A stretch of 64,000 nucleotides of DNA. Origin: Candidatus Colwellbacteria bacterium CG10_big_fil_rev_8_21_14_0_10_42_22 (GTDB taxonomy: Bacteria; Patescibacteriota; Minisyncoccia; UBA6257; Colwellbacteraceae). The notes under the pieces were generated by a model that made no database searches, was not told the origin of the DNA, and saw only the letters and a list, made by a program, of their open reading frames with translations. The position numbers and the translations under genes were made by a program. This document shows positions 1-64,000 of the stretch, one piece after another; position 1 is the first letter of the stretch, and the number at the start of each line of letters is the position of its first letter. The stretch spans positions 17,456 to 81,455 of the forward strand of contig PFAH01000005.1 of assembly GCA_002773725.1 (NCBI GenBank). Direction: 5' to 3'.

Positions 1-375
1 AGCCATCGCCAAAACCATTTTGCGTAAGTTTTCAACTTGTTTTTCGTGTCCGCGATATTTAACTCCTCCAATCTTGGTAACGCCCCCAACAAGAAAAGAT
101 ATGTCTTCACCGAATTCTTTACGTAATTCTTCCTCTGTGACGGGCGTATCTTCAACTACGTCATGCAAAAGACCAGCTGCAATTGTATTATCGTCCAAAC
201 CCCAATCATTCAGGGTTTTGCCCGTTGCGAGGGCATGGTTAAAAAATGGTTCACCACTTTTTCGCATTTGCCCCCTATGAGCTTTCTCTGCAAAAACATA
301 AGCTTCACCAACCACACCTTTCCTGTTTTTTAGAGAAACGCTTTCTTTTTGTTCCTTCTTTCTTCGGGATGCCAT
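1..375 (-). CDS. RelA/SpoT-family (p)ppGpp synthetase/hydrolase, N-terminal HD domain (5' part; gene runs off the window start)
   Basis: Reverse-strand translation from ATG at 375..373 gives MASRRKKEQ...GLLHDVVEDTPVTEEELRKEFGEDISFLVGGVTKI..., the HD-domain signature of RelA/SpoT; the ORF track missed it because it is truncated at the window edge. Confidence 0.7.
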   Translation of the reverse strand, partial: MASRRKKEQKESVSLKNRKGVVGEAYVFAEKAHRGQMRKSGEPFFNHALATGKTLNDWGLDDNTIAAGLLHDVVEDTPVTEEELRKEFGEDISFLVGGVTKIGGVKYRGHEKQVENLRKMVLAMA

Positions 376-433
376 TATTTAGACAGTATCAATCAAACCG
401 TCCCATATCACAAGATGTTTGGGGTCCTCCCTT

Positions 434-646
434 TTAGTTGGGTAAATTCAAGCTCTTAAATTCTTCAATGTTAAATTTTATTCCCCCCTCTCCCTCTTCT
501 AGGGGAGAAAAGCCCATGAACATATGGTTGCTTAAAAATACGATAGAAAAGATAGAGATTCCTATTATTAAAACAATTAATAAACCAGAAATAACTACAA
601 ACCATCTATCCATACTCAATTTCAGTTTTAAATTAGCTTTAGTCAT
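434..646 (-). CDS. small membrane protein (hypothetical)
   Basis: 70 aa ORF with one hydrophobic helix, directly downstream of the PilO-like gene on the same strand. Confidence 0.3.
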   Translation of the reverse strand: MTKANLKLKLSMDRWFVVISGLLIVLIIGISIFSIVFLSNHMFMGFSPLEEGEGGIKFNIEEFKSLNLPN

Positions 647-1184
647 AGAAGAATACCAAACTGCTAATAGTGGCTCTATATTCTTTACCCGATCCCGTTA
701 AATCAACACCACTAAGTTTAACCAAAAACTTATTACTATTTTCGATATCTTTAATGAAACTCAAAATGTTTTGAAAAGAACCATTATTAACAACCCTAAA
801 AGCACTTTGTCCAGGAGCATCTGGCCCAGAGGAGGTTTCTTCGCCGGTAAAAGAGAATTGAGTATTAACTCCATTACTTTTGCTGATGCTTTCTAAATAA
901 TCAGAGAAAGAAAAAAGTTCTTCCCGTTGAGGTAAGATATTTTGAAGAACTACATAGGCGCTTTTCGCCTCATCAGCCGTTTTTCTTAAATCAGCCAATC
1001 TAGATATGGACTCCGAACGTGATGCTATGCGACCTCGTTCCTGTCGTAGAGATTCGGCCCGATCTTCAACTTCCCCTCCTAGAGATACAAGCAAAGGCAC
1101 AATAAAGACAAAAAAACCTACTATTATTGAAAGGTTGATAATTGTTTTTGGGGTTAGATATTTAGAAAAATTAAACTCCGTCAC
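639..1184 (-). CDS. PilO/GspM-like bitopic membrane protein (second copy, separate from the main pilus cluster)
   Basis: Short N-terminus, single TM helix (IINLSIIVGFFVFIVPLLVSL), coiled-coil segment, then a C-terminal domain; this architecture matches PilN/PilO. Confidence 0.4.
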   Translation of the reverse strand: MTEFNFSKYLTPKTIINLSIIVGFFVFIVPLLVSLGGEVEDRAESLRQERGRIASRSESISRLADLRKTADEAKSAYVVLQNILPQREELFSFSDYLESISKSNGVNTQFSFTGEETSSGPDAPGQSAFRVVNNGSFQNILSFIKDIENSNKFLVKLSGVDLTGSGKEYRATISSLVFFYD

Positions 1185-1215
1185 TTTTTAATATGATATA
1201 TTAGATGTCATCTGC

Positions 1216-2088
1216 ATGCTACACCGGTCTATCAAAATAGAAGAACCTGAATATCCGACCATACTTAGAGAGATACAAGATCCACCCGAAACACTTTTTA
1301 TTAGAGGGGAACTCGCATCTTTAAGAAATAAATGTCTATCCATAGTCGGCACTCGCAAAGCTTCGAGAGAAGGCATGCATACCGCCGAAGAGTTTGCTTT
1401 TAGTTTAGCGCGTTTAGAGGTTACCATTATTAGCGGATTAGCGGCTGGGATTGATGCGGTCTCCCACAAAGGTGCTTTGAGGGCAGGTGGCAATACTGTG
1501 GCTGTTTTGGGGACTGGTATAGATAAAATTTATCCTGCTCAAAATCAAAATCTCGCCCAAGAAATTATTAAATCAAAAGGGGCCATTTTATCAGAGTATC
1601 CGCCCGGGGAACCCTCGTATAAAGGAAACTTTTTAAGAAGAAATCGTATTATCAGCGGTTTATCAAGCGCTACATTAGTTGTGGAAGCACCGGCAAGGTC
1701 AGGATCTTTAGCCACTGCTAGATTTGCGGCTGAACAGGGAAGAGAGGTTTTTGTAGTTCCTGGTCCACACAAAAATTTTAATTTTGCAGGATCACATGCC
1801 CTAATTCGAGATGGGGCGATTCTTACAACATCTCCAGTCGAACTAGCTCAAGATATGAATTGGCTTGATGTTGGCTCAAAAGAGGGTACAGAACCCCAAA
1901 CCCTCTACGAACTAAACCCTGAAGAAACAATTGTGTTTGAGACGATTCACAGAGAAGGGGCGTCCCTTAAAGTTGACAAGATAATAGAGTTAACTAAACT
2001 TGAGCCCCGTACAGTCAACGTTTGTCTTGCATCGTTGATTATTAAAGAACTGGTTCTGGAAGAAGGAACAGGTTATAAACTTAAATAG
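1216..2088 (+). CDS. dprA: DNA processing protein DprA (Smf)
   Basis: Rossmann-like DprA core with conserved LSIVGTRKAS...GLAAGIDAVSHKGAL...VAVLGTGID...RNRIISGLS motifs. Confidence 0.85.
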   Translation: MLHRSIKIEEPEYPTILREIQDPPETLFIRGELASLRNKCLSIVGTRKASREGMHTAEEFAFSLARLEVTIISGLAAGIDAVSHKGALRAGGNTVAVLGTGIDKIYPAQNQNLAQEIIKSKGAILSEYPPGEPSYKGNFLRRNRIISGLSSATLVVEAPARSGSLATARFAAEQGREVFVVPGPHKNFNFAGSHALIRDGAILTTSPVELAQDMNWLDVGSKEGTEPQTLYELNPEETIVFETIHREGASLKVDKIIELTKLEPRTVNVCLASLIIKELVLEEGTGYKLK

Positions 2089-2090
2089 AT

Positions 2091-4073
2091 ATGAAGCTCG
2101 TTATAGTTGAATCGCCCACTAAAGCCAAAACCATTGGTAAGTTTTTGGGTAAAGGGTATCAATTGGAATCTTCTTACGGTCATGTTAGGGATTTACCCAA
2201 GGGCAAACTGGGGGTTGATGAAGAGAAAAACTTCGAACCCGGCTATGTTATCCCAACCAAATCTAGGAAAAGGGTTAATCAACTTAAGAAAACTGCCACT
2301 GACGCCGAAGAGGTTATTCTTGCTACTGATGAAGACAGGGAAGGGGAAGCTATCGCTTGGCATTTGGTGTATGCATTGGGACTAGAAGACCAAGAAAATA
2401 TTAAGCGTATTGTTTTTCACGAGATTACCAAGTCGGCTATAGAGGGGGCCCTAGCTAAACCAAGAAAAATCAATACAAATTTGGTGGATGCCCAGCAAGC
2501 GAGAAGGATTATAGACCGATTAGTGGGGTATAAACTTTCTCCTTTTCTTTGGAAAAAGATTAGGGGTGGGTTATCTGCCGGTAGGGTCCAGTCGGTAGCG
2601 TTAAAGCTGATAGTCGATCGCGAGGAAGAGATAAGAAAATTCAAGCCACAAGAATATTGGACAATCAAGGCAAAGCTCGAAGCGAGCAAAGGAAGCTTTG
2701 AGGCAGAGCTCAATAAAATTGGTTCTAGGAAATTAGACAAACTAGATATTAAAAAAGCCAGAGACGCTCAATTAATAGCAAATGATATTCAAAGATCAGA
2801 AAGCGCTGTTCTTTCTGTAGTTAAAAAACCGACCACTCGTAAGCCCTTACCACCATTTATCACTAGCACTCTTCAGCAGGATGCATCGAGACGTCTTAGG
2901 TTCTCTGCTAAAAAGACGATGATGGTAGCTCAAAAACTTTATGAAAGAGGACTCATCACTTATATGAGAACCGATTCGGTTAATCTCTCAAGAGAAGCAA
3001 TCGCAGTTGCCAAAGATTGGTTGGCTAAAAACCTAGGAGCCCAATATAGCTCATCTTCGCCTAGGGTCTATAAATCAAGGTCAAAATTAGCTCAAGAGGC
3101 ACACGAAGCTATCAGGCCAACGAACCCTGCTTTGTCTCCAGAGGATACTAAAGGAACGGATGACGAGAAAAAACTCTACGATCTAATTTGGAGGCGCTTT
3201 ATGGCATCTCAAATGCCGGATGCAAAATTTGAGCAAACAACTATAGACGTTAGAGCCAAGGGCGTAAAAGAAACATACAACCTAAGAGCCAACGGTAACA
3301 TTATGAAGTTCGACGGCTTCTTAAGGGTTTGGTTAGGCAAAGGCGAGGACGTGGAGCTTCCTGATGTTGAAAAACAGGAGCAATTAAAAGTTTTGAAAAC
3401 TACACCCGATCAACATTTTACCGAACCTCCTGCTAGGTTTAACGAGGCCTCTTTAATTAAAACCCTCGAAGAATATGGTATTGGTCGACCTTCAACCTAT
3501 GCACCCATCATCTCCGTTATTCAAAACAGGGGATATGTGATTAAGGACAAAAATAGGCGATTCGAACCGGAGGAAATAGGAGAGTTGGTCAACAAAATTC
3601 TCGCCGAACATTTTCCCAATATCGTTGACATAGATTTTACTGCCCGAATGGAAGAAGAATTTGATGAGGTAGCCGAAGGGATAGAGAAATGGAGGGATGT
3701 TGTTAAAGAATTCTACGAACCATTTATAGAAAATCTGGACAAAAAATATACAGAAGTTAAAAAAGAAGAGATAGCAGAAGAACAGACAGATGTGGATTGC
3801 GATGATTGTGGCAAGAAAATGATTATCAAGTTTGGGCGATTTGGTAAGTTTATGGCATGTTCGGGATATCCAGAGTGTAAAAATACCAAGACCCTAAAAG
3901 AACCACCAGAAAAAATTGGACTTAATTGTCCCGAGTGTCACGAAGGAGATATTATCAAGCGATTCACTAAGAGAAGAAAGATATTTTACGGGTGTAGCCG
4001 ATATCCTAAATGTGATTATGCTAGCTGGGATGATCCGCGAGAGAAGAAGGAAGAAAAAGGAGATAAAAAATAG
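2091..4073 (+). CDS. topA: DNA topoisomerase I with C-terminal zinc-ribbon repeats
   Basis: TOPRIM N-terminus MKLVIVESPTKAKTIGKFLG...YGHVRDLP, topoisomerase IA core, and three C4 zinc ribbons (CDDCGKKM...CSGYPEC, CPECHEG...CSRYPKC). Confidence 0.95.
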   Translation: MKLVIVESPTKAKTIGKFLGKGYQLESSYGHVRDLPKGKLGVDEEKNFEPGYVIPTKSRKRVNQLKKTATDAEEVILATDEDREGEAIAWHLVYALGLEDQENIKRIVFHEITKSAIEGALAKPRKINTNLVDAQQARRIIDRLVGYKLSPFLWKKIRGGLSAGRVQSVALKLIVDREEEIRKFKPQEYWTIKAKLEASKGSFEAELNKIGSRKLDKLDIKKARDAQLIANDIQRSESAVLSVVKKPTTRKPLPPFITSTLQQDASRRLRFSAKKTMMVAQKLYERGLITYMRTDSVNLSREAIAVAKDWLAKNLGAQYSSSSPRVYKSRSKLAQEAHEAIRPTNPALSPEDTKGTDDEKKLYDLIWRRFMASQMPDAKFEQTTIDVRAKGVKETYNLRANGNIMKFDGFLRVWLGKGEDVELPDVEKQEQLKVLKTTPDQHFTEPPARFNEASLIKTLEEYGIGRPSTYAPIISVIQNRGYVIKDKNRRFEPEEIGELVNKILAEHFPNIVDIDFTARMEEEFDEVAEGIEKWRDVVKEFYEPFIENLDKKYTEVKKEEIAEEQTDVDCDDCGKKMIIKFGRFGKFMACSGYPECKNTKTLKEPPEKIGLNCPECHEGDIIKRFTKRRKIFYGCSRYPKCDYASWDDPREKKEEKGDKK

Positions 4074-4075
4074 AG

Positions 4076-4147
4076 TGGGTGATATAGGGATCGAACCTAT
4101 GGCCTCTGCCGTGTGAAGGCAGCGCTCTACCACTGAGCTAATCACCC
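4076..4147 (-). tRNA. tRNA-Val (anticodon CAC)
   Basis: Reverse complement folds as a cloverleaf: GGGTGAT acceptor, GCTCAGTGGTAGAGC D-arm, anticodon stem CTGCC/GGCAG with loop TTCACAC, T-arm AGG TTCGATC CCT. Confidence 0.8.
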
Positions 4148-4175
4148 CCGCCCACCGACAGGTAGGCCCTGGTGG

Positions 4176-4249
4176 TGGGTGATACAGGACTCGAACCTGT
4201 GACCTCTTCCGTGTCGAGGAAGCGCTCTAGCCAACTGAGCTAATCACCC
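4176..4249 (-). tRNA. tRNA-Val (anticodon GAC; unusual C at position 33)
   Basis: Cloverleaf on the reverse strand: GGGTGAT acceptor, anticodon stem CTTCC/GGAAG with loop TCGACAC, T-arm ACAGG TTCGAGT CCTGT. Confidence 0.7.
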
Positions 4250-4261
4250 ATGTTTTCGGGG

Positions 4262-4336
4262 TGGGCGCACCTGGATTCGAACCAGGGACCTCTATCTTAT
4301 CAGGATAGCGCTCTAACCAAGCTGAGCTATGCGCCC
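4262..4336 (-). tRNA. tRNA-Ile (anticodon GAU)
   Basis: Reverse complement GGGCGCATAGCTCAGCTTGGTTAGAGCGCTATCCTGATAAGATAGAGGTCCCTGGTTCGAATCCAGGTGCGCCCA is a canonical tRNA-Ile(GAT). Confidence 0.8.
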
Positions 4337-4487
4337 GAACGAGACATGAAATATAAATCCAATCTATGTTTCATGTCGAATGATGGGCGCAGCACTTGTT
4401 GCTATGCACCATCAAACACCTTTGTAGATTATAGCTTATATAAACAGTCGGATTGGAGCAAGAGTTTAGTTTATAATGTTTATAAAT

Positions 4488-4655
4488 ATGAAAATCCCAG
4501 ACATATTTTTTAAAAGAATATTTTGGATAGGTGGAATCATTTTAGTTTTAGTGGGGCTCTTAAGCTTTTATGTTCGTTTTCAAACCCTTAAATATGATTT
4601 AAGGCAGGGCGAGGGATATGAGGCAGAGATTATTAATGAGCAACCTGCTCCGTAG
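4488..4655 (+). CDS. small single-TM protein (55 aa, hypothetical)
   Basis: Unlisted short ORF MKIPDIFFKRIFWIGGIILVLVGLLSFYVRFQ... in the 350-bp spacer between the tRNA cluster and the DUF1761 gene; no other support. Confidence 0.2.
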   Translation: MKIPDIFFKRIFWIGGIILVLVGLLSFYVRFQTLKYDLRQGEGYEAEIINEQPAP

Positions 4656-4688
4656 TAGCATAATCGCTCTACGAGGTATAATAAAAAT

Positions 4689-5108
4689 ATGCCAAGAATA
4701 GATTTAATAGCAGTATTAATAGCAGGGGTTATCAGTATGGGATTTGGAATGCTTTGGTATGGACCTTTGTTTGGAAAGAGGTGGTCTCGTTTAATGGGTT
4801 TTAGCACTGATAAGCTCGAGGAAATGAAAAAACGAGGCATGTTTAAGATTTCTTTAATCGCTTTTATCACAGAACTAATAACCGCTTACGTTTTGGCATA
4901 TTTAATAGCCCTTACTGGCTCTTATGCCCTGCCCGTTTTGGTAAGTTTAATTTTTTGGCTTTGGATAGGACTATTGGTGCCAATTTTAGTCGGCGCTACT
5001 CTATGGGAAGGCAAGCCCATAGGACTTCTTATAATAAATATGAGCTATCACCTTTTAACACTTTCCATTATGGGTCTAGTTATTGTTTATTGGGCCACCT
5101 GGTCTTAA
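4689..5108 (+). CDS. DUF1761-like integral membrane protein
   Basis: 139 aa with 4 predicted TM helices and a WYGPLFGK-type motif. Confidence 0.45.
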   Translation: MPRIDLIAVLIAGVISMGFGMLWYGPLFGKRWSRLMGFSTDKLEEMKKRGMFKISLIAFITELITAYVLAYLIALTGSYALPVLVSLIFWLWIGLLVPILVGATLWEGKPIGLLIINMSYHLLTLSIMGLVIVYWATWS

Positions 5109-5121
5109 ATAAACCACACTT

Positions 5122-5844
5122 GTGTTTATGGATATAAACGTCATATACGAAGACGAAAATTTAATTGTAATTAATAAACCAGCCGGGCTTTTGGTGCATT
5201 CTGCCCCTGGTAGAGAAGAAGAGACCCTAGTTGACTGGCTAGGGATAAACTTTCCAGAAATTCAAGATGTCGGAGACATACCTGCCGATAAGCAGGTGAC
5301 CGTTCGACGTCCCGGCATAGTGCATCGGCTTGATAAAGATACATCGGGTATCATGCTCATCGCTCGCAACCAAGAATACTTCGAATACTTAAAAGGACTT
5401 TTTCGGGATAAAAAGATTACCAAAACATATAGAGCAATTATACGAGGCAAGTTAAAAGAAAAAGAGGGGACAATAGATGTCCCTATTAGTATCAAATCAG
5501 GTACTATTAAGCGCACCGCCCACAAGGGCAAGGACGCTAAAGAAGCAATCACCGACTACCGCGTATTAAAAGAGTTCGAAAACTTTAGTTACATTGAAGC
5601 TATGCCCAAAACAGGCCGAACTCACCAAATTAGAGTTCACCTTAACTCCATTGGACACCCGGTGGTAGGAGACAAGCTCTATGGGGGCAAAGAAAATGCC
5701 TCTCTAGCCAATAGACAGATGCTCCATGCCTATTCATTGGAGTTTTCGCTCAATGTTAGTAAAAGCACTAAACTGGTAGCCGATTTACCACTTGATTTTG
5801 AGGAGTTTTTACAAACTCTTGAAAAAGAGACGTCTCTCGCGTAA
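5122..5844 (+). CDS. RluA-family 23S rRNA/tRNA pseudouridine synthase
   Basis: Catalytic motif HRLDKDTSGIMLIAR with the conserved Asp, plus RluA-family core. Confidence 0.85.
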   Translation: MFMDINVIYEDENLIVINKPAGLLVHSAPGREEETLVDWLGINFPEIQDVGDIPADKQVTVRRPGIVHRLDKDTSGIMLIARNQEYFEYLKGLFRDKKITKTYRAIIRGKLKEKEGTIDVPISIKSGTIKRTAHKGKDAKEAITDYRVLKEFENFSYIEAMPKTGRTHQIRVHLNSIGHPVVGDKLYGGKENASLANRQMLHAYSLEFSLNVSKSTKLVADLPLDFEEFLQTLEKETSLA

Positions 5845-5856
5845 AGTTGTTACGCA

Positions 5857-6153
5857 ATGATTAATGCAGAAACACTAGAAAAGATACAACCGGGCGTTAG
5901 GGTCCGTGTTCACGACACAAATGGCCAATTTGAGGGTATCGTTTTGGCGCGCAAGCATGGCAAGGAGGCGGGCGCCACATTTACCGTTCGTGGCGAAGTT
6001 GCGAGTGTAAAGATGGAAAAGATTTATCCAATCTACACTCCGACTATTAAAAAAGTAGATATCCTCAAGAAACCCAAGAGAGTAAGGCGCTCTAAGCTGT
6101 ACTTCTTACGCAATCTTTCGGTTAAAAAGATTAAGCAAAAGCTTGGGGTCTAA
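5857..6153 (+). CDS. rplS: 50S ribosomal protein L19
   Basis: C-terminal KRVRRSKLYFLR signature of bL19 and appropriate size. Confidence 0.8.
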   Translation: MINAETLEKIQPGVRVRVHDTNGQFEGIVLARKHGKEAGATFTVRGEVASVKMEKIYPIYTPTIKKVDILKKPKRVRRSKLYFLRNLSVKKIKQKLGV

Positions 6154-6322
6154 TATAGAGATAGGGGGTTGTGGCATCTAAGATTCGCTAAGAAAGATGC
6201 TTAGGCATTTCTTGGTGAAATGTATCACACTGATGATGTCCCCAAACTAGAAAGGAAGTTTACTAAGGCACAGAAAATACTTAGAATAAATCAGTCCTAC
6301 GACATTGGGGACAAGTCATAAA

Positions 6323-6410
6323 GCCCAGGTGGTGGAATTGGCATACACACTAGGTTGAGGGCCTAGGCTGCTTCGGTGGCGTGCGGGTTCGAGTCCCGCC
6401 CTGGGCACCA
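6323..6410 (+). tRNA. tRNA-Leu (anticodon GAG), type II with long variable arm, CCA encoded
   Basis: GCCCAGG acceptor, 3-bp D-stem GTG/CAC with 11-nt loop, anticodon stem CTAGG/CCTAG with loop TTGAGGG, long variable arm, T-arm GCGGG TTCGAGT CCCGC, 3' CCTGGGC-A-CCA. Confidence 0.8.
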
Positions 6411-6456
6411 ATATCAAGACATGGTCTAAAATTAATTTGTATTATACGATTCAAAT

Positions 6457-7578
6457 ATGAGATTCAATCCATTTTCTAAATCCGAAGACACTCTTGATGA
6501 GGAGGATGGAGGAGCGGAAGAAGAGCTTTCTTCAGAGGAAAAATTAAAACAACTTGCCTATTCTATGGAAGCCCTTGGTGTGCAAGGTGAGCAGATCATA
6601 GATATTTCTCCAGAGGTTCGTGAGCAACTAGAGAAAGTACACGAATTTAGAGATCCTGAGACCAAAGGAAGAATAGAGTATTTGTTAGCTAATCCTAGAG
6701 GAGAAAAGGGTACTATTTTGGTCAATAGCGACTTTACCGCTGATTCTAAAAACAGACCCACTAAAGAATTCTTGGCCTATATGGCAGAGATATATCCAGA
6801 CTATAAGATAATGTTTCCAATTCCTCCTGGTTATGGAACAGACCCATTGGGAACTTTCGTAAAGAGTCAAAGAAAGAAAGAAAGAAGAAGTATTTTTGGC
6901 CCATTTGCTAGACCCGCCTTAAGAGCGCTCGAAAGCATAGAGCCAGGAGAAGATATAATAATTTTTGGAGCATCTATGGGTTCTCATTTAGCCGTTGAGC
7001 AGGCGCTCGCAGCTCAAGACGGAGAAATAGATTTAGAAATCAATCAAGTCGTGCTATTAGCACCACCAGCAGAAAAAAAGGGTAGAAGTATTTTGGGAGC
7101 GATACGTTTAGGCAAGGATTTTGCTAAAGACGAAATGCGATCAAGAGAATTGCAGGAAGAATATCAATATATCAAGGATATTATTCCAGACGACGATGTT
7201 AAGAAAAAAGAGGCCTGGGAGAGACACGGCTTGAGTGGGGTAGTACACATGGCTAGGTATTCAATGCAACTAGCAAATTCACAATTCAATGAAGGGTTGG
7301 TAGATCTTGTACTTGGAACAGATATAGATGTACGTGTATTAGCGGGAAGCGAAGATAGTGTGGCCGGCTCCAAGCACCTTGGCCCAGCTATAGAAAAGAT
7401 TAAGGCAGGTGGAAAATCTTTAAAAAGAAAGGTTATGATTGGCTGGCGTCATGGCACAACGGCCGATATTCCAAGAAGGGTTGTGAATGTAATCCAAGAA
7501 ATAGGTAGGGGAGGTCCAGAGCTATTAGATGCCAAAATGATTGCAAAAAGGATGCAACTAAAAGAGAACGAAGAATAA
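6457..7578 (+). CDS. hypothetical protein with alpha/beta-hydrolase-like nucleophile elbow
   Basis: Acidic N-terminus; GASMG (GxSxG) motif in a beta-strand context (IIIFGASMGSHLA); no family assigned. Confidence 0.35.
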   Translation: MRFNPFSKSEDTLDEEDGGAEEELSSEEKLKQLAYSMEALGVQGEQIIDISPEVREQLEKVHEFRDPETKGRIEYLLANPRGEKGTILVNSDFTADSKNRPTKEFLAYMAEIYPDYKIMFPIPPGYGTDPLGTFVKSQRKKERRSIFGPFARPALRALESIEPGEDIIIFGASMGSHLAVEQALAAQDGEIDLEINQVVLLAPPAEKKGRSILGAIRLGKDFAKDEMRSRELQEEYQYIKDIIPDDDVKKKEAWERHGLSGVVHMARYSMQLANSQFNEGLVDLVLGTDIDVRVLAGSEDSVAGSKHLGPAIEKIKAGGKSLKRKVMIGWRHGTTADIPRRVVNVIQEIGRGGPELLDAKMIAKRMQLKENEE

Positions 7579-7579
7579 T

Positions 7580-8602
7580 ATGACCACAAGAGAAGATTTA
7601 GAAAAAATAGAATTAGAGAACCCAGAGCATTGGAGGGAATTCTTCAAAGAAGTTTCAGCTATCCATTATGGACAACTCTGCCAAATGGTCGGTGAACACC
7701 TTTCGGGTTTTGGGGTTGAGGGGATAAAGATAAAACAAAAAGAGGGTTCGCCAAAATGGCTCTATGACGGACAAGGGCTCCCATCTCCTTCAGCTTGGGA
7801 GAACTGGGCAAGCACAGCCCTTGGTATATATGATGATCCACCCGGCAAAGAAAAAAAGGATAGAGAAGAGAAAAAAATCGCTGCAGCGGAAACATTTATA
7901 GGACTGGTTGAAATACTTTTAAGGCATGGCGAAAAGCTGTCTCCTGAACTACAAGAAGCGAGGGATGGATTGATGGAATATGGAGTTGAGATGCCTGAAC
8001 TAGCTGTATTTCTATCTCGCAAAGAAGCCGAGCAGGAAGAAAAAAAGGAAACACTGCCTCAGGCCAAGCCAGAGAGCGTAGACAAAGTAAGGGAACAAAT
8101 GAAGGGCGCAAGTGAACAAGAACAACGAAGAGATATGCTTGCCCTTTCAGTCGGTCTCATAGAAAAGCAAGGCATAGAAGAAACCATAGATGCTTTAATT
8201 GAGTTAGCTAGTGGTGCCGAGAGCGGTCCGATGCACGAACAATTAGAGAAAGTTCTTCTTAGTCGACCAGACCAAGAGGGCGTAGAAGACCTATCTCTTC
8301 AGCCGGCTGAAAGAATTAGATTATTAGCATATTTTATAATTGAAGGGTTAAGACATCCGGGTAGTGCGGAAAAAGAAAGAAGAGAGAGCGAGATTGAGTT
8401 AGAACGATTAGTTAAAGCTTTAATTAACGATTATAAGGAGGGGGGAGTAATAGCCAATCCGCTTATACACAGAATTATCGATGGAGTAGAGGGCCTTAAA
8501 GAAAACGATTTTAAAATATTTGTGACTGCACAATTAAAAGCGGCTGCTCGTACGATAGAAAAGTTGGCTAAAGAGAAGAGAAAACCCAAAAAGGAAGAAT
8601 AG
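7580..8602 (+). CDS. hypothetical acidic/charged protein
   Basis: 340 aa ORF with an overlapping start/stop to the previous gene (ATAATATG); highly charged, predicted helical. Confidence 0.3.
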   Translation: MTTREDLEKIELENPEHWREFFKEVSAIHYGQLCQMVGEHLSGFGVEGIKIKQKEGSPKWLYDGQGLPSPSAWENWASTALGIYDDPPGKEKKDREEKKIAAAETFIGLVEILLRHGEKLSPELQEARDGLMEYGVEMPELAVFLSRKEAEQEEKKETLPQAKPESVDKVREQMKGASEQEQRRDMLALSVGLIEKQGIEETIDALIELASGAESGPMHEQLEKVLLSRPDQEGVEDLSLQPAERIRLLAYFIIEGLRHPGSAEKERRESEIELERLVKALINDYKEGGVIANPLIHRIIDGVEGLKENDFKIFVTAQLKAAARTIEKLAKEKRKPKKEE

Positions 8603-8613
8603 ACAAATCAAAA

Positions 8614-8638
8614 GCCCGCCTTTCGGCGGGCTTTCTTT
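8614..8638. terminator. rho-independent terminator, probably bidirectional between convergent genes
   Basis: GC hairpin GCCCGCC-TTTC-GGCGGGC followed by TTTCTTT, with an A-tract upstream; it sits between the + gene ending at 8602 and the - gene ending at 8668. Confidence 0.55.
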
Positions 8639-8667
8639 AATTTACCTAATTACTTATCAGGACTCAG

Positions 8668-9135
8668 CTACAAGATCTCAACCTTGGCCTTCTTAAGGCC
8701 AAAGTGGACTGCTTCTGCGCGAGTAGAGAACCAAACGTCGATTCTGTCTTGGTGGCGATTATGCATGCGGTCTTCCACAACGAATACTCGATCACCGAAG
8801 ATTTCAGGAATGCGAATCTTGGTTCCGATTGGTAGCCAGTTAGCCGCCACAATTCCATCTCGGACAGTTGTACCGGAAGCAGTCACAAAAGGAGTGCTGT
8901 CGGTTTGTCTGACCTCGCTGGAGTAGGCGGTAATAGTGGCATCAACCACTCGTCTAGCGTCTGAATCAATGCTGGTCTTTGATGTGGCAACCGGACTCTC
9001 ATTAAGTAGGGCAGCGCCATTATCGGCGAGCACTCCTTCGACGGTTTCCGGTGCGGGAGCAGCATCGATGACAATACTTGAACTTAATGTTCCTAGAATA
9101 AGTAGAAGCGTAGCTGAGATTATGTATCTACTCAT
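8668..9135 (-). CDS. secreted 3D-domain protein (MltA/RlpA-like double-psi beta-barrel, probable peptidoglycan-binding or lytic)
   Basis: Signal peptide MSRYIISATLLLILGTLSSS, C-terminal 3D-domain pattern TASGTTVRDGIVAANWLPIGTKIRIPEIFGDRVFVVEDR. Confidence 0.55.
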   Translation of the reverse strand: MSRYIISATLLLILGTLSSSIVIDAAPAPETVEGVLADNGAALLNESPVATSKTSIDSDARRVVDATITAYSSEVRQTDSTPFVTASGTTVRDGIVAANWLPIGTKIRIPEIFGDRVFVVEDRMHNRHQDRIDVWFSTRAEAVHFGLKKAKVEIL

Positions 9136-9362
9136 TTTTTAGTGTCTGCCTTTCGGTAGACATATGCCCAGATATACTAGGCATTTAAAAACCCCCTTTC
9201 TGGGGATTCGATAGAATCCTATCATATCCAACGCCAAAAGTCAAATCCCCACACCTAATGACAATTTGCTATTAAAAACGGCTTATTTAAGCGCTAAAAC
9301 AGTACCTTATTGCCATTAGGTGCGTGAATTAACCTACCCTAAATTAGTGATAGAATAAACTC

Positions 9363-9911
9363 ATGGCAGAATACTACACACCCGCTATTGTCTTAAGAAA
9401 GGACGTTAAGAACGATAAAGATAGTTTATACATTCTCTACACTCGCAGTTTGGGTAAAATTAGTGCTATCGCAAAGAGCGCTAGGAAAATAACCTCTAAG
9501 CTTTCGGGACATTTATCGCCGGGAAGGATTGCTGACATAAGATTGATAGACAAAGGATCCTTTCAGCTACTAGACGCACTTTCAAAAAACGGTGGACGCT
9601 CTAATAAAGAAATTGCTAAATTTCTTTACTTTCTAGATAACATGACTCCATATAATCAAGCCGACCCTCATCTTTGGTATATAGCTAAAGAGGTTGTTGA
9701 ACGATTGGAGGTAGAGCCGATTGTTTATAGAGAGATTTTAGGCATTATGGGATTTGCCCCAATTGAGAAAAACGTCCTCCTTAAATGCAATCGATGCAAA
9801 AAGATAGGGACACAAACCCAGTATTTTATTATGTCCGATTTAGTTTTCCTATGCGCAAATTGCCTGAAGGATGTTAAGATTGAGGAAAATGACTTGGTTA
9901 AAATCGTTTAA
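9363..9911 (+). CDS. recO: DNA repair protein RecO (short form)
   Basis: N-terminal OB fold (YYTPAIVLRKDVKNDKDSLYILYTRSLGKISAIAKSARK) and C-terminal Cys4 zinc motif (CNRC...CANC). Confidence 0.55.
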   Translation: MAEYYTPAIVLRKDVKNDKDSLYILYTRSLGKISAIAKSARKITSKLSGHLSPGRIADIRLIDKGSFQLLDALSKNGGRSNKEIAKFLYFLDNMTPYNQADPHLWYIAKEVVERLEVEPIVYREILGIMGFAPIEKNVLLKCNRCKKIGTQTQYFIMSDLVFLCANCLKDVKIEENDLVKIV

Positions 9912-11640
9912 TTTAAAGACACTAAAAAGTTTAGGTAATATCAATCAAAAATTATTGATTATCTTAACCCTTGTTTTAATCATAGCCGGCGGGTTGTTTA
10001 TTTATTCAAGGTCTTCGAGTCGTGGTGTTGATATTGAGATAGTTATACCCGAAGAAGACATATATTACGGAGTTCCGTTTAGTGTAGAGGCGCGTTTCCA
10101 AAATAATTCCCCCTTCGACTTAGACAACGTAAGGATTGCCCTCAATTTACCCGAAGGATTAGTCCTTTTAGAAGACCCCAATAAAGTTAACGTACTTAGA
10201 GAACTGGACTTTGTGGGTCCAAACAATATTGCCGAAGAGACCTTCGTAGTGGTAGCTCTTCCATCAAAAGAGAAAGACGCGCATCTTATTGGAGTTAGCG
10301 CCACTTATTCTTCCGGATCTTTATCGGCTGAATTTACAGAAAGCGAAGATAAAAAAATAAGCCCGAAAGATAGAGACATCGAAGTTGAACTTAATCTTCC
10401 ATCCAATGTTTTTATTGGGCGTGATTTTGAAATAACTGCTAAATATAAAAACTTGCTTAAGGAAGAAAAAGAATTACCTGAAACTCTTTTACTTATAGAA
10501 TCTTCTCAAGATACTACCTTCATATCTTCTGACCCAAGTGAAAAGGGAAAAGGTAAATGGGCTATGAATCTAGGTGAAGAGAATGAAATATTAATCAAAG
10601 CAAGAGTAGAGAGCGGGGACCAGGATGTATTGATTATAAAGACAAAAGCAATACTGGATTTTAATGGAGAGCAATACGTGCTTTTTGAAAAGGACTTCGA
10701 AACCCTTCTTGCTCCATCGCCCTTAACATTTAGTGTTTCTCTTAGAGATCCAAAAGGTTTTGCCTTTCCAGGAGAACTTCTGACCTACGAAATCAATTAC
10801 CGCAACAACACAAATGCAGATTTAAAAGAAGTCGTTATCAAATCACAGCTTTTAGGAGATATGTTTAATTTCGACACTCTCAATACAGACGCTAGTTTTG
10901 ATACATTAAGCCGAACCATCAGTTGGACCCCTAGTCGATTTAGTCGCTTGAGCGATATTAAGAAGGGGGAGGGGGGCGTGCTCTCTTTTACTATCGGCGT
11001 AAAGGATAATTTTCCAACAGAAGGTCTTGGAGGCAAGAATTTTGTTTTAAAAACAAAATCTTCCATAGAATCACCAACTATTACCGGGGGAATATCGTCC
11101 GACAGAACAGCCAGTTCCGACGTGCTCGAAATCAAAGTGGCTGGTGAGATAGGGGTCAATGCCGAGGGATATTTTAGAGATGCACAATCGGGCATTCTTA
11201 ATAATGGCCCTTTCCCTCCGAGGGTTAATCAGGCAACAGAATATTCTATTCACTGGAATGTGGTTGGTGTTGGAAACGACCTTGAAAACGTTGTGGTTAA
11301 AAGCCGTTTATCTCCCGGCGTCACTTTTCAGGAATTGATTACAAAGGAAGAGGAGTCGGAGTTTAGTTATGACGAGGTTGAACGACAAGTTGTTTGGCAG
11401 ATTGACAAGGTACTTGCGTCTATCGGAGTTTTATCAGATAGTCCAAGTGTAATTTTCAAGATAGAGGCAACGCCCACTTTGTTAAATCTTGGTCAACATC
11501 TACCCCTCTTGGAAATGATTACCGCCTCTGCCAAAGATGTCTTCGCGGGCGTAGATTTAATTGACACAGACAAACCCCTAGATACAAAATTGCCTGACGA
11601 CACCACTGTTGGCGCTGAAACGGGTAAAGTAATTCAATAA
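9871..11640 (+). CDS. large membrane-anchored surface protein with repeated beta-rich domains
   Basis: N-terminal TM anchor (LLIILTLVLIIAGGLFIY) then ~550 aa of repeated low-complexity Ig/DUF11-like segments; start overlaps the recO end. Confidence 0.4.
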   Translation: MLRLRKMTWLKSFNLKTLKSLGNINQKLLIILTLVLIIAGGLFIYSRSSSRGVDIEIVIPEEDIYYGVPFSVEARFQNNSPFDLDNVRIALNLPEGLVLLEDPNKVNVLRELDFVGPNNIAEETFVVVALPSKEKDAHLIGVSATYSSGSLSAEFTESEDKKISPKDRDIEVELNLPSNVFIGRDFEITAKYKNLLKEEKELPETLLLIESSQDTTFISSDPSEKGKGKWAMNLGEENEILIKARVESGDQDVLIIKTKAILDFNGEQYVLFEKDFETLLAPSPLTFSVSLRDPKGFAFPGELLTYEINYRNNTNADLKEVVIKSQLLGDMFNFDTLNTDASFDTLSRTISWTPSRFSRLSDIKKGEGGVLSFTIGVKDNFPTEGLGGKNFVLKTKSSIESPTITGGISSDRTASSDVLEIKVAGEIGVNAEGYFRDAQSGILNNGPFPPRVNQATEYSIHWNVVGVGNDLENVVVKSRLSPGVTFQELITKEEESEFSYDEVERQVVWQIDKVLASIGVLSDSPSVIFKIEATPTLLNLGQHLPLLEMITASAKDVFAGVDLIDTDKPLDTKLPDDTTVGAETGKVIQ

Positions 11641-11641
11641 A

Positions 11642-13060
11642 ATGACTTCAATCAAAAAAACAGACACAGAGCTGATGGACAAAGTAGTTCGCCTTGCTCG
11701 CAACCGTGGATTTGTTTTTCCTGGTTCTGAAATTTATGGCGGACTTCAAAATTCTTGGGACTACGGGCCGATAGGGGTTGAGCTTAAGCGCAATATAAAA
11801 GAGTTGTGGTGGAAAATGTTTGTTTTGGAAAGACCAGATATGGTTGGGATAGATGCAAACATCATTATGAATACTCGTGTTTGGGAAGCGTCCGGTCATT
11901 TAGACAGTTTTAACGATACTTTAATTGAGTGCAAGAAGTGTCACACGAGGTTTCGTGACGACGATTTATTTGTCTACATGTTGTCAGAAAAGGGTAAGCC
12001 CAGGTCTACAAACACAGAGGAGCTGTTAAAGGAATTGGTAAGTTTCCCCTGTCCTGAATGCAACAACGTAGGTGAATTTACCAAACCCAAGTTTTTCCAC
12101 ACCATGTTTAGAACCAATTTGGGCTCGATTGAAACTCCCGAGAATACGGTTTATCTGCGCCCAGAGACAGCTCAAGCCATGTTCGTTGATTTTGCAGAAA
12201 TTGTAAGAGTTAGTCGAAAACGTCTACCTTTCGGCATAGCCCAAATTGGTAAAGCTTTTCGCAACGAAATCACAACCGGTAACTTCATCTTTCGCCTTCG
12301 TGAATTTGAGCAGATGGAAATAGAATATTTCATTGAGCCACCTAAAACCAAAAAAGATTGGGAAAAACACTTCGATCACTGGTTGAAAGAAATCAAAAAA
12401 TGGTTAGATGTAATAGGAGTTGATAAGAACCGAGTCAAAGAAGTAGAAATTCCCAAAAAAGAGAGGGCCCACTATAGCGAACGCACTGTGGATATAGAAT
12501 TTCAATATCCATTCGGTCAAAAAGAACTCTACGGGCTAGCTTATCGCACCGACTACGATATTTCTGCTCACCAGAAACATTCTGGCGAAAGCTTGAAGTA
12601 TAGAGATCCCAAAACTGGTAAAGAATTTGTGCCCCATGTTATAGAGCCGTCCCTGGGAGTAGAAAGGACAATTCTAGCCGTGCTTTTATCTGCTTATACA
12701 GAAGAAGAAGTTGTATCAGCCAAAGGGGAAAAAGAGACCAGGATTGTCTTGAAGCTACCATCCATTATCGCTCCATACAAAGTCGCGATTCTTCCTCTTT
12801 CTGATAAAGCAGAGCTTACTAAAATGGCGGAAAGCATCAGGAAAGAATTGATTGGAGATTTTTCAGTTGATTACGACACAACCCAAAGTATAGGCAAACG
12901 TTATCGCCGACAAGACGAAATTGGTACGCCTTACTGCGTAACAGTTGACTTTGATTCTCTAGATGATAAAAAGGTTACCATTCGAGACAGAGACACCATG
13001 AAGCAAGATAGAGTAGAAATAAAAAAAATTAGGGAATACCTAAACAAAAAACTTATATAA
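11642..13060 (+). CDS. glyQS: glycyl-tRNA synthetase (alpha2 dimeric type)
   Basis: Class II aaRS motifs and GlyRS N-terminus VRLARNRGFVFPGSEIYGGLQNSWDYGPIGVELKRNI, with a C-terminal anticodon-binding domain. Confidence 0.9.
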   Translation: MTSIKKTDTELMDKVVRLARNRGFVFPGSEIYGGLQNSWDYGPIGVELKRNIKELWWKMFVLERPDMVGIDANIIMNTRVWEASGHLDSFNDTLIECKKCHTRFRDDDLFVYMLSEKGKPRSTNTEELLKELVSFPCPECNNVGEFTKPKFFHTMFRTNLGSIETPENTVYLRPETAQAMFVDFAEIVRVSRKRLPFGIAQIGKAFRNEITTGNFIFRLREFEQMEIEYFIEPPKTKKDWEKHFDHWLKEIKKWLDVIGVDKNRVKEVEIPKKERAHYSERTVDIEFQYPFGQKELYGLAYRTDYDISAHQKHSGESLKYRDPKTGKEFVPHVIEPSLGVERTILAVLLSAYTEEEVVSAKGEKETRIVLKLPSIIAPYKVAILPLSDKAELTKMAESIRKELIGDFSVDYDTTQSIGKRYRRQDEIGTPYCVTVDFDSLDDKKVTIRDRDTMKQDRVEIKKIREYLNKKLI

Positions 13061-13065
13061 AATCA

Positions 13066-14340
13066 ATGATGGATTTTGAAAAAACCGTTTTAGATAACGG
13101 CCTAAGGGTGATTGTAGCTCCCCAAAAAGACAACCCGGCCGTAACCGTGCTAGTGCTTGTATCAACTGGTTCAAAATATGAAACCAAGGAAATAAACGGC
13201 ATATCTCATTTTTTGGAGCACATGTGTTTTAAGGGGACCAAAAAGAGGCCTGCTGCTATCGAGATATCATCGGAACTTGATAGTTTGGGAGCATCCTACA
13301 ATGCTTTTACCAGTCAAGAATGGACTGGTTATTATGCAAAAGTAGACAAGAATCATTTCGAAAAAGCCCTAGATGTTGTTTCTGATATTTATCTTAACCA
13401 GATATTTGATACGAAAGAGATAGACAAAGAGAGGGGAGTTATTATCGAAGAGCTCAATATGTACGAAGACCTGCCGATGAGAAGAGTGGCAGAGTATTTT
13501 ATGGAGTTACTCTACGGAGATCAACCAGCCGGCTGGGAAATAGGGGGCAAGAAAGAGGTTATTAGAAAGTTAGATCGAGACGACTTCATTAAATATAAAA
13601 AAGCGCACTATGTTGCCTCAGCTACAACCGTGGTAATAGCCGGTGCTATAGATAAAAAGTTAGCCCTAGAGAGGGTAAGGGATATTTTTGCAGGTATTGC
13701 GGAGGATAAAAAGAAAGACAAAATGCCGATAAAAGAATCGCAGACAGAACCCAAACTACTTTTTGTCAAAAAAGAGACAGACCAAACACATCTGATTTTA
13801 GGTGTTCGCGCTTATGACGCCCTAGATAAAAGACGACACGCTCTTAATGTTTTAGCCAACATCTTGGGTGGGGGAATGAGTTCGCGACTTTTTCAGATTA
13901 TAAGAGACGAGTTAGGTGCGGCGTATTATGTTAGAGCCGAGGCGGATAAATTCACAGATCACGGCTTTTTAGCGACCGTAGCCGGTGTTGACAACGCAAA
14001 AATGGAAGTTGTGGTAGAGGCCATTCTGGGACAATTTCGTGATCTCAAGAAAAACTTGGTCAATGATAAAGAGCTCCAAAAAGCCAAAGACAATATGGTG
14101 GGAAGATTAATGCTTGGTCTTGAGACATCAGACGCCTTAGCCGGCTATTATGGCGAGCAAGAGATTCTAACGGGAGAGCCGGTTAATCCAGATGAAGTAG
14201 CAAAGAAAATAAAAAACGTCAAAGCAGAAGATATTAGGGCAGTAGCTCAAGATATATTCCAAAATAACAAACTCAATCTAGCTATAATTGGCCCCAAAGC
14301 GAATCAGGAAAAATTGAAGTCAATCCTTAAAATAGATTAG
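13066..14340 (+). CDS. M16-family zinc peptidase (insulinase/pitrilysin-like)
   Basis: Inverted zinc motif HFLEHMCFKGT (HxxEH) and M16 fold signature. Confidence 0.8.
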   Translation: MMDFEKTVLDNGLRVIVAPQKDNPAVTVLVLVSTGSKYETKEINGISHFLEHMCFKGTKKRPAAIEISSELDSLGASYNAFTSQEWTGYYAKVDKNHFEKALDVVSDIYLNQIFDTKEIDKERGVIIEELNMYEDLPMRRVAEYFMELLYGDQPAGWEIGGKKEVIRKLDRDDFIKYKKAHYVASATTVVIAGAIDKKLALERVRDIFAGIAEDKKKDKMPIKESQTEPKLLFVKKETDQTHLILGVRAYDALDKRRHALNVLANILGGGMSSRLFQIIRDELGAAYYVRAEADKFTDHGFLATVAGVDNAKMEVVVEAILGQFRDLKKNLVNDKELQKAKDNMVGRLMLGLETSDALAGYYGEQEILTGEPVNPDEVAKKIKNVKAEDIRAVAQDIFQNNKLNLAIIGPKANQEKLKSILKID

Positions 14341-14350
14341 AATTAGGGTA

Positions 14351-15379
14351 ATGGCCCAACCAAACAGTATTGAAATTTCTTGGATAAGTCTTTGGCGGGT
14401 TTTGTTCATGTTGGGGCTCGGTATCGCTCTATATATGATGCGCGAAACAGTCGCCATTCTTCTTTTAGCATTAATCGTGTCCACGGTTCTCGATAGGCCG
14501 GTAGATTCTCTTGAGCGTCATAAGGTGCCGAGAATTCTAGGAACTATCTTGGTGTATCTAGCGTCCTTTGTATTACTAGCTTTTCTTTTCTATACAGTTA
14601 TTCCGATAGCCATCATAGAACTCGGCCACCTTTTCAATAACTTGGGAGGTTTTGTCAACGATTCTTTGGGAGTCGAGCTTTCAAATGGGTCAGCCATTTT
14701 TACCAATCCAGATATTCAAAGATTCACCGGATCTCTCTTATCAGGAGAGATATCCTTCATTGAAGTTTTGGGCAGATTAGTGGGCGGAGTGACTTTTGTG
14801 ATTGCTACCCTGGTTCTTTCTTTTTACCTCACCGTTAGTCGAGACGGGGTGAAAAAGTTCTTAGTAGCTATCTTTCCTGATTCTACGGAGGAAAAGGTGG
14901 TTACTTTGTATGAGCGCACGAAGAAAAGAATAGGCAAGTGGTTCCAGGCACAATTATTCTTAAGTTTGATAATAGGTCTTTTGGCGTTCACTGGGTTGTC
15001 TTTATTGGGCGTCAAATATGCTCTAGTTTTAGCGGTTATAGCAAGTGCTTTAGAACTTATTCCAATAGTGGGTCCTATATTCGCTGGCGCCCTAGCTGTT
15101 AGTATCGCCTTGTCCAGCTCTTTAACGCTTGGCTTTTATACACTTCTTTTGTTTTTAGGCATTCAACAACTTGAGAATAACGTTTTCGTGCCTTTAGTCA
15201 TGAGAAAAAGAATTGGTGTTCACCCAGTAATGATTTTAGTAGCTATCTTGGGTGGCGCTCAGATTGCGGGCATGGTGGGGGTGCTCTTGGCAGTACCCAC
15301 AGCTGTCTTTATTCAGGAGATGGCAGAGGAGTGGATGAGTGTTAAAACTAGCAAGCGAAAGGGGCGACTTGCGGTATAG
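14351..15379 (+). CDS. AI-2E family transporter (PerM/YhhT-like, UPF0118)
   Basis: 8 TM helices with the AI-2E-typical hydrophobic pattern and C-terminal region. Confidence 0.65.
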   Translation: MAQPNSIEISWISLWRVLFMLGLGIALYMMRETVAILLLALIVSTVLDRPVDSLERHKVPRILGTILVYLASFVLLAFLFYTVIPIAIIELGHLFNNLGGFVNDSLGVELSNGSAIFTNPDIQRFTGSLLSGEISFIEVLGRLVGGVTFVIATLVLSFYLTVSRDGVKKFLVAIFPDSTEEKVVTLYERTKKRIGKWFQAQLFLSLIIGLLAFTGLSLLGVKYALVLAVIASALELIPIVGPIFAGALAVSIALSSSLTLGFYTLLLFLGIQQLENNVFVPLVMRKRIGVHPVMILVAILGGAQIAGMVGVLLAVPTAVFIQEMAEEWMSVKTSKRKGRLAV

Positions 15380-15415
15380 AAACAGCTTCTCTAATATATC
15401 GAGGCGACACCCCCT

Positions 15416-16885
15416 ATGAGAAAGGAGTTTTATATCACAACCTCAATATTTTATACAAACGCTAAACCTCACATCGGGCATTTGCTTGAGATGGTGCAGG
15501 CAGACGTTCTTGCTCGTTGGAGGCGCATTCAAGGAGACGACGTGTTTTTCCTAAGTGGCACAGATGAACATGGCACAAAGATAGCAAGAACTGCTGAAAT
15601 AGCTGGAAAAGAGCCCCAACAATTTGTTGACGAAATAGCTCAACAGTTTAGAGAACTTAAGGATTCCTTTGATTTAAGCTGGGACGACTTTATTCGTACT
15701 ACGGATCAAGCAAGACATTGGCCAGGCGTAGAAAAGATTTGGCAAAAACTGGAGAAGAATGGTGATATATACGAAAAGAAATATAGAGGCCTCTATTGCG
15801 TAGGATGCGAAACCTTTCTTACCGAGAAAGACCTTGTAGACGGTGTTTGTTTGAACCATAAAGCTAAGCCAGAACTCATAGAAGAAAGCAATTTATTTTT
15901 TAGATTATCTAAATACGAAGATCAAATACTTAAACTAATCGAATCTAGAAAGCTAGATATTCAACCAGATACTCGTCGTAACGAGATGCTTTCTTTTGTT
16001 AGAAGGGGCCTCGAGGACGTTAGTTTTTCAAGATCTAAAGACCAGCTTAAATGGGGGGTGCCTGTGCCCGGAAATACAGACCAAACAATGTATGTTTGGT
16101 GCGACGCGCTTTCAAACTATATTACTGCCATTGGATATGGTAGAGATGAAAAAGAGTTCAAGAAATGGTGGCCAGCAGATATTCATATTGTGGGTAAAGA
16201 CATATTGCGCTTCCATGCAGTTATTTGGCCCGCCATGCTTTTGTCGGCTGGACTACCTCTGCCCAAAAGTATCTTTGTTCACGGATTTATAACTGCAGAA
16301 GGAGAAAAGTTATCAAAAAGTGTCGGAAATGTTATTGATCCAGTCGAGCTTCTTGAGAAATATAGTTCAGACGCAATTCGTTATTATCTTTTAAGCCAAA
16401 TACCTTCCGATGAGGACGGGGATTTTAACATAAAACGTTTTGAGGAAGGATATAATGCTGATTTAGCAAATGGTCTTGGTAATTTTGCTTCAAGAGTTAC
16501 AACGCTTGCCGAAGGACAAAAAGATTTTAAAGGACTTAAATTAAGTGAAGAAATTCAAGCAAAAATTATGGAGGTGGTTCAATCGGCAACTAAGGACGCA
16601 GAAAGATTCAAACTCCACGAGGTAGTAGCCAGTATTTGGTCTTTAATCAAGTTTGGGGATGGTTATATCAACGAACAGAAGCCCTGGGAGACAAAAGACC
16701 CGCAAGTAATATCCAATCTAGTTTATCTCCTAGATACGATAGCCGGGTTTACAGAACCAATTGTTCCAGAAGCATCAAAGAAGATTCAAGAGGCCATCAT
16801 AAAAGAAAACGGCGGAATAATAGGCGTAGAAAAGATCCAAAATCTTTTCCCCCGTTTACCGCAGGCAGATAAAGACGATGCCTAA
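15416..16885 (+). CDS. metG: methionyl-tRNA synthetase
   Basis: HIGH-type motif PHIGHLL, MetRS zinc knuckle, and KLSKS (KMSKS) motif. Confidence 0.9.
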   Translation: MRKEFYITTSIFYTNAKPHIGHLLEMVQADVLARWRRIQGDDVFFLSGTDEHGTKIARTAEIAGKEPQQFVDEIAQQFRELKDSFDLSWDDFIRTTDQARHWPGVEKIWQKLEKNGDIYEKKYRGLYCVGCETFLTEKDLVDGVCLNHKAKPELIEESNLFFRLSKYEDQILKLIESRKLDIQPDTRRNEMLSFVRRGLEDVSFSRSKDQLKWGVPVPGNTDQTMYVWCDALSNYITAIGYGRDEKEFKKWWPADIHIVGKDILRFHAVIWPAMLLSAGLPLPKSIFVHGFITAEGEKLSKSVGNVIDPVELLEKYSSDAIRYYLLSQIPSDEDGDFNIKRFEEGYNADLANGLGNFASRVTTLAEGQKDFKGLKLSEEIQAKIMEVVQSATKDAERFKLHEVVASIWSLIKFGDGYINEQKPWETKDPQVISNLVYLLDTIAGFTEPIVPEASKKIQEAIIKENGGIIGVEKIQNLFPRLPQADKDDA

Positions 16886-17714
16886 ATTAATAGATGCCCA
16901 CACCCACGCTCACTTCGTTGCTTATGGCGACGAATCCGAAGACGTAGTTCAAAGAGCTCTTGATGAAGATATTTGGCTAATTACAGTTGGTACGCAAAAA
17001 GACACATCTCGAAGAGCAGTGGAGCTTGCTGAACAATATAAAGAGGGGGTCTATGCATCCATCGCTCTTCACCCCATTCACACAGAGAAGTCATATCATG
17101 ATCCGCAAGAATTAGGCGCTGGCGGTGACACAAAAGGATTTACTAGTCGAGGAGAGGATTTTGACTACGAATATTATAAAAAACTAGGTCAAAGCAAAAA
17201 GGTGGTTTCAATAGGTGAGTGCGGATTAGATTATTTTCGTCTAGAGGAAAGCACCAAAGATAAACAACGTGACGCTTTTATTCAGCAAATCAGATTAGCA
17301 AACGAGTTGAACATTCCGCTCATGATTCATTGTAGGAATGCTTTTGGCGACTTAATCCAAATCCTCAAAGATCACAAGCATCTTTTAAAACAGGATTTTC
17401 CCGGGGTTAACCATTTCTTTACCAGCAACAAAGAAGACGCCAAAGAACTTATGGAGCTTGGGTTTTATTTTACATTCGGCGGAGTGATTACTTTTACTCA
17501 TGATTACGATGAAGTTATCAAATATATTGGTTTGGACAAGATAATGGTTGAGACAGACGCACCTTACGTTGCCCCCGTTCCTCATAGGGGTAAAAGAAAC
17601 GAGCCGGCATTCGTTAAATATACAGCAGAAAAATTGGCCGAAATTCTTGATAAGGACTTCGAAGAAGTTGCGCAAAAGACAGTCGAGAACACTCGCAAGG
17701 TTTTCTCCATTTAA
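16878..17714 (+). CDS. tatD: TatD-family metal-dependent hydrolase/DNase
   Basis: N-terminal LIDAHTHAHF and TIM-barrel metal ligands (ECGLDY, HCR, ETDAPY); overlaps the metG stop. Confidence 0.85.
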   Translation: MPKLIDAHTHAHFVAYGDESEDVVQRALDEDIWLITVGTQKDTSRRAVELAEQYKEGVYASIALHPIHTEKSYHDPQELGAGGDTKGFTSRGEDFDYEYYKKLGQSKKVVSIGECGLDYFRLEESTKDKQRDAFIQQIRLANELNIPLMIHCRNAFGDLIQILKDHKHLLKQDFPGVNHFFTSNKEDAKELMELGFYFTFGGVITFTHDYDEVIKYIGLDKIMVETDAPYVAPVPHRGKRNEPAFVKYTAEKLAEILDKDFEEVAQKTVENTRKVFSI

Positions 17715-17750
17715 CTAGAAACTAACCACTAACCACTATAAACTAGCAAT

Positions 17751-20252
17751 ATGTATCCTTTCTCCAATATAGAGAAAAAGTGGAAAGAGAAGTGGCTTAA
17801 AACAAGGATTTACGAGCCCGATTTAGATAAAGCTAAAAAGCCGTTCTATAACCTCATGATGTTCCCATATCCTTCGGCCGAAGGATTACATGTAGGAAAC
17901 GCCTATGCGTTCATTGGGAGCGACATTTACGGACGTTATAAGAGAATGCGGGGCTACGACGTCTTTGAACCAATTGGTCTAGACGGCTTTGGTATCCACA
18001 GCGAGAATTATGCCCTTAAAGTCAAAAAACATCCCGCAGATCAAGCAGAGAGTTCTAAGGAGAGATTTTATAAGCAACTTCAGGAAATAGGCAATGGATT
18101 TGCTTGGGAAGAGCGTCTTGAGACATACACTCCAGAGTATTATAAGTGGACGCAGTGGATCTTTATCCAAATGTGGAAGGCCGGTTTGGTTGAAAGAAGG
18201 AAGGCGAGCGTTAATTGGTGCCCGTCGTGCAAGACAGTTTTGGCGGACGAGCAGGTAGTTGGCGGGAGGTGCGAGAGGTGCGACAGCGAAGTGATTAAGA
18301 AAGATTTGGAGCAGTGGTTTTTTAAGATAACCAATTATGCAGAGAAACTACTTTCAAATCTTGAGAAGATTGACTGGTCAGACAACATCAAGATTGCTCA
18401 AAAAAATTGGATAGGCAAAAGCGAAGGAGCTAGGATTAATTTTCCAATCGTTGATTCGAAAGAGAATATAGAGGTTTTTACTACTCGCCCCGACACAATT
18501 TTTGGAGCCACCTATATGGTTTTGGCGCCAGAGCATCCACTTATAAGAAAACTGGAAGAAAAAATATCTAACAAGAAAGCTGTCCAGGATTATGTCTTAA
18601 AGACACAGAGTAAGACAGAAAATGAAAGAATAGCTGACACTAAATCTAAGACAGGCGTAGAGCTAGAGGGCGTAAAGGCAATTAATCCAGCTAACAAAAA
18701 AGAAATTCCAATTTGGATAGCCGACTATGTTTTGTCTTCATATGGAACGGGAGCAATTATGGCTGTTCCCGGACAGGACGAGAGAGATTGGGAGTTCGCT
18801 GAAAAATTTAAATTACCTATTGTTCGCACGGTCAAACCACCCAAAGATTTTAAGGGTGACGCCTATCTTGGGGACGGACCTGCCATTAATAGCGACTTTT
18901 TAGATGGACTCGAAATAGAAGAAGCTAAAAAGAAAACAATTCAATGGCTTTCAAAAAATGGTTTTGGCAGAACAGAGACCAACTATCACCTTCGTGATTG
19001 GCTAATCTCGCGTCAAAGATATTGGGGTCCACCGATACCTATGATTTATTGTCCCGCCTGCGCCAAGGCTTCGGCGGACAAGAACAACGCTGGATGGCAA
19101 CCAGCACCACTTAAAGATCTCCCCATTCTTTTGCCTAAATTAAAGGATTTTCGTCCCAAAGGTACGGGTGAAGCACCATTGGCCTCATCTCCTGCTTTCT
19201 ATAAAGTAAAATGCCCGAAATGTAAGGGTCCAGCTCGTCGCGAGACGGATGTTTCAGATACATTCCTTGATTCAGCGTGGTATTTCTACCGCTACATCAA
19301 TATGGATAAGAAGAAAGAGGCCTTTAACGAGCTTAGGGTTAAAAAGTGGCTTCCCGTTGATATGTATATTGGCGGAGCAGAGCACGCAGTTCTTCATCTT
19401 CTTTATTCCAGATTTTTAGCCATGGCATTTAAAGATATGGGCCTAATAGATTTTGAAGAGCCATTTACTGCTCTTCGTAGCCACGGCTTGATTATTAAAG
19501 AAGGTGCCAAGATGTCTAAGTCAAAAGGCAACGTAGTGATACCCGATAAATATATCAAGAGATTTGGATCAGACGTTTTGAGAATGTATCTGATGTTCAT
19601 TGGACCATTTCAGGATGGTGGTGATTGGCGGGATGGGGGTATCGCAGGTATAGAAAGATTTTTAACTCGCGTTTGGAATTACTTTGAAGCACGTGCAAAA
19701 TTTATTAAAAAATATCCATCCGCCACCAACGTCAGTGTAATAAAAGAAGTAGCTCCACTTTTCCACCAGACAATCAAAAAAGTGGGGGATGACATAGAAG
19801 ATCTCAAGTACAATACTGCCATTAGCCAGCTCATGATTTTGTTTAATGCTCTTGAAGAACCGGTCAGTGGCAAAAACAATGCTCGAGGAACATTGATTAA
19901 GGGATTCGTTGGTTTAAACAAAAATCAGCACGGAGAATTCCTTAAGCTTTTGACGCCCTTCGCCCCTTTTATCACGGAAGAACTTTGGGAGAAGCTTGGC
20001 AATCCATACTCAATCCATCAACAAAAATGGCCGGAATACATAGAGAAATATCTCACCGGAGATGAGATTAGCTTAATAATTCAAGTTAACGGAAAGTTAA
20101 GAGGAACCATTCAGGCGACTCGCGGAATTAGCGAAAAAGAAGCTATCGAAATTGCTAAGGGTGTAGATAGCGTGAAGGTTGTTTTAGGTAAGAAGAAAAT
20201 CAAAAAGACCGTCTTTGTTCCAGATAAACTTATTAATTTTGTCATAAATTAA
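17751..20252 (+). CDS. leuS: leucyl-tRNA synthetase
   Basis: HVGNAY (HIGH), CP1 editing insertion, LeuS zinc motif and KMSKSKGN. Confidence 0.95.
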   Translation: MYPFSNIEKKWKEKWLKTRIYEPDLDKAKKPFYNLMMFPYPSAEGLHVGNAYAFIGSDIYGRYKRMRGYDVFEPIGLDGFGIHSENYALKVKKHPADQAESSKERFYKQLQEIGNGFAWEERLETYTPEYYKWTQWIFIQMWKAGLVERRKASVNWCPSCKTVLADEQVVGGRCERCDSEVIKKDLEQWFFKITNYAEKLLSNLEKIDWSDNIKIAQKNWIGKSEGARINFPIVDSKENIEVFTTRPDTIFGATYMVLAPEHPLIRKLEEKISNKKAVQDYVLKTQSKTENERIADTKSKTGVELEGVKAINPANKKEIPIWIADYVLSSYGTGAIMAVPGQDERDWEFAEKFKLPIVRTVKPPKDFKGDAYLGDGPAINSDFLDGLEIEEAKKKTIQWLSKNGFGRTETNYHLRDWLISRQRYWGPPIPMIYCPACAKASADKNNAGWQPAPLKDLPILLPKLKDFRPKGTGEAPLASSPAFYKVKCPKCKGPARRETDVSDTFLDSAWYFYRYINMDKKKEAFNELRVKKWLPVDMYIGGAEHAVLHLLYSRFLAMAFKDMGLIDFEEPFTALRSHGLIIKEGAKMSKSKGNVVIPDKYIKRFGSDVLRMYLMFIGPFQDGGDWRDGGIAGIERFLTRVWNYFEARAKFIKKYPSATNVSVIKEVAPLFHQTIKKVGDDIEDLKYNTAISQLMILFNALEEPVSGKNNARGTLIKGFVGLNKNQHGEFLKLLTPFAPFITEELWEKLGNPYSIHQQKWPEYIEKYLTGDEISLIIQVNGKLRGTIQATRGISEKEAIEIAKGVDSVKVVLGKKKIKKTVFVPDKLINFVIN

Positions 20253-20264
20253 GAAATCTTAAAT

Positions 20265-21557
20265 ATGAGGAAGAAAATATTAAACCTATTTAATTTTCTT
20301 CTTAAACATCTCGCGAGAGCAACTATCAGGAGACGCAATCCGAGAATTATTGGTATTACAGGTAGCGTGGGTAAGACATCAACCAGAACGGCCATCTATA
20401 CAGTCCTTAAACAGGCCGGTCTCAATGTGCGAGCTGCGGGTGGTAATCTAAATAATGAAACGGGTTTTCCCCTAGCTATTTTAGGGAATTACAACAAACC
20501 AGGTGGAGTTTTGTTTCTTTCGAACGCAATTCTAAAAGGATTTTTTGCACTATTTTTACCAAACATTAAATATCCTAAGATATTAATCCTCGAATACTCG
20601 GCCGATAAACCCGGTGATTTGGACTATCTCATAGATATAGCAAGGCCCAATATCGCTGTTGTGACCGCGATAGGAACGGTGCCCGTGCACGTAGAGTTCT
20701 ATAAGGATGTCGAACAGGTGGTTCTAGAGAAATCTAAGCTTGTTGAGGCAGTATCCCCAGGCGGAACAATCGTTCTCAACCTAGATGATCCAGACGTAGT
20801 TCAAATGAAAGGGAGATCTGGAGTAAGAACTAAAACTTATGGTTTTGATGCCAACGCAGATGTTCAGTTGAGCAATTTTAAAAATTTAACAAAAGACAAT
20901 ATTCCATTAGGAGCCAGCTTTAATATCAGAATTAGTGGAGAATCAGTAGGAACTGTTATTGAAGGCGCCCTAGGAAAATCTCAGGCATATTCTTCGGGCG
21001 CCGCCATAGCCGTTGGAAGTATCGTTGGTCTGACTTTGGGCGAAATGAAGAGAGCGTTATCTAAATATAGGGGTGAAAAAGGAAGAGGGCGTATCATAGA
21101 GGGCATCAAGAATACCTACATAATAGACGACACATACAACGCTTCTCCAAAATCTACTCAAAATGCCCTAGAAACCCTAAAAGACATTAGCGCCAAACGC
21201 AAAGTAGCGGTCTTGGGAGATATGTTGGAGTTAGGAGAATATAGTCAAAAATCACATCAAAATCTCGCAGAACTTGTGGTTAGTGCCGTAGATATCCTCA
21301 TTACAATTGGGAAAGATTCGCGTCTTATTGGAGAACAGGCAAAAGAGAAGGGATTGTCTCCAGAAAATATATTTCATTTTGAAAGGTCTTTAGAGGCGAT
21401 AGATAAACTTAAAGAAATTTTACGAGAAGAGGACGTAATTTTAGTTAAGGGTTCACAGTCAATTCGTACTGAAAAACTAGTCAAGGCAATTATGAAAAAT
21501 CCACAAGAAGCTAAATCTTTATTAGTTCGCCAATACGGCAAGTGGTTGAAAAGCTAG
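20265..21557 (+). CDS. murF: Mur ligase family protein, most likely UDP-MurNAc-tripeptide--D-Ala-D-Ala ligase
   Basis: P-loop IGITGSVGKTSTR and Mur ligase central/C-terminal domains; assignment within the Mur family is inferred from length and motif order. Confidence 0.55.
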   Translation: MRKKILNLFNFLLKHLARATIRRRNPRIIGITGSVGKTSTRTAIYTVLKQAGLNVRAAGGNLNNETGFPLAILGNYNKPGGVLFLSNAILKGFFALFLPNIKYPKILILEYSADKPGDLDYLIDIARPNIAVVTAIGTVPVHVEFYKDVEQVVLEKSKLVEAVSPGGTIVLNLDDPDVVQMKGRSGVRTKTYGFDANADVQLSNFKNLTKDNIPLGASFNIRISGESVGTVIEGALGKSQAYSSGAAIAVGSIVGLTLGEMKRALSKYRGEKGRGRIIEGIKNTYIIDDTYNASPKSTQNALETLKDISAKRKVAVLGDMLELGEYSQKSHQNLAELVVSAVDILITIGKDSRLIGEQAKEKGLSPENIFHFERSLEAIDKLKEILREEDVILVKGSQSIRTEKLVKAIMKNPQEAKSLLVRQYGKWLKS

Positions 21558-22303
21558 ATTTTTTTAATCAGATTTTCAGCGAGGTGAAGATCCTCTAATG
21601 TATTGACGCCCACGCACTCTAATGGATCTATATTTATAGAATTAATCATCTCGCCATTTTCAATGGCTATATGAATTAAATCAGTAAGATAATATTCTTC
21701 GGCAGCATTATTTTTGTTCAGTTTTTTGAGATTCTCCCAGAGCCAGCTTGTATTGAAACAATATAGAGCTGGGTTAATCTCCATTATCTTAAGTTGCTCT
21801 TCGCTAGCATCCTTTTTTTCAATAATGGCGTCTATATCTCCATTTATATTTCTCACGATGCGTCCAAAACTATAAAATGATTTTCGCCAATCTTCATAAT
21901 TCTCAACTTTTCCGGTGGCAATTGTGATAGGGGAATCGTTTGATTCGTGAGATTCTTTTAATCGTTTAATCGTTTCTGGTTTTGTGAGAGGCACATCGCC
22001 ATTAAGAACAATTACATTATCCACACTTTTATCTACTGCCCCTTGGGTACAAATAACTGCATGTCCCGTGCCAAGCTGTTCTTTTTGTAAGACATATTCA
22101 TATTTATCACCTAGAACTTTTTTAACTTCTTCTGCTTGATAGCCAACAATTACAATAGGTCGTGAGTCAATCTTCGATTTTTCTACAGATTCAAGTAAAT
22201 GTAATATCACAGGTTTTCCCCTAAGCGGAGTTAACACCTTAACGATATCTGAGTTCATGCGAGTGCCCTTACCAGCAGCCATCACTACTATGCGTGTTTT
22301 CAT
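21554..22303 (-). CDS. GlmU-like sugar-phosphate nucleotidyltransferase, N-terminal domain only (no left-handed helix acetyltransferase domain)
   Basis: MKTRIVVMAAGKGTRMNS...LTPL (G-x-G-T-R-M NTP-transferase motif) in a 249 aa protein; stop overlaps the murF end. Confidence 0.7.
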   Translation of the reverse strand: MKTRIVVMAAGKGTRMNSDIVKVLTPLRGKPVILHLLESVEKSKIDSRPIVIVGYQAEEVKKVLGDKYEYVLQKEQLGTGHAVICTQGAVDKSVDNVIVLNGDVPLTKPETIKRLKESHESNDSPITIATGKVENYEDWRKSFYSFGRIVRNINGDIDAIIEKKDASEEQLKIMEINPALYCFNTSWLWENLKKLNKNNAAEEYYLTDLIHIAIENGEMINSINIDPLECVGVNTLEDLHLAENLIKKI

Positions 22304-22325
22304 GTAAAAGATATTTTAACACAAC

Positions 22326-22354
22326 TGGCGGAGGGGGAGGGATTCTTCCCTCTC
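22326..22354 (-). pseudogene. tRNA-Ser 3'-end fragment (T-arm remnant + CCCCTCC acceptor strand + G + CCA); inverted copy of the 3' end of tRNA-Ser(UGA) at 24057..24074
   Basis: Minus-strand reads GAGAGGGAAGAATCCCTCCCCCTCCGCCA; 18 nt (GAATCCCTCCCCCTCCGC) are identical to the tRNA-Ser(UGA) 3' end, but no 5' half is present. Confidence 0.45.
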
Positions 22355-22430
22355 GGCCCAACTCTCCGGATTGGTTGCCGGGAGCAATCCGCCGAAACTT
22401 TAGTGTAGGCGGAGAACCCTCGAGGCAGAG

Positions 22431-22636
22431 CGGAGGGGGCGGGACTCGAACCCACAAGTCCTTTACAGGACTACTTGTTTTCGAAACAAGCTCCTCATCC
22501 AGCCGGATCCCCTCCGCTCTGCTCCTAGGTTTTCCCGCCGCCGCTTCGCTGTGGCGGACTGCGATTTGTAGTTGAACCTACTGTTCAAACAAATCGGGAG
22601 CAAAACCAGCGCGTTCAACCGCTCTGCCACCCCTCC
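22431..22636 (-). tRNA. interrupted tRNA-Ser(CGA)-like gene: a Ser-type 5' half and a complete anticodon/variable/T/acceptor 3' half separated by ~125 nt
   Basis: 5' part GGAGGGG-TG-GCA-GAGCGGTTGAA-CGC-G-CTGGT; 3' part CTTGT-TTCGAAA-ACAAG + long variable arm + GTGGG-TTCGAGT-CCCGC + CCCCTCC + G73. The two acceptor strands pair perfectly; the intervening segment contains a partial duplicate GCAGAGCGGAGGGG that can pair with the 3' end. It is not a canonical contiguous tRNA. Confidence 0.45.
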
Positions 22637-22664
22637 GTTCTTTAATAAAAATGCTTTTTAATAC

Positions 22665-23099
22665 TTATTTTTGCAAGTTGTTAAATTCTCCTGCGAAATA
22701 GTCTCGAGCAATTCTAATAAAAAAAAGAGAGGGGTTAGCGTTCAGAACATCTTCAAGATTGTTGGCTATTTCGAAGCCCTGCCCTTCATATACTTCGAGC
22801 TTAGACTCATCTACGTTTTCGACCAAGAAACAATATAAATCATTATCCTCTCCGTCTACCTCCTTTGTTCGCTCATATTTCTTTACAAATATCAGGTCTT
22901 CCTTATTAAGATTTAAATTTGTTTCTTCGTTTATCTCCCGAAGAGCTCCTTTCGAAGGGGTTTCTCCCAATTCAATGGTGCCTCCAAACGTAGTGGCTTT
23001 TCCGGGGTTTGTTATGTTCGGCTTGTTGTCGCGACGTTGAAGAATGATGCGCTTGTTACGATTGGTTAATAATATCTCTGCACTTGGCCTATTTCTCAT
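22665..23099 (-). CDS. NUDIX hydrolase
   Basis: Nudix box GGTIELGETPSKGALREINEETNL; start moved to the internal MRNRP because the upstream extension would overlap tRNA-Ala. Confidence 0.75.
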   Translation of the reverse strand: MRNRPSAEILLTNRNKRIILQRRDNKPNITNPGKATTFGGTIELGETPSKGALREINEETNLNLNKEDLIFVKKYERTKEVDGEDNDLYCFLVENVDESKLEVYEGQGFEIANNLEDVLNANPSLFFIRIARDYFAGEFNNLQK

Positions 23100-23103
23100 G
23101 ATG

Positions 23104-23174
23104 TGGACCCGGGGGGAATCGAACCCCCAACTCATCCATGCCATGGATGTGTGTTACCGTTATACCACGGGCCC
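23104..23174 (-). tRNA. tRNA-Ala (anticodon GGC) with G3:U70 identity pair
   Basis: Acceptor GGGCCCG/CGGGTCC with G3-U70, anticodon stem CATCC/GGATG with loop ATGGCAT, T-arm GGGGG TTCGATT CCCCC; D-stem has one mismatch. Confidence 0.65.
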
Positions 23175-23187
23175 CCTTCAAACTTCA

Positions 23188-23862
23188 TTATTCTAAAGAC
23201 ATTCTAGCTATAATGTCTAGTTCTAATTGTATTTCTGTCCCACCCCCAATAATCACACATACTCCTTTATAGCCACCTTTATTTGTTTTCTTTCCTTTTG
23301 TTCTGGGGTCGGGCTTGGTCTTATAAAAATTCTTTTTAGGAATATTTATTATTTTAGACCAATATGCTATTAACTCTTCGAGGTCTTGATCGACCCTGTA
23401 GTTAATTCTCGCACGGAGGAGCGTATTATCAATGTTATAGCATCGATTTAATAATCTAAGATAAATTTTTACGATATCTGGGTCAGCGCTTCCTAAGGAC
23501 AGGCCACGATAAGAACTCCATTTAGATCCTTCTCCTAAATACAACATTGCGAGTGCGATCTTTGCGGTGTCTTCGTCTTTGATAAAGTTGGTAAAAGGCT
23601 TGTTCTTATTCTTTAGTGAATTTAAATACTCCTTTCGTTTATTTTTGTTTGAGGTGATCGCAGATTCGCGAGCCTTCAAAAGATTTTTAGATGATAGTTT
23701 TGCGATTCTTTCTTGCTGTTGAGGAGATAGGCTAATGTTCTTACACCAATAGGCAAGAGTACTTTTAGGAACTTGTGTTTTTAACATTTGTTGAATCTCA
23801 GAATAAGTTTTTCCTTGTCGTCTCAGCCTAGACGCTTCTTTTCTCAGGATTTCATATTGCAT
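23188..23862 (-). CDS. free-standing LAGLIDADG-family homing endonuclease with N-terminal resolvase-type HTH
   Basis: Single LAGLIDADG-like motif IALAMLYLGEGSKWS and N-terminal HTH (RQGKTYSEIQQML); 224 aa. Confidence 0.6.
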   Translation of the reverse strand: MQYEILRKEASRLRRQGKTYSEIQQMLKTQVPKSTLAYWCKNISLSPQQQERIAKLSSKNLLKARESAITSNKNKRKEYLNSLKNKNKPFTNFIKDEDTAKIALAMLYLGEGSKWSSYRGLSLGSADPDIVKIYLRLLNRCYNIDNTLLRARINYRVDQDLEELIAYWSKIINIPKKNFYKTKPDPRTKGKKTNKGGYKGVCVIIGGGTEIQLELDIIARMSLE

Positions 23863-23984
23863 TAATATATTGTACCATAGAACTTCTTGATGTGTAATAA
23901 GGACAGTTGTTTTTTATTTAGATAGAGTCAGAATTTGTGCCCGTTGAAAAAGAAGCTTGTGGAATATATGCTTTATGCATCTTG

Positions 23985-24073
23985 GGAGGGGTGGCTGAGT
24001 GGATGAAGGCACCAGTCTTGAAAACTGGCATGGGGTTTACGCTCCATCGAGGGTTCGAATCCCTCCCCCTCCG
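23985..24073 (+). tRNA. tRNA-Ser (anticodon UGA), type II
   Basis: GGAGGGG acceptor, GCT-GAGTGGATGAA-GGC D-arm, anticodon stem CCAGT/ACTGG with loop CTTGAAA, long variable arm, T-arm GAGGG TTCGAAT CCCTC, then CCCCTCC-G. Confidence 0.8.
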
Positions 24074-24164
24074 CAGTGACAACCTAGTATCGGAGCTGAC
24101 CCGAGAGTCCTGATGAATTGAAGGTTTTGCGTTATCCTTCTATTAGTAAAAGTTTATATCCCAT

Positions 24165-25799
24165 ATGCCAGATTTATCCAACAAAGAACATATGGATCGG
24201 CTCAAGAAGTTCTCGCAGAAGATTAGTCGAGAGTCTTCTATACCCAAGAAATTAGTTGTTGCTGGGCCTGGTGCCGGTAAGACAAAATCTTTTAAAGCAT
24301 TATTGGATGCGCAACCTGCGGATAGTGGGGTGTTGGTATTAACTTTTCTGGGGAATTTAAAGAGGGAGTTGGAGAGGGATCTTGGGCATGCATCGTCAGT
24401 GTTCACGTTCCACGGGTACTGCCATCACTTACTCAGGAAATATGCCGTACTTCGGAGAGGATTAAGTAATGACTTTTTCTACTGTCCAGATTCCCTAGAA
24501 ATAATTAGAGAGGACTGGAAAGTCTTGAATAATGGTGAACCCCCGGACTTTATTTCTCCTCTCCGTTCAAATTTGAAGAACGAACTAACAGAGTTCTACT
24601 TAGACCGTAGTGATTACTACGATGCAATTGGTTTCGACGACTCTATCTTCAGGATTTATCACTCCCTTGCAAGCGAGCCGGAGATTGACTTGTCATACGA
24701 CCTGATACTCATCGATGAATTCCAGGATTTCAATAAACTTGAATCTGATTTTGTCGAGCTGATAAGTAGCCTTGGCCCAATAGTAATTGCGGGGGATGAC
24801 GACCAAGGTTTATACGAAGATAGGTTAGCAAGCCCAAAACATATAAGTGATCTGTATTTGGCGGCAGAATACAAGAACTATGAACTCCCGTACTGCACAC
24901 GGTGTACAAAAGTTATTGTTGATAGTGCAAATAAATTTATGCAAGAGTGCGAAGCCAGAAATATTATTAAGAATAGGATTCCGAAAAAGTTTGAATACTG
25001 CCCCCCGATCAAAGAGATTGATAGCAAACAATATACCTTCATCGAGGTTGTAGAAACATCAGTACAAAGTGGGTCAGTGAATTACTTTGGTCGTTACATT
25101 GAAAGAGAGATCAGAAGTATTCTGCCGGACGATATTGCCAAGTCTCGTAGCGAGGGATTTCTGACTGCATTAATTATCGCCTCTAATCCGTTCCGGCGAG
25201 CTATTGAGGACCACTTTCGGAGTAACCCCGACATTGAGTTGCAAAGCTCCAAGAATGATTTTGAGCCAGTAGATAGAGATACCGCTATAAGGAAGCTCGC
25301 TGACTATCCGAAATCAAATCTATGGTGGCGATTCATTCTCTCGTACGATAAACCTGAGGGCTGGCAGGAGATAGTGAAAGGCAGTACCTCAAAAGATGCG
25401 CTTATTGGACTCGTTCCCGATGAATTCAGAAATTCTGTTTTAGAAGAAGTAAGGGGTCTACGATCACGAGATAGAGCAGATAAAACACCCCAGCCAATAG
25501 ATGAGACAAAGCCCTTAGTAAAAATAGTGACCTTTGAAGGATCAAAGGGGCTTTCTGCTTCGCATGTTTTCATAGCTGGAATGCAAGACGGTACGCTCCC
25601 CAGGAATCCTAAAGAGCCGAGTCATATTGACGCAAAGAAGTTCTACGTTGCACTTACGCGCACTAGGAAGCATTGCCATATTCTTTTCTCAAGAAACTTA
25701 GGAGGTTACAATAATGGCAAACCATCAATCTTTCTCGACTGGATAGATGACGGTAATAAACGAAGTTTGTACGCAGACAAAACATACTTTAATAATTAG
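24165..25799 (+). CDS. UvrD/Rep-like superfamily 1 DNA helicase (compact, 544 aa)
   Basis: Walker A VVAGPGAGKTKSF, motif II LILIDEFQDFN, C-terminal motif VI YVALTRTRKHCHIL; it is the first gene after tRNA-Ser(UGA). Confidence 0.7.
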   Translation: MPDLSNKEHMDRLKKFSQKISRESSIPKKLVVAGPGAGKTKSFKALLDAQPADSGVLVLTFLGNLKRELERDLGHASSVFTFHGYCHHLLRKYAVLRRGLSNDFFYCPDSLEIIREDWKVLNNGEPPDFISPLRSNLKNELTEFYLDRSDYYDAIGFDDSIFRIYHSLASEPEIDLSYDLILIDEFQDFNKLESDFVELISSLGPIVIAGDDDQGLYEDRLASPKHISDLYLAAEYKNYELPYCTRCTKVIVDSANKFMQECEARNIIKNRIPKKFEYCPPIKEIDSKQYTFIEVVETSVQSGSVNYFGRYIEREIRSILPDDIAKSRSEGFLTALIIASNPFRRAIEDHFRSNPDIELQSSKNDFEPVDRDTAIRKLADYPKSNLWWRFILSYDKPEGWQEIVKGSTSKDALIGLVPDEFRNSVLEEVRGLRSRDRADKTPQPIDETKPLVKIVTFEGSKGLSASHVFIAGMQDGTLPRNPKEPSHIDAKKFYVALTRTRKHCHILFSRNLGGYNNGKPSIFLDWIDDGNKRSLYADKTYFNN

Positions 25800-27124
25800 C
25801 TCATGTCTCCTAAAGAAATCTGCATGTTCTGGTAAACAAGCCTACTCCTCAAATTTGCCAGTAAATCTCGCTTCTCACTAACACTCCCTTCTCTGAGCAA
25901 ATACTTCGCATAGGTCTTGAGGTCTATGTCATCTGTGTTTGCTTCCTGCTCGCCATTACCCAAGACAGCGTTTTGGAATTTGTTGAATCTCTTTACCTCC
26001 TCCTGCAACTTCATCTTCATTCCTAACTCATTGATATTTAGTTCATCAACAATCTTTAGTAATTCTTTAATTAGCTCCCCCTCACGAATGTATTTGTTCT
26101 TGCAGTACCTGTCTCTCCCTCGCGTACACCCATAGTAGACATACTTAGCAGTAGTTCCATCTCGCAATTTCTTATATTTCTCTTCGGCCGTTATACCAGA
26201 ACCACATAATCCACAAACCATAAGCTTCGTGAAGGCAAACTCTTTGTTTTCTCGCGTAATCTGGTCGCGTTTCAGATGTGCCTGCACTTTCTCAAATAAT
26301 TCCTGGTTGATAAGGGGCTTGTGTTTCCCTTGATACCAGTTGCCACTCTCTCGCGGATACTCAAAGGTCCCATAGTAGAAAGAATTCTGAAGTGTTCTAT
26401 AGATGCCACTTAATGTGAGCGGCTTGTTTCCTCTCGTCTTAAAGTTCATCTCAAATCGGAGCCAGTGATCCACTTTCCTCCCACTCCACATCTCATACGC
26501 TACTTTCTCGAACATCTGCTTCACGATTGGTGAACGTACAGGATCAATGACTACGTGGCCCTTCTTATCCATGCGATTTTGATTGAGATATCCCAATGGA
26601 GCCACTGTCGGCCAGAGACCCATCTCGCATCGTGTTCGCAATCCTCGTTTAACGTTAATGCCTCTATGGTCATTCTCTAGCTTAGCTTGCGAGCCGAGAA
26701 TCATAAGAAGAAACTTCTCATTTGGGTTGTCTGTAAATCTTTGTCCGTACGTCCGTATTTCGAGAAGCAGCTTCTGGTCCATCAAATCCACAATCGCTCC
26801 AAGGTCCCCAGCGTTCCTGCTCAACCTATCTGGTGCCCACGTTAAAATACCGTTGAATTTCTCCTGGCGAATATCTTCAAGTAGCTCATTAAAGATGATG
26901 CGTTGCCCAGTCTCCTTTGCAGAATGGCTCTCACGCTTCATTTCTACTATCTCTAAGCCCTCTTTCTCTGCGAGTTGGAGCATCTCCTTAACCTGTGATT
27001 CTATCGACAAAGCCTGTCTTTCTTCAGACTCAGATGACTTGCGAGCATATAGGCAGTATTTAACTTTCTCTCGAATCTCTGTGGGGGTAGTCCCCGGACG
27101 TTCTGTTACGGCTGTGTCATCCAT
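25796..27124 (-). CDS. large serine recombinase (resolvase/invertase-type catalytic domain, recombinase domain, zinc ribbon, coiled coil)
   Basis: N-terminal YARKSSESEERQALSIESQ with the catalytic Ser, C-terminal CGLCGS...YYGCTRGRDRYC zinc ribbon, 442 aa. Confidence 0.85.
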   Translation of the reverse strand: MDDTAVTERPGTTPTEIREKVKYCLYARKSSESEERQALSIESQVKEMLQLAEKEGLEIVEMKRESHSAKETGQRIIFNELLEDIRQEKFNGILTWAPDRLSRNAGDLGAIVDLMDQKLLLEIRTYGQRFTDNPNEKFLLMILGSQAKLENDHRGINVKRGLRTRCEMGLWPTVAPLGYLNQNRMDKKGHVVIDPVRSPIVKQMFEKVAYEMWSGRKVDHWLRFEMNFKTRGNKPLTLSGIYRTLQNSFYYGTFEYPRESGNWYQGKHKPLINQELFEKVQAHLKRDQITRENKEFAFTKLMVCGLCGSGITAEEKYKKLRDGTTAKYVYYGCTRGRDRYCKNKYIREGELIKELLKIVDELNINELGMKMKLQEEVKRFNKFQNAVLGNGEQEANTDDIDLKTYAKYLLREGSVSEKRDLLANLRSRLVYQNMQISLGDMS

Positions 27125-27187
27125 ATATACATGAATGACACACCTTCACGGGGCGTCCAGAGAGCCTAGTTGGTAACTTGTAGGTAA

Positions 27188-28663
27188 TTAGATCTTGTCC
27201 ATTTTACCAACTGCCCACGCACTCGTTCTTGCTTCGATTGCCGCGGTGACTGCTATCACAAGCGCATCCACTAAATCATCGTGCCTTTCTGTTCCGAAGC
27301 CGATTAATTGTTCGATGAGTTTTTCGCACCCTTCCATAGGGAATAGAACACGTCCTGATTTAATCCACGCAGAAATCCCTATAAGCCGGGTGCGTTTGTC
27401 CTGTGTTCCTATTTTCACCCCTTTAGCTGGGAAACCGTCCTGTGCAAGTTGCTGTGGGAGGGAGCGTTGATATGCCACATCCTCTACAAGAGCTTCAACT
27501 GGTTTTCCGTCACCGAGCATCGTTGCGTAGTACTTCTCCTCATCGAGAGTTGTTGGAAAATCTATTCTCTTATTGATTGGGTGAGGATGAACATACACCA
27601 CTCGTTGTTTGTCGTGACCGAAGAGAGATACGCCAACTATAGCAGTATAGTCGGCTGTTTCGCGTTCGGAGATAGCAAGATCTATTCCCATCTTTGTCCA
27701 GCGGTATTGGTATCCCTCACGAGGGGGCATCGCATCGTAGTGTTGAATCCATTCCCGCTTAATGACTTGATCTCCAGGAGGGACGATCACCAAAAGAAAT
27801 TCTCTCTTCCAAGCCTCCATACTCCCAATTTTCTTGCGTTCAATCTCAAGCGATTCCTTGTCAGGATATTTGCCAAGCCAGAGGGACTTGCCGTTATCAT
27901 CAACTACTGGATGTGTTCTGAAGATTCCAGTGAGCCGACCATCTTGGATTTCTCTCTCTAGGCGTTTTAGAAGTGAATCTTCGTGGAGGAGGTTGCCAAT
28001 GACTATCATCTTTGTGTTTTGGTCTCCAGCGGGAAGAATATCGCCCTTAAACTTCTGGTATGTCTTATCACGCCCTTCCTGGGTGCGTGTCGACTCTAAA
28101 TCTTCTACATCATCAACAACGATGAGGTCAGGACGATACTGCTTATGTTTCACGCCACGAATACGCTGATCAATTGAAAGAAAGACTATCTTCGCGTCAT
28201 ACCAAGGGAGGTAGAGGGTGTAGTTACCCCATTCATCGCTTTCTTCTTTGAATGGTCCCATATCTCGCCTCAAGAGACTGTTATCTTCTAGCTCTCGTTT
28301 AAGGTTCATGAAGCTGTACTTTGACTGGTGCTGAGTGTCATTGATGACGACCACAAACTTCTTTTTTAGTCTTCCAATAATTGCCCATATAGGGAGAGAG
28401 AGTGAGCAGATGGTGGTCTTCCCGGATCCACGAAATGCTACTGTAACCAGAAAGGAAACCTTCTCATCTCCCGTTAGAGACAAGAGTTCTTTCTGGAAGT
28501 TCGCTGTGGAGTGAGTTACGTGATCTCGCAGATAGATGTGAAAGAACCAAAAGTGACTCTCTCTACCAAGAATTCTGCGGAACGCAGGCTTCTTTATGGC
28601 TCTATCAATTATTGCTTTGAGAACTCCTTCTTTATTCATCTTCTTCATCGTCTTTCGGCTCAT
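27188..28663 (-). CDS. phage terminase large subunit (ATPase + RNaseH-like nuclease)
   Basis: Walker A FRGSGKTT, Walker B LIVVDDVED, C-terminal nuclease acidic residues (GIDLAISE...DDLVDAL). Confidence 0.7.
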   Translation of the reverse strand: MSRKTMKKMNKEGVLKAIIDRAIKKPAFRRILGRESHFWFFHIYLRDHVTHSTANFQKELLSLTGDEKVSFLVTVAFRGSGKTTICSLSLPIWAIIGRLKKKFVVVINDTQHQSKYSFMNLKRELEDNSLLRRDMGPFKEESDEWGNYTLYLPWYDAKIVFLSIDQRIRGVKHKQYRPDLIVVDDVEDLESTRTQEGRDKTYQKFKGDILPAGDQNTKMIVIGNLLHEDSLLKRLEREIQDGRLTGIFRTHPVVDDNGKSLWLGKYPDKESLEIERKKIGSMEAWKREFLLVIVPPGDQVIKREWIQHYDAMPPREGYQYRWTKMGIDLAISERETADYTAIVGVSLFGHDKQRVVYVHPHPINKRIDFPTTLDEEKYYATMLGDGKPVEALVEDVAYQRSLPQQLAQDGFPAKGVKIGTQDKRTRLIGISAWIKSGRVLFPMEGCEKLIEQLIGFGTERHDDLVDALVIAVTAAIEARTSAWAVGKMDKI

Positions 28664-29057
28664 CCGGAACAGCTAAAAGAAGCGCCTGTTTTAAGAGTTT
28701 CGCATCCTCTTCGGATAGCTCAATTTCCTGCCCGACCTTGCCTGTGATGTGCAGTTTCGGTGAGTACGCAGGATGTCTATTCTGCAACCACAATCGGATG
28801 GCTGAAACGTTCTCGTTTTGGATTGCTGAAATGAGCTTGCTCTCAGCCAGATCGTTTAGCCGTTCGAGACCCTCTACTATCGCCCTATCTGTCGCCTGTG
28901 CAAACTTTGGGTCATCTTTCCTCCAACGATAAAAGGATGTCCTCCCAATACCACATTTAGAACACGCAACTTGGATAATTGGTGTTATCTTCAGCTGTTC
29001 GATCATTTTCTCCTTCTGTCGTTCCTGCTTCCTCTCTATTGTCTTATCTTTAGTCAT
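28632..29057 (-). CDS. HTH DNA-binding protein, terminase small-subunit-like
   Basis: 141 aa, HTH (CSKCGIGRTSFYRWRKDD), immediately upstream of and overlapping the terminase large subunit, acidic C-terminal tail. Confidence 0.4.
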   Translation of the reverse strand: MTKDKTIERKQERQKEKMIEQLKITPIIQVACSKCGIGRTSFYRWRKDDPKFAQATDRAIVEGLERLNDLAESKLISAIQNENVSAIRLWLQNRHPAYSPKLHITGKVGQEIELSEEDAKLLKQALLLAVPDEPKDDEEDE

Positions 29058-30393
29058 GATTAATTTTCTTAGCTTTTTTACCGGTAAGTCGCTCCCACCG
29101 GTTCTTTATTACCTCCGCATACGTTGGGACTAACTCCATCATGTTGCATCGGCGATTTAGTTTCTCGGCAACTATAATTGTTGAACCGCTACCTCCGAAT
29201 AAATCGATTACAAGGTCTCCACGCTTTGTTAGAACCTTCATGTATGGGAGAAGAACCTCCACCGGTTTGGTCCCAAAAATTATCGACTGTTGTGAACTTT
29301 TCTCGTCAGCTGCATTGAAGGATATGAAGTCTGTGGGTTGGACTTTCTTGCCCTTCCGATAGCTTTCCCAGGTGGGTTTACCAGATGTAGCAAACAATGC
29401 ATTCTCGTACTCGCTTTGCAAAAATTCATCTGATTCAGGCTCAATATTTAGTTCAACATTTCCTTTAGTCCCGACCAAAGCAATATCAGTTTTATTGAAG
29501 AACTTATATTTAGCTGCGAAGCCCTGTACACGATTCGGGAGGTGCCACGTTATCGTGTTTCTGTATCGCCAGTGTTTTTCGAGCTCTGTCCAAATGACTT
29601 TCAGGTTCTTAGGGTTCTCGAAGACCATTATTGAGAAGTCTTCTTTTTGAATCTGCGCTACATTAGCCATCCACTTTTCCGTGAAATCTGGCGGAAGAAC
29701 GTCTGTCTCAAGGTATTTACGGTCTCTCCTGAGACCGAATCCTTCTGTTGCCTTGCCATGCTTCTTCTTGCCTGTCAGATATGAAAGCAGGTACGGCGGG
29801 TCCACCATACATAAATCCGCTTTCTCTCCATTCATTAGCCTCAGGACATCTTTCTCTAGAGTGCTGTCTCCGCACATTAGGCGATGTTTGCCAAGCTGCC
29901 AGACATCACCCTTTTTCACTTCAATCTTTGTGATGTTCAACTTCTCCAATTCTTTCTGGATGTCGAATTCTTCTGGGCTGTCTTCAATACCGAAGACATC
30001 ATCTAACTCCTCACTTGTGAATCCAATCTCCGAGAGCACATCTTCGTCGAACTCTGCAAGGAGTTGGAAGTCCCACTCTCCTTGGTTGCGGTTAAGCCTC
30101 AGGTTTAGCTCGCGCTCCTTCTCAAGATCCTCTATGTGGAGATAGATGACGGGCACATTTTTTACCCCCATTTCCTCTAGGGCCTTCACTCTCATGTGTC
30201 CGCCGATTATCACTTGCTCCCTTCCCGGTGCGTTATTTACCAAGATCGGATCTACGACTCCGTATCTCTTTAGCGATGTTTTAAGTTGCTCCATATCCTC
30301 TTTTTTGTGTTTACGAGGATTGTATGGTGCTGGTTTAAGTTCCTTTATAGGAACTTGTACGATCTTAAGATCGTCTGGGTTTATTTTGCTCAT
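29050..30393 (-). CDS. ParB-like nuclease domain fused to N6-adenine/N4-cytosine DNA methyltransferase (phage-type orphan MTase)
   Basis: N-terminal ParB motif VIIGGHMRVKAL; MTase motif IV MVDPPYL and motif I DLFGGSGSTIIVAEKL (beta-class order). Confidence 0.8.
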   Translation of the reverse strand: MSKINPDDLKIVQVPIKELKPAPYNPRKHKKEDMEQLKTSLKRYGVVDPILVNNAPGREQVIIGGHMRVKALEEMGVKNVPVIYLHIEDLEKERELNLRLNRNQGEWDFQLLAEFDEDVLSEIGFTSEELDDVFGIEDSPEEFDIQKELEKLNITKIEVKKGDVWQLGKHRLMCGDSTLEKDVLRLMNGEKADLCMVDPPYLLSYLTGKKKHGKATEGFGLRRDRKYLETDVLPPDFTEKWMANVAQIQKEDFSIMVFENPKNLKVIWTELEKHWRYRNTITWHLPNRVQGFAAKYKFFNKTDIALVGTKGNVELNIEPESDEFLQSEYENALFATSGKPTWESYRKGKKVQPTDFISFNAADEKSSQQSIIFGTKPVEVLLPYMKVLTKRGDLVIDLFGGSGSTIIVAEKLNRRCNMMELVPTYAEVIKNRWERLTGKKAKKINHD

Positions 30394-30395
30394 GA

Positions 30396-30794
30396 TTATT
30401 TATTCTTTTGTTTTTTACTTTTTGATTTTTCCGGTTGGTGCCCGGCAAGACTGAGAAATAGTCGGACATCGCTGGCGTTTCCTTTACCGGAGGCAACTTT
30501 CTCGTACAAACCGCCCATAATGTCTGGCGTATGCTCTCGCATCCACTCCTGCAAGAATTGCCATACCAGTGGCCAGAATTCTTCGTGTTTCTTCCAGTCC
30601 GTTAGGGTGTCTTGGTTTACTTTTACTCCGATCTGATCAGCGAATTCCTTCTGCGTTTTTGGCTCGCGGAGCCATTGAGGGAGCGCACACCACCTAGCAA
30701 ATTCGACGAATTCTTGGACTCGTTTAACACCTGGGATAGCAGGAAAAGAATCGGAGTGAATCCGAGTTAGCTGTACGTTTTTGTTTTTACCCAT
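30396..30794 (-). CDS. phage-associated hypothetical protein (first gene of the minus-strand packaging operon)
   Basis: 132 aa, basic C-terminus, 3-nt gap to the ParB-MTase gene; no recognisable motif. Confidence 0.35.
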   Translation of the reverse strand: MGKNKNVQLTRIHSDSFPAIPGVKRVQEFVEFARWCALPQWLREPKTQKEFADQIGVKVNQDTLTDWKKHEEFWPLVWQFLQEWMREHTPDIMGGLYEKVASGKGNASDVRLFLSLAGHQPEKSKSKKQKNK

Positions 30795-30841
30795 CTTTTT
30801 TAAGTAATTGGTTTATTTCGACTTCAGTTCAAACAAAAACA

Positions 30842-30932
30842 CCGACTCTATATAGAGTCGGCATCTGGAAAAGAAAAAAGCTTCGAATCCAGACAATAAT
30901 CTATATAGATTTATATTGTCTTGATTCGAAGC
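30842..30932. promoter_or_regulatory. two palindromic elements in a divergent intergenic region: a 20-bp perfect palindrome (30842..30861) and a ~53-bp near-perfect palindrome (30880..30932)
   Basis: CCGACTCTAT|ATAGAGTCGG is perfect. GCTTCGAATCCAGACAATA...TATTGTCTTGATTCGAAGC has 19-bp arms with one mismatch around an AT-rich core. Both lie upstream of the minus-strand operon start (30794) and before the plus-strand defence operon. Confidence 0.4.
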
Positions 30933-31378
30933 CCTTCCTCACGTTTCCTTTGTGCACGATGGCTCGGAAGCGATTGCAGTCTTTCTTCGGATCTACTGAA
31001 CCTCACTTTTCTCTCTTCTGAATGGCTATGATAGGCCAGGGAGACGAGTGTGTTCTGCCTCAACGGTGTATTTGTAGAACTATCCATAATATACGCCTTA
31101 GTTAGACTATGTGTCAAATGTTGATAACCCGCTTCGCAGAACCCAACGATTAAGCTAGGGTGCCATAGACCAGGAGAAGACTCTTCTGGTAATATGAGTT
31201 TAACAACTGAATAGCCTAACCCTTCCGATTTGGTAGGTATGGCACTAAAGCCGTTGCAGGCATCAAGCTCCTCGTCGGGAGCACCTGCAACGGTCATACG
31301 GGGAAACTCGTGTGGGTGGCTTCGGCCATCGCCTGGCGGGGAGCTTTATGTTCCAGGCCAGGAGAAACCGTTGCAGGT

Positions 31379-32434
31379 ATGGCCATAATTATTTCTAAAA
31401 ACGGCAAGGATGCCAAAAGGGTAGATAAATCTTCTTTTGAGAAAGAGGACAATTTACAAGAGTACATCTACGATAATCCGGAGAGTATTCCGCTATATGA
31501 CATTAAGGAAGATATTCATCTTTTAATCCTCGCTCGCGAGTTTCCTACAAACAGTGGTCCTATTGATGCAATCGGAATAGATAAGGACGGCGATATTTAT
31601 ATTGTAGAAACAAAACTCTATAAGAATTCAGATAAACGTACAGTTGTAGCCCAAGCTCTCGATTATGGAGCAGCTCTTTGGAAGCATTCCAATGACTTCA
31701 ATGAATTCACGGCACGTTTAGATACGGAGGTACAGAGAACTTTTAAAGTCTCGCTGAATGAAAAACTCAGAGACTTCTTCGAGCTCTCAGATGATGAGCT
31801 GACCGAACTCTTAGATCGTGTAAAAGGGAACCTTGATGATGGTATATTACGATTCGTTATATTGATGGATAGCTTAGATGCACGTCTTAAAGACCTCATA
31901 GTTTATGTAAACCAGAATAGCCAATTTGATATCTATGCCGTGGAACTCGAGTATTACAAACACGAGGAGTACGAAATAATTATCCCTAGAATCTACGGAG
32001 CAGAAGTGAAGAAAGACATTAACGTTTTGTCTGGTAAACGTCACAGATGGGATGAGGGGTCATTGTTAGAGGATGCGAAGCAGAAGCTAACCAGCGAAGA
32101 ATTGAGAGCATTTGAGAAGATTTATCAATTTTCAAAAAACAATGCTGACAAGATAAACTTTGGCACTGGTGCATATGCTGCTTTCAGTCCTATATTTTCA
32201 AAATTTAGTAGGATGTCTCTTTTTACTCTTACCACAGACAAACGTTTAGCTTTTAACTTCGAATGGACAGCGAAGATAGATGAAAAAGTAGCAGAACTTT
32301 ACAAAGACAAACTGGAGTCTATTGGGTTCTCGTTTCCAGAAAACTTCAAAGAGATACGCCCAAGTGTACTGCCAGACGAGTGGTTATCCAAAACCGATGG
32401 GTTTCTGAAGATCTTATCGGAGATAATTAAATAG
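31379..32434 (+). CDS. PD-(D/E)XK nuclease-like protein (N-terminal restriction-endonuclease-like core plus helical C-terminal region)
   Basis: IDAIGIDKDGDIYIVETKLY (D...D...E-x-K) nuclease motif; start set at MAIIISK, preceded by an AGGAG-like Shine-Dalgarno; first gene of the operon containing type III mod/res. Confidence 0.4.
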   Translation: MAIIISKNGKDAKRVDKSSFEKEDNLQEYIYDNPESIPLYDIKEDIHLLILAREFPTNSGPIDAIGIDKDGDIYIVETKLYKNSDKRTVVAQALDYGAALWKHSNDFNEFTARLDTEVQRTFKVSLNEKLRDFFELSDDELTELLDRVKGNLDDGILRFVILMDSLDARLKDLIVYVNQNSQFDIYAVELEYYKHEEYEIIIPRIYGAEVKKDINVLSGKRHRWDEGSLLEDAKQKLTSEELRAFEKIYQFSKNNADKINFGTGAYAAFSPIFSKFSRMSLFTLTTDKRLAFNFEWTAKIDEKVAELYKDKLESIGFSFPENFKEIRPSVLPDEWLSKTDGFLKILSEIIK

Positions 32435-32488
32435 AATGACTCTAAAAAATTCCTTGCTTCAACCCCGCCAAGTGGGCATAATCTTGAT

Positions 32489-34711
32489 ATGAGTAGTAAT
32501 CTTTCAGATAACGAAAAAAGAAACATTCTCAAATACATTGAGGCTGGAAAACCACTTCCAGATAAATATAGATTCCTTCTTTTTGAAGATAAGAAAGAAG
32601 TCGAATTGGTGTGGAATGGTAAAACGTCTGAAGTTTCTAATATAGTACTGCCCTTTCAAACAATCGAGGTCGTAGATGAACCACGGGCAGAAGATGCGTC
32701 TGATACGAAAAAGCAAGTACAACCAACTCTTAGAGTAGAACAGGAGTCTCCATTTGATTTTGACGAGCGAGGTAGGCAAATTGCTGGCTGGACGAATAAG
32801 CTTATCTGGGGAGATAACAAGCTGATTCTTTCTAGCCTGAAAAACGGAGTTTTGCGAGAAGAGATTGAGAGAGAAGGCGGACTAAAACTTATTTATATCG
32901 ACCCTCCATTTGATGTCGGTGCAGATTTTTCAATGAAAGTGGAAATTGGCGATGAGGAGCTTACAAAAAAACCAAATGTTCTGGAAGAATTAGCGTATAG
33001 GGATACTTGGGGGAAGGGCGCAGATAGTTTTATCGCCATGATTTATGAACGACTAAGCTTGATGAAAGATTTACTTGCTGATGATGGGAGTATTTATGTG
33101 CACCTTGGAATACAGGTTAACCATTATGTAAGATTGATACTTGAAGAAATATTTGGCAAAGAGAACTTAGTTTCAGAAATTATTTGGGCATATGGTTCGC
33201 CATCTGGTGGAAGAGCTGCAGGAACAAAGTTAGTAAAGATACATGAGTACATACTTCATTTCGCAAAAAATTATAATAATAGAATCGAAAATAAAACCTA
33301 TCTTCCATATAAAGAAGAATATATTAAAGATTGGTTTAAATGGACAGATGCTGACGGAAGGGTGTACCGTAAGCGAATTCGTGGAAAGGACGCTGATGGA
33401 AAACCTGTCTATGAAAAACAATATTTAGACGAAAGTGCTGGAGAGCCAGCTTCAACAGTCTGGAGAGATATAAAACAAATTTACGCCGATCCTAGAGCCT
33501 ATAAATCAAATCAGGGCGATTATAGCGAGATATTAGGATATCCAACACAAAAACCAGAAAAACTTATTGAACGTATTATTAATGCTTCTTCCAATGAAGG
33601 CGATCTTGTCGCCGATTTTTTCTGCGGTTCGGGAACGACACTTGCTGTAGCGGAAAAACTTGGCAGAAAATGGATTGGTTCTGACCTCGGAAAATTCTCT
33701 ATTCATACAACTAGGAAACGAATGATTAATGTGCAGCGAGAATTAAAGAAATCTGGTACCGACTTTCGTGCTTTTGAAATACTTAATCTCGGGAAATATG
33801 AGCGTCAACATTATGTTGGTGTAAACATGAATTTACGTGAAGAAGAGAAACAAAAACAGCTTGCCAAGAAAGAGGCCGACTTTATAGAACTTATTATTAA
33901 GGCATACAAAGCCGAAGCTATTAATAACTTTAAGACATTTGTTGCTAAGAAATCTGGACGATTAGTAGCAGTTGGACCAGTCAATCTACCTGCATCACGA
34001 TTGTTCGTAGAGGAAGTCATTAAGGAATGTATTGATAAACAAATTACAAAAGTAGATATTCTTTCATTTGAATATGAAATGGGACTTTTCCCTAAGATTC
34101 AGGAGGAAGCGAAAGATAAGGGTATCGATCTGGCTCTTAAACATATCCCACGAGAAGTATTCGATAAACGAGCAATTGAGAAAAACCAAGTTCAATTCCA
34201 CGATGTTTCTTATATAGAAGTAAAACCACACATTAAACCCGCTGGGAAAAAGATGGACGGGAAAGTAGCGATAGAACTCACCGACTTCTCCGTTTATTAC
34301 AATCAGGACATCGTTGATAATGTGATTGCTAGCCTTAAGAAGGGATCAGATAAGGTTTTAGTTGAGCAAGGAAATATAATCAAGATAACAAAAGACAAAG
34401 ATGGCATTGTTGAGCAGGAGGTTTTAACGAAGAAATGGACAGATTGGATTGATTACTGGGCAGTGGACTTTGATTTTGAAAGCAAGAAAGAAATTGTTCG
34501 TATAAAAGACGAAAATGGAAAAATTGAAGAAGCTTGGACTGGTAGTTATATATTTGAGAATGAATGGCAGTCTTTCCGAACAAAGAAAGATCGCTCCATT
34601 GAATTAAAAAGTGTTGCGCATGAATGCGAAGCAGGTCGACGTAAAATTGCTATTAAGGTCGTTGATATCTTCGGCAACGATACGATGAAAGTAATTGAAG
34701 TTAATATTTGA
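32489..34711 (+). CDS. mod: type III restriction-modification methyltransferase (Mod), beta-class
   Basis: Motif [11 protein letters not shown] precedes motif [25 protein letters not shown]; 740 aa with a central target-recognition region. Confidence 0.85.
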
Positions 34712-35325
34712 TTTTTATGAAAATTTTGGTCAATTTTTACGCAAACGTAACAGAAGGATCTATTAATGACTTAATCCAGTTCATTACAGTTAAGCTTGCA
34801 CAACAAAACCCAGAAAAACCAATAGATGAGATTATAATTCAGATTTCTAGCTCTGGAGGATCTTCTGACCATGGATTACTTGCGTATAATTTTTTAAAAC
34901 AGATTAGCATTCCAAAGACCACCATAGGTATGGGGAACGTAGATAGCGCAGCCATTATGATCTTCTTAGCAGGAGATAAGCGTTTGGCTATGCCGAGTTG
35001 TAGGTTCGTTCTCCATGAGGCTATTGCAACGATAGGCGGTCAATTCACTGCGACTAAGCTTGGTGAGATGTCGAGGTTGATACAAAGGATTACGGACGAT
35101 TACGTAGAAGTGGTTATAAAAGTAGTTGAAGGCAAAAAAGAATATATCACCAAAGAGGTGAAGAAAGGTTCGGTCCTATCTTCTAACGAAGCTAAAAAAA
35201 TGAAACTTGTCTCCGATATTTTAGAGAAACCATATTTAAGCGAGATGAAAAATTTAGATATTCTATTGATTAATAATCCCAGACAACCGGTTCAACAAAA
35301 GCCAGAGAAAAAGTCAGAAATTTAA
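34708..35325 (+). CDS. ClpP-family (S14-like) serine protease homolog embedded between mod and res
   Basis: Alignable to ClpP: [18 protein letters not shown] ~ NPEKDIYLYINSPGG; [21 protein letters not shown]...RFVLHEA ~ ICMGQAASMGAFLLTAG...RVMIHQP, with Ser and His retained. The ATG overlaps the mod stop (ATGA) and the stop is 2 nt before the res ATG. Confidence 0.6.
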
Positions 35326-35327
35326 TT

Positions 35328-38000
35328 ATGGCATTACATAAAGATTTTCCTAAATCACCTCACGTAATACTAGATCCAGATACTCGTTGGTTTCCTGCAG
35401 ACGAAACTTTACGAGAGAAAGGATATGAAAAACTACTTCCACCCCTTGTTCATATACTTCGTAAGGAGGTAAAGGAATGGCGAGACAAAAACTATAAAGG
35501 GATAAGCGATACTAGTCGTGCTTTGTTACGTTGGTGGTTCCAGGCAGAGCATCCAGTAGAAACACCAGATGGCACAGTCAATTTTCAGTACTATTTTGCT
35601 CAACGAGAGGCAGTTGAAACTGTAATTTATCTATATGAAGTAGCAAAGGTAAAAGATAAATATGACTTGATTCGCTACGACAGTTCTGGAGCAGTTTCTT
35701 CAAGTATGTTTACTGAAGACTGGTTAAGAATGGTTATTAAGATGGCAACAGGGACTGGAAAAACAAAAGTAATGAGCTTACTAGTCGCGTGGAGCTATTT
35801 TCATAAGATGTATGAAGAAGGATCAAACTTAGCTAGGAATTTTCTTCTTATCACGCCAAACATTATTGTGCTCGATCGTATTAAAAGTGATTTCGAGGGA
35901 TTAAAGATATTCTGGGAAGATCCTATTTTACCAGATAATGGCTTTGAGGGGCAAAACTGGAAAGACGATTTTCAGATGACCATTCATATGCAGGATGAGA
36001 TAAATACTGTTCGTAAGACTGGAAATATTTTCTTAACGAATATTCACCGTGTCTATAACAGCAAGGACAATGCGCCTAGCTCCGATGACGATAATACAAT
36101 GGAGTATTTTTTGGGAGATAAGCCCGTGGCTAAAACGGGTGATTCAAAAGTAAACCTTGGTCAAATCGTACGAGATATTGATGAACTTATGGTTATTAAT
36201 GACGAAGCACATCATATTCATGACGAACGACTTGCTTGGTTTAAGTCTATTGAGGACATTAGTAATCGGATGAAAATGAAGGATAAGTTTTTATCCCTGC
36301 AGATTGATGTCACGGCAACTCCGAAACACACTAATGGATCGATTTTTGTACAGACAATCTCCGACTATCCTTTAGTTGAAGCAATCTACCAGGACGTTGT
36401 GAAACATCCCGTTCTTCCTGATTCTGCTAGTAGAGCCAAGCTACAAGAGCACAAAAGCTCAAAATTCACAGAGAGATATAAGGATTATATCCATCTAGGA
36501 TACCTTGAGTGGAAGAAGGTGTATGACGAGCACAAAAAGCTTGGCAAAAAAGCTGTTTTCTTTGTTATGACCGATGATACTAAAAACGGCGATGACGTAG
36601 CAGAATATCTTGAAACTACTTATCCAGAATTTAAAGATGCAATTCTTGTTATTCATACAAAAAACAATGGTGAAATTGCCGAGACTGTAACGGGCAAGAA
36701 AGAAGAAGAATTAAAAGAGCTTAGAAAAGCCTCAAATGAAATTGATAATTTGGAAAGCCCGCACAAAGCGATTGTCTCGGTTCTAATGCTTAAAGAAGGC
36801 TGGGATGTAAAAAATGTAACCACAATTGTAGGGCTTCGTCCGTACTCTTCCAAAAGCAATATTCTTCCAGAACAAACTCTTGGTCGAGGGCTTAGGCGAA
36901 TGTATAGAGATTCCGACGTAACTGAGTATGTAAGTGTTGTGGGGACTGACGCCTTCATGGACTTTGTGGAGTCTATCAAGAGTGATGGGGTTGAGCTTGA
37001 AAAGAAAAAGATGGGAGAAGGCTCTGAACCAAAAGCTCCTCTGATAGTTGAGATTGATAACGAAAATACTAAAAAAGATATTGAGAAGCTGGACATTCAG
37101 ATTCCAGTCCTTACCCCTCGCATATACAGAGAATACAAGAATATTTCTGACTTGGACGTAAGCAAGTTCCCTCACAAGAAAATCAAGATAAAAGAATTCA
37201 GCGAAAAGGAGAAAAGGGAAATTGTATTTCGTGACATTACTTCGGGAGAGATAACGCACGCAACAGAACTTGATAGCAACTTCATACCAAATTATCAAAG
37301 CGTTATTGGTTACTTCGCTCAAATCATCAGAAAGGAGCTCAGGTTAGTCGGAGGACACGACGTCTTATACGAAAAAGTAAAAGAATTTGTAATTAATCAT
37401 CTCTTTGATAAAAAGGTTGATTTAGAAGACCCGAACACCCTACGTAACTTATCTGAGCTCGAAGCAACAAAAACAATAATTGAAACTTTCAAGAAAGAGA
37501 TAAACGAGCTTACTGTTGTTGATAAAGGTGAGGCTGAAATTCGTGATTATATAAAGATTAGTAAATCTCGTCCGTTTGTTATTAAGGAGCAGGGATTCAT
37601 TGTCCCAAAGAAGAGTGTATTCAACAAAATTGTTGGAGATAGCCATTTCGAACTACAATTCGCCAACTTCCTTGAAGAGTGTGACGATATTATCTCGTAT
37701 GCAAAAAACTATTTCGCTGTTCACTTCAAGATCGATTACAAAGATGCAGATGGGAATATCAGAGACTACTATCCTGATTTCTTTGTAAAGGTATCAGAAA
37801 AAGAGATTTATATTATAGAGACTAAAGGACGTGAGGACTTAGACGATGTAGAGAAAATAAAAAGACTGTATCAGTGGTGTGATGATATAAATGCAGTACA
37901 GAATAAAGTTAAATTCACAGCTCTTTATGTGAAACAAGAAGCTTATGAGAAATATAAGCCATCAAGTTTTGCTGAGTTGGTGAAGAATTTCGTCAAATAA
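35328..38000 (+). CDS. res: type III restriction enzyme Res subunit (SF2 helicase-like ATPase + C-terminal PD-ExK nuclease)
   Basis: Walker A MATGTGKTKV, DEAH box MVINDEAHHI, helicase C motifs, C-terminal YYPDF...IYIIETKGRED nuclease motif. Confidence 0.85.
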   Translation: MALHKDFPKSPHVILDPDTRWFPADETLREKGYEKLLPPLVHILRKEVKEWRDKNYKGISDTSRALLRWWFQAEHPVETPDGTVNFQYYFAQREAVETVIYLYEVAKVKDKYDLIRYDSSGAVSSSMFTEDWLRMVIKMATGTGKTKVMSLLVAWSYFHKMYEEGSNLARNFLLITPNIIVLDRIKSDFEGLKIFWEDPILPDNGFEGQNWKDDFQMTIHMQDEINTVRKTGNIFLTNIHRVYNSKDNAPSSDDDNTMEYFLGDKPVAKTGDSKVNLGQIVRDIDELMVINDEAHHIHDERLAWFKSIEDISNRMKMKDKFLSLQIDVTATPKHTNGSIFVQTISDYPLVEAIYQDVVKHPVLPDSASRAKLQEHKSSKFTERYKDYIHLGYLEWKKVYDEHKKLGKKAVFFVMTDDTKNGDDVAEYLETTYPEFKDAILVIHTKNNGEIAETVTGKKEEELKELRKASNEIDNLESPHKAIVSVLMLKEGWDVKNVTTIVGLRPYSSKSNILPEQTLGRGLRRMYRDSDVTEYVSVVGTDAFMDFVESIKSDGVELEKKKMGEGSEPKAPLIVEIDNENTKKDIEKLDIQIPVLTPRIYREYKNISDLDVSKFPHKKIKIKEFSEKEKREIVFRDITSGEITHATELDSNFIPNYQSVIGYFAQIIRKELRLVGGHDVLYEKVKEFVINHLFDKKVDLEDPNTLRNLSELEATKTIIETFKKEINELTVVDKGEAEIRDYIKISKSRPFVIKEQGFIVPKKSVFNKIVGDSHFELQFANFLEECDDIISYAKNYFAVHFKIDYKDADGNIRDYYPDFFVKVSEKEIYIIETKGREDLDDVEKIKRLYQWCDDINAVQNKVKFTALYVKQEAYEKYKPSSFAELVKNFVK

Positions 38001-38015
38001 AACGATCGTTTAGCC

Positions 38016-40841
38016 ATGTTTAATTCTAAAAAGAAAAAAGAGGACAAGATTGACCAAGAGCCTTTTGAGGTTTTAGTAGATAAACCCTTAGAAGATGGAG
38101 AAAAAGATAGATTTGGGCATAGAGAGATATCCAATAGTCTTTTGAAAATAATAAAAAAGTCACCACGCCCCTTTAACATAGGCGTTTACGGACAATGGGG
38201 TGTGGGGAAGAGTACGATATGTAAGCTTGTGCAGAATGAATTAGAGCAAGATGATGATTATAAAGTTATTTATTTTGATACTTGGAAATATGAGCGAGAT
38301 TCGTTTCGTAGGCAATTCTTAATTACATTAGATGAAGAATTGGAACTTGAGCTTCATTATAAAGAGAGACTAAATCAATCCCTTTCTGTCCCCGTTAATT
38401 TGAAGTGGCGCGAGAAATTAAAACTGGTCTTTGGTGATTTATTGTTTAAGTCTTTATCAATTCTTGTAATAATTGTATTAACTCTACTCATTTTTCGGCA
38501 ATCTATACTGCCCTTAATTATGTCGTCTGATTATCTTGAGCTTTCAGAACGGATAGTTGATTTTGGCGTTATCGGTGCTTTAATATCTTTCATTCTAAAT
38601 TCAATTAAACAGTTTACTACTACAAAGACGGTGCATAGAACTGATTCCGCTGAAGGATTCGAGGACCACTTCACTAAAATTTTAGATAAAGTCAAAACAA
38701 AAAACCTAGTGGTGATAATAGACAACCTCGATCGTTTATCAAGTAAAAATGCCGTAGGTCTTTTGGGGGATATTAAAACTTTCTTATCGAATGAGAAGTA
38801 TGGCTTGGATAAACATAAGGTAAGAAACAAAACTTTATTTATTGTTCCTTGCGACAATAAAGCTATCAATGATCAGCTTGTTAAGCAGTATGGGAAACGC
38901 TTCGATTCAGAGGAATATCTAAGAAAATTTTTTAATCACTCGATACAGATACCCAAGTTTCTTGATATTGAGTTGGACGACTTTATTGTTGAGAAGTTGA
39001 ATGACACAAAGATCGAAGTATTTGAGAATAACCTAGAACTCGCTTTTGTCTTGAATTATGCATTTCGAAATAATCCTCGGGAGATTATTCAGTTTGTAAA
39101 CTCTTTGATATCACTTTATCTATTAGCAAGAGAGAGGGGTATATCTCGAGTTATCGAGAAGGATAGAATTGCTTTTCTTGCAAAGGTTTTGGTAGTTAGG
39201 GTCAAATGGCCCAAACTTTATAGCGTTATTGAAGACAGAATATTAAGAACTTCAGATAAATTGGATGAAATAAGTTCACAACTCGATGATAGTTCGGAGA
39301 GTAAGGAACTCACGACATTTCTGGAGTCAACGCCTCACATAAATGATAAGGAATATGAAGACATCTACTTCTCATTGAGGCAAAGTCCCGCACAAAAAGC
39401 GATTCCAGAGTGGGGAAGTTTTGTGATCTCCCTACAGGATGGTCGAAGCAAGGATGTTGAAAGAATATACCTCGATACTAAGCCAGAGAAATTAATAGAA
39501 TTGAGTAAACTCCTTGGTTATTACTGCAGACGTAATAAGAGAAACGAGAACTTACTATTTAATATATTCTTAACATTTCACCCAATAGTAAAAACTGAGG
39601 ATTTGAAGTACTTTCAAAACGTTTTTCTTTTGGCATTTCAAGAAATAAATATTCAAAAATTTGCTGATTCTATAGATAACCTCAAATATTCTTCTATATT
39701 TGCGGATGGCCTCAAGGATATATCTCCATCAAATAAAAAAGAATTCAGTAGACACTTGGTTTCTTTGATAGAGCGACTAACTGCCATAGATAATATAGAG
39801 CGAGAAAAGGTAAGTTCTATAAAAGAAGCTTTCGAGATAGCAAGCAGTGATAAAAATAAAGATAACTTTAGTTTTCTGTTGAGTAAATTATCTCAAGCAA
39901 AAAAACAGTTTTTTAAACAATTGAAGTATCAGGAATTATTTCCAGAGGTAGAAAAAGCCGAAAAATTTCGTAAGGATATATTAGACGATATTCTAGATAT
40001 CCTAACTTCTCTGGGTCCGATAAGTAGCATACATTATGCGGTTGGCCTCGATCTTTTTGGTAATCTATTGCAATGGGCTCCAATTACTGAAGATGATGAA
40101 ATAAGATTTAGCACTCTTGAGAGAAGTTTAGATTTTCTATCAAAATCTACACCACCAAGACCAGCAGACGACACACTGGGCCAGACACTAAGTACATTTA
40201 CTACGCGTATATCTACTTGGTATCAAGCCAATAAAACAACCGAAGAACGTGCTTTGTGTATAAAGATTTTTCAGAAAATTGATCTAGATATTAATCCGAA
40301 CAAAGAACCAAAATCCTCTATACGGGCATACATCTCAGACATTAATAATAAACCAAATGTAATTATTGATGTTTTAGGTAAAGATTTTTTAACCAAAGAC
40401 GGCATTGGTCGGGACGCTTTGATAAATAGAAGTGGAAATTCTTTAGACTTGCTCAATGAGTTGCCTATGAAAACAAGATTAACGAAGGGTGAAAAATCTA
40501 CTATTTTTAATAGTCTTCTAGGAAAAGAGGAAGAGGCACTTTCATTCCTTGAATATGTTAATTATAGTATCCCATCTGAAAACAATGGGAATCAGAACTT
40601 TTTAAAAAACATTGTCCTGAGAATGATAAATGCGAGTAGTTTTTCCGATACGGGGCTCTTGAGAAGATGGCTGGACGCTATTGGCAAATTGGGTGTTCAA
40701 TCGGACCAGGTTGATCCTTTTGTCCAAAAATTGAGACAGACACGTACTTTATCAGATGAACATAAACAAGTCGTTTTAGATTTTGTCAGTAAGAACTCTA
40801 GAGAGTTCGGCGACTTGGTAGTAAAAGAGTTTCAAGAATAA
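38016..40841 (+). CDS. KAP-family P-loop NTPase with inserted transmembrane helices
   Basis: NIGVYGQWGVGKST (Walker A) followed by the KAP hallmark YFDTWKYERD, two TM helices inserted in the NTPase domain, Walker B VVIIDNLDR; 941 aa. Confidence 0.8.
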   Translation: MFNSKKKKEDKIDQEPFEVLVDKPLEDGEKDRFGHREISNSLLKIIKKSPRPFNIGVYGQWGVGKSTICKLVQNELEQDDDYKVIYFDTWKYERDSFRRQFLITLDEELELELHYKERLNQSLSVPVNLKWREKLKLVFGDLLFKSLSILVIIVLTLLIFRQSILPLIMSSDYLELSERIVDFGVIGALISFILNSIKQFTTTKTVHRTDSAEGFEDHFTKILDKVKTKNLVVIIDNLDRLSSKNAVGLLGDIKTFLSNEKYGLDKHKVRNKTLFIVPCDNKAINDQLVKQYGKRFDSEEYLRKFFNHSIQIPKFLDIELDDFIVEKLNDTKIEVFENNLELAFVLNYAFRNNPREIIQFVNSLISLYLLARERGISRVIEKDRIAFLAKVLVVRVKWPKLYSVIEDRILRTSDKLDEISSQLDDSSESKELTTFLESTPHINDKEYEDIYFSLRQSPAQKAIPEWGSFVISLQDGRSKDVERIYLDTKPEKLIELSKLLGYYCRRNKRNENLLFNIFLTFHPIVKTEDLKYFQNVFLLAFQEINIQKFADSIDNLKYSSIFADGLKDISPSNKKEFSRHLVSLIERLTAIDNIEREKVSSIKEAFEIASSDKNKDNFSFLLSKLSQAKKQFFKQLKYQELFPEVEKAEKFRKDILDDILDILTSLGPISSIHYAVGLDLFGNLLQWAPITEDDEIRFSTLERSLDFLSKSTPPRPADDTLGQTLSTFTTRISTWYQANKTTEERALCIKIFQKIDLDINPNKEPKSSIRAYISDINNKPNVIIDVLGKDFLTKDGIGRDALINRSGNSLDLLNELPMKTRLTKGEKSTIFNSLLGKEEEALSFLEYVNYSIPSENNGNQNFLKNIVLRMINASSFSDTGLLRRWLDAIGKLGVQSDQVDPFVQKLRQTRTLSDEHKQVVLDFVSKNSREFGDLVVKEFQE

Positions 40842-40844
40842 TGT

Positions 40845-41951
40845 TTGATGAACTATCTAAAATCAAAGGGGTACTATTCTGACCTTTACGACCAAACGAC
40901 AGTAGAAAGATGTCGTTGGATAGAGAATTTCCACAAAGAATATAAAGCACCGAAGGCGGTAACTAAGGACGCATCCAAAGATGATTTAGAAAAGATTACC
41001 CGCATTACCCTCTATTACGACCTCCTCTTCACTACCGGTGAACGATATCTGAATAAAGAGAAAACAATCCAAGAATGGATTGAGCGAGACACAGCGAAAG
41101 ACGAACTATACAACTCCGCCGAGGCACCCGAGGGCATAAGATGTTTGACTTGTAGCAGTTCGATGACTGCAACATTTAAGGACCTACACAGCCCGGGGCT
41201 TGATGACGCTAAAGACAGGGTTTTTTTCATGTATGACTGTCCGAATAAATGTCTTCCGCGAAGGGCATTCTTTGATGACGGCGAGGAGTGGAAACCTAAA
41301 CCGCATCTTTGTCCTAAATGTGGAAGTGAATTGAAGTCTGATGACGAGCGCAAAGGAAACAAGATTATAACCACGGAGACTTGCGTATCGTGTAGCTATA
41401 AGAAGACAGACGAACTAGATCTGTCTCCCAAGAAAGAGAAAGTAGATAAGGATTTTGAAAAAGACAAAGCCCGTTTCTGCCTTACCGAAGAGAAAGGACA
41501 AGAATATATAAAGACTAAGGGGCAGCTCGAGGGAATGAAGCAGTTAGTAGATGAACTAAAAGAGCGAGATGAGAACAAGGACCTATATGATAAAGTTGCG
41601 AAACTCAAGAAGCTCACAATAGTTCAGTTGCAGAAAACCCTCGCCCCCGTTTTAGAAAAAAAAGGATACATAGACCTCTCTTTTGAGACACCCGAGATGG
41701 AACACGACGTTCGAGTAGCTTTTACCGTAAAAGACGGCAAGGACGGTAGAGAAGAGTACGACAGCCGTATGCAGCTCAAAAAGTCCATTGAGGGGGCTCT
41801 CAGGAGCACTAACTGGCATTTAATGAGCGATGGAGTCACTTATAGGCTAGGTATCCTTATGGGACGGTTAAGAGGCTACGAAAGAGAAGAAGACCTACTA
41901 AAGCTTGTTGAGCGACAGTCGACGGCATCAAAGGTGTCAATAAACCCTTAA
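40845..41951 (+). CDS. hypothetical protein with three C4 zinc-ribbon motifs; KAP NTPase partner
   Basis: CLTCSS...CPNKC, CPKCGSEL and CVSCS cysteine pairs; 4-nt gap after the KAP gene; no family assigned. Confidence 0.4.
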   Translation: MMNYLKSKGYYSDLYDQTTVERCRWIENFHKEYKAPKAVTKDASKDDLEKITRITLYYDLLFTTGERYLNKEKTIQEWIERDTAKDELYNSAEAPEGIRCLTCSSSMTATFKDLHSPGLDDAKDRVFFMYDCPNKCLPRRAFFDDGEEWKPKPHLCPKCGSELKSDDERKGNKIITTETCVSCSYKKTDELDLSPKKEKVDKDFEKDKARFCLTEEKGQEYIKTKGQLEGMKQLVDELKERDENKDLYDKVAKLKKLTIVQLQKTLAPVLEKKGYIDLSFETPEMEHDVRVAFTVKDGKDGREEYDSRMQLKKSIEGALRSTNWHLMSDGVTYRLGILMGRLRGYEREEDLLKLVERQSTASKVSINP

Positions 41952-42099
41952 AATGGAACATTCTCGAAAACCACGTTTTCATGTTCCGTTTGTTCCATTT
42001 GACCCCCGACCCACGAGCCTAAATTCGCTTCTGGAAACAGCCCCAAGAAACCCTTATACTGCCTCATAAGACTTGGTACCAGACCCGAGTCGCCCGCCA

Positions 42100-42173
42100 G
42101 GGCCCATGGTTCAATGGTAGAACACTGGTTTTGCATACCAGAGATCGGAGTTCGATTCTCCGTGGGTCCACCA
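42100..42173 (+). tRNA. tRNA-Ala (anticodon UGC), CCA encoded, G3:U70
   Basis: GGGCCCA acceptor (G3-U70), GTTC-AATGGTA-GAAC D-arm, anticodon stem CTGGT/ACCAG with loop TTTGCAT, T-arm CGGAG TTCGATT CTCCG, 3' TGGGTCC-A-CCA. Confidence 0.85.
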
Positions 42174-42270
42174 AGTAGTGAAAATTCCATTGATTTAATT
42201 CTTGGGCTTTCAGCCCTATGGAATTTCTACTACCTGGTCCACCACTCATTTAAGGTATAATAAACTGAAG

Positions 42271-42987
42271 ATGAGACTATCAATTGTAATACCAGCCCAC
42301 AACGAAGAACAATACATTGGTGAATGTCTAGACAACATATGCCAAAACACAATTGGCGACCCACGTCTGTTGGAGATAATAGTCGTTGACAACGCTTCCA
42401 CGGACAAGACGGTTGAAGTTGCTTCTAGGCGTCCAGGTGTTTCCGTAATTAGAGAAGACAAAAAGGGCGTTAACTATGCTCGTGAGAAAGGGAGGGTATT
42501 AGCTCGAGGGGACCTTGTGGCCTTCATAGATGCAGATACTATCATTAGCCCCACTTGGTTGGACGTAGTTTATGATTCTTTTACGAAAGATAAAGAAATG
42601 GTGTCGCTAAGCGGTCCGACTAACCTTAACAACACGTCTGCTATTGAAGACCTAGCGGTTGAAACCTATTGGTCTATGGCGGTTCCTGCATATAGGGCTA
42701 TTGGATATATGGCGGTAGGAGGAAATCTTATAGTTAAAAAAGAAGCGTTAGAAAAAATAGGTGGTTTTAATACAAACATCGCTTTTTATGGAGACGACGC
42801 AGATCTTGCCAGACGTTTAAGTAAGATCGGCAAAGTTGTTTTCGACAAAAAATTAGCAGTCCACACGTCAGATAGGAGATTGAGACAAGAGGGGGTTACA
42901 AAAACACTTACCAACTATATCGCCAACTATATATCGGTGGCAGTGCTGAAGAAGCCCATTACTAAGCGCTACAACGATATAAGGTAG
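42271..42987 (+). CDS. family 2 glycosyltransferase
   Basis: MRLSIVIPAHNEE...VVDNASTD...FIDAD (DxD) GT-A motifs; start set at MRLSIVIP rather than the upstream extension that overlaps tRNA-Ala. Confidence 0.75.
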   Translation: MRLSIVIPAHNEEQYIGECLDNICQNTIGDPRLLEIIVVDNASTDKTVEVASRRPGVSVIREDKKGVNYAREKGRVLARGDLVAFIDADTIISPTWLDVVYDSFTKDKEMVSLSGPTNLNNTSAIEDLAVETYWSMAVPAYRAIGYMAVGGNLIVKKEALEKIGGFNTNIAFYGDDADLARRLSKIGKVVFDKKLAVHTSDRRLRQEGVTKTLTNYIANYISVAVLKKPITKRYNDIR

Positions 42988-42993
42988 TGCAAG

Positions 42994-45540
42994 ATGCCTT
43001 TATTAAATAGAGAAGATCTTAAAATAGACCGCCCCTTTTGGGCTATAGAGCCGAGTGAAGTAACGGCTATTTTAGATACACCCAATAAGGGGTTAAGCGT
43101 AGAAGAGGCCGAAAGACGATTGAAGTGGGGCGAAAACAGAATTCAAAAAGCCAAACGAGCAGGCAAACTTAAAATCTTATTAAGCCAACTTTTGAGTCCT
43201 CTGATTATAATCTTGTTAACGGCATCACTGATTACCATTTTCCTGAAGGACTATAAAGATACAATCTTTATTCTAGTCGCGGTTTTGGTAAACACCCTCC
43301 TCGGATTTTATCAAGAGAACAAAGCCGAGTCGGCTTTAGCTAAATTAGAATCATACATCAGAGAAATCAGCCGAGTGATTAGGGGTGGGAGAGATATGGA
43401 AATATCCGCCGAAGAAATCGTGCCCGGCGACATTTTAAAGCTCACTCCCGGCACACGCATATCAGCAGACGCCAGAATTATTAGGGCCAACAGCATTTCA
43501 ACAGACGAAGCTATTTTGACGGGCGAATCCTTGTCCGTTGAGAAGTCTGCCAGAATAGTCGAAACAGAAACAGAACTAGCTGATAGAACTTCTATGGTTT
43601 ATGGAGGGACTCTTGTTGTGGGTGGATCGGGTTTAGCGGTTGTAACAGCAACTGGGGCACAAACAGAGCTTGGTAAAATCGCTGAGTTAGTGAGAGATGA
43701 ACCTCACGAAAAAACACCTCTTCAAAAAGCAATTAATAAATTTTCCATTAACCTAAGCATTATCTTGGGCATTTTCATAGTTCTACTTTTTACATTTGGC
43801 ATTTATGCGGGTATAGACGTTCTAGATATGTTTTTAACATCAGTAGCAGTGGCGGTCTCCGTTGTACCCGAAGGGTTGCCAATTGCCCTGACTGTTATAT
43901 TGGCAGTTGGTGTAGAACGGTTAGCTAAGAAAAGGGGTGTTGTTAGAAAGCTTCTTGCCGCCGAAACTTTGGGTAGCACGACTATCATCTTAACGGATAA
44001 AACGGGCACCCTAACAGAAGCCAAGATGGACTTAGTGGATATTATCAGCGATAAACCTGAGAAAATTGTTTTAGAACTAGCAATCTTGAATACGGATGTA
44101 ATTATTGGTAATCCAATCGGCGCTCCTAAAAACTGGCAGTTAAGTGGACATCCAATACATGTGGCTATTATTAAATCCGCCATTGAAAAGGGCTTGATGC
44201 CAGCAGATGTTTTCAAGCGCAACGAAATTTTAGAAACCACACCCTTTAACTCAAAAGACAAGTTTGCAGCTGTTCATGCAAAGCTGGACAACAGAAGTCG
44301 CTGGGTATATTTAGGAGCTCCCGACTATCTACTTGAGCAATCTAATGCCCCTACTTCATTCAAAGAAGAAATGTCAAACAATATAAACGAACTTGCTTTT
44401 TCTGGACACAGAATTTTAGGCGTTTCGGTTGATAACAATTTTACCGCCCTCTTGGTCTTTAAAGACCCCGTTCGTCCATCTGTGAAAGAAGCCATATCGG
44501 AAGTTAAGGATTATGGTGTTCGCACTGTAATCGTGACAGGCGACCACTTGGGCACTGCTATCTCTGTTGCTAATGAACTTGGGCTAAATGTAAGAGAAGG
44601 CGAGGCAATTGTGGGAAAGGAATTGAAGCTTATGACAGATGAAGAGCTTGAATTAGCTAAAGATAAAATTAAGGTCTATGCCAGAGTGACCCCCTCTGAC
44701 AAATTAAGGATTACAGAGATGTATAAAAAAATGGGCGAGGTGGTGGCCGTGACTGGAGACGGTATTAACGACGCACCCGCCCTAAAGGGCGCCAATATAG
44801 GAATAGCCGTTGGCTCTGGGAGTGATGTGGCCAAAGGAGCATCGGATCTTATTCTCTTAGATGACAACTTTGAAACCATTGTAGAGGCGGTAAAAGAGGG
44901 GAGACGCATATTAGAAAATATTAAAAAGGTAATTGTTTATCTATTATCCGGTATTTTAGATGAATTAATTCTAATTGGTGGAGCTCTTTTGGTGGGGGTG
45001 GCTCTTCCTCTTAACGCTCTTCAAATTTTATGGGTTAATTTTTTTGCAGATAGTTTCCCGGCTGTTGCCCTAGCTTTTGAGAAAGGCAGTGGCGGATCGA
45101 AAAGAAAATCAACCCTTATTAGAGGCAAGCTTTTAGATGATGAAATGAAGTTTTTAATTTGGGTTATTGGTGTCGCCACCAGCGTGATGCTTTTATTTAT
45201 CTACTTTTATCTCCTAGCCCAAGGATACAATCCTCAAATGGCTAGAACCTTTATTTTCGCCAGCTTCTCCGTCTATACTCTTTTTCTAATTTTTTCAATT
45301 AAATCATTGAGCGACAGTATCTTTACATATAATCCGTTTTCGAACATGTATTTAGTTTTAGGAACTTCGATTGGGTTTCTATTAACAGCTTTGGCGATCT
45401 ATGTGCCCTTACTACAAGACGTATTAGACACTGTTTCTTTGCCCGTTAATTGGCTTTTGGGTGTATTGGCGGTGGGCGTGGTAAATATTGTGGCTATAGA
45501 GTTTGGCAAGTTTCTATTCCGCATTCGGGATAGAGTTTGA
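42994..45540 (+). CDS. P-type cation-transporting ATPase (type II, Ca2+/Mg2+-like)
   Basis: Phosphorylation motif DKTGTLT, hinge GDGINDAPAL, TGES actuator motif, 10 TM helices. Confidence 0.9.
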   Translation: MPLLNREDLKIDRPFWAIEPSEVTAILDTPNKGLSVEEAERRLKWGENRIQKAKRAGKLKILLSQLLSPLIIILLTASLITIFLKDYKDTIFILVAVLVNTLLGFYQENKAESALAKLESYIREISRVIRGGRDMEISAEEIVPGDILKLTPGTRISADARIIRANSISTDEAILTGESLSVEKSARIVETETELADRTSMVYGGTLVVGGSGLAVVTATGAQTELGKIAELVRDEPHEKTPLQKAINKFSINLSIILGIFIVLLFTFGIYAGIDVLDMFLTSVAVAVSVVPEGLPIALTVILAVGVERLAKKRGVVRKLLAAETLGSTTIILTDKTGTLTEAKMDLVDIISDKPEKIVLELAILNTDVIIGNPIGAPKNWQLSGHPIHVAIIKSAIEKGLMPADVFKRNEILETTPFNSKDKFAAVHAKLDNRSRWVYLGAPDYLLEQSNAPTSFKEEMSNNINELAFSGHRILGVSVDNNFTALLVFKDPVRPSVKEAISEVKDYGVRTVIVTGDHLGTAISVANELGLNVREGEAIVGKELKLMTDEELELAKDKIKVYARVTPSDKLRITEMYKKMGEVVAVTGDGINDAPALKGANIGIAVGSGSDVAKGASDLILLDDNFETIVEAVKEGRRILENIKKVIVYLLSGILDELILIGGALLVGVALPLNALQILWVNFFADSFPAVALAFEKGSGGSKRKSTLIRGKLLDDEMKFLIWVIGVATSVMLLFIYFYLLAQGYNPQMARTFIFASFSVYTLFLIFSIKSLSDSIFTYNPFSNMYLVLGTSIGFLLTALAIYVPLLQDVLDTVSLPVNWLLGVLAVGVVNIVAIEFGKFLFRIRDRV

Positions 45541-45557
45541 TATAATCTAAGAGATTT

Positions 45558-47855
45558 ATGAAATCTAAAAAAGGATTTACTTTAATGGAGCTTTTGATCT
45601 ACGTTTCCATGCTAGCTATAGTTGGGGGACTTCTGACGAGCATCCTTTACAACTCTATCAAAGTGACGAGTCGTGAAAACGCAAGCGCTGAGGTCTCACA
45701 GCAGTTAAGCTTGACCCTTAGCACTATTCAAAAGCTGGTTGGTGATTCGAGTTTAATAGAGGCAGCGTATGAAACACCAGGAGACCTTGATCCGACTAAT
45801 GATACAGCCGAACAGCGCCAAGCGGCATGTAGTGATTTTTGCACCTTAATGTTGCGGTTTGAGGACGATACGGTTGACCCTACGTGGATTGTTTCAGATG
45901 GAAACGAAATACGTCTTGTGAGAGGAGACGATAGCGAGACAGATGGTTCAGTAGACGGCGAAACTACTACCCAAATAACAACAGATAAAGTAATCGTAGA
46001 TTACCTTAGGTTTGCAAGATATGAGTTTGCGGGAGGTCATACGTCAGCCAAAGTAGATATATCCCTAACATACAATACAGATAACGAGAACTTTAATGTG
46101 ACAAGGACACTTACTTCTGCTATTGGCAGAGTGACAGCCGCAACGTTCGACGACAACTTATTACCAAACACACCCGACTCTTTTGATATAGGAGCGTCTA
46201 ATTATGAATGGCAAGATGGTCTTTTTGCTGGGAATATGTACGTGGGGGGCAATCTAAGCGTCGGCACAACGACGGCCGTTTATCCAATTCATATCGTTGC
46301 CTCATCAACGAATATAGTCGTCGATGCCGATGGAGAAGTGGGTATTGGCACAATTACTCCTGCATATACTCTAGATTTAATTACAGATACTGGTTCTAAA
46401 TCAAACGAGCCAGTTATTAACCTTTCTAGACACACAGACGAAGCCACGGACAACGGCGTCATTTCTTTTACAAAAACAAGAGGAACCAACAGCTCTCCAA
46501 GCGCTTTGGCAGCCGAAGACGAAATAGGGGTTATCGCTGTCCGAGGATGGACTTCTGACCAATATAGATTGAGCGCAGCCATTAAATTTGTAGCTGATGC
46601 CGAATGGGGTACTGCAAGTGATAGCACAGATATGCCACAGCGAACGGAATTTTATACAACACCCGACGGCTCAGCTACTCAGGCCTTGAGAATGATTCTT
46701 TTGAGCAATGGCAATGTTGGTATTGGAACATCAACTCCTGCGGGGGCTCTACACATAGATACTCGTGGGGTAGATACGGCCGATGAAGAGGGTATTCGTG
46801 TAGATACGGGTATTAACGAGAGTCAATATGTAGGTAGTGCAAACAACAATTTGGTGCATCATCTTTGGTCAGATGCTGATGGTGACGGGGTTTATAGTAT
46901 ACGCGCCAGTGATGGAGATACTAACGTGCGACTTTATGCACAAGATGATGGGACATCATACTTTGGCGTCAGCGGAGGAGCAGTAGCGATTGGCAAAACC
47001 AGCACGGATAACGGTGTAACTGCGGGCCTCGAGTTCAACGCTACGGGATTGAGTTATATCACTACTGATGCCGCACTTCCCTTAAACATTAATAGATTAA
47101 CAAACGATGGTTGGTTCATCAATTTCAAAAGAGATGGAAGTAATGTCGGAAACATTACAGTTTCGGGTGGCACAGTTACTCTTACGGCATTTACGGGATC
47201 TCATTATGCGACTATTCATGGTTTAGGTATCGAACGTGGATTGTTAGTAGATATGGACGGGGGAAATAAATACCTATATAACAATCCAGGTCTCGAGATA
47301 GCTTATGGGGTTTCTCTGTCTAACACAGAGAATAGTAATAAGATATTAGGTGTCTATCTTTCTGAAGATAAAGAGATGGAGGCGGACGACCCCCATAACG
47401 ACAATCTTCATCTAATAGCGGCCGTTGGGAATATGGATCTTTGGGTGGCTGATGATGGGGAAGATATAGGAATTGGGGATTTGCTTGTATCTTCCGACCT
47501 AATCGCCGGTCATGCCATGAAAGACCCCCGTGCAGACGGGGAGTCATATATTGTTGCTCGGGCAGGAGAAAACATTAACTGGTCTAATGTAACAGAATCC
47601 GTGAATGGCATTAAGCACAAGAAAATCAGCGTTCTTATCGACCCTTTCGTTAGAAATAATACTGATGTTCAAATAGAAGCACTGGTTAATAAAATAGAAG
47701 AGTTGACGGGACAGGATATAGATTTGGATGAATTAATGAGAGAGCAGGAGAAAGATGAAAAGACCTCTTCAACCCAAGCCATTTTAGGAGCTGGATTACT
47801 TGGCGGACTTTTAGGAGGAGCCGTTATCCTGCTTTTGCTAGAACGAAAACACTAA
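45558..47855 (+). CDS. giant type IV pilin-like protein (765 aa) with prepilin leader and C-terminal TM anchor
   Basis: Class III signal MKSKKG|FTLMELLIYVSMLAIVGG; long Gly/Thr/Asp-rich beta-rich body; C-terminal hydrophobic ILGAGLLGGLLGGAVILLLL. Confidence 0.6.
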   Translation: MKSKKGFTLMELLIYVSMLAIVGGLLTSILYNSIKVTSRENASAEVSQQLSLTLSTIQKLVGDSSLIEAAYETPGDLDPTNDTAEQRQAACSDFCTLMLRFEDDTVDPTWIVSDGNEIRLVRGDDSETDGSVDGETTTQITTDKVIVDYLRFARYEFAGGHTSAKVDISLTYNTDNENFNVTRTLTSAIGRVTAATFDDNLLPNTPDSFDIGASNYEWQDGLFAGNMYVGGNLSVGTTTAVYPIHIVASSTNIVVDADGEVGIGTITPAYTLDLITDTGSKSNEPVINLSRHTDEATDNGVISFTKTRGTNSSPSALAAEDEIGVIAVRGWTSDQYRLSAAIKFVADAEWGTASDSTDMPQRTEFYTTPDGSATQALRMILLSNGNVGIGTSTPAGALHIDTRGVDTADEEGIRVDTGINESQYVGSANNNLVHHLWSDADGDGVYSIRASDGDTNVRLYAQDDGTSYFGVSGGAVAIGKTSTDNGVTAGLEFNATGLSYITTDAALPLNINRLTNDGWFINFKRDGSNVGNITVSGGTVTLTAFTGSHYATIHGLGIERGLLVDMDGGNKYLYNNPGLEIAYGVSLSNTENSNKILGVYLSEDKEMEADDPHNDNLHLIAAVGNMDLWVADDGEDIGIGDLLVSSDLIAGHAMKDPRADGESYIVARAGENINWSNVTESVNGIKHKKISVLIDPFVRNNTDVQIEALVNKIEELTGQDIDLDELMREQEKDEKTSSTQAILGAGLLGGLLGGAVILLLLERKH

Positions 47856-48492
47856 TATCTCTCATGCCCGCCCTTCTTAGCGTCTTTAGTGCTTCATTAA
47901 TTGTTGCTCCAGTCGTATAGACATCATCTACTAATAATATCGATCCCTTAAGATCGAGTTTTCTATTCACCCTAAAGCAATTTGCAACGTTTTGTTCGCG
48001 CCCCTTGTTATTTTTTATCTCCGTCTGTCGTCGTGTGTTCTTAGGCCTAGAGAGCAGTTCTCCGGAAATAGGCAATTTTAGTTTTTTACTCAAAACTTTT
48101 GCTATCAATAAAGATTGATTAAAACCCCTTTTCCTAAGACGATTCTTGTGAAGGGGGATGGGAATCAGGATTGTTTGTTTTTGCAATTCATCACTAAAAA
48201 TATCTAAATAAACCTCTATAATCCTCTCTATCGTCGGCATCGCATTTTGATGTCCTCCGTATTTTAAGTGATGAATTAATTTTTGGAGAGGCCTAGATGT
48301 ATATGAGCCGACTGCATAAAATCTGTTGCCACCTGGCAGATGAAAGGCGTTTTTGAATATGAAAATGTCACCAAAACATTTCTCACAGAGCAGATTTTCT
48401 CTAGACAAAGAGTTTTCCAGATAAACCCCACATTCCAGACAGACAGACGGGAAAAGAATATCTAATAATTGTTCCCAAACTTTCACGGGCAT
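47824..48492 (-). CDS. comFC: competence protein ComFC (phosphoribosyltransferase-type)
   Basis: N-terminal zinc finger CLECG...CEKC and PRTase motif ILLVDDVYTTGATINEA. Confidence 0.8.
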   Translation of the reverse strand: MPVKVWEQLLDILFPSVCLECGVYLENSLSRENLLCEKCFGDIFIFKNAFHLPGGNRFYAVGSYTSRPLQKLIHHLKYGGHQNAMPTIERIIEVYLDIFSDELQKQTILIPIPLHKNRLRKRGFNQSLLIAKVLSKKLKLPISGELLSRPKNTRRQTEIKNNKGREQNVANCFRVNRKLDLKGSILLVDDVYTTGATINEALKTLRRAGMRDISVFVLAKAG

Positions 48493-48541
48493 AAATGCTC
48501 CTTATGCTACAATTCTACTAATAGAGTATAACTCGAAAAGA

Positions 48542-49621
48542 ATGTTTAACCTGTCCAAATTTATACCCGTTTCATCCCAAAACATATTGGGCATTGATAT
48601 AGGAACCGCCTCTATTAAGGCGGTTGAATTAACTAAGTCAAAGAAAGGTATTCGCCTTGTGAACTACGGCATTCTAGAAGCCAGTGGACATCTAGAGCGC
48701 ATCAACGATGCTCTCCAAACCAGTAATTTAGAGTTGATGGATAGCGAGACCGCCAGCACTCTAATTGCTCTTTTGAAAGGGATGAAGACCCAGACCAAGG
48801 ACGTAGCCCTATCTTTGCCCGCCTTCTCTGCTTTTACTTCTCTTTTAGAATTACCCGATATGAGCCCCGAAGAGACGACTCAAGCTATGAACTATCAAGC
48901 AAAAGCATTGGTGCCGATGCCCCTAGATCAAGTCACTATAGATTGGTTAAAAATTGGAAAATTCAAAAATCCCCATGGAAATTTTGTCCAAAAAGTTGTC
49001 CTTATAGCCGTGCCCACTAAGCAAATTCGCAAATACCAGCATATATGTCAGCAGGCAGGATTAAATCTTAAGGCGTTGGAGTTGGAAACGGTTTCAATGT
49101 CTAGGGCTCTTACAGAGGGAGACAGTTCCCTCACTTTAATTGTGGACATTGGAGCTCGCTCCAGCGCTTTTGCTATCGCCAAAAATGGATTCTTAATTCA
49201 TTCAGCTCAGGCAGATTTTGCCGGCACCTCTCTTACGCACGCCCTAGCCAAAGGTTTGGGCATCAACGTATCGAGAGCAGAAGATTTAAAAAGACAAAAA
49301 GGATTAATGGGCACAGGGGGTGAATATGAAGTATCCACTTTAATGCTTCCGTATCTGGATGTTATAATTAGTGAAGCCAAACGGGTGATTGAGACCCACG
49401 AAAGAACAGCCCAGGAGAAAGTTGGGCGTGTCGTGCTTTCGGGTGGTTCAGCCAACCTGTTGGGGATTGAAAAATACGTTAGCGAAAAACTAAAAATACC
49501 CGCGGTCAAAGCAGATCCGTTTGGCACTAAAGTAGGTTACCCCGAGATAGCGACGCCCGTTTTAAAAATTGTAGCCCCGTCTTTATCTGTGGCTATCGGA
49601 TTAGGGACAAGAATTATTTAA
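48542..49621 (+). CDS. pilM: type IV pilus assembly protein PilM (actin-like ATPase fold)
   Basis: ILGIDIGTASIKAVEL N-terminal actin/Hsp70-like motif; PilM length and order. Confidence 0.85.
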   Translation: MFNLSKFIPVSSQNILGIDIGTASIKAVELTKSKKGIRLVNYGILEASGHLERINDALQTSNLELMDSETASTLIALLKGMKTQTKDVALSLPAFSAFTSLLELPDMSPEETTQAMNYQAKALVPMPLDQVTIDWLKIGKFKNPHGNFVQKVVLIAVPTKQIRKYQHICQQAGLNLKALELETVSMSRALTEGDSSLTLIVDIGARSSAFAIAKNGFLIHSAQADFAGTSLTHALAKGLGINVSRAEDLKRQKGLMGTGGEYEVSTLMLPYLDVIISEAKRVIETHERTAQEKVGRVVLSGGSANLLGIEKYVSEKLKIPAVKADPFGTKVGYPEIATPVLKIVAPSLSVAIGLGTRII

Positions 49622-49636
49622 CATAAAGAATATATA

Positions 49637-50203
49637 ATGCCCTCACAAATTCCACAGCTCACCCAAAACATTCAAGATCAGTTTTCTAATGCTAGAAGCT
49701 CTGTCGGGTGGCCGAAACAGCTTTTTACATTTGCCTTAGTCATCTTGGTGTCCATTCTTTTTATCTATGCAGGATTAGCTTTTGGGTATAAGGCGTTTTT
49801 GAACAATGAAATAGAAAAGGCGGATAGCGCTCTTCAGGAATTAAGCTCTAGAGTTACAGAAGAAGAGAAAGAAAGCTTAGCTGTTTTGAATTCTCAACTG
49901 ACCAATATTCGCACCCTCCTTCGTGAACATACATTTACATCACAGGGGTTTGCCCTATTGGAATCATTGACTCATCCCAACATTTCTTACACGGAGATGG
50001 ATCTGGTTATGGAAGATGGCAAGATATCTCTCGGGGGCATAGCCAATTCATACGATGACTTAGTGGCCCAGCTTACAATTTTAGAAGAATCACAATACGT
50101 TATCAGCTACAACCTAGAGGACTCTCAATGGAACAACGGTGTTATTCAATTTAACTTAGATATGTTTGTAACGGATAAGGTCTTTGAATTAATCAATACC
50201 TAA
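49637..50203 (+). CDS. pilN: type IV pilus assembly protein PilN-like
   Basis: Bitopic protein (TM LFTFALVILVSILFIYAGLAF) with coiled coil, directly after pilM. Confidence 0.55.
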   Translation: MPSQIPQLTQNIQDQFSNARSSVGWPKQLFTFALVILVSILFIYAGLAFGYKAFLNNEIEKADSALQELSSRVTEEEKESLAVLNSQLTNIRTLLREHTFTSQGFALLESLTHPNISYTEMDLVMEDGKISLGGIANSYDDLVAQLTILEESQYVISYNLEDSQWNNGVIQFNLDMFVTDKVFELINT

Positions 50204-50207
50204 GAAA

Positions 50208-50771
50208 ATGAAACCGGCAGCCCAAAGATTATTAGGAATCCTAACCAGCTTTTTACTTTTTGTAGCAACTCTAGTGATCTACTCATCCCTACTATTACCC
50301 GAGTATCAAGACATTCAAGAACTGCGTGGCACCCTTAAGTCCACCAAAGCCGTTTTTAATCAAGAAGAAGTGGCAGTGGCTGGTGTTGAAGGACTCCTAG
50401 AGCGTTACGACAGCATATCAGAGATAAGAAAAACGGTTGATTTAAGATTGCCTGGAGAAGAAAATCAAGCGTCAGCTATCAACCAAATTAGGGGAGCGGT
50501 TATATCCAGCGATATGCTTTTGAATTCATTGTCCGTAAGACCTTTGGCCATAGAAGTTAGTGAAAGTCCTTCGCCCGGCGTGGTAAGGCCTATTGGCTCA
50601 ATGAGAGTTTTGGTTGATATAACTGGTGATTATCAATCTTTGAAAACCTTCCTAGAGTCCATCGAAACCAACGTTAGATTTATGGAGGTTCATTCTCTCC
50701 GACTGCAAGAGGGAAGCACCAGCGGACCTTACAACTACCAACTTGAAATAGATACATTCTATCAATTTTAA
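50208..50771 (+). CDS. pilO: type IV pilus assembly protein PilO-like
   Basis: Bitopic protein (TM LLGILTSFLLFVATLVIY), coiled coil and C-terminal domain, in the pilM-N-O order. Confidence 0.5.
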   Translation: MKPAAQRLLGILTSFLLFVATLVIYSSLLLPEYQDIQELRGTLKSTKAVFNQEEVAVAGVEGLLERYDSISEIRKTVDLRLPGEENQASAINQIRGAVISSDMLLNSLSVRPLAIEVSESPSPGVVRPIGSMRVLVDITGDYQSLKTFLESIETNVRFMEVHSLRLQEGSTSGPYNYQLEIDTFYQF

Positions 50772-50773
50772 AA

Positions 50774-51064
50774 ATGGCATTTTCATTCAACGACAATTCA
50801 AACAACAAAAACTTAATGGGTACCATTGGCGTGGTGATTATTATCTTACTTTTGGCCTTGGGCGCATACCTCCTCTTTTTTGCCGAAGAGCCATTTGTGG
50901 AAGTTCTTGCGCCATCTGAACTAGAGTCAGTTAGCGAACTATCTGAAATTGAGTTAGATGAGGGTCCACTTAAAGACAACCCAGTTTACCAAGTACTAAC
51001 AAACACAATTGAAGACATAGATCCAGGAGAACCGGGCAGAGATAATCCGTTCTCTCCGTTTTAA
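50774..51064 (+). CDS. small membrane-anchored protein (PilP-like position)
   Basis: 96 aa with a single TM helix and an acidic C-terminus; position only. Confidence 0.3.
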   Translation: MAFSFNDNSNNKNLMGTIGVVIIILLLALGAYLLFFAEEPFVEVLAPSELESVSELSEIELDEGPLKDNPVYQVLTNTIEDIDPGEPGRDNPFSPF

Positions 51065-51075
51065 ACAATACAGTT

Positions 51076-52815
51076 ATGGATGGCAACACCCTACTGAACG
51101 GCTTAACAGCAAAGGGTCTCTTAACACCCCAGAACAGCCAAAAACTTTTGGGCGAATCCTCTCAACTCGGCAAATCTGTTGAGGATTTGATTATAGACAG
51201 GCGTCTTGTTGATGATGTTGAGCTTGCCAAGGTTAAGAGCGAAATTATTGGCATTCCCTATACTAGTGTTGATGTGAAGACAATTACCCAAGACGTTTTA
51301 TCTCTAGTTCCAGAAAACACTGCTAAAACCTATGGAGTAGCGCCATTGAAACTTGATGGCAGAATGTTGGTCGTTGGTATGACGAGCCCACAAGACGCTA
51401 AAGCTCAAGAGGCGCTTCGTTTTGTCGCCAAGCAGAACCAAGTAAGCTTAGGAGTATATTTGATTTCCCACACAGATCTTGAGGCGGTTCTTAGAAGGTA
51501 TACCCCATACGAATCTGAAGTAGAACAGGCGGTTGCGTCTTTGCAACAAGATTCTAATAAAGCCATTGCCGCAGCTAAGGTGAAGCGTTCTTCAATTGAT
51601 GAAGGGGAGGAAATTGAACAAGAGGCGCCTATTATCAAAATTGTTGCCTCTACTCTCAAGTCCGCTGTTGAGCAGGGAGCATCTGATATTCACATCGAAC
51701 CACTAAAAGATAAATTACGCATCCGTTTTCGATTGGACGGTGATTTAAAAGAGGTTTCCAGTTTTCCGCTTAATATTCATGATGCGGTTGTATCTAGAGT
51801 CAAAGTTTTAACCGGTCTAAAGATAGATGAAGCTAGAGTGCCTCAAGATGGTAGATTTAGAGATACTATTTTTAATAAGGACATCGATTTTAGAGTAGCC
51901 ACCTTTCCAACCCCTCTCGGTGAAAAAGTTGCCATTAGAGTACTTGACCCAACCGTTGGCCTTAAAAATATTGAGAATCTTGGCTTAGTTGGCAAAAATG
52001 CAAAGATGGTTGAAAAGGCAATTGTTAGCCCCTACGGTATGGTTTTAGTAACCGGACCAACTGGTTCTGGAAAGACCACCACCCTCTATTCCATTTTACA
52101 GATGTTAAACAAAGAGGATGTAAATATTCTAAGTTTAGAAGATCCAGTAGAGTATTTTGTAAGTGGTGTTAACCAATCGCAAGTAAAGCCAGAAATTGGC
52201 TATACGTTTGCTTCGGGTTTAAGACAAATTCTAAGACAGGACCCGGACGTAATTATGGTGGGTGAAATACGCGATAACGAAACGGCGGAGCTAGCAATCC
52301 ACGCTGCTCTTACTGGTCATGTGGTACTCTCGACTTTACACGCCAACAACGCAGTCGGTGTTATCCCGCGTCTTATTGATATGGGAGTAGAGCCCTTCTT
52401 GGTGCCGGCAGCCCTCAACATCATGGTTTCCCAAAGGTTGGTTAGAAGAATTAATCCTAAATGTAGAGAAATGGTCGAGGCGCCACCCGAAGTACAAGAG
52501 ATTATCAAAAAAGAGCTTGAGAAACTCCCCGAAGTTATTAAACCATCTGTGGCAAAGTTTCAGCCACCCTACAAGATATACAGACCCAAAAAAGATTGTA
52601 CCGAGAAAGCGTTTAGTGGACGCATTGCTCTTTTTGAAGTTTTTGAAATGACGCGTGAATTAGAGGCGATTGTTAATGCCGACCCAACGGAAGGCAAAAT
52701 TTACGATGAAGCTAAGCGCCAAGGTATTGTATCTTTACGCCAAGACGGAATCATTAAAGCTCTCGAAGGCCTTATTAGCATGGAAGATGTTTTAAGAGAG
52801 ACGAGAGAGTCGTGA
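51076..52815 (+). CDS. pilB: type IV pilus extension ATPase PilB (GspE family)
   Basis: Walker A LVTGPTGSGKTTTL, Asp box, His box, tetracysteine-replaced region, N-terminal GSPII domain. Confidence 0.9.
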   Translation: MDGNTLLNGLTAKGLLTPQNSQKLLGESSQLGKSVEDLIIDRRLVDDVELAKVKSEIIGIPYTSVDVKTITQDVLSLVPENTAKTYGVAPLKLDGRMLVVGMTSPQDAKAQEALRFVAKQNQVSLGVYLISHTDLEAVLRRYTPYESEVEQAVASLQQDSNKAIAAAKVKRSSIDEGEEIEQEAPIIKIVASTLKSAVEQGASDIHIEPLKDKLRIRFRLDGDLKEVSSFPLNIHDAVVSRVKVLTGLKIDEARVPQDGRFRDTIFNKDIDFRVATFPTPLGEKVAIRVLDPTVGLKNIENLGLVGKNAKMVEKAIVSPYGMVLVTGPTGSGKTTTLYSILQMLNKEDVNILSLEDPVEYFVSGVNQSQVKPEIGYTFASGLRQILRQDPDVIMVGEIRDNETAELAIHAALTGHVVLSTLHANNAVGVIPRLIDMGVEPFLVPAALNIMVSQRLVRRINPKCREMVEAPPEVQEIIKKELEKLPEVIKPSVAKFQPPYKIYRPKKDCTEKAFSGRIALFEVFEMTRELEAIVNADPTEGKIYDEAKRQGIVSLRQDGIIKALEGLISMEDVLRETRES

Positions 52816-52832
52816 TATAATAACTTTGTAAA

Positions 52833-53903
52833 ATGGATTACAAGCAAAAACTCAACGAACTTCTTTTAAATACTGCTAAGCAAGGCGCATCTGACCTACA
52901 TATCGCGGTTGGCAGAAAACCAATGTTACGTATCGATGGTAGATTGGTAGATATTGCCAGCGAACCTATTTTGACTCCGGAGATGACTCAAGGTCTGACG
53001 CTTGCAATGCTGACAGACAAGCAGAAAGAGAAGCTTCTCCAACAGGGCGATTTGGACTTTTCATACAATTTTGAAGATAAAGCCAGGTTCAGGATTAATT
53101 CTTTCTTCCAAAAAGGATTTATGGCGTCAGCTCTACGCCTCATTCCGGCTGAAGTTAAAAACATTGACGACCTTGGACTTCCAAGCATCTTACACGAATT
53201 CACCAAACTCAATCAGGGCTTTTTCCTATGTGTAGGTCCTGCTGGACATGGTAAGTCAACCACTCTAGCGGCCATGCTAGACGAGATTAACCACTCCCGC
53301 ATGGATCACATCATCACTATTGAAGATCCAATTGAATACCTCTTTGTTCAAGATAGGGCTGTTTTTTCTCAAAGAGAAGTTGGGGCCGACACACCTAGTT
53401 TTCACCAAGGACTCAAATCTATTTTACGTCAGGACCCAGACGTTATCATGATTGGTGAAATGAGAGATGCAGAATCAATTTCCACTGCCATGACGGCTGC
53501 TGAGACGGGACATCTTGTTTTTTCCACGCTTCACACCAATTCCGCTTCCCAAACTATAGACAGAATTATTGATTCTTTCCCCGCTAATCAACAGGGGCAA
53601 ATCACTTCCCAACTATCTGCCACCTTAGTCGGCATCTTATCTCAACGTCTAGTGCCTAAAATCGATGGCGGAAGAGTACCAGCGGTTGAGGTAATGTTTG
53701 TAAACTCCGCAGTCAGGAATTTGATTCGTGAAAAAAAGGCATATCAGATAGATTTGGTAATTGAGACCAGCCTTCAGCAGGGAATGATGACCCTAAATAG
53801 ATCTTTGGCTCAGTTGGTTAAGGAAAAACAGGTCTCCCTTGAAGAAGCAGAACTCTATTCTCTTAATCCTTCAGAGCTAAGGATTCTCCTAGAGAAGATG
53901 TAA
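52833..53903 (+). CDS. pilT: twitching motility retraction ATPase PilT
   Basis: Walker A CVGPAGHGKSTTLAAML, PilT-length (356 aa), AIRNLIRE motif. Confidence 0.9.
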   Translation: MDYKQKLNELLLNTAKQGASDLHIAVGRKPMLRIDGRLVDIASEPILTPEMTQGLTLAMLTDKQKEKLLQQGDLDFSYNFEDKARFRINSFFQKGFMASALRLIPAEVKNIDDLGLPSILHEFTKLNQGFFLCVGPAGHGKSTTLAAMLDEINHSRMDHIITIEDPIEYLFVQDRAVFSQREVGADTPSFHQGLKSILRQDPDVIMIGEMRDAESISTAMTAAETGHLVFSTLHTNSASQTIDRIIDSFPANQQGQITSQLSATLVGILSQRLVPKIDGGRVPAVEVMFVNSAVRNLIREKKAYQIDLVIETSLQQGMMTLNRSLAQLVKEKQVSLEEAELYSLNPSELRILLEKM

Positions 53904-54044
53904 ATGAGCATCGAAATTAATAATTTTGCTATACGAATTCATTCCGCCCCCTATATCTATGGGTCTCTTTGGGAAGTTTGGTCGAGGGGTTTAGGGGGTT
54001 GGGATGCTCAATGTTATAGTTAAATCAACGACTTAAATAGCAAA

Positions 54045-55256
54045 ATGGCAAAGTTCAAGTACAAAGCTAGAAGCAAAACGGGTGAACTGCAAGTCGGATT
54101 CGTTGAGGGACCCGATCGTGAGACCGCCACTAATGTGCTTTTAACACATGGGCTTTTTGTGCTAAGTATCGAAGATGCTAGTCAAAAACAGTGGTATGAC
54201 AGAATCTTAGGTTTTTTCAACCGGGTTAAGCCCAAGGACATAATGATTTTCAGTCGTCAGTTTGCCACTCTTTTATCGGCCAAAGTACCCCTTAACAGCG
54301 CCCTTAGAACAGTTCATGGGCAAACGCAAAACTCTGCTCTAAGAGAGGTCTTGATAGAAATTTCAAACGATGTGGATGCTGGCCTTTCATTGTCTCAAGC
54401 CATGGAGAAACACTCGGACGTTTTTTCTCTTTTCTACGTCAATATGATTCGTTCGGCCGAGGTGACTGGAAAAGTAGAGGAGGCAACTGCCTATCTAGCT
54501 GATTATGTTGAAAAGCAGTCCGCTCTAGTTTCGAAAGTAAAAGGAGCCCTAATGTACCCCATTATCATGGTTGTCTTATTCATTGTTGTCGGAGGTGTCA
54601 TCACAACCGTTGTCTTGCCTCAAGTTGGTCCCATCTTTGAAGAGGCGGGCGTTGAGATACCATTCTTTACACAACTTCTTATGAATGCTGGAGAGTTTTT
54701 GGGTAACTGGTGGTGGATGGTGGTTTTTGGCATCGGTTTCATCGTATTTGTTCTCATTGATTATTTCAGAACTTCCGAAGGTAAGGTTGTGATAGATGAG
54801 GCAATTTTGAGAATGCCGGGCGTATCAACTCTTATCAAACAGCTTCAGGTAGCGCGTTTTTCCGAATCATTAGCCGTTCTTTTAAGGGGAGCTATCCCCA
54901 TTGCCCAAGCGGTAGAGATTACTGGGCAGACCATAGGTAGTGCCGCCTATGCTGATGTACTCAACGAATCGGCAGAAGATATTAGAAGAGGGGAGCTCTT
55001 ATCTCAATCACTTAATAAACATCCCGATTTTTTTCCACCCTTCGTTGGTCAGATGATAACTATCGGCGAAAAGACCGGACGTTTGGAAGAACTTTTACAA
55101 AGGATTGCCAGTTTCTATGAGAGAGAAGTGGACACCATGGTTGGCAACTTAGTCGAGCTCATTCAGCCAATTCTGATGATTGTCATCGGTCTTTTGGTTG
55201 GAGGGCTTTTCGCGTCTATACTTGTTCCTATCTATAACTTAGTCCAAACGTTTTAA
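54045..55256 (+). CDS. pilC: type IV pilus inner-membrane platform protein PilC (GspF family)
   Basis: Two T2SS-F repeats, 3 TM helices, 403 aa. Confidence 0.85.
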   Translation: MAKFKYKARSKTGELQVGFVEGPDRETATNVLLTHGLFVLSIEDASQKQWYDRILGFFNRVKPKDIMIFSRQFATLLSAKVPLNSALRTVHGQTQNSALREVLIEISNDVDAGLSLSQAMEKHSDVFSLFYVNMIRSAEVTGKVEEATAYLADYVEKQSALVSKVKGALMYPIIMVVLFIVVGGVITTVVLPQVGPIFEEAGVEIPFFTQLLMNAGEFLGNWWWMVVFGIGFIVFVLIDYFRTSEGKVVIDEAILRMPGVSTLIKQLQVARFSESLAVLLRGAIPIAQAVEITGQTIGSAAYADVLNESAEDIRRGELLSQSLNKHPDFFPPFVGQMITIGEKTGRLEELLQRIASFYEREVDTMVGNLVELIQPILMIVIGLLVGGLFASILVPIYNLVQTF

Positions 55257-55275
55257 TTTGATATAATAAAAAACA

Positions 55276-55716
55276 ATGAAGTCCAATAGGGGATTTACCT
55301 TAATTGAAATGCTCATCGTAATCGCAATCATTGCGATTCTTTCCGGTATTGTTTTGGTTGGAGTGACAGGTTTTCAGGCAAGCGCTAGAGACACCCAAGC
55401 CGTAGCTGATTTAAGATTCACCCAAAATTTAATCGAACTCTATTACACTAGAAATGGCTCATATCCAAGCGCCACCACTTGGTCCGGTTTAATAGGCGGG
55501 CTTACTGGGATACCCGGCGTTAATAAATTGCCTACAACAAGTAACTTTCGTTATACATCTTGTAGTTTTGATCAGGGATATTTATTGGCAGTTACGTTAG
55601 AGGGGGGTAATTCAGCTTCTAAGAACGATTATGCCGATGGTGAAGATCCCAGTATTTGTGAAGATTGGAGCACTAATGGGTGTGATGACGAAACGGTGTT
55701 TTGCTTAGAGCCCTAA
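55276..55716 (+). CDS. type IV major pilin
   Basis: MKSNRG|FTLIEMLIVIAIIAILSGIVL prepilin leader and methylation motif; C-terminal Cys pair (CEDWSTNGC). Confidence 0.8.
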   Translation: MKSNRGFTLIEMLIVIAIIAILSGIVLVGVTGFQASARDTQAVADLRFTQNLIELYYTRNGSYPSATTWSGLIGGLTGIPGVNKLPTTSNFRYTSCSFDQGYLLAVTLEGGNSASKNDYADGEDPSICEDWSTNGCDDETVFCLEP

Positions 55717-56570
55717 TTGTGAGCGTATTTAGTGCTATAGCTGTATTTTTCTTTGGAACTGCTATTGGCAGTTTTTTGAATGTGCTCGCCTCTAGATATT
55801 CTGAAAAAACGGGATTTAAGAAAGCTTTTAAGGGTAGGTCAAAATGTGACCAATGTAAAAAAACGCTCCGTTGGTACGAACTTGTGCCCATCTTGAGCTA
55901 TTTATTTTTGTTGGGTAAATGTCGGTCGTGTAAGAAGCCCATCCCTTGGCAATACACACTTGTAGAATTACTAGCCGGATTTTTAGCACTCGGTGTTTTT
56001 ATTAAGCTTGGAGCGGCGCCCTTGGCTCTTATATGGACCACTGTCTTATGGGCGCTTCTTTTGATGTCGGTTATTGATATACGTCTCAAGATTATTCCCG
56101 ACACACTTGTGGTTCTTATATTGATATTAAGTGTGGGCAAGCTTATATACCAAGATATCGCCAACCTGAATACATATATTCAAACTCAAAAAGGAGTAGA
56201 TCTACTGGGTCATTATTCCATACTAGCTACCAGCCAAAATGCACTTATTAATTATGTCATTGCCATATTGGTTGGCATTGCTCTTTTTGGCGGAATCTAT
56301 TATTTCAGTCGGGGCAAAGCTATGGGTCTTGGAGATGTTAAGTTAGTTGGAGCTTTGGGTTTTTTGATTGCTTGGCCAGACATTATAGTGGCGCTAATTA
56401 TGCCCTTCTTGATAGGGAGCGCCGTAGGGGTGCCGTTGATACTTTCTAAGAAACTTAAGTTCAAATCAAGCATTCCCTTTGGTCCATATATAGCCATAGG
56501 GGTTATTTTAACCTTCTTTTTCGGCTACAATATAGTTAATGCTTACTTCGAAGTTTTTAACTTCATCTAG
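55701..56570 (+). CDS. pilD: prepilin peptidase PilD (A24 family)
   Basis: N-terminal zinc-binding CDQC...CRSC and catalytic Asp motifs (DIRLKIIPD, GLGDVKL). Confidence 0.85.
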   Translation: MLRALIVSVFSAIAVFFFGTAIGSFLNVLASRYSEKTGFKKAFKGRSKCDQCKKTLRWYELVPILSYLFLLGKCRSCKKPIPWQYTLVELLAGFLALGVFIKLGAAPLALIWTTVLWALLLMSVIDIRLKIIPDTLVVLILILSVGKLIYQDIANLNTYIQTQKGVDLLGHYSILATSQNALINYVIAILVGIALFGGIYYFSRGKAMGLGDVKLVGALGFLIAWPDIIVALIMPFLIGSAVGVPLILSKKLKFKSSIPFGPYIAIGVILTFFFGYNIVNAYFEVFNFI

Positions 56571-57192
56571 AAAAAAATCTCGTCATCAAGGAGGATTTAC
56601 GCTCATAGAAGTAGCGGTAGTTATAGGCGTTGTCGCAATCTTATCATCTGCTCTTTTAGCATATAGTCGGCAGAACAACCGACAAATCCAGCTTATAAGT
56701 TCAGCTATTCGACTAGAGAATATAATATCCAGAGCTCAATTTTTGAGTTTACAATCTTACTTTGGAAGCGAATCCGTTTGTGCCCAAGGTGTCCGCATAG
56801 ATGGCCCTAATCAAGAAGTATTTATATATGAAGTCGGCGAAAGACAGGGGATAGACGGATGTTTAAATGGCACGGATAGAGAGATTGTAAAAAACAGATT
56901 ACTTTTTGAGAAATATACATATGTCAAAAACAACGATAACAGATTGGAGGGTGGCACCAATACACTATCCTTCAAAAGCGGAGAAATTGAGTTAAAGCCA
57001 TCAGATGACGTAGTAGATATTGTTTTTGTTCCGCCCCTTCCAGTTGTTGTAATTAATGGAGATGTATCTAGTGCTCCTGTTGAGGTGGGGGTTTCAGCAA
57101 CGTTTCAAGACGGCGATGGAGAAACCGAATGGGATATCCCGCTCACAATTAATAAAGAGGGTAAAATAGATGTCAATCTTAGAGGGAAATAA
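56539..57192 (+). CDS. minor pilin (prepilin-type N-terminal cleavage/methylation domain)
   Basis: GG|FTLIEVAVVIGVVAILSS leader; overlaps the pilD end. Confidence 0.6.
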   Translation: MLTSKFLTSSRKKSRHQGGFTLIEVAVVIGVVAILSSALLAYSRQNNRQIQLISSAIRLENIISRAQFLSLQSYFGSESVCAQGVRIDGPNQEVFIYEVGERQGIDGCLNGTDREIVKNRLLFEKYTYVKNNDNRLEGGTNTLSFKSGEIELKPSDDVVDIVFVPPLPVVVINGDVSSAPVEVGVSATFQDGDGETEWDIPLTINKEGKIDVNLRGK

Positions 57193-57712
57193 ATCAGGGC
57201 AGTTAATGGTGGAAGCGATGGTAGCTATCAGCTTGCTTTCTATTGGCATGCTGGGTACATTCGGCGTTTTATCTCAATCACTGGGCATCAGTCGCATAGC
57301 AGCCGATCAATATGTAGCAGCCAATCTGGCATCCGAAGGCATCGAGATAGTCAAAAACGAAATTGATGCCGAATATACAACTAGTGGGACTTTTGCGACT
57401 AACATATTTTCAAAAAATAATAAATTTTGCCCCGTTGATTACAAATCAGGTATTCAGAGTGGATGTAGAAACGCAGAGCCCACTAATCTAAAAAGTAATA
57501 ACATAGATCAGTTTCGTGTAAAGCAAGATGGATATGGTGTATACGGTTCAACGGGTGATCCAACGAGTTTTGTAAGATATGTCCATATAGAATGGATAGA
57601 GCCACACATAATAGAGGTTAAATCAACCGTTAAATGGATTGGTCGTGGCGGATTGGATTTTGATATAGAGGTTGCAGATAAGTTTTATAACTGGAGATCT
57701 CTCCCAGAATAG
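57170..57712 (+). CDS. minor pilin, PilV-like
   Basis: N-terminal GQLMVEAMVAISLLSIGMLG pseudopilin motif. Confidence 0.5.
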   Translation: MSILEGNKSGQLMVEAMVAISLLSIGMLGTFGVLSQSLGISRIAADQYVAANLASEGIEIVKNEIDAEYTTSGTFATNIFSKNNKFCPVDYKSGIQSGCRNAEPTNLKSNNIDQFRVKQDGYGVYGSTGDPTSFVRYVHIEWIEPHIIEVKSTVKWIGRGGLDFDIEVADKFYNWRSLPE

Positions 57713-57717
57713 AAGTT

Positions 57718-58233
57718 ATGTTAAAAGAAGGAGAAAATAAGAGATTTATCCCCACACCCAAGCGTAGGCGTGATGGATTCACAATTATGGAACTTTTGGT
57801 TGCTATGACTGTTTTCTTGGTGGTGGTTAGTATAGCTAGCGGTGTTTTTATGCAGGCACTTAGAACTCAAAGGAACATCACTAATCTTAGCGAATCCTTA
57901 AACAACATTAGTTTAGCGCTTGAAAGAATGTCTAGAGAGATGAGGTTTGCTTTTGGGTTTCCCCAGACGATTGATAGTAATCAGATAACATTCATCAACG
58001 CATCTGGTAGAACCGTCACCTACAAATTAAATGGTAAAGTTATTGAAAGACATCTCCTAGGCGAAGGGGCAGAAGCTATTACAGCCGAAGATGTCTATGT
58101 TTCAAACCTAAGATTTATCAGAAATGGTGGGACTAAGTCCCCAAGAATCACAATTGTCGCAGAGGTCACTGCCAATGATTCGCCCATTCAACTGCAAACT
58201 ACAATTAGCTCAAGAATATTAACGGACCAATGA
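57718..58233 (+). CDS. minor pilin (prepilin-type)
   Basis: RRDG|FTIMELLVAMTVFLVVVSIASGVF leader. Confidence 0.6.
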   Translation: MLKEGENKRFIPTPKRRRDGFTIMELLVAMTVFLVVVSIASGVFMQALRTQRNITNLSESLNNISLALERMSREMRFAFGFPQTIDSNQITFINASGRTVTYKLNGKVIERHLLGEGAEAITAEDVYVSNLRFIRNGGTKSPRITIVAEVTANDSPIQLQTTISSRILTDQ

Positions 58234-58655
58234 GGAAAGAATTAAAAAATAAAGGTCAAGTAATGATTTTAAGCGTGCTTTTAATATCCAGCGCGATTTT
58301 GGCCGCCAGCTCTTTAGCAGGACTTCTAGTTCTTTTTCAGCTTAAACGAACAGCTGGTGCCGAAGATTCTGCTAGGGCTGTTTTTGCAGCTGACGCAGGT
58401 ATAGAGAACGCACTTTATAAACGTTTTGTAGACGGCTGTACGGAGGGAGATTTATTGAAGGATAAATTTGATTTTAGTAATGGCCAGTCAGCTAATTATC
58501 AAGTCAAAATGGACTCATGCGACTACACTGTCTCTGTCGGCAGTTCTAAAAATACTGCCCGCGCTTTTGAAATTAGCTTCGAAGGACTTTGTAGTTTTGG
58601 AGGACAAATGCAAAATGAAGAGGCATGTGCACCTGAACCACCGCCGGCACCGTAA
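58230..58655 (+). CDS. PilX-like minor pilin / pilus assembly protein
   Basis: N-terminal hydrophobic anchor GQVMILSVLLISSAILAASSLAGLLV; overlaps the preceding gene by 4 nt. Confidence 0.45.
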   Translation: MRKELKNKGQVMILSVLLISSAILAASSLAGLLVLFQLKRTAGAEDSARAVFAADAGIENALYKRFVDGCTEGDLLKDKFDFSNGQSANYQVKMDSCDYTVSVGSSKNTARAFEISFEGLCSFGGQMQNEEACAPEPPPAP

Positions 58656-58663
58656 TTCTCGCA

Positions 58664-60703
58664 TTGAAAATGGATAAAAGTGAAATTAAATCAAGGATTG
58701 AAAAACTTAAAAAAGAGATTAATCGATACCGATACGCCTATCACGTAGAGGATAGGTCGTTAATACCTGACTCTGCCCTCGACACTCTTAAGAAAGAACT
58801 CTTTGATTTAGAGCAATCTTATCCCGATCTTGTAACGTCGGATTCCCCAACCCAGAGGATGGGGGGTGAACCCACCAAAGGTTTCAAGCGCGTTCGTCAC
58901 GAACGTAGAATGACTTCTTTCAACGATGCCTTTTCTCGAGAAGATGTTAAGAGTTGGCTTGAAAGGGCAAAAAATCATCTCAAAAGAGATATTAAATCTA
59001 AATTCTATATAGAGCCCAAGATAGACGGGTTTGCCATAGAACTTGTCTATGAATCAGGAATATTGGTTCAGGCCTCTACGCGCGGAGATGGCATTGTCGG
59101 TGAAGATGTTACAGAAAACATCAAAACAGTCGAAGCTATTCCGCTTTCCCTACACGATTGCGCAAGCATCAAGGTGCCCGAAAAGATAGTAGTGCGAGGA
59201 GAGGTTTTCATCACTCTTCAGGAGTTCGAAAATATCAATAGAGAGCAAAAAAAGCAGGGAGTTAAAGAATACGCTAATCCACGCAACATCGCTGCCGGCA
59301 CCATTCGTCAATTAGATCCTAAAGTAGCCGCCTCTAGAAAATTAGATTCTTTTGCCTATGCGCTCGTGACGGATTTGGGTCAAAAAAGCCACGCAGATGA
59401 ACATGCTCTACTTCACAAGCTTGGGTTCAAAACAGGTAACATTAATCACAGATTAGCGAATTCGCTAGAGGATATCTTTAAATATCGGGACGAGTGGGAG
59501 AAGAAAAAAGACAAACTTACATATCAAATAGACGGGATTGTAGTGGTTATTAACGACATTTCCCTATACGAGGAGCTTGGGGTTGTGGGCAAGGCACCTA
59601 GGGGTGCTATTGCATACAAGTTTTCGCCCGAAGAGGCCACCACTAAAGTTAGGGACATAAAGATTCAAGTGGGTCGGACGGGCGCCCTAACGCCTGTTGC
59701 GTTTCTAGAGTCGGTTGAGGTCGGAGGAGTTACTATCCAGCACGCCACTCTTCATAACTTTGACCAAATTGAACGCCTTGATGTGAGAATTGGAGACACG
59801 GTTATCGTCAGTCGAGCGGGAGATGTGATTCCGCAAGTGACTAAGGTATTAGAAAATCTAAGGACGGGTAAAGAAAAAAAATTCAGTATTCCTGAAGCGT
59901 GTCCCATAGATGGCTCAAAGATTATTAAAGACGGAGTAATTCACAGGTGTTCTAATGTTGAATGCGGAGCGCGCCTTCGTGAGGGTATTAGCCATTTTGT
60001 TTCTAGGTCAGCTTTTGATATCAGGGGTTTGGGTCAAAAGATAGTAGAAAAGTTTATTGAAGAAGGGTTTTTATCGGATGTGGCTGATATCTTTCATCTA
60101 GAACACGAAGAAATTGCTGTTTTGCCTGGGTTTGGCGAGAAATCAGCTCATAATATCATTCGCGAAATAGAAGAGAGCAGGAGAGTTGAACTACCTCGAT
60201 TTATATACAGTTTAGGAATCTTTCATATCGGTGAGGAGACGTCCATATCTTTAGCCAACAAACTATCTCAAGAAGAGATGGTAGTTGAAAAGCCCTCCGA
60301 CCTTATTGAAACGCTTGGCAGATTTTCTTTGGAAGAATTGATGACCATACCTGATATTGGTCCTAGGGTGGGGGAAAGTATTTATGCTTGGTTCAGGAAT
60401 AATAAAAACCAAAAACTTCTTAAAGAACTCGACGAGGTGGGCATAGAGATAGAGCATATTCAAACACCCATATCAAATAAACTAAGGGACAAAACTTTTG
60501 TTATCACTGGCACCCTAGATTCAATATCGAGAGATGAGGCGAAGGCAAAATTGCGTCAACTCGGTGGGCATCCAAGCGAATCGGTTAGTAGCAAGACGGA
60601 TTATGTTGTTGCGGGTGATAACCCAGGATCTAAGGTAAACAAAGCTAGAAAGCTAGGAATAGATATTCTTACAGAAAAGGAATTTATGGATATGCTATCA
60701 TAA
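58664..60703 (+). CDS. ligA: NAD-dependent DNA ligase
   Basis: Adenylation motif EPKIDGFAIELVYE (KxDG), OB fold, zinc finger CPIDGS...C, HhH repeats and C-terminal BRCT. Confidence 0.9.
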   Translation: MKMDKSEIKSRIEKLKKEINRYRYAYHVEDRSLIPDSALDTLKKELFDLEQSYPDLVTSDSPTQRMGGEPTKGFKRVRHERRMTSFNDAFSREDVKSWLERAKNHLKRDIKSKFYIEPKIDGFAIELVYESGILVQASTRGDGIVGEDVTENIKTVEAIPLSLHDCASIKVPEKIVVRGEVFITLQEFENINREQKKQGVKEYANPRNIAAGTIRQLDPKVAASRKLDSFAYALVTDLGQKSHADEHALLHKLGFKTGNINHRLANSLEDIFKYRDEWEKKKDKLTYQIDGIVVVINDISLYEELGVVGKAPRGAIAYKFSPEEATTKVRDIKIQVGRTGALTPVAFLESVEVGGVTIQHATLHNFDQIERLDVRIGDTVIVSRAGDVIPQVTKVLENLRTGKEKKFSIPEACPIDGSKIIKDGVIHRCSNVECGARLREGISHFVSRSAFDIRGLGQKIVEKFIEEGFLSDVADIFHLEHEEIAVLPGFGEKSAHNIIREIEESRRVELPRFIYSLGIFHIGEETSISLANKLSQEEMVVEKPSDLIETLGRFSLEELMTIPDIGPRVGESIYAWFRNNKNQKLLKELDEVGIEIEHIQTPISNKLRDKTFVITGTLDSISRDEAKAKLRQLGGHPSESVSSKTDYVVAGDNPGSKVNKARKLGIDILTEKEFMDMLS

Positions 60704-60711
60704 AAATCACC

Positions 60712-60987
60712 ATGAACTTCGATATCAAAAAATACGCACACCTTGCTCGGATTAAGCTTTCTAATAAAGAGGAAAAAAAGTTTCAAAAGGACCTAGAGAA
60801 GATTCTAGATCACGTTGCTGAACTGGAAAAAGTTGATGTTGGGGGCGTAAAACCCGTTACAGGTGGAACAAACCTCGAAAATATTTTTCGTGAAGATATA
60901 GTAAAAAACGATAATTTATTAAACCCATCATTTCCCGAAGAAGAAAAAGGTTATCTGAAAGTACCAAAAGTTTTTAACAATGATTAA
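60712..60987 (+). CDS. gatC: Asp-tRNA(Asn)/Glu-tRNA(Gln) amidotransferase subunit C
   Basis: 91 aa, GatC pattern IKKYAHLARIKLSNKEEKKFQKDLEKILDHV...; overlaps the gatA start. Confidence 0.8.
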   Translation: MNFDIKKYAHLARIKLSNKEEKKFQKDLEKILDHVAELEKVDVGGVKPVTGGTNLENIFREDIVKNDNLLNPSFPEEEKGYLKVPKVFNND

Positions 60988-62407
60988 TTTGGAAGACCTA
61001 ACAATCAAATCCCTTAGTCAAAAACTCAACAAAAAGGAGGTGTCGGTCATTGAAGTTGTTAAAGAATATCTAAAAGCTATTAAGACACGCGATAAAAAAA
61101 TTGGTGCTTATTTGAGCGTAGACGAAGAAGGTGCTCTAGAGAGCGCAAGGCAGATTGATGCAAGCAAAGAGAAATTAGGTGTTCTAGCAGGAATCCCGAT
61201 AGCCGTGAAAGATGCAATTTTGGTTAATGGGCAACCCGCCACAGCTGGTTCTAAAATACTTGAGAAATATGTTGCCCCATATGAGGGTGGGGCAGTAGAA
61301 CGACTTCGAAATGAGGGTGTAATTTTTCTGGGTAAAACAAACATGGATGAATTTGCTATGGGTAGTTCTACGGAAAACTCCGGTTTTAAATTAACCAAAA
61401 ATCCCCACGACCTAAAAAGAGTACCAGGTGGTTCGTCTGGAGGAAGCGCCGCTGCCGTAGCTGGTAATTTAGCCCTAGCATCTTTAGGGAGTGATACGGG
61501 TGGCTCTATTCGTCAACCAGCAGCTCTTTGCGGAATAGCGGGGCTTAAGACAACCTATGGAGCTGTATCCCGCTATGGATTGATTGCTATGGCATCATCT
61601 CTTGATCAGATTGGACCATTTGCCAAGACGGTTGAGGATGTAGGACTTCTCTTCCAAGCTATGGCTGGATACGACGAATGGGATTCAACCAGTAATCCAT
61701 CTGCAAGCTATGGGGACGAATTAACTAAACCGGACTGGAAAAAGATTAAGGGTCTCACGATTGGTATCCCAGAGGAATATTTTGGCGAGGGAATAGATAA
61801 AGAGGTGTCCGCCTCTATGGATGAGGTGATTAATTTTTATAAATCAGAAGGGTTCAAGATCAAGTCCGTCAGTATGCCAAACACTAAATATGGTTTATCT
61901 GTTTATTATATTGTGATGCCAGCAGAAGCTAGTACCAACTTAGCGCGTTTTGACGGCATTCGTTATGGGACAAGAAATAAGGCAAAGAACTTATTAGATT
62001 TATACCTAGAAAATAAAGGCAAGGGTTTTGGGGCAGAAGTGAAGCGTAGGATTACGTTAGGAACTTTTGTTTTGTCCGCCGGCTACTATGATGCTTATTA
62101 TCTTAAGGCGCAAAGAGTAAGGACGCTCGTTAACCAAGATTTTGAAAAAGCATTTGAAAAGGTTGACGTGCTTTTGACACCCACCAGTCCTACAGTTGCT
62201 TTTAAGATAGGGGAGCGTACCCAAAACCCATTAGAGATGTATATGTCAGACATTTTAACTATCCCCGCTAACCTAGCCGGCGTGCCGGGCTTAAATGTTC
62301 CCGTTAAGGACAGGGAAGGAAGGTTGCCTGTAGGATTTCAATTGATGGGTAGGCATTGGCAAGAAGCTGACATTTTAGGTTTGGGGATGTATTATGAGAG
62401 AAAATAA
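60980..62407 (+). CDS. gatA: Asp-tRNA(Asn)/Glu-tRNA(Gln) amidotransferase subunit A
   Basis: Amidase signature GGSSGGSAAAVA and the Ser-cisSer-Lys triad context. Confidence 0.9.
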   Translation: MINLEDLTIKSLSQKLNKKEVSVIEVVKEYLKAIKTRDKKIGAYLSVDEEGALESARQIDASKEKLGVLAGIPIAVKDAILVNGQPATAGSKILEKYVAPYEGGAVERLRNEGVIFLGKTNMDEFAMGSSTENSGFKLTKNPHDLKRVPGGSSGGSAAAVAGNLALASLGSDTGGSIRQPAALCGIAGLKTTYGAVSRYGLIAMASSLDQIGPFAKTVEDVGLLFQAMAGYDEWDSTSNPSASYGDELTKPDWKKIKGLTIGIPEEYFGEGIDKEVSASMDEVINFYKSEGFKIKSVSMPNTKYGLSVYYIVMPAEASTNLARFDGIRYGTRNKAKNLLDLYLENKGKGFGAEVKRRITLGTFVLSAGYYDAYYLKAQRVRTLVNQDFEKAFEKVDVLLTPTSPTVAFKIGERTQNPLEMYMSDILTIPANLAGVPGLNVPVKDREGRLPVGFQLMGRHWQEADILGLGMYYERK

Positions 62408-62420
62408 ATAAATTAAAACC

Positions 62421-63176
62421 ATGGAAATATTAGGATTTCTGCCAATTACCATCGCGGTCTTGGTGCTTATCTTGCGCCAAATCAATGAATATGAAAGAGG
62501 CGTCATGTTCACAATGGGAAAGTTTTCGGGTATCAAAAACCCGGGCTGGAGATTAGTTGTCCCGGTTTTTCAAAAAATGATGAAAGTGGATATGAGGATT
62601 AAGGCCGTTGACGTACCCGATCAAAAGGCCATTACGCGAGACAATATATCCGTCGGCGTTAATGCTGTTATCTATTATAGAGTAGCGGATGCCGAGAAAG
62701 CGATTCTTAAAGTTGAAGATTTTTTTCACGCCGTATCACAACTTGCTCAAACTACGATGAGAAATGTAGTTGGGGAGGCGGAGTTGGACGAACTACTTGG
62801 TGAAAGAGATAAGATATCAGATAAAATCAGAAACATCGTAGATGTAGCGAGCGATGCTTGGGGGATTAAGGTTGATAACGTTGAATTAAAAGACGTAGTT
62901 CTTCCAGAAGACATGGAGCGTACTATCGCCAAACAAGCTGAAGCAGAACGTGAAAGACGAGCCGTCATTATTAAGTCCGAAGGAGAGGTGGCCGCTGCAG
63001 GCAATATGGCAAAAGCTGCAGGGACGCTTAGTGCCGCTCCGGGAGCCCTTCACCTTCGCACTCTTCAGTCAATTAATGATTTAAGCTCAGACCAATCCAA
63101 CACAGTTATTTTTGCCTTACCAATAGAAGCACTAAGAGCTCTTGAGGGTTTTGGAGTTAAGCTTAACAAAGGATAG
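62421..63176 (+). CDS. SPFH/band-7 (stomatin/prohibitin-like) membrane protein
   Basis: N-terminal TM anchor then band-7 core (RLVVPVFQKMMKVDMRIKAVDVPDQKAITRDNISVGVNAVIYYRV). Confidence 0.8.
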   Translation: MEILGFLPITIAVLVLILRQINEYERGVMFTMGKFSGIKNPGWRLVVPVFQKMMKVDMRIKAVDVPDQKAITRDNISVGVNAVIYYRVADAEKAILKVEDFFHAVSQLAQTTMRNVVGEAELDELLGERDKISDKIRNIVDVASDAWGIKVDNVELKDVVLPEDMERTIAKQAEAERERRAVIIKSEGEVAAAGNMAKAAGTLSAAPGALHLRTLQSINDLSSDQSNTVIFALPIEALRALEGFGVKLNKG

Positions 63177-63179
63177 GGT

Positions 63180-63929
63180 CTATTTCTTTATTCCCACTAC
63201 CGTTGCAAACCTACCTTCTGGTTCACCTGTTCTTTTTGAGCGGTAATGAGAAAAGTATTCAGGCGAAGAGTATGTATCTATACCACTATTAAGGATATTT
63301 TCCTTGGGAACACCGGCATCCATTAGCACTCTTTGATTATAAGAAAAGAGATCAATGGCCACTCTTTCGTTAGGCAATTTTTCTACATGTTTGCTCCAGT
63401 CAGATATATCTTTTTGAGCAATTTCTTCTGAACTAAATATATAAGAATCTTTTTGGATGGATGGGCCTATGTATACCACCACATTTCTTGGATTAGATCC
63501 AAAGTTTGTTTGCATAGTTTTAATCACCTTACTCGCCAATTTCATTTCTGTGTTTTTCCAACTCAAATGCACCAAAGCCAACACCCGGTTTTTAGAATCG
63601 TAGTATATAAGTGGCTGGCAATCACCGGTTAAAAGAAACAGATAGAGCCCCTTCTCGTTTGTAATTAAGGCATCAACTTCAGGAGAACCAACACCCTTTA
63701 ATATATCCATCCTATCTTTTGAATCGACTAGCTTGACCCCATCTTTATGTATCAAGCTCATACCGACACAATCCGCAGGGGAAACACCTATTCTTTTAAA
63801 AAAATCACGTCGTGCTTTTAAAACCCCTTCTTGCTCTCCCCAGTTATATGAAAGATTACCATCTTCTTTATCAGAGACGACATAAAAAAGATCTTTGAAC
63901 GATGTGGGAACGGGAGTTTTTGGTTTCAT
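63180..63929 (-). CDS. pgeF: YfiH/PgeF-family protein (DUF152; peptidoglycan editing factor / purine nucleoside phosphorylase-like)
   Basis: Conserved His-Cys-His context: CVGMSLIHKDGV, TGDCQPL, VHLSWKN, YIGPSI. Confidence 0.65.
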   Translation of the reverse strand: MKPKTPVPTSFKDLFYVVSDKEDGNLSYNWGEQEGVLKARRDFFKRIGVSPADCVGMSLIHKDGVKLVDSKDRMDILKGVGSPEVDALITNEKGLYLFLLTGDCQPLIYYDSKNRVLALVHLSWKNTEMKLASKVIKTMQTNFGSNPRNVVVYIGPSIQKDSYIFSSEEIAQKDISDWSKHVEKLPNERVAIDLFSYNQRVLMDAGVPKENILNSGIDTYSSPEYFSHYRSKRTGEPEGRFATVVGIKK

Positions 63930-64000
63930 TTGCGCGAGCGACTCGTCTACGTTAAAACTTCGACGGAGCAGGCCGGACCATATCGAGTCCGACTCGCATA

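Follow-up and report, generated by a model that had tools for sequence, protein, structure and literature searches.

A complete tRNA-Ser(CGA) gene of a phage-associated subtype among fragments of a canonical serine tRNA gene in a Patescibacteria chromosome

The complete tRNA-Ser(CGA) gene

The serine tRNA locus on the minus strand of the window (the whole stretch of DNA that was analysed, 64,000 nucleotides in length) very likely consists of one complete gene and the wreck of another, and represents a scar of recombination and not a new kind of intron. The complete gene, referred to here as B, is a class II tRNA-Ser(CGA) belonging to a tRNA family associated with phages, and fragments of a canonical tRNA-Ser, referred to as A, D and C, lie up- and downstream of it (Table 1). 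An earlier note on this DNA had taken the locus for a single interrupted tRNA-Ser(CGA) gene, either carrying a non-canonical intron or reduced to a pseudogene by recombination. The locus is indeed scarred, but its tRNA-Ser(CGA) is complete, so the window is not without a tRNA-Ser that has the anticodon CGA. The locus was identical in three other independent assemblies (L106, L108 and L109) and likewise in a fourth (L107) except for its 3' flank, so it is not an assembly artefact; these assemblies are near-clonal.

Table 1. Features of the serine tRNA locus (positions are those of the window)
Feature	Position	Strand	Details
Fragment A, orphan 5' piece of canonical tRNA-Ser(CGA)	22605..22636	minus	tRNA positions 1-31, 32 nt
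Spacer, relic A to tRNA B	22516..22604	minus	89 nt; two hairpins, ~22596-22562 and 22557-22538 (MFE fold)
Inverted repeat, 5' arm	22509..22539	minus	GGCGGGAAAACCTAGGAGCAGAGC followed by acceptor 5' strand GGAGGGG
Complete tRNA-Ser(CGA), phage-associated subtype (B)	22431..22515	minus	85 nt
B, acceptor 5' strand	22515-22509	minus	
B, A8	22508	minus	
B, D stem-loop	22507-22492	minus	UCC/GGCUGGAUGA/GGA
B, G26	22491	minus	
B, anticodon arm	22490-22474	minus	anticodon CGA at 22483-22481
B, variable arm	22473-22456	minus	
B, T arm	22455-22439	minus	
B, acceptor 3' strand	22438-22432	minus	G73 at 22431
Inverted repeat, 3' arm	22408..22438	minus	CCCCTCC, G73 and trailer CTCTGCCTCGAGGGTTCTCCGCC (contains TCGAGGGTTC and TCCGCC)
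Fragment D, T-arm/3'-end piece	22423..22408	minus	from alignment to the L008 tRNA
Fragment C, orphan 3' piece of canonical tRNA-Ser	22325..22348	minus	GAAGAATCCCTCCCCCTCCGCCAG

The structure of B is that of a class II tRNA-Ser, with a 7-bp acceptor stem, a D arm, a 5-bp anticodon stem closed by a 7-nt loop (TTCGAAA, with U33 and a purine at 37), a variable region of 18 nt with a 6-bp stem (AGUCCU/AGGACU) and a 5-bp T stem with the loop TTCGAGT. Serine identity is indicated by the serine anticodon CGA, the long variable arm and the G73 discriminator. CCA is not encoded, which is also the case for the tRNA-Ser(UGA) of the window, and the acceptor stem (GGAGGGG/CCCCUCC) together with G73 is identical to that of this host tRNA and unlike that of any phage member in the alignment described below. 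What had been described as a partial duplicate inside the interruption is the true 5' third of the complete tRNA (GGAGGGG-A-UCC-GGCUGGAUGA-GGA-G).

A covariance model (R2), built from 40 phage tRNA-Ser genes only and with the window copy left out, matched B over its full length with a score of 95.2 bits (E about 5e-28). All 20 modelled pairs were standard and the conserved loop positions were intact. From its family membership and intact helices, B is predicted to be functional. ARAGORN also called a tRNA-Ser(cga) at 22430-22520, with the acceptor register misplaced.

The best Rfam match to the locus was the tRNA-Sec model RF01852 (38.7 bits against a gathering score of 47, and mismatched in the D stem), a match explained by a helix longer than 7 bp and by the short D loop. 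A long variable arm is shared by B with tRNA-Sec and the allo-tRNAs (8/5, 9/4, 9/3). In contrast to tRNA-Sec, however, the anticodon of B is CGA and not UCA, covariation within its family supports a 7/5 cloverleaf, and the extra pairs come from flanking sequence and are peculiar to B. Matches to tRNA-Sec, sX4 and miRNA families, judged by Rfam gathering scores and E-values, were rejected as arising from the tRNA body or the palindrome, the insert itself being without a match.

The phage-associated tRNA-Ser subtype

The subtype to which B belongs is recognised by its D region (AUCYGGCUGGAUGARGAG), in which A8 stands alone between the acceptor stem and the D stem and is followed by a 3-bp D stem (U-A/C-G/Y-R) enclosing the 10-nt D loop GGCUGGAUGA, and then by G26. 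The D region of B is identical at 16 of 18 positions to that of the tRNA-Ser(UGA) of a huge phage (LR756504.1). A scan of viral collections with the pattern ATCYGGCTGGATGARGAG found it in 115 viral stretches, among which 42 distinct sequences were full tRNA-Ser genes. The 29 subtype genes that were tallied carry only serine anticodons (TGA, CGA, GCT and GGA), and in each of the six viral loci checked the genes lie within phage tRNA arrays.

The cloverleaf of the family is supported by covariation. In an alignment of 41 sequences, 99.5% of cells were paired and changes on both sides were seen at 16 of the 20 pairs; these pairing and covariation values were reached by none of 500 shuffles. The D-stem pair at columns 11-22 is CG in 30 sequences, UA in 11 and unpaired in none. 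A first tally had likewise found only C..G (23) or T..A (13) at this pair among the tRNA matches, the matches in coding sequence also including T..G (24) and C..A (2). Model R2 gave lower scores to canonical genes, with 57.4 bits for the tRNA-Ser(UGA) of the window and 38-55 bits for 65 further canonical tRNA-Ser matches in the fetched loci.

The general tRNA model of Rfam (RF00005), applied at its gathering score, missed the subtype in six of six phage loci and found the neighbouring tRNAs. The silence of Rfam in the window is thus uninformative, and annotation relying on this model alone would under-count tRNA-Ser in phages.

The phage genes of the subtype (that of LR756504.1 and the 42 IMG/VR sequences) share with B the cloverleaf, the D region, the long variable arm, a serine anticodon and the T loop UUCGAGU, and one member (L153) has an anticodon arm identical to that of B. 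Unlike these array-borne genes, B is a single gene in the chromosome of a CPR bacterium, at a distance of 1.6 kb from a phage-like island, and its acceptor stem is that of the host tRNA-Ser(UGA). A 31-nt leader/trailer inverted repeat, absent from the 41 other members compared, flanks B, which is also embedded among fragments of canonical tRNA-Ser. Its flanks match none of the fetched viral loci, no phage with similar flanks was found, and viral sequences scanned with 20- to 23-mers taken from three places (the spacer, the junction of the leader with the tRNA 5' end, and the anticodon/variable arm) returned no matches. Family resemblance suggests a phage origin for B itself, and the subtype may be native to some bacteria too.

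Displaced fragments and chromosomal setting

Fragment A comprises the acceptor 5' strand, U8-G9, the D arm, G26 and the 5' strand of the anticodon stem (CTGGT), and its identity to canonical genes stops in the anticodon loop. It agrees at 32 of 32 nt with the 5' part of the canonical tRNA-Ser(CGA) in L008, and its 23-mer GGGTGGCAGAGCGGTTGAACGCG is present in 103 metagenomic stretches. Since the CTGGT of fragment A gives a G-A mismatch against the ACAAG of B, A comes from a different allele. In fragment D, TCGAGGGTTC (22423-22414) corresponds to the T-stem 5' strand and the TTC of the canonical allele (10/10 against L008), and the adjoining TCCGCC (22413-22408), which occurs three times on the minus strand within the locus, resembles a tRNA 3' end. 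Fragment C spans a visibly decayed T loop (AAGAAT), the T-stem 3' strand, the acceptor 3' strand, G73, CCA and one more G. From the T loop through CCA and the following G it is identical to L008 (21/21), and it differs at three positions from the 3' end of tRNA-Ser(UGA), the chance expectation being 0 matches. It also repeats 18 nt of the 3' end of B in direct orientation at a distance of 102 nt, with no island in between; the phage-like island with its serine integrase lies on the other side. No third pseudo-tRNA was detected by ARAGORN in the downstream 100 nt, even at a relaxed threshold. A 9-bp direct repeat, TTGCTCCCG (22603-22595 and 22387-22379), was considered as a target-site duplication and rejected, as about 0.3 such repeats are estimated by chance in 421 nt and there are no terminal inverted repeats.

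Displaced tRNA fragments at integration sites are documented, and odd tRNA calls commonly stem from them (PMC9897764; PMC4383910). In islands of the Islander type, partial tRNA copies end at the places of crossover, as do A in the anticodon loop and D and C at the T loop/3' end, and the tRNA 3' end is directly repeated, as it is here (PMC9897764). An integrase and phage genes nearby, a break in synteny and population polymorphism at the fragment are further features in common. Differences from such islands are, however, also evident: the fragments lie within 300 bp of one another instead of bordering an island of kb scale on either side, the complete gene that they surround is an allele of different structure and no regenerated hybrid, and a large serine integrase is the only recombinase among the scanned neighbouring ORFs. 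At integrated elements, displaced 5' fragments are the rarer orientation, and serine integrases are not known to leave long tRNA duplications. With B not fused to A and a serine integrase as the nearby recombinase, one textbook integration does not account for the fragments.

The host is a Patescibacteria (CPR) bacterium, as indicated by the bacterial-type LeuRS and Mur ligase encoded in the window and by the nearest genome, which is a Patescibacteria MAG. The phage-like island (24.2-30.4 kb) encodes a helicase, the large serine integrase, a terminase large subunit and a ParB-methylase, and no tyrosine integrase was found among the scanned neighbouring ORFs. A link of B to the island through relatives of the terminase was sought and rejected: the terminase had no close relatives on IMG/VR, and its matches in GenBank phages reached only 25-33% identity. 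Synteny with the nearest relative (L001), which covers the NTP-transferase, Mur ligase and LeuRS genes, ends exactly at the locus, and this relative has no tRNA at the position. Fragment C abuts the conserved host flank and is a polymorphic junction in the population: the haplotypes L002 and L107 break inside or beside it, the breakpoint of L002 falling inside the fragment, where unrelated DNA abuts the core CCTCCGCCA.

Related loci were compared, as the earlier note had proposed. The closest relatives of the NTP-transferase gene (74, 61 and 56% identity) are without the tRNA locus, the exception being the distant relative L113, in which an intact canonical tRNA-Ser(CGA) and a tRNA-Ala(GGC) lie beside the same gene. 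A metagenome scan with the canonical 5' 23-mer returned ordinary tRNA-Ser genes and a few relics (L029/L046/L061 and L065), and no interrupted homologue.

Origin of the locus and alternative explanations

The spacer between A and B is probably the 5' leader of the tRNA precursor, and it also contains the 5' arm of the inverted repeat. It showed no Rfam family above chance, no second copy in the window and no match on viral contigs. The repeat is 31 nt long, imperfect (81% complementary) and has its arms 70 nt apart; the 14-bp complementarity of GCAGAGCGGAGGGG and CCCCTCCGCTCTGC reported in the earlier note was confirmed and is part of it. Beyond the acceptor stem, 18 of 24 leader/trailer positions of B form Watson-Crick pairs, compared with 1-9 of 24 in the seven other tRNAs of the window and 3-13 of 24 in the 41 family members. 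Within this helix position -1 is paired with G73, an arrangement that may impede RNase P, and the repeat is peculiar to B. A MITE or REP element was rejected, since neither the spacer nor the repeat arms have a second copy in the window. Two short collinear matches were seen near 3.0 kb, in an apparent coding region.

We propose that a resident serine tRNA gene lay in a hot spot of recombination and integration beside the phage-like island. This gene, a canonical tRNA-Ser(CGA) like that of L008, would have been broken up at the hot spot, and foreign, phage-derived DNA carrying its own tRNA-Ser(CGA) would have lodged in the ruin. Transcription may start from the upstream region of the old gene, in which no promoter was identified, and continue across the relic and the spacer, giving a leader of about 121 nt that a cut by RNase P before G22515 would remove; the 3' trailer would be trimmed and, as no CCA is encoded, CCA would be added. 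Charging of B by the host seryl-tRNA synthetase is to be expected, as its acceptor stem and G73 are those of the host tRNA-Ser(UGA) and the long variable arm is present. It is conceivable, though on balance we doubt it, that the bacterium has lost its own tRNA-Ser(CGA) and depends on this structurally different, phage-derived one with its host-matched acceptor stem, and that the leader/trailer helix is a newly evolved signal which releases the tRNA from a leader of ~120 nt containing a dead 5' half. If such a replacement is true, a reduced CPR genome would have had one of its own tRNAs supplanted by that of a phage, which bears on the turnover of tRNA sets in these organisms.

A less favourable reading of the same locus is that all of it is dead, B being left over from a decayed phage tRNA cluster and either not expressed or not processable, its own ends locked by the helix, with UCG read by tRNA-Ser(UGA). 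The surroundings are a field of fragments, a consensus scan of 22200-22800 found no sigma-70-like promoter, the complementarity of leader and trailer is peculiar to B and engages G73, and tRNA-Ser(UGA) lies 1.5 kb away. We nevertheless consider this improbable, as B retains its 20 standard pairs, conserved loop positions and a high family score beside neighbouring relics which are visibly decayed. Its acceptor stem, that of the host tRNA-Ser(UGA) and unlike those of the phage members, fits use by the host, and B is identical in L106-L109, although these are near-clonal.

With B taken as a complete gene among relics, the source of the relics themselves can also be questioned. Fragments A, D and C may have arrived with foreign DNA, for example as att-type sequences of an element targeting serine tRNA genes, with the host tRNA-Ser(CGA), if there is any, located elsewhere. 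That the fragments fit no one simple integration product, that the nearest relative lacks a tRNA at the position, that homologues of the neighbouring NUDIX gene are nearly absent, a pattern that cargo would show, and that the inspection covered 64 kb of the genome would all be compatible with such an origin. It is very unlikely, however, given that the tRNA-Ala(GGC) and canonical tRNA-Ser(CGA) beside the NTP-transferase gene in L113 suggest an ancestral tRNA site and that fragment C abuts conserved host flank at a junction polymorphic in the population.

The least credible explanation, which we regard as very nearly dismissed, is that 22636-22610 and 22490-22431 are exons flanking a 119-nt insert at position 26/27, which either an archaeal-type endonuclease with a ligase or some unknown bacterial machinery would excise. 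The parts on which the split-gene reading was built are present: the 5' portion GGAGGGG-TG-GCA-GAGCGGTTGAA-CGC-G-CTGGT at 22636..22605, the anticodon arm CTTGT-TTCGAAA-ACAAG at 22490..22474, and after it the long variable arm, T arm, CCCCTCC and G73, ending at 22431. The gap between them is also real, although it measures 119 nt (G26 to C27, 22609..22491) and not ~125 nt, with the junction ambiguous by 2 nt owing to a shared CT. Both parts are undamaged, their joining in silico gives a perfect canonical tRNA-Ser(CGA) of 87 nt (ARAGORN), and CPR bacteria are known for unusual insertions in their rRNA genes. Against this, the host is bacterial by its gene content and nearest relative, and not an archaeon or eukaryote with a splicing endonuclease (inspection for the enzyme itself covered 64 kb), and no bulge-helix-bulge (BHB) motif, with two 3-nt bulges 4 bp apart, was found at the three allowed junctions, where 0-3 of the 4 central pairs formed in either orientation. 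There was no match to Intron_gpI or any ribozyme family even at E-values up to 10; the gap lies at 26/27 and not in the anticodon loop, and 119 nt is too short for a group I intron (200 nt or more).

The body of the tRNA argues in the same direction. What would be the final 25 nt of the intron is the conserved 5' third of a tRNA family that has covariation support, and using the upstream strand in the cloverleaf costs 18 kcal/mol in stability relative to the fold with the downstream GGAGGGG. Homology of the upstream part to canonical genes runs 5 nt past the proposed splice site, into a strand which does not fit the downstream partner. The perfect complementarity of the two acceptor strands, to which the earlier note had drawn attention, is real but not diagnostic: identical acceptor stems are a feature of the lineage, and GGAGGGG/CCCCTCC is also found in tRNA-Ser(UGA) (23985-24073) and in many metagenomic tRNA-Ser genes. 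Running ARAGORN with its intron model, as had been suggested, produced a tRNA-Ser(uga) whose anticodon stem has a G-A mismatch and whose 119-nt intron lies at 36/37; this call was rejected for want of a BHB motif and because a tRNA-Ser(UGA) is already present in the window.

The likeness to intron-containing, split or permuted tRNA genes of archaea is superficial. As in these, the 5' part lies ~120 nt from the body, and as in the split tRNAs of Nanoarchaeum a GC-rich helix is formed by flanking sequences. In contrast to archaeal tRNAs spliced at a BHB motif, however, the host here is a bacterium, the motif is lacking and the body has its own complete 5' third. The false lead of a bacterial tRNA intron is thereby removed at this locus. 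It also illustrates a practical trap, in that a perfect canonical 5' half beside a tRNA body suggests a split gene even though the body has its own 5' third, which in this subtype resembles junk to an eye trained on canonical tRNA-Ser.

A minor observation concerns the tRNA-Ala(UGC) of the window, with which the upstream part had been said to share a 10-mer. The sequence CTGGTTTTGC is indeed present at 42125-42134, in the anticodon arm, and consists of the shared stem CTGGT, U32-U33 and three more bases; since this CTGGT stem recurs in the canonical tRNA-Ser(CGA) of L008, no significance attaches to the match.

The tRNA-Ser(CGA) gene and its phage-associated subtype

Two features that together resemble one interrupted tRNA gene were identified on the minus strand, namely a canonical tRNA-Ser 5' portion and, further downstream, the body of a tRNA-Ser(CGA) (see table). 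A stretch of 119 nt separates G26 from C27, and joining of the two parts in silico yields a flawless 87-nt tRNA-Ser(CGA). Another three independent assemblies carry the locus with identical sequence, as does one more except for its flank (L106-L109); the observation of the earlier note, as it was described, was therefore confirmed.

Coordinates of the tRNA-Ser features and phage-like island genes (window numbering unless a phage locus is named)
Feature	Position	Strand	Remark
Canonical tRNA-Ser 5' portion, GGAGGGG-TG-GCA-GAGCGGTTGAA-CGC-G-CTGGT	22636..22605	minus	
85-nt tRNA-Ser(CGA)	22515..22431	minus	5' layout: acceptor stem, A8, D arm UCC/GGCUGGAUGA/GGA, G26
Anticodon arm CTTGT-TTCGAAA-ACAAG, long variable arm, T arm, CCCCTCC, G73	22490..22431	minus	
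T-stem 5' strand plus TTC, TCGAGGGTTC	22423-22414	minus	same canonical allele as the 5' portion
3'-end fragment, GAATCCCTCCCCCTCCGCCAG	22345-22325	minus	21/21 to the L008 3' end, including CCA and the following G
UvrD-like helicase	within 24165-30794		
Large serine integrase	25796-27124		
Terminase large subunit	27188-28663		
Two HTH proteins resembling small terminase or transposase proteins	within 24165-30794		
ParB-N6/N4 methylase	within 24165-30794		
Subtype gene missed by RF00005, L114	151-239		
Subtype gene missed by RF00005, L153	252-340		
Subtype gene missed by RF00005, L116	about 8904-8822	minus	
Subtype gene missed by RF00005, L180	7369-7451		
Subtype gene missed by RF00005, L121	32-116		
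Subtype gene missed by RF00005, L138	2264-2347		

With ARAGORN in default mode, a tRNA-Ser(cga) whose acceptor stem and D arm were both poor was called at 22430-22520, while the Rfam tRNA model gave no call for tRNA-Ser(CGA) in the window. The downstream unit therefore first seemed to be a truncated gene, an impression that was overturned by a sensitive blastn search against phage genomes. This revealed an 84-nt alignment between the unit that starts at GGAGGGG (22515) and a tRNA-Ser(UGA) of the huge phage LR756504.1, which spans the junk-like region (ATCCGGCTGGATGAGGAG in the window, ATCTGGCTGGATGAAGAG in the phage). The acceptor stem and G73 are the same as those of the host tRNA-Ser(UGA). 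On the basis of its sequence, 22515..22431 is a complete 85-nt tRNA-Ser(CGA) of a phage-associated subtype. A covariance model (R2) built on 40 phage sequences alone matched it from end to end, all pairs being standard (95.2 bits, E about 5e-28), compared to 57.4 bits for the canonical tRNA-Ser(UGA) of the window and 38-55 bits for 65 further canonical tRNA-Ser matches in the fetched loci. Thus, what had been taken for a partial duplicate of the acceptor/D region inside an insert is the true 5' third of this gene.

The pattern ATCYGGCTGGATGARGAG was found in 115 stretches on viral contigs, among which the complete tRNA genes amounted to 42 distinct sequences. The anticodons of 29 tallied genes were TGA, CGA, GCT, and GGA only, all serine, and in the six loci examined the genes lay inside phage tRNA arrays, spaced normally among other tRNAs. 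In an alignment of the 40 phage sequences and the window copy, 99.5% of the cells of the cloverleaf were paired, with changes on both sides in 16 of 20 pairs; neither shuffles nor slid registers came near these values. The D stem of the subtype consists of U-A, C-G, and Y-R, and the third pair is without exception either C-G (30 sequences) or U-A (11). In a first tally, the Y..R positions of tRNA matches were C..G (23) or T..A (13) only, with coding matches additionally having T..G (24) and C..A (2). Many of the ATCYGGCTGGATGARGAG stretches (viral L117, L118, L126, L128, and others) are protein-coding by sequence and read I-W-L-D-E-E, which looks like a candidate terminase-type motif. In these phage coding genes, covariation between Y and R is absent, and the occurrence of the pattern in both settings is probably a coincidence of sequence.

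At its gathering score, RF00005 missed the subtype in all six phage loci tabulated and found the flanking tRNAs of the same arrays. That it gave no call in the window therefore reflects a blind spot and is not evidence of decay. ARAGORN called 11 of the 29 subtype genes in a quick test, and its acceptor register was off by a few nucleotides for both the window and LR756504.1 copies.

Canonical fragments and recombination at the locus

The upstream 23-mer GGGTGGCAGAGCGGTTGAACGCG is present in 103 metagenomic stretches, nearly all of them ordinary tRNA-Ser genes. All 32 nt of the upstream 5' portion, including the anticodon-stem strand CTGGT, are identical to the canonical tRNA-Ser(CGA) of one such metagenomic stretch, L008. 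The L008 gene goes on as CTCGAAA-ACCAG, from which the window fragment departs within the anticodon loop, and the fragment's CTGGT forms a mismatch with ACAAG in the downstream gene. Judged by these matches, the fragment therefore stems from a different, canonical allele, of which it is a truncated copy. On the other side of the gene, GAATCCCTCCCCCTCCGCCAG follows a decayed T loop and forms, with the 3' end of the 85-nt gene, a direct repeat of 18 nt, the copies lying 102 nt apart. At the level of sequence, the flanking pieces are shown to derive from a second, canonical allele.

The gene order shared with the closest relative extends over LeuRS, Mur ligase, and NTP-transferase and ends at the tRNA locus, where the relative carries an ABC transporter gene. 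Two further haplotypes were found in the population. That of L107 has the same tRNA locus with a different 20-nt flank just past the 3' fragment (L107 2948-2976; window 22334-22307), while that of L002 shares this flank and has, upstream of a 9-nt core CCTCCGCCA, 104 nt of unrelated DNA absent from the window (L002 1-125). All five substitutions and one indel relative to the window fall within 22326-22307, the remainder of the aligned stretches being identical. The tRNA site is shown to be structurally unstable, and its setting is a recombination hot spot. L113, a more distant relative, retains a canonical tRNA-Ser(CGA), intact, together with tRNA-Ala(GGC) beside the same NTP-transferase gene, and the serine tRNA site is therefore probably ancestral.

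The suggestion of a pseudogene scarred by recombination or integration thus holds for the locus, with its tRNA fragments and unstable site, but not for the gene, which is complete. An intron between the D arm and anticodon arm was rejected: the adjoining genes (bacterial-type LeuRS, Mur-ligase-family protein, NTP-transferase) and the sole genome match, a Patescibacteria (CPR) MAG at 74% protein identity, make an archaeal-type tRNA intron unexpected, the three junctions that would yield the mature sequence all lack a bulge-helix-bulge motif, the locus has no match to a group I intron or any ribozyme family, folding with the downstream GGAGGGG is favoured by 18 kcal/mol over the cloverleaf with the upstream 5' strand, and the downstream unit is a complete tRNA. 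Complementarity between the upstream and downstream acceptor strands is indeed perfect, but as a lineage-wide feature of serine tRNAs it is not diagnostic.

The 14-bp complementarity noticed earlier, which GCAGAGCGGAGGGG shares with the 3' end and trailer, was confirmed and belongs to a 31-nt imperfect inverted repeat (81%; window 22408-22539) enclosing the gene. Beyond the acceptor stem, leader and trailer are complementary at 18/24 positions, with 7 contiguous pairs (-1 with G73 included), against 1-9/24 in the seven other window tRNAs and 3-13/24 in 41 family members, none of which has a similar inverted repeat. It is possible that the repeat is a scar, an inverted duplication of the trailer arising, for example, by template switching across the acceptor hairpin, or a locally evolved putative processing stem.

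We infer that the resident canonical tRNA-Ser gene was lost to integration or recombination and that foreign DNA bearing the phage-type gene ended up within its remains. The fragments and gene are not arranged as a single textbook integration would leave them. No tyrosine integrase was seen among the neighbouring ORFs scanned, and no phage with similar flanks, or with a related terminase, was found. The new gene would be transcribed from upstream of the relic, where no promoter was found, and RNase P cleavage and 3' trimming would release the tRNA, followed by addition of the CCA tail and charging by the host SerRS. In kind the locus is ordinary: a complete tRNA with fragments of tRNA genes beside it. 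Points of mild interest are a phage-associated tRNA-Ser subtype in a CPR chromosome, the possible replacement of a host gene and the blind spot of a widely used tRNA model.

It is well documented that integration sites carry displaced tRNA fragments, which tRNA finders often mis-call (PMC9897764; PMC4383910). Other tRNA-Ser relics were identified among the metagenome matches to GGGTGGCAGAGCGGTTGAACGCG. L029, L046, and L061 carry an orphan canonical tRNA-Ser(UGA) 5' half ending right after the anticodon loop (L061 4072-4115, plus strand), with no 3' half within the next 1.5 kb; that of L046 sits on an 889-kb contig. The layout in L065 (about 4960-4470, minus strand) is much like that of the window. 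A 5' fragment of a canonical tRNA-Ser, extending through the anticodon loop (GGA), is separated by ~170 nt from a complete tRNA-Ser(GGA) whose 5' part is different; ~100 nt past the latter, its 3' end and flank occur a second time.

Phage-like island and other neighbours

A region at 24165-30794, starting right after tRNA-Ser(UGA) (23985-24073), encodes a helicase, serine integrase, terminase, and ParB-methylase, which together look like a phage-like island. Further along are another methylase, a helicase-endonuclease, and a ClpP-like protease, the last with weaker matches to phage head-maturation proteases; no gene for a capsid or tail was identified. Just past the island is a full-length match to LOOT RNA (RF03000; 31213-31330, plus strand; 83.2 bits against a gathering score of 46.4), located between ORFs 30911-31297(-) and 31310-32434(+), which match no family. 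No known function of the LOOT motif was found; in PMC5737381, the one paper checked for the word, it is only an author's name.

A NUDIX protein encoded beside the tRNA locus is almost without homologues, with one (64% identity) among 5.8 billion clusters. Its longest ORF (22665-23144, minus strand; 159 aa) overlaps tRNA-Ala(GGC) (23103-23174, minus strand) by ~40 nt. Since the public gene calls are 144 and 101 aa, the true start is probably further downstream.

Follow-up and report, generated by a model that had tools for sequence, protein, structure and literature searches.

What kind of unit is the stretch of about 18 kb that lies between two tRNA genes in an uncultivated, ultra-small bacterium of the CPR/Patescibacteria, where recombinase and packaging genes stand beside genes of anti-phage defence? 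We analysed this locus within a window of 64,000 nucleotides, the whole stretch of DNA to which all coordinates refer. The original prediction for this DNA had read it as an integrative element with defence cargo, a reading that is supported by polymorphic junctions, by a core shared across a family of elements and by a gene of the element's far end that lies outside the defence block. The gene identities and the exact, polymorphic boundaries of the island were observed directly. Taken as a whole, positions 24075-42093 probably form a single integrative mobile element, satellite-like and carrying defence cargo, at the junction of the tRNA-Ser(UGA) 3' end and tRNA-Ala(UGC).

The two tRNA genes bracket the genes in question as predicted, and the boundaries they mark proved right to the base. 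The sequence at the two ends comprises the following features:

23985-24074, plus strand: tRNA-Ser(UGA), found by ARAGORN (Rfam tRNA, 58.7 bits); the left boundary falls on its last base
24071-24074, no strand: left copy of the CCGC core, the putative crossover region (attL), read from the sequence and fitting the contig ends
24075-24164, no strand: left end of the element, the putative P' arm, which holds GACCCGAG at 24098-24105
41952-42097, no strand: right end of the element, the putative P arm, which terminates in the right CCGC core (42094-42097)
42100-42173, plus strand: tRNA-Ala(UGC), found by ARAGORN (Rfam tRNA, 70.9 bits); the right flank and putative B' side of the target

Contigs from three independent assemblies of the same organism (L089, of 50 kb, L091 and L092) all stop at 24074, and the first base of the right-flank contig L094 is 42094; the Logan contig L002 covers 24050-32005. 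A strain contig (L090, 99.6% identical) carries 52 nt of unrelated DNA beyond 24074, and this allele reads ...CCGCCA ATTTTCAC... past tRNA-Ser(UGA); in the island-bearing allele, the tRNA-Ser(UGA) gene has no encoded CCA. For an empty site ...CCCTCCGCCAGGGCCC..., the sequence shared with both junctions would have its first and last bases precisely at these contig ends. The breakpoints are consistent with tRNA-Ser-CCA directly adjoining tRNA-Ala in the empty site, and the 4-nt CCGC core is present at each junction. Integration would split an ancestral ...CTCCGC-CA-GGGCCC... site, and the large serine recombinase would insert and excise the element by a crossover within the CCGC core.

Neither the predicted attB (empty-site) nor the predicted attP (circular-junction) pattern was found in IMG/VR, none of the related contigs checked for circularity was circular, and dyad symmetry in the putative attB and attP half-sites was at chance level (5/12, P about 0.7). 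A search for a repeat of either tRNA 3' end at the opposite boundary, suggested earlier as a check, returned no direct repeat of at least 14 nt; the common core is only 4 nt (CCGC). The tRNA-Ser-derived repeats reported earlier do lie on the left side, but they are inverted relative to tRNA-Ser(UGA), sit 1.4-1.7 kb outside the island and do not delimit the element. No near-identical copy of the window's own element was found elsewhere. Its ends have counterparts in related loci: at the right end, 41949-42099 can be aligned to the last 163 nt of contig L151, where both finish in CCCGCCA, and a GACCCGA motif, comparable to the left end in the window, occurs in L104 and L105 at a similar distance from the tRNA.

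Housekeeping genes resume outside both tRNAs, as had been proposed: LeuRS, a Mur ligase, an NTP-transferase and a Nudix protein on the left, and a GT2 glycosyltransferase and a P-type ATPase on the right. The collections searched contained no close relative of the host; the best LeuRS match was 61% identical, without synteny, and a 224-aa flank protein had a best match of 44% identity. The compositional check gave a divided answer: the tetranucleotide distance to the flank profile was 0.24-0.27 for the island against 0.13 ± 0.01 outside (about twice), but synonymous codon choice in the island genes showed no deviation from the host. The GC content was 0.442 at 24.1-31.2 kb and 0.379 at 31.2-42.1 kb, with flanks of 0.41-0.42.

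We assigned the gene content of the island with Pfam, PHROG, PADLOC and NCBIfam. The helicase gene, the minus-strand operon and the control region beside it are arranged as follows:

24165-25799, plus strand: UvrD-like SF1 helicase (Pfam UvrD-helicase, AAA_19 and UvrD_C)
25796-27124, minus strand: large serine recombinase, an integrase (Pfam Resolvase, Recombinase and Zn_ribbon_recom; phrog_95 integrase, 1.3e-62)
27188-28663, minus strand: TerL (phrog_38, 2.5e-67)
28632-29057, minus strand: TerS of the HTH_Tnp_1_2 type (Pfam, PHROG), the "small HTH" of the original prediction
29050-30393, minus strand: fused ParB_N and N6_N4 methyltransferase, a core gene (Pfam, PHROG)
30396-30794, minus strand: a second small TerS-like/HTH protein, of 132 aa, first gene of the minus-strand operon (weak HTH_Tnp_1_2 and TerS PHROG matches)
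30795-31212, no strand: divergent control region, with a promoter-like site at 31117-31088 (minus) and a strong T-run hairpin at 30866-30837 (minus)

The identities given in the earlier gene list held, except that a 128-aa ORF (30911-31297, minus strand) is probably no gene: it overlaps the LOOT RNA described below and was called by no assembly's gene caller. The promoter-like site and the hairpin come from consensus scans only; the control region is conserved in part in L180, and the 132-aa protein has same-position homologs in L103 (62%) and L151 (47%). The recombinase contains the catalytic motif YARKSS, and its homologs, at 44-71% identity, come after TerL in 35+ related loci; its best NCBIfam matches, CcrB (4.1e-31) and XisF, all fall far under the family cutoffs. 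In TerL, the Walker A residue K82, the Walker B residues D184/D185/E187 and the nuclease residues D328/D463/D466 do not vary in alignment A1, and the window copy has all of them. The SF1 helicase is similar to the same-position helicase of L104 at the motif level only, and is a variable accessory gene of the element, outside the core. A Gabija system was considered and rejected: the helicase matches GajB-type HMMs, but a gene for GajA (OLD-family nuclease) is missing.

When we compared the locus with others, the core of (ParB-)methylase, TerS, TerL and large serine recombinase was found to recur in about 50 other CPR or IMG/VR loci. Among 53 related loci, the methylase is present in 52, TerS in 50, TerL in 50-52 and the serine recombinase in 37, while every other gene family occurs in at most six. 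A search of the window and of element loci totalling 624 kb detected no portal or capsid homologs, and no replication gene (primase/Rep) is conserved across the related loci; a LexA-like S24 repressor is encoded in six related loci only and not in the window. In the TerL tree, 54/54 element-type proteins form a single clade, separate from the 21 phage-type ones, and in the sister clade a portal gene lies just downstream of TerL in 9/9 phage loci tested. Tandem TerL genes occur in several related loci. Family members carry R-M systems of types I and III as well as reverse transcriptases, and CBASS genes adjoin related loci. By this distribution, the packaging genes are no leftovers: they make up the core that is conserved in a large family of CPR elements lacking structural genes. 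No literature description of this family was found.

Mobility within the family was seen in L104 and L105, which have in common a 9.8-kb element at 99.89% identity, adjoining tRNA-Gln, while their flanks are ~78% identical. One edge of the identity block falls within the tRNA and the other at the 5' end of the methylase gene, and these edges indicate that a discrete unit was moved or exchanged. Horizontal transfer has thus been recent for this sister element, that is, at the level of the family. The recombinase lies at most about 200 nt from a tRNA 3' end in six loci (L100, L103, L116, L132, L135 and L149) and at most 1 kb from a tRNA in two more; among the 28 loci with enough sequence, five have a tRNA within 1 kb, so that tRNA adjacency characterizes only a subset of the family.

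Downstream of the control region, the plus strand carries the remaining genes:

31213-31330, plus strand: LOOT RNA (Rfam RF03000; 83.2 bits against a gathering score of 46.4, model positions 1-121)
31213-31378, plus strand: LOOT leader region, the RNA followed by an extra conserved hairpin at 31331-31358 (alignment A3)
31379-32434, plus strand: NucS-like PD-(D/E)XK protein (PADLOC PDC-S11, 2.7e-17)
32489-34711, plus strand: type III Mod methyltransferase (N6_N4_Mtase, 1.2e-45; PADLOC MTase_III, 8.6e-103)
34717-35325, plus strand: ClpP-like serine peptidase, between mod and res (CLP_protease, 4.5e-21; PDB ClpP match, 1.4e-12)
35328-38000, plus strand: type III Res, a helicase with a C-terminal PD-(D/E)XK/TnsA-like nuclease (ResIII, RE_endonuc, Tn7_TnsA-like_N; REase_III)
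38016-40841, plus strand: KAP-family P-loop NTPase, QatA/PifA-like (KAP_NTPase, 2.2e-31; QatA and PDC-S20 HMM matches)
40848-41951, plus strand: 367-aa zinc-ribbon protein with CxxC pairs, hyp368 (no family match in Pfam, PADLOC, PHROG or NCBIfam)

The original prediction had placed all of these proteins in one defence operon, and at both of its ends our results differ. Homologs of the 367-aa zinc-ribbon protein (29-37% identity) are encoded divergently from the methylase operon in L124, L133 and L151, and the GC3 of its gene, 0.47, is like that of the core genes. By these comparisons, it is the far-end gene of the element; because it marks that end, the defence block is cargo within the element. 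The PD-(D/E)XK gene at the other end, led by LOOT in 7/7 loci, forms a separate cargo cassette. The defence block has three parts, namely LOOT with the NucS-like gene, the type III R-M system with its ClpP-like peptidase, and the KAP NTPase.

The LOOT motif reportedly belongs to the motif set of Weinberg et al. 2017, and its Rfam entry reads "Gene; sRNA", with no function in the table, whereas its placement here is leader-like. In the seven loci where it precedes a homolog of the NucS-like gene (the six further LOOT examples score 64-93 bits), it always lies about 50-75 nt upstream of this one protein family, with no terminator between. A 10-nt copy (31368-31377) of the 5' strand of the LOOT long stem (31251-31260) ends 1 nt before the ATG and covaries with the stem in 4/7 loci. 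Given its position upstream of one family and the covarying copy at the start codon, LOOT behaves as a cis-regulatory leader. We infer that the region is the 5' leader and translational switch of the NucS-like gene, and that it probably gates translation of the nuclease. The protein itself matches NCBIfam NucS at 2.7e-6, under the curated cutoff, and its AF2 model (pLDDT 76.5) has NucS 2vld as the best PDB match (E 9e-3); it has 1888 homologs, and among the 120 matches listed none has a Pfam domain on record. In L180, which shares LOOT and the nuclease gene (90% amino-acid and 79% nucleotide identity), the genes that come next are another type III system and CBASS, a sign of cargo exchange.

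The R-M system resembles EcoP15I-type III systems in having Mod and Res in one operon and differs from them in that mod and res are split by the gene for a ClpP-fold peptidase with intact catalytic residues: S77 and H100 are invariant across 31 homologs, and D128 nearly so. The Mod-ClpP-Res order was found in Colwellbacteria and WWE3 contigs and is kept in several CPR lineages; we found no literature description of a ClpP-like gene between mod and res. Res also has a BPTD_3080-family match (2.5e-84), under the curated cutoff. The peptidase perhaps controls Res levels when the R-M system enters an unmethylated host. A parallel is offered by restriction alleviation of type I systems (PMC4231737), where ClpXP proteolysis of HsdR, the translocase-nuclease subunit, protects the unmodified chromosome in a naive host. 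There, the restriction system is of type I and the protease is the ATP-dependent ClpXP of the host, whereas here a dedicated peptidase is encoded in the operon without a cognate ATPase, and an alleviation-type role for the embedded gene is conceivable by analogy. The KAP NTPase is a candidate stand-alone defence gene; a QatABCD system was rejected, the QatA match being partial (108 bits, where the curated cutoff is 600) and the genes for QatB, QatC (QueC-like) and QatD (TatD) missing.

Several other readings of the island have to be weighed against a mobile element. Integrase and packaging genes could be what is left of a decayed prophage, lying beside an unrelated, chromosomally fixed defence island, with no mobility remaining. 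The absence of structural genes, the two GC blocks (0.442 and 0.379), the host-like codon usage and the failure of the empty-site and circular-form patterns to appear in IMG/VR all agree with this, but we consider it unlikely. About 50 loci with the same order of the four core genes, together with a monophyletic TerL and invariant catalytic residues, would not be the product of independent decay. Two genomes with flanks at ~78% identity carry the sister element at 99.9%, three assemblies break right at the junctions where another strain has a different allele, and hyp368 and a conserved non-coding end are located beyond the defence block. A defective prophage was likewise rejected, as there are no structural or lysis remnants and the architecture is conserved in about 50 loci. 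It is scarcely credible that there is no island at all, only a stable chromosomal region of the lineage with contig ends that are assembly accidents. Such a reading draws on the lack, in the collections, of a close relative for direct presence/absence comparison; it is opposed by a base-identical breakpoint in three independent assemblies with a matching one opposite, the different allele seen directly in L090, the composition shift within the region and the family-level mobility of L104/L105.

Two further readings concern the terminase. A chromosomally resident platform, of a lateral-transduction or GTA-like kind, would start headful packaging on the chromosome itself, at a pac site within the island and without excision, and transduce adjacent DNA that includes the defence genes; the recombinase would serve for the original capture or for rearrangements and nothing else. 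That the complete terminase is conserved and a replication module is not, that defence and other cargo is always adjacent, and that tandem TerL genes occur would suit such a platform. It is nonetheless improbable, given the tRNA and methylase 5' end that bound the L104/L105 block, the discreteness of the variable region in the window and a conservation of the recombinase that nearly equals that of the terminase; since a helper would remain necessary as the source of capsid genes, it also overlaps with the satellite model. The terminase/methylase module might also be a defence device, acting by packaging interference or DNA methylation and retained for host benefit. In every case the module is surrounded by defence genes, and satellite TerS proteins that redirect packaging provide a precedent (PMC9618062). 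We regard this as very unlikely: conservation is complete at the nuclease and ATPase residues of TerL, and the integrase linkage with near-identical copies in divergent genomes indicates self-transfer; interference and self-packaging are, moreover, compatible with each other.

For the mobile element that we favour, a complete terminase without portal, capsid, tail or lysis genes indicates that its spread is most likely phage-satellite-like. Its satellite features are the integrase, TerS and, unusually, TerL, with structural genes absent; no satellite-type replication module is conserved across the related loci, and no helper-responsive regulator of the LexA-like S24 kind is encoded in the window. 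It is like PICIs/SaPIs and marine VEIMEs in its integrase, site-specific integration, size class of 5-20 kb, TerS and lack of virion structural genes, as well as in its defence cargo, which those elements often carry. It differs from PICIs and VEIMEs in having TerL besides TerS and a conserved (ParB-)methylase, in lacking a conserved primase/Rep or AlpA-type module, and in its CPR/Patescibacteria host. Serine recombinases are used by some VEIME groups and by PLEs (PMC9618062). With SCCmec (CcrA/CcrB) and the fdxN/XisF element, it shares a cargo island, a large serine recombinase and a very short core, but, unlike in SCCmec, the target is a tRNA 3' end and not orfX/rlmH, and a terminase module is on board. 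The tycheposons of Prochlorococcus (Hackl et al. 2023) are reportedly cargo-carrying integrative elements at tRNA genes that build variable islands, some with large serine recombinases, and are said to be defined by recombinase and replication genes rather than by a terminase and methylase core; they come from a different phylum. To our knowledge, SatelliteFinder-type definitions (P4, PICI, cfPICI, PLE) would miss the present element.

In the life cycle that we propose, the element would be excised after induction; its own TerS/TerL would then cut the DNA and drive it into the procapsids of a helper phage, for which related CPR phages with portal and capsid (MCP) genes beside the sister TerL are candidates. 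The methylase would pre-protect the transferred DNA, and the anti-phage cargo, flanked by the core operon and the far-end gene, would be exchangeable.

We scanned the genes of the island with Pfam, PHROG, PADLOC, and NCBIfam, and all those listed in the original prediction were borne out. The left part contained a UvrD-like SF1 helicase and a minus-strand operon encoding a 132-aa HTH protein, a ParB_N-methyltransferase, a TerS-type HTH protein, TerL, and a large serine recombinase. Encoded on the plus strand in the right part are a PD-(D/E)XK protein, Mod and Res with a ClpP-like protein between them, a KAP NTPase, and, last, a 367-aa protein bearing CxxC pairs. This last protein, at the far end, matched no family in any of the four collections, and its single-sequence structure model (pLDDT 34) was unusable. 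Gabija and Qat assignments were both rejected, the former because the partner genes were missing and the latter because the KAP NTPase occurred without Qat partner genes. A 128-aa ORF also proposed at 30911-31297 on the minus strand is probably not a gene: a full-length LOOT RNA overlaps it, and the gene caller of every assembly left it uncalled. Housekeeping genes flank the island, as predicted: LeuRS, Mur ligase, an NTP-transferase, and a Nudix protein precede it, and a GT2 and a P-type ATPase come after it. The bordering tRNA genes were detected by ARAGORN and Rfam.

tRNA genes bordering the island
23985-24074, tRNA-Ser(UGA)
42100-42173, tRNA-Ala(UGC)

Several other features were observed in and around the island. 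The segment 30795-31212 contains a near-consensus minus-strand promoter-like site (31117-31088, 11/12 matches), followed on the same strand by a 13-bp hairpin with a T-run (30866-30837) directly 5' of the core operon's first gene; together they may form a short leader or small RNA. An inverted repeat of 19 nt is present at 30880-30932. The 5' end of the 159-aa Nudix ORF (22665-23174) overlaps tRNA-Ala(GGC) at 23103-23174, and since the gene callers of some assemblies use a 101-aa version, translation probably begins further downstream. The right flank includes type IV pilus-like genes (48542-55716; PilM/FtsA-like, two T2SSE ATPases, T2SSF, and an N_methyl pilin) that are unrelated to the island.

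The island boundaries are polymorphic and base-exact. Several independent assemblies of the same organism exist, with identities of 100% or 99.6-99.9%. Three left-flank contigs ended exactly at 24074 (a 50-kb contig of JGI 3300025150, JGI 3300004210, and Logan SRR6240789), a right-flank contig from 3300004210 had its first base exactly at 42094, and a Logan contig with the left part of the island covered 24050-32005. In L090, a contig of a 99.6%-identical strain (JGI 3300004209), the tRNA is followed by ...CCCTCCGC-CA-ATTTTCACTTTTTGTG..., a sequence found nowhere in the window; at positions 1-52 of this contig (corresponding to window 24075 onward) tRNA-Ser-CCA gives way to ATTTTCACTTTTTGTGAAATCGTAAGAAACAGCCTCGGCGCAAAGCGCCT, which is absent from the window and all fetched loci. 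This sequence (CCGCCA-ATTTTCACTTTTTGTGAAATCG...) is a third allele at the same tRNA-Ser site, and its junction had 0 matches in IMG/VR and none in the other fetched loci.

In the window, the left junction reads ...CTCCGC/AGTGAC... and the right junction ...GTCGCCCGC/CAGGGCCC... (attL, ...CCCCCTCCGCAGTGACAACC...; attR, ...GAGTCGCCCGCCAGGGCCCATGG...). The unoccupied site would be tRNA-Ser-CCA running straight into tRNA-Ala (...CCCTCCGCCAGGGCCC...), giving the predicted junctions attB, ...TCCCTCCCCCTCCGCCAGGGCCCATGGTTC..., and attP, ...CCGAGTCGCCCGCAGTGACAACCTAG.... The last base that this assumed empty site shares with the left junction is 24074 and the first that it shares with the right junction is 42094, both of which are the observed contig ends. 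From this match we infer that 24075-42093 was inserted and that both its ends carry the 4-nt core CCGC. The encoded CCA gives weak support to the empty-site model, because only 3 of the 8 tRNA genes in the window encode it. The empty-site and attP junction patterns had 0 matches in IMG/VR. The search for a repeat of a tRNA 3' end at the opposite boundary, suggested in the original prediction, gave no direct repeat of at least 14 nt. Candidate palindromes in the inferred attB/attP (CCCT...AGGG and GTCGC...GTGAC) were dropped, their dyad symmetry not being above chance relative to random positions.

The tRNA-Ser-derived repeats predicted to the left are indeed present, at 22326-22345 and 22601-22636; as they run in the opposite orientation to tRNA-Ser(UGA) and fall beyond the island, they were not used as att sites. 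They belong to a nested tRNA-Ser-like arrangement on the minus strand (22326-22640), with the 5' half at 22636-22601. After this half, an atypical "tRNA-Ser(CGA)" (22520-22430, minus strand) was called by ARAGORN only; it fell below the gathering score of the Rfam tRNA model, its best match being the tRNA-Sec model (38.7 bits; gathering 47). It is enclosed by an extended stem with 31-nt arms that are 81% complementary. After a further 85 nt, a 3' fragment, GAATCCCTCCCCCTCCGCCA (22345-22326), is identical to the tRNA-Ser(UGA) 3' end plus CCA. With introns allowed, ARAGORN built a chimeric tRNA. The arrangement may be the scar of an old integration, or else a tRNA gene of unusual form.

The compositional distinctness expected of the island held in part. 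The tetranucleotide distance to the flank profile was about doubled (0.24-0.27 in the island versus 0.13 +/- 0.01 outside), GC was 0.442 at 24.1-31.2 kb and 0.379 at 31.2-42.1 kb, and GC3 was 0.43-0.50 in the core genes, 0.47 in the last gene (367 aa), 0.30-0.39 in the defence genes, and ~0.37 in the flanks. Synonymous codon choice in the island was not deviant, and codon usage was rejected as a sign of foreignness. Among GTDB species genomes, the closest LeuRS relatives came from Parcubacteria-type CPR MAGs, reached at most 61% identity, and showed no conserved neighbourhood; in a JGI metagenome scan, relatives of the 224-aa protein adjoining tRNA-Ser were only 28-44% identical. Because relatives are distant and without synteny, presence/absence comparison in related genomes is impossible with these collections.

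We then examined the family through its terminase. TerL homologs numbered ~2,800, many from CPR MAGs. A set of 77 loci was assembled from TerL homolog contexts and an alignment-based IMG/VR scan, which was needed as a single-sequence scan of IMG/VR gave no close TerL relatives. About 50 of the 77 (TerL 38-53% identical) share the order (ParB-)methylase, TerS, TerL (at times duplicated), and serine recombinase; the recombinase follows TerL directly (gap <400 nt) in 15 of 33 loci and otherwise follows inserted genes. Clustering of all ORFs in 53 loci yielded four widespread gene families, namely methylase (52 loci), TerL (51), TerS (50), and recombinase (37, many contigs being truncated), and every other family was confined to at most 6 of the 53. 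The family is conserved without structural genes: neither the window nor the 624 kb of element loci gave a match to sister-phage portals or to a major capsid protein from these phages. In more distant TerL loci (35-43% identical), a portal gene lay just downstream of TerL in 9/9 tested, one of which also had a major head protein. Neighbour-joining grouped all 54 TerL proteins of element type into a single clade, apart from the 21 of phage type. If the loci were prophages that had decayed independently, neither the recurrent core order, nor the TerL clade, nor the shared lack of structural genes would be expected; the family pattern differs from that outcome. The recombinase and terminase of the window element are intact, and the window TerL retains the Walker A, Walker B, and nuclease residues, which do not vary in the alignment.

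No circular contigs were found among the related loci. Two tandem diverged TerL genes each occur in L114, L117, L118, L119, L130, and L159 (L-numbers denote loci from other assemblies, metagenomes, or IMG/VR); they are about 44-47% identical to the window TerL and fall in two sub-clades of the element TerL clade. Some 50 IMG/VR contigs catalogued as viral genomes (L106-L159) are elements without structural genes, not phages, and their listing may inflate virus counts for CPR hosts.

A sister element was transferred recently. L104 and L105 carry the same 9,800-bp element at 99.89% identity (methylase, TerS, TerL, two cargo genes, recombinase, two small genes, and UvrD-like helicase), and their FtsX/FtsE flanks are only ~78% identical. 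At one edge the identity block stops within tRNA-Gln, and at the other in the first codons of the methylase gene. The recombinase gene faces a tRNA 3' end within ~200 nt in L103, L100, L116, L132, L135, and L149, a geometry shared by the window but with the helicase in between. With a tRNA within 1 kb in 5 of the 28 loci with enough sequence, tRNA targeting applies to a subset only.

As for the far end, L124, L133, and L151 each encode a homolog of the 367-aa protein divergently from the methylase operon. The 150 nt past the stop of the 367-aa gene in the window can be aligned with the last 163 nt of contig L151, with conserved blocks including TTGGTAC and a terminal CCCGCCA, at which L151 stops. 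These observations identify the 367-aa gene as the element's last gene, and the 9.6-kb block from LOOT to the KAP NTPase therefore as cargo that sits between the core operon and this last gene, having been inserted there. Near the edges of the Mod-to-KAP part of the cargo, assemblies from two different samples break (ERZ27293400 at 40775-40915 and a Logan contig end at 32005), which gives no more than a hint. The defence cargo is exchangeable: in L180, a cassette of LOOT and the nuclease gene has 79% DNA identity with the window up to the stop codon, beyond which come a different type III system and a CBASS operon. CBASS operons in CPR contigs adjoin related elements or cassettes in L105 (418-1955; CD-NTase and Cap15-like effector) and L180 (7027-10160; SMODS, HORMA, TRIP13-like AAA protein, and DUF6602).

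The LOOT RNA (RF03000) precedes a homologous PD-(D/E)XK gene in 7/7 loci, at 64-93 bits, and was absent from the other loci scanned.

LOOT RNA loci
31213-31378, window
12544-12665, L103
6663-6784, L136
6985-7099, L139
8442-8559, L157
5520-5654, L108
299-418, L180

In all seven, LOOT lies ~50-75 nt upstream of one gene family, whose product has a NucS-like fold with weak NucS and PDC-S11 HMM matches. The family has 1,888 members; the best 120 of these are 60-90% identical and have no Pfam domain on record. The cassette is located between TerL and the recombinase in L103, L108, and L157, and upstream of the methylase operon in the window, L136, and L139. There is no terminator between LOOT and the ORF, and an extra conserved hairpin lies 3' of the Rfam model. 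An exact 8-11-nt copy of the 5' strand of the LOOT long stem occurs 0-5 nt before the ATG in 4/7 loci and covaries with the stem (CCGTTGCAGG, CCGTCCAAGGC, CCGTCCAA, CCGCTACAGT), which points to alternative pairings, each excluding the other, by which the start region would be exposed or sequestered. Judged from sequence, LOOT looks like a cis-acting translational switch of the NucS-like gene.

The second cargo unit, a type III restriction-modification operon, places a ClpP-like gene just upstream of Res and downstream of Mod, an arrangement also found in Colwellbacteria and WWE3 contigs (L098, L100), with one or two small genes between Mod and ClpP. In WWE3, a different serine recombinase and a tRNA-Lys 3' end come after the operon.

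ClpP-fold peptidase loci
34717-35325, window
10001-10621, L098
10001-10627, L100

The protein has ~100 homologs (44-78% identical), almost all from CPR bacteria, and its Ser/His pair is intact, S77 and H100 being invariant in a 31-homolog alignment. Across lineages, identity is 66-78% for the peptidase and 55-78% for the Mod-ClpP-Res genes, while the LeuRS of this organism reaches at most 61% against the genomes of the GTDB scan. By analogy with ClpXP and HsdR (PMC4231737), the peptidase would control Res by proteolysis.

We tentatively read these loci as the first phage-satellite family of CPR/Patescibacteria, a possibility that we place somewhat short of probable: a minimal integrative element, with only methylase, TerS, TerL, and large serine recombinase conserved, that would parasitise CPR phage capsids and act as the main shuttle of defence systems between these ultra-small bacteria, with the orphan LOOT RNA as a riboswitch-like translational switch for the NucS-like defence nuclease and Mod-ClpP-Res under built-in proteolytic self-control. 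The serine recombinase would integrate the element at the CCGC core of the tRNA-Ser/tRNA-Ala junction, the ParB-methylase would methylate element DNA protectively, the element's own TerS/TerL would encapsidate it in dependence on a helper phage, and LOOT would gate translation of the nuclease. The most similar mode of action is that of phage satellites of the PICI, VEIME, and tycheposon type (PMC9618062); in contrast to these, the element is without a conserved replication module, a usual satellite feature, and has TerL and the methylase added as core genes. We found no description in the literature of terminase plus serine-recombinase elements in CPR, of the Mod-ClpP-Res operon, or of LOOT function.

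Taken simply as a genomic island, the element is ordinary; what makes it interesting is its family, its host phylum, and two oddities of its cargo. The latter offer testable leads, namely the function of LOOT as a nuclease-gene leader and a restriction-modification variant with an embedded ClpP-fold peptidase, and compact serine recombinases (~440 aa) with tRNA-end targets may be useful as genome-engineering tools. CPR bacteria account for much of the diversity of bacteria and have tiny genomes and few CRISPR systems, and to our knowledge their mobile elements are poorly known. If the reading is true, a new architecture is added to the known range of phage satellites, and a capsid-less element with its own terminase and integrase, if widespread, would explain the movement of defence systems among CPR lineages.

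Follow-up and report, generated by a model that had tools for sequence, protein, structure and literature searches.

A capsid-less, terminase-bearing island with a large serine recombinase and a LOOT RNA in a Candidatus Colwellbacteria genome, and its relatives among Patescibacteria

Between two tRNA genes of a Candidatus Colwellbacteria genome, within the 64 kb of DNA that were analysed (the window), lies an island whose core consists of an orphan (ParB-)DNA methyltransferase, the small and large terminase subunits (TerS and TerL) and a large serine recombinase (LSR) with its own promoter. The probability that this locus belongs to a large and hitherto undescribed family of integrative islands of Patescibacteria, which bear a terminase, lack capsid genes and package themselves into helper capsids, is put at about one half; no description of the element family was found in the literature searched. 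A further reading is offered tentatively: the islands may constitute a satellite class, or a terminase-driven platform for DNA mobilisation, specific to Patescibacteria, in which full TerS and TerL and an orphan methylase without capsid genes are combined with LSR integration by tRNAs, defence islands that are ferried along, and LOOT as a dedicated RNA.

The features of the island are listed in Table 1. The open reading frames of its minus-strand module (30794..25796) were found where the preliminary description had placed them, and the gene content proposed there (TerL, TerS, ParB-methyltransferase, serine recombinase) was confirmed, all with intact catalytic motifs where tested. The terminase call, on which that description had made its interpretation depend, was upheld in profile searches: TerL matches phrog_38 (E 2.5e-67) and Terminase_6C (PF17289; 28.6 bits, cutoff 22.6), and its family profile matches the ATPase of T7 TerL in the PDB (E 1e-5). 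The Walker A (FRGSGKTT, residues 77-84) and Walker B (LIVVDDVED, 180-188) motifs and the acidic nuclease residues D328 and D463/D466 (HDDLVDA) are invariant across 31 homologues, and the sequence indicates both halves of a TerL, an N-terminal ASCE ATPase and a C-terminal RNaseH-like nuclease.

Table 1. Features of the island and its borders, in window coordinates
Feature	Position	Strand	Basis or remark
tRNA-Ser(tga)	23985..24074	+	ARAGORN and Rfam; 3' end abuts island
UvrD-like SF1 helicase	24165..25799	+	Pfam UvrD-helicase/UvrD_C; PADLOC GajB-like, E 4e-25
Large serine recombinase (integrase)	25796..27124	-	Resolvase + Recombinase + Zn_ribbon_recom
Promoter-like motif of LSR gene, TGGACG-17 nt-ATTCAT	27131..27159	-	6 nt before ATG
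Terminase large subunit (ATPase + RNaseH-like nuclease)	27188..28663	-	PHROG, Pfam, PDB profile
Terminase small subunit-like protein (PF13022 / phBC6A51 family)	28632..29057	-	Pfam, PHROG, AF2 model
ParB_N-fused beta-class N6A/N4C DNA methyltransferase	29050..30393	-	Pfam, PHROG
Second, divergent TerS-like HTH protein, 132 aa	30396..30794	-	Weak PF13022 (HTH_Tnp_1_2) and TerS PHROGs
Two tandem hairpin + T-run elements (30932..30878, 30866..30837)	30837..30932	-	Sequence, terminator scan
Near-consensus sigma-70-type promoter, TTGACA-18-TATATT	31088..31117	-	11/12 matches; consensus match only; reads toward packaging operon
LOOT RNA (Rfam RF03000)	31213..31330	+	83.2 bits, gathering threshold 46.4; full-length match (1-121)
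PD-(D/E)xK / NucS-like nuclease candidate (PADLOC PDC-S11/S18-like)	31310..32434	+	PADLOC E 3e-17; NucS weak
Type III R-M Mod	32489..34711	+	Pfam
ClpP-like serine protease, embedded between Mod and Res	34708..35325	+	Pfam
Type III R-M Res with C-terminal endonuclease	35328..38000	+	Pfam
KAP-family P-loop NTPase (QatA / PDC-S20 / PifA-like) and unannotated 368-aa protein	38016..41951	+	Distal cargo; PADLOC
tRNA-Ala(tgc)	42100..42173	+	ARAGORN and Rfam; distal boundary of inserted 18 kb

The gene directly upstream of TerL, which overlaps the TerL start, encodes a protein that matches PF13022 with 45.8 bits (cutoff 27.9 bits) and TerS PHROGs down to E 3e-10. Its AF2 model contains a helix-turn-helix and a long helix (helices 28-35, 39-48 and 50-80), and the best foldseek matches of this model, 2ao9 (phBC6A51; E 0.08, probability 0.98) and then Sf6 TerS, are both weak; by profile, architecture and position the protein is a TerS, with weak support from the fold search. 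The first gene of the packaging operon has only weak similarity to PF13022 and TerS PHROGs in profile searches (E about 1e-5 to 5e-4) and no BLASTP similarity to the other TerS, and in two phage contigs (L085 and L087) homologues of it take the place of TerS, immediately before TerL. Thus both of the small proteins for which capsid, portal or small-terminase folds had been considered are TerS-like by profile, the operon-leading one only weakly, and neither resembles a capsid or portal protein of the related phages. The methyltransferase matches ParB_N (E 7e-13), N6_N4_Mtase (E 1e-20) and phrog_498 (E 2e-89), has intact DPPY and FGGSG motifs, and has no partner endonuclease within the packaging operon. 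A host of the CPR type, as had been surmised, is borne out by an identical TerS annotated as Candidatus Colwellbacteria in NCBI and by the presence of a LOOT RNA.

All three Pfam domains of the LSR score above threshold, its catalytic-serine motif YARKSSESEERQ is intact, and it matches phrog_95 (E 1e-62) as well as the SPbeta YokA and TP901-1 integrases in the PDB. It resembles CcrB and XisF, although its NCBIfam CcrB score (E 4e-31) is far below the equivalog cutoff. It is the only recombinase found on the island and is located internally, not at an island end. The view of an operon with the recombinase last has to be modified: the LSR gene has a promoter-like motif of its own just upstream of its ATG, and throughout the family LSR starts are preceded by a conserved T(A/G)GACT...TGCGTCAT(T/C)AAT. 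The spacing between motif and start codon suggests that the LSR transcript is leaderless. As a compact and conserved family of site-specific integrases, these LSRs may be of interest for genome engineering.

The palindromes at 30842..30932, previously put forward as candidate att sites, are likely to be intrinsic terminators or attenuators. This reading was preferred to an att role, which is less likely, because each hairpin is followed on the sense strand by a T-run, a near-consensus promoter precedes the pair, and the conservation in L049 is wobble-compatible; equivalent leader hairpins in L049 and L052 keep their shape with G-T wobbles. A strong hairpin with a T-run is found upstream of the first core gene in 26 of 45 family loci, compared with 14% of shuffles. 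Just upstream of the methyltransferase gene, the family loci have no conserved regulator, only small clusters without Pfam hits.

The element had been thought to extend over about 5 kb, but comparison with a syntenic relative (L093) indicates a unit of about 18 kb: tRNA-Ser(tga) and tRNA-Ala(tgc) are only 99 nt apart in the relative, an empty site, where the window has 18.0 kb, and the island is therefore placed at 24075..42099. The 3' end of tRNA-Ser(tga) is the proximal boundary and is likely to be the attachment region; in seven other family loci a tRNA gene is located downstream of the module with its 3' end toward the module. Beyond tRNA-Ala(tgc), the same GT2, P-type ATPase and pilin-like genes follow in the window and in L093, and by this synteny conserved housekeeping genes flank the island on both sides, so any structural genes past the window edges would be foreign to the island. 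Two observations on the ends and composition count against a satellite: the far island end, searched in the window, L004, L005 and L015, has no direct repeat of the 3' part of the tRNA, and the 18 kb may be composite, as its G+C content is 0.44-0.46 in the core but 0.35-0.38 in the R-M/KAP part. Generic repeat finding returned pairs at chance level only, and an 8-mer near both island ends, GACCCGAG, was judged compatible with chance.

The LOOT RNA, divergent from the packaging operon and 5' of cargo genes, scores above the gathering threshold and has the four-hairpin structure with covariation: in 22 copies, compensatory changes are found in 15 of 17 tested pairs, and G-U pairs occur on the plus strand. 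Among loci of the island family, LOOT is present in 10 of 13 from GTDB and in 11 of 74 from IMG/VR. In a sample of loci selected for LOOT, 13 of 20 informative loci contain an LSR and only six contain TerS/TerL. A role of LOOT as a DNA att site or a host attB gene was rejected in view of its GNRA/UUCG loops, its strand-specific G-U covariation and its location between TerL and LSR in many loci. No description of an association between LOOT and LSRs was found in the literature searched; the association of this RNA with LSR islands appears to be new, and gives an orphan RNA a testable genomic context. On the tentative reading given above, LOOT would be a dedicated non-coding RNA of LSR islands, perhaps a leader or regulator of cargo or recombination.

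The cargo region beside the core is variable, often led by LOOT, and filled with anti-phage and superinfection-exclusion genes. Family cargo includes type I, IIG and III restriction-modification systems, reverse transcriptases, ThsB-TIR, Ltp lipoprotein, DUF4238 and PDC-S11-like nucleases, and matches what known satellites carry. In the window, the nuclease candidate probably starts at about 31379, and homologues of it are the recurrent first gene directly 3' of LOOT (L011, L015, L021, L049, L052 and L070). The ClpP-like protein has weak similarity to head maturation proteases (phrog_94, E 1.7e-15; NCBIfam Clp_rel_HeadMat, 44 bits against a cutoff of 120) but adjoins no capsid gene. The stop codon of the tRNA-proximal helicase gene overlaps that of the LSR gene by 4 nt. 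No homology to this helicase was detected in those that take its place in L004, L015 and L009; the idea that it is a conserved replication gene was rejected, and it is regarded as variable cargo rather than core.

The same core, MTase-TerS-TerL together with the LSR, was found in 60 non-redundant loci that represent many lineages of Patescibacteria, with the methyltransferase in all 60, a detectable TerS in 46 and an LSR in 44 (E 1e-150 to 1e-200); where 4 kb or more follow TerL, 27 of 35 loci have the LSR. The IMG/VR members of the family came from an alignment-based scan, a single-protein scan of IMG/VR having found none. The best 120 TerL homologues, apart from the window's own copy, are 47-63% identical to it and mainly from Patescibacteria, and the TerLs of the elements form one clade separate from phage TerLs, which at the sequence level establishes a single origin of the capsid-less islands and phage ancestry of the module. 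Ratios of dN/dS are 0.01-0.06 for TerL, 0.02-0.17 for TerS, 0.02-0.08 for LSR and 0.03-0.14 for the methyltransferase, signatures of strong purifying selection on a core that has retained its function. Mobility has been recent, since two species share a 9.8 kb copy at 99.7-99.9% identity although their flanking sequences are only about 78% identical; both copies are inserted at the same tRNA-Gln, and the identity stops inside the tRNA. Some genomes have two or more copies per contig (L040/L046, L045/L050, L083 and L012), some islands have two TerLs, and one locus (L016) has a split TerL. Counting against a satellite, no terminal direct or inverted repeats were found in 43 whole-contig loci, and the core yielded neither a replication initiator nor a primase.

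The absence of structural genes from the window, noted previously, was confirmed: no portal, capsid or tail gene accompanies the module, no head-tail structural cluster such as that of a gene transfer agent (GTA) occurs within the 64 kb, and there is no structural family among the 25 of 96 matched PHROG families listed for the 58 open reading frames of the window. When the portal, protease, capsid and tail proteins encoded by 24 related phage loci were compared with the open reading frames of the window and of 66 element loci, none of these frames matched. The search is able to detect such genes, since with the same PHROG library the genes for portal, protease and major capsid protein (MCP) are recognised directly behind TerL in the related phages. 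In these islands the LSR follows TerL where an intact or cryptic Caudoviricetes prophage would have a portal gene.

Tailed phages with the gene order ParB-MTase-(C5-MTase)-TerS-TerL-portal-protease-MCP (IMG/VR loci L073-L091 and L055-57) share the order of the module, and their TerLs are 35-43% identical to its TerL, but in them the portal and capsid module comes next, and LSR and LOOT are missing. Judging by sequence and gene order, these phages are the evident ancestors of the module; they are also candidate helpers. Capsid-forming PICIs (cfPICIs) are likewise integrative, phage-derived elements with their own TerS and TerL that obtain the rest of the virion from a helper, as the present islands may do. 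However, cfPICIs encode capsid, portal, protease and head-tail connectors together with tyrosine integrases, none of which was found here, and no homologue of the capsid module accompanies TerS and TerL in the window or in the 66 family loci. To our knowledge, the known TerL-bearing satellites (cfPICIs) also carry capsid genes, so that a satellite with TerL alone would be without precedent, which counts against the satellite model. PICIs/SaPIs and PICMIs are small tRNA- or site-specific islands without structural genes, often with defence cargo, and the island resembles PICIs in having its own TerS and no structural or lysis genes. In contrast, they redirect packaging by their own TerS using the TerL of the helper, and they have tyrosine integrases and, in PICIs, a primase-replicase and Stl/AlpA control, whereas the island has its own TerL, an LSR and an orphan ParB-MTase. 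No tyrosine integrase was found at either end by Pfam or PHROG, and no island open reading frame matches a primase/replicase (pri-rep), a master repressor or AlpA in Pfam, PHROG or NCBIfam; the UvrD-like protein, not conserved between loci, is the sole helicase. The earlier proposal of a PICI-like satellite thus survives insofar as a satellite-type reading is the best fit, but membership of the PICIs does not. SCCmec and other LSR-mobilised islands have in common with the island a Ccr-like LSR that moves cargo into a fixed chromosomal site, but SCC elements, as far as we know, carry no terminase genes. Vibrio PLEs and the serine-recombinase VEIMEs are LSR-integrated satellites that interfere with their helper phages, but no TerL has been reported in them, and their hosts, gene content and RNA component differ. 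VEIMEs, which are stated to depend on the large terminase of the helper, show that diverse uncultured satellites exist (PMC9618062).

If the island is a self-packaging satellite, the LSR would integrate it beside a tRNA gene and excise it again. In the resting state the two leader terminators would keep the packaging operon off while the cargo defends the cell; infection by a helper tailed phage, akin to the ParB-MTase-TerS-TerL-portal phages from which the module came, would cause read-through by antitermination and switch the operon on. TerS would recognise a pac site of the island itself, and TerL would cut island DNA and pump it into procapsids made by the helper, while the methyltransferase would mark or protect island DNA. 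In phage P1, adenine methylation by a phage methyltransferase gates terminase cleavage at pac, and P1 likewise encodes its methyltransferase with packaging functions, although the enzyme here has a ParB_N domain; by analogy, it is plausible that the invariant methyltransferase gates terminase cleavage at pac. The island would spread and the yield of the helper would drop. If this is correct, a family of hundreds to thousands of islands would be an important channel for gene flow and immunity in CPR/Patescibacteria, for which a recent paper counts only one described phage and few known defence systems (PMC12366544), and the satellite concept would extend to elements with a full packaging motor but no shell.

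Alternatively, the module may be a terminase-derived defence system, in which TerS and TerL act on incoming phages and the methyltransferase marks self DNA: the terminase could act by competing for phage procapsids or poisoning them, or by cutting concatemeric phage DNA that lacks the modification, and the island would move solely by LSR recombination and transformation or other vehicles. This reading accommodates the constant location of the module in or beside defence cargo, the invariable coupling of the methyltransferase to a nuclease-bearing TerL, which resembles restriction-modification logic, the lack of a detected replication module, and the lack of circular or DTR signs in the 43 whole-contig loci. 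It is nevertheless considered unlikely, as the same MTase-TerS-TerL order serves packaging in bona fide phages, TerL has kept its full ATPase translocase motifs beyond the nuclease, and no PADLOC model matches TerL, TerS or LSR. The two readings overlap, since satellites also interfere with their helpers. Decay of a prophage that by chance retained its packaging genes and integrase, close to the heavily reduced prophage once suggested for this locus, would agree with the phage ancestry of the module and with the split TerL of L016. It is very improbable, being contradicted by family-wide data: an identical capsid-less subset of genes in dozens of lineages, monophyletic TerLs, strong purifying selection, intact motifs and recent mobility.

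An improbable explanation is that the packaging genes serve structural genes elsewhere in the same genome, as in a split GTA-like or prophage system. Dispersed loci are known from GTAs and from some cryptic phages, and the contig, of which the window covers 64 kb, is 435 kb or longer; yet several copies may share a contig, their positions are variable and beside different tRNAs, and a 9.8 kb unit without structural genes was recently transferred between species. Moreover, CPR genomes are about 1 Mb and prophages have rarely been reported in them (PMC12366544). There is similarly little likelihood that the locus is an integrative or transposon-like island of SCCmec/Tn4451-like type, mobilised by its LSR, on which the packaging genes have long been carried along as passengers and serve DNA processing in another way. 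The resemblance of the LSR to CcrB and XisF and the existence of LOOT-containing LSR islands without detectable TerL fit this explanation, but passengers would not be expected to stay a strict syntenic trio across a deep clade with dN/dS of 0.01-0.17.

About 50 of the capsid-less islands are listed as viral contigs in IMG/VR because of their TerL, and entries of this kind can lead to overestimates of prophage numbers and of virus-host links in CPR bacteria.

The packaging genes of the window belong to what we classify as a phage-satellite-type integrative island that represents a large conserved family and connects the orphan RNA motif LOOT with serine-recombinase islands. ORF calling in the window recovered all five minus-strand genes that the preliminary description had assigned to a phage packaging module, and profile searches upheld the terminase identity. 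TerL carries the Walker A motif FRGSGKTT, the Walker B motif with the catalytic glutamate (LIVVDDVED) and the acidic nuclease residues (GIDLA and HDDLVDA), all of them unchanged across 31 aligned homologues, and a profile of the TerL family matched the T7 TerL ATPase of the PDB. The AlphaFold model of the small terminase TerS (pLDDT 74.5) comprises a helix-turn-helix and a long helix; a fold comparison, proposed earlier to distinguish capsid, portal and small terminase, gave 2ao9 and Sf6 TerS as the best matches, both weak, and neither is a capsid or portal fold.

Features of the island in the window, with positions and strand
Feature	Position	Strand	Remarks
UvrD-like helicase	24165..25799		within 18.0 kb unit
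Large serine recombinase (LSR)	25796..27124	-	all three domains and catalytic-Ser motif
LSR promoter-like motif	27159..27131	-	family-conserved, upstream of LSR ATG
TerL	27188..28663	-	phrog_38, E 2.5e-67; Pfam Terminase_6C above threshold
Small terminase (TerS), PF13022/phBC6A51 type	28632..29057	-	45.8 bits, cutoff 27.9; TerS PHROGs to E 3e-10
ParB_N-fused beta-class N6A/N4C methyltransferase (MTase)	29050..30393	-	DPPY and FGGSG motifs
Second, divergent TerS-like HTH protein	30396..30794	-	homologues fill the TerS slot in two phage contigs
Two hairpins, each with T-run on same strand	30932..30878 and 30866..30837	-	after promoter, before ATG at 30794
Near-consensus promoter TTGACA-18-TATATT	31117..31088	-	upstream of first operon gene
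LOOT RNA (Rfam RF03000)	31213..31330	+	within 18.0 kb unit
PDC-S11-like nuclease gene			within 18.0 kb unit
Type III R-M system with embedded ClpP-like protease			within 18.0 kb unit
KAP NTPase and one unannotated gene			within 18.0 kb unit

The claim that capsid, portal and tail genes are absent from the window also held: comparison with the portals, proteases, capsids and tail proteins of related phages found nothing similar among its ORFs, and no structural family is among the PHROG matches listed for 58 window ORFs (25 of the 96 families matched). When every ORF of 24 phage loci was compared by phmmer with 66 element loci and the window, the matches were confined to MTases, TerS and a few small proteins. 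The sole protease in the window is the ClpP-like gene, wedged between Mod and Res of the type III R-M system. This gene (34708..35325, plus strand) overlaps or abuts its neighbours at the start and stop codons, and its Ser, His and Asp are apparently at ClpP-like positions, as judged by eye rather than computed.

The window TerL has thousands of relatives, of which the best 120, the window's own copy aside, are 47-63% identical; the named organisms among these 120 are Patescibacteria (Magasanik-, Moran-, Kuenen- and Colwellbacteria), and an identical TerS is annotated by NCBI as Candidatus Colwellbacteria. The closest TerLs of isolated phages share only 25-33% identity. Genomic contexts were gathered by exact protein match, from GTDB species representatives (13 loci) and from IMG/VR (74 loci), and loci collected for comparison bear L numbers below. 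If TerL shares about 42% identity or more with that of the window, MTase, TerS and TerL precede the LSR, which comes directly or beyond a few genes that are mostly encoded on the opposite strand, and these loci never contain a structural module. TerLs 35-43% identical to that of the window belong to genuine phages, in which TerL precedes a portal (phrog_2662, E 1e-84 to 1e-117), a protease and a major capsid protein; a ParB-MTase lies upstream in several of these phage loci. Among 60 non-redundant element loci, the MTase is present in all 60, a detectable TerS in 46 and the LSR in 44, and where the sequence extends 4 kb or more beyond TerL (35 element loci), 27 loci have the LSR. A neighbour-joining tree of 87 TerLs groups every element TerL in a single clade, separate from those of the phages, and dN/dS between moderately diverged element pairs is low (TerL, 0.01-0.06; TerS, 0.02-0.17; LSR, 0.02-0.08; MTase, 0.03-0.14). 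The single clade, the family-wide gene content and the low dN/dS indicate that the capsid-less state arose once and has been kept by selection.

Some loci of the family depart from the simple arrangement. Two full-length TerL paralogues from different sub-clades of the element TerL tree stand in tandem in L027, L030, L031, L032 and L043. Two MTase-TerS-TerL modules or two LSRs occur on single contigs (L040/L046, one contig of 55 kb; L045/L050, one of 39 kb; L083; L012), which suggests that islands stand in tandem or that a genome holds several of them. Some 50 contigs listed as 'viral' in IMG/VR (L019-L054, L058-L065, L068-L072, L083) are capsid-less islands of this family inside CPR chromosomal DNA, and their viral call appears to have been triggered by TerL alone.

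The two hairpins in the leader of the packaging operon are the palindromes previously put forward as att candidates. They are better read as terminators, given the T-runs on the operon strand, the promoter upstream and equivalent hairpins with wobble-compatible changes in two other family loci (L049 and L052), and the packaging operon would then need read-through or antitermination. Of 45 family loci, 26 have a strong hairpin with a T-run in the 250 nt that precede the first core gene (shuffled controls, 14%), often just 7-45 nt from the start codon. Nor is the recombinase simply the last gene of this operon, as had been supposed: the LSR has its own conserved upstream motif, T(A/G)GACT-about 17 nt-(TGCG)TCAT(T/C)AAT, which ends 6-10 nt before the ATG across the family. 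The -35-like element of the conserved LSR promoter is overlapped by a perfect palindrome of 14 bp, TGCATAGCTATGCA, a possible operator; the palindrome is found some 60 nt before the LSR start in L006, L018 and L038 and has variants in L008, L011, L012 and L029.

Among 57 proteins whose genes separate TerL from the LSR in members of the family are type I, IIG and III R-M systems, reverse transcriptases, a ThsB-TIR protein, an Ltp superinfection-exclusion lipoprotein, and DUF4352, DUF4238 and OB-fold membrane proteins. LOOT is present not only in the window but also in 10 of the 13 GTDB loci and 11 of the 74 IMG/VR loci (L006, L008, L009 twice, L011, L012, L014-L016, L018 and the 11 IMG/VR loci, to which L095-L174 are added), always 5' of variable cargo genes and on their strand. 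Thirteen of the downstream genes encode one tRNA_anti-like/Zn-ribbon-Ig protein family and seven the PDC-S11-like nuclease. LOOT may lie 40-70 nt past the LSR stop, divergent from the LSR at 150-166 nt upstream of its start, or, as in the window, upstream of the MTase operon and divergent from it. Compensatory changes in 15 of 17 pairs tested, many G-U pairs specific to the annotated strand, and GNRA and UUCG loops show that LOOT is an RNA and not a DNA site. In an independent sample of metagenome loci drawn by the LOOT sequence pattern, 20 loci extended 2.5 kb or more in both directions; of these, 13 had an LSR, six had TerS/TerL and five had neither, with two LSR families of about 440 and 540 aa. 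LOOT is thus tied to serine-recombinase islands of CPR bacteria in general, an association of which no description was found in the literature.

Comparison of related loci points to mobility at tRNA genes. L004 and L005, from two species, share a 9.8 kb block that is 99.7-99.9% identical, and the FtsX/ABC genes in their flanks have about 78% identity; the block runs from the first MTase codons through TerS, TerL, DUF4352, DUF4238, the LSR, two small genes and a UvrD-type helicase into tRNA-Gln, where differences are confined to the anticodon arm. In every GTDB locus where the module is followed by a tRNA gene (Gln, Glu or Ser), the tRNA 3' end faces the element. For the window, the closest available relative, L093 (GCA_043819735.1; MurF 65% identical), has the flanking genes in matching order (TatD-LeuRS-MurF-GlmU and, beyond the tRNA genes, GT2, a P-type ATPase and a pilin-like gene) and the same four tRNAs between them, with only 99 nt from tRNA-Ser(tga) to tRNA-Ala(tgc), versus 18.0 kb in the window (24075..42099). 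The inserted unit is therefore larger than the 5 kb of the preliminary description. Because GC content differs between the core (0.44-0.46) and the R-M/KAP part (0.35-0.38), the 18 kb could have been assembled from a 7 kb core element and older cargo; against this, the core is joined by LOOT and the same nuclease gene in six further loci, arranged in three different ways. Repeat searches found no att repeats, and there were no circular contigs among 43 whole-contig loci.

The data are explained most economically by a satellite-like island. Its LSR would integrate and excise it beside a tRNA gene; the terminator-gated packaging operon would stay silent until turned on during helper infection; the island's TerS and TerL would load its DNA, marked by the MTase, into helper procapsids; and the cargo would defend the cell between helper infections. 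The same genes could be read in rival ways, as a terminase-derived defence module that does not package itself, as one part of a split GTA or prophage whose structural genes lie elsewhere, or as an LSR island whose terminase genes serve DNA processing of another kind. Decay of a prophage is contradicted by the family data, since a single origin of the capsid-less state and its maintenance by selection exclude a randomly decayed prophage. The earlier reading as a PICI-like satellite or reduced prophage is supported in part: a satellite type is favoured, but outside the PICIs, whose tyrosine integrase, pri-rep and AlpA/Stl the island lacks. Profile searches of its core revealed no replication function. 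It also differs from cfPICIs in having no capsid module, and from PLEs and some VEIMEs, with which it shares a serine recombinase, in possessing a TerL, not reported for either. No description of a capsid-less terminase island family was found in the literature, and there is a realistic chance that the family constitutes a distinct class.

The tRNA clusters hold further irregularities. A short imperfect direct repeat, GACCCGAGAGTC / GACCCGAGTCGC (24095..24107 and 42082..42094), lies immediately within each end of the 18 kb insert; it is compatible with chance and missing from the empty site of L093. An apparent tRNA-Ser gene (22325..22636, minus strand) has some 220-250 nt inserted behind its anticodon stem; the 33 nt at its 5' end and its 3' end agree with tRNA-Ser(cga) of L093, and the insertion holds a complete tRNA-Ser(cga) (22430..22520) that resembles tRNA-Ser(tga) of L093, so that the tRNA-Ser genes at this hotspot appear mosaic. 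The slot between tRNA-Ala(ggc) and tRNA-Ser(tga) is another variable one: in the window it contains an unannotated 224-aa ORF (23188..23862, minus strand) with a homologue in L003, 7 kb from the module (E 1e-16), and at its position L093 has an ORF (14130..14630) that is HNH-like by eye. L004, unlike L005 (16320), has a GIY-YIG endonuclease ORF and a duplicated tRNA-Gln 5' fragment inserted beside its tRNA-Gln (insertion at 18128..18460), so that this tRNA-Gln hotspot has received a further small insertion.
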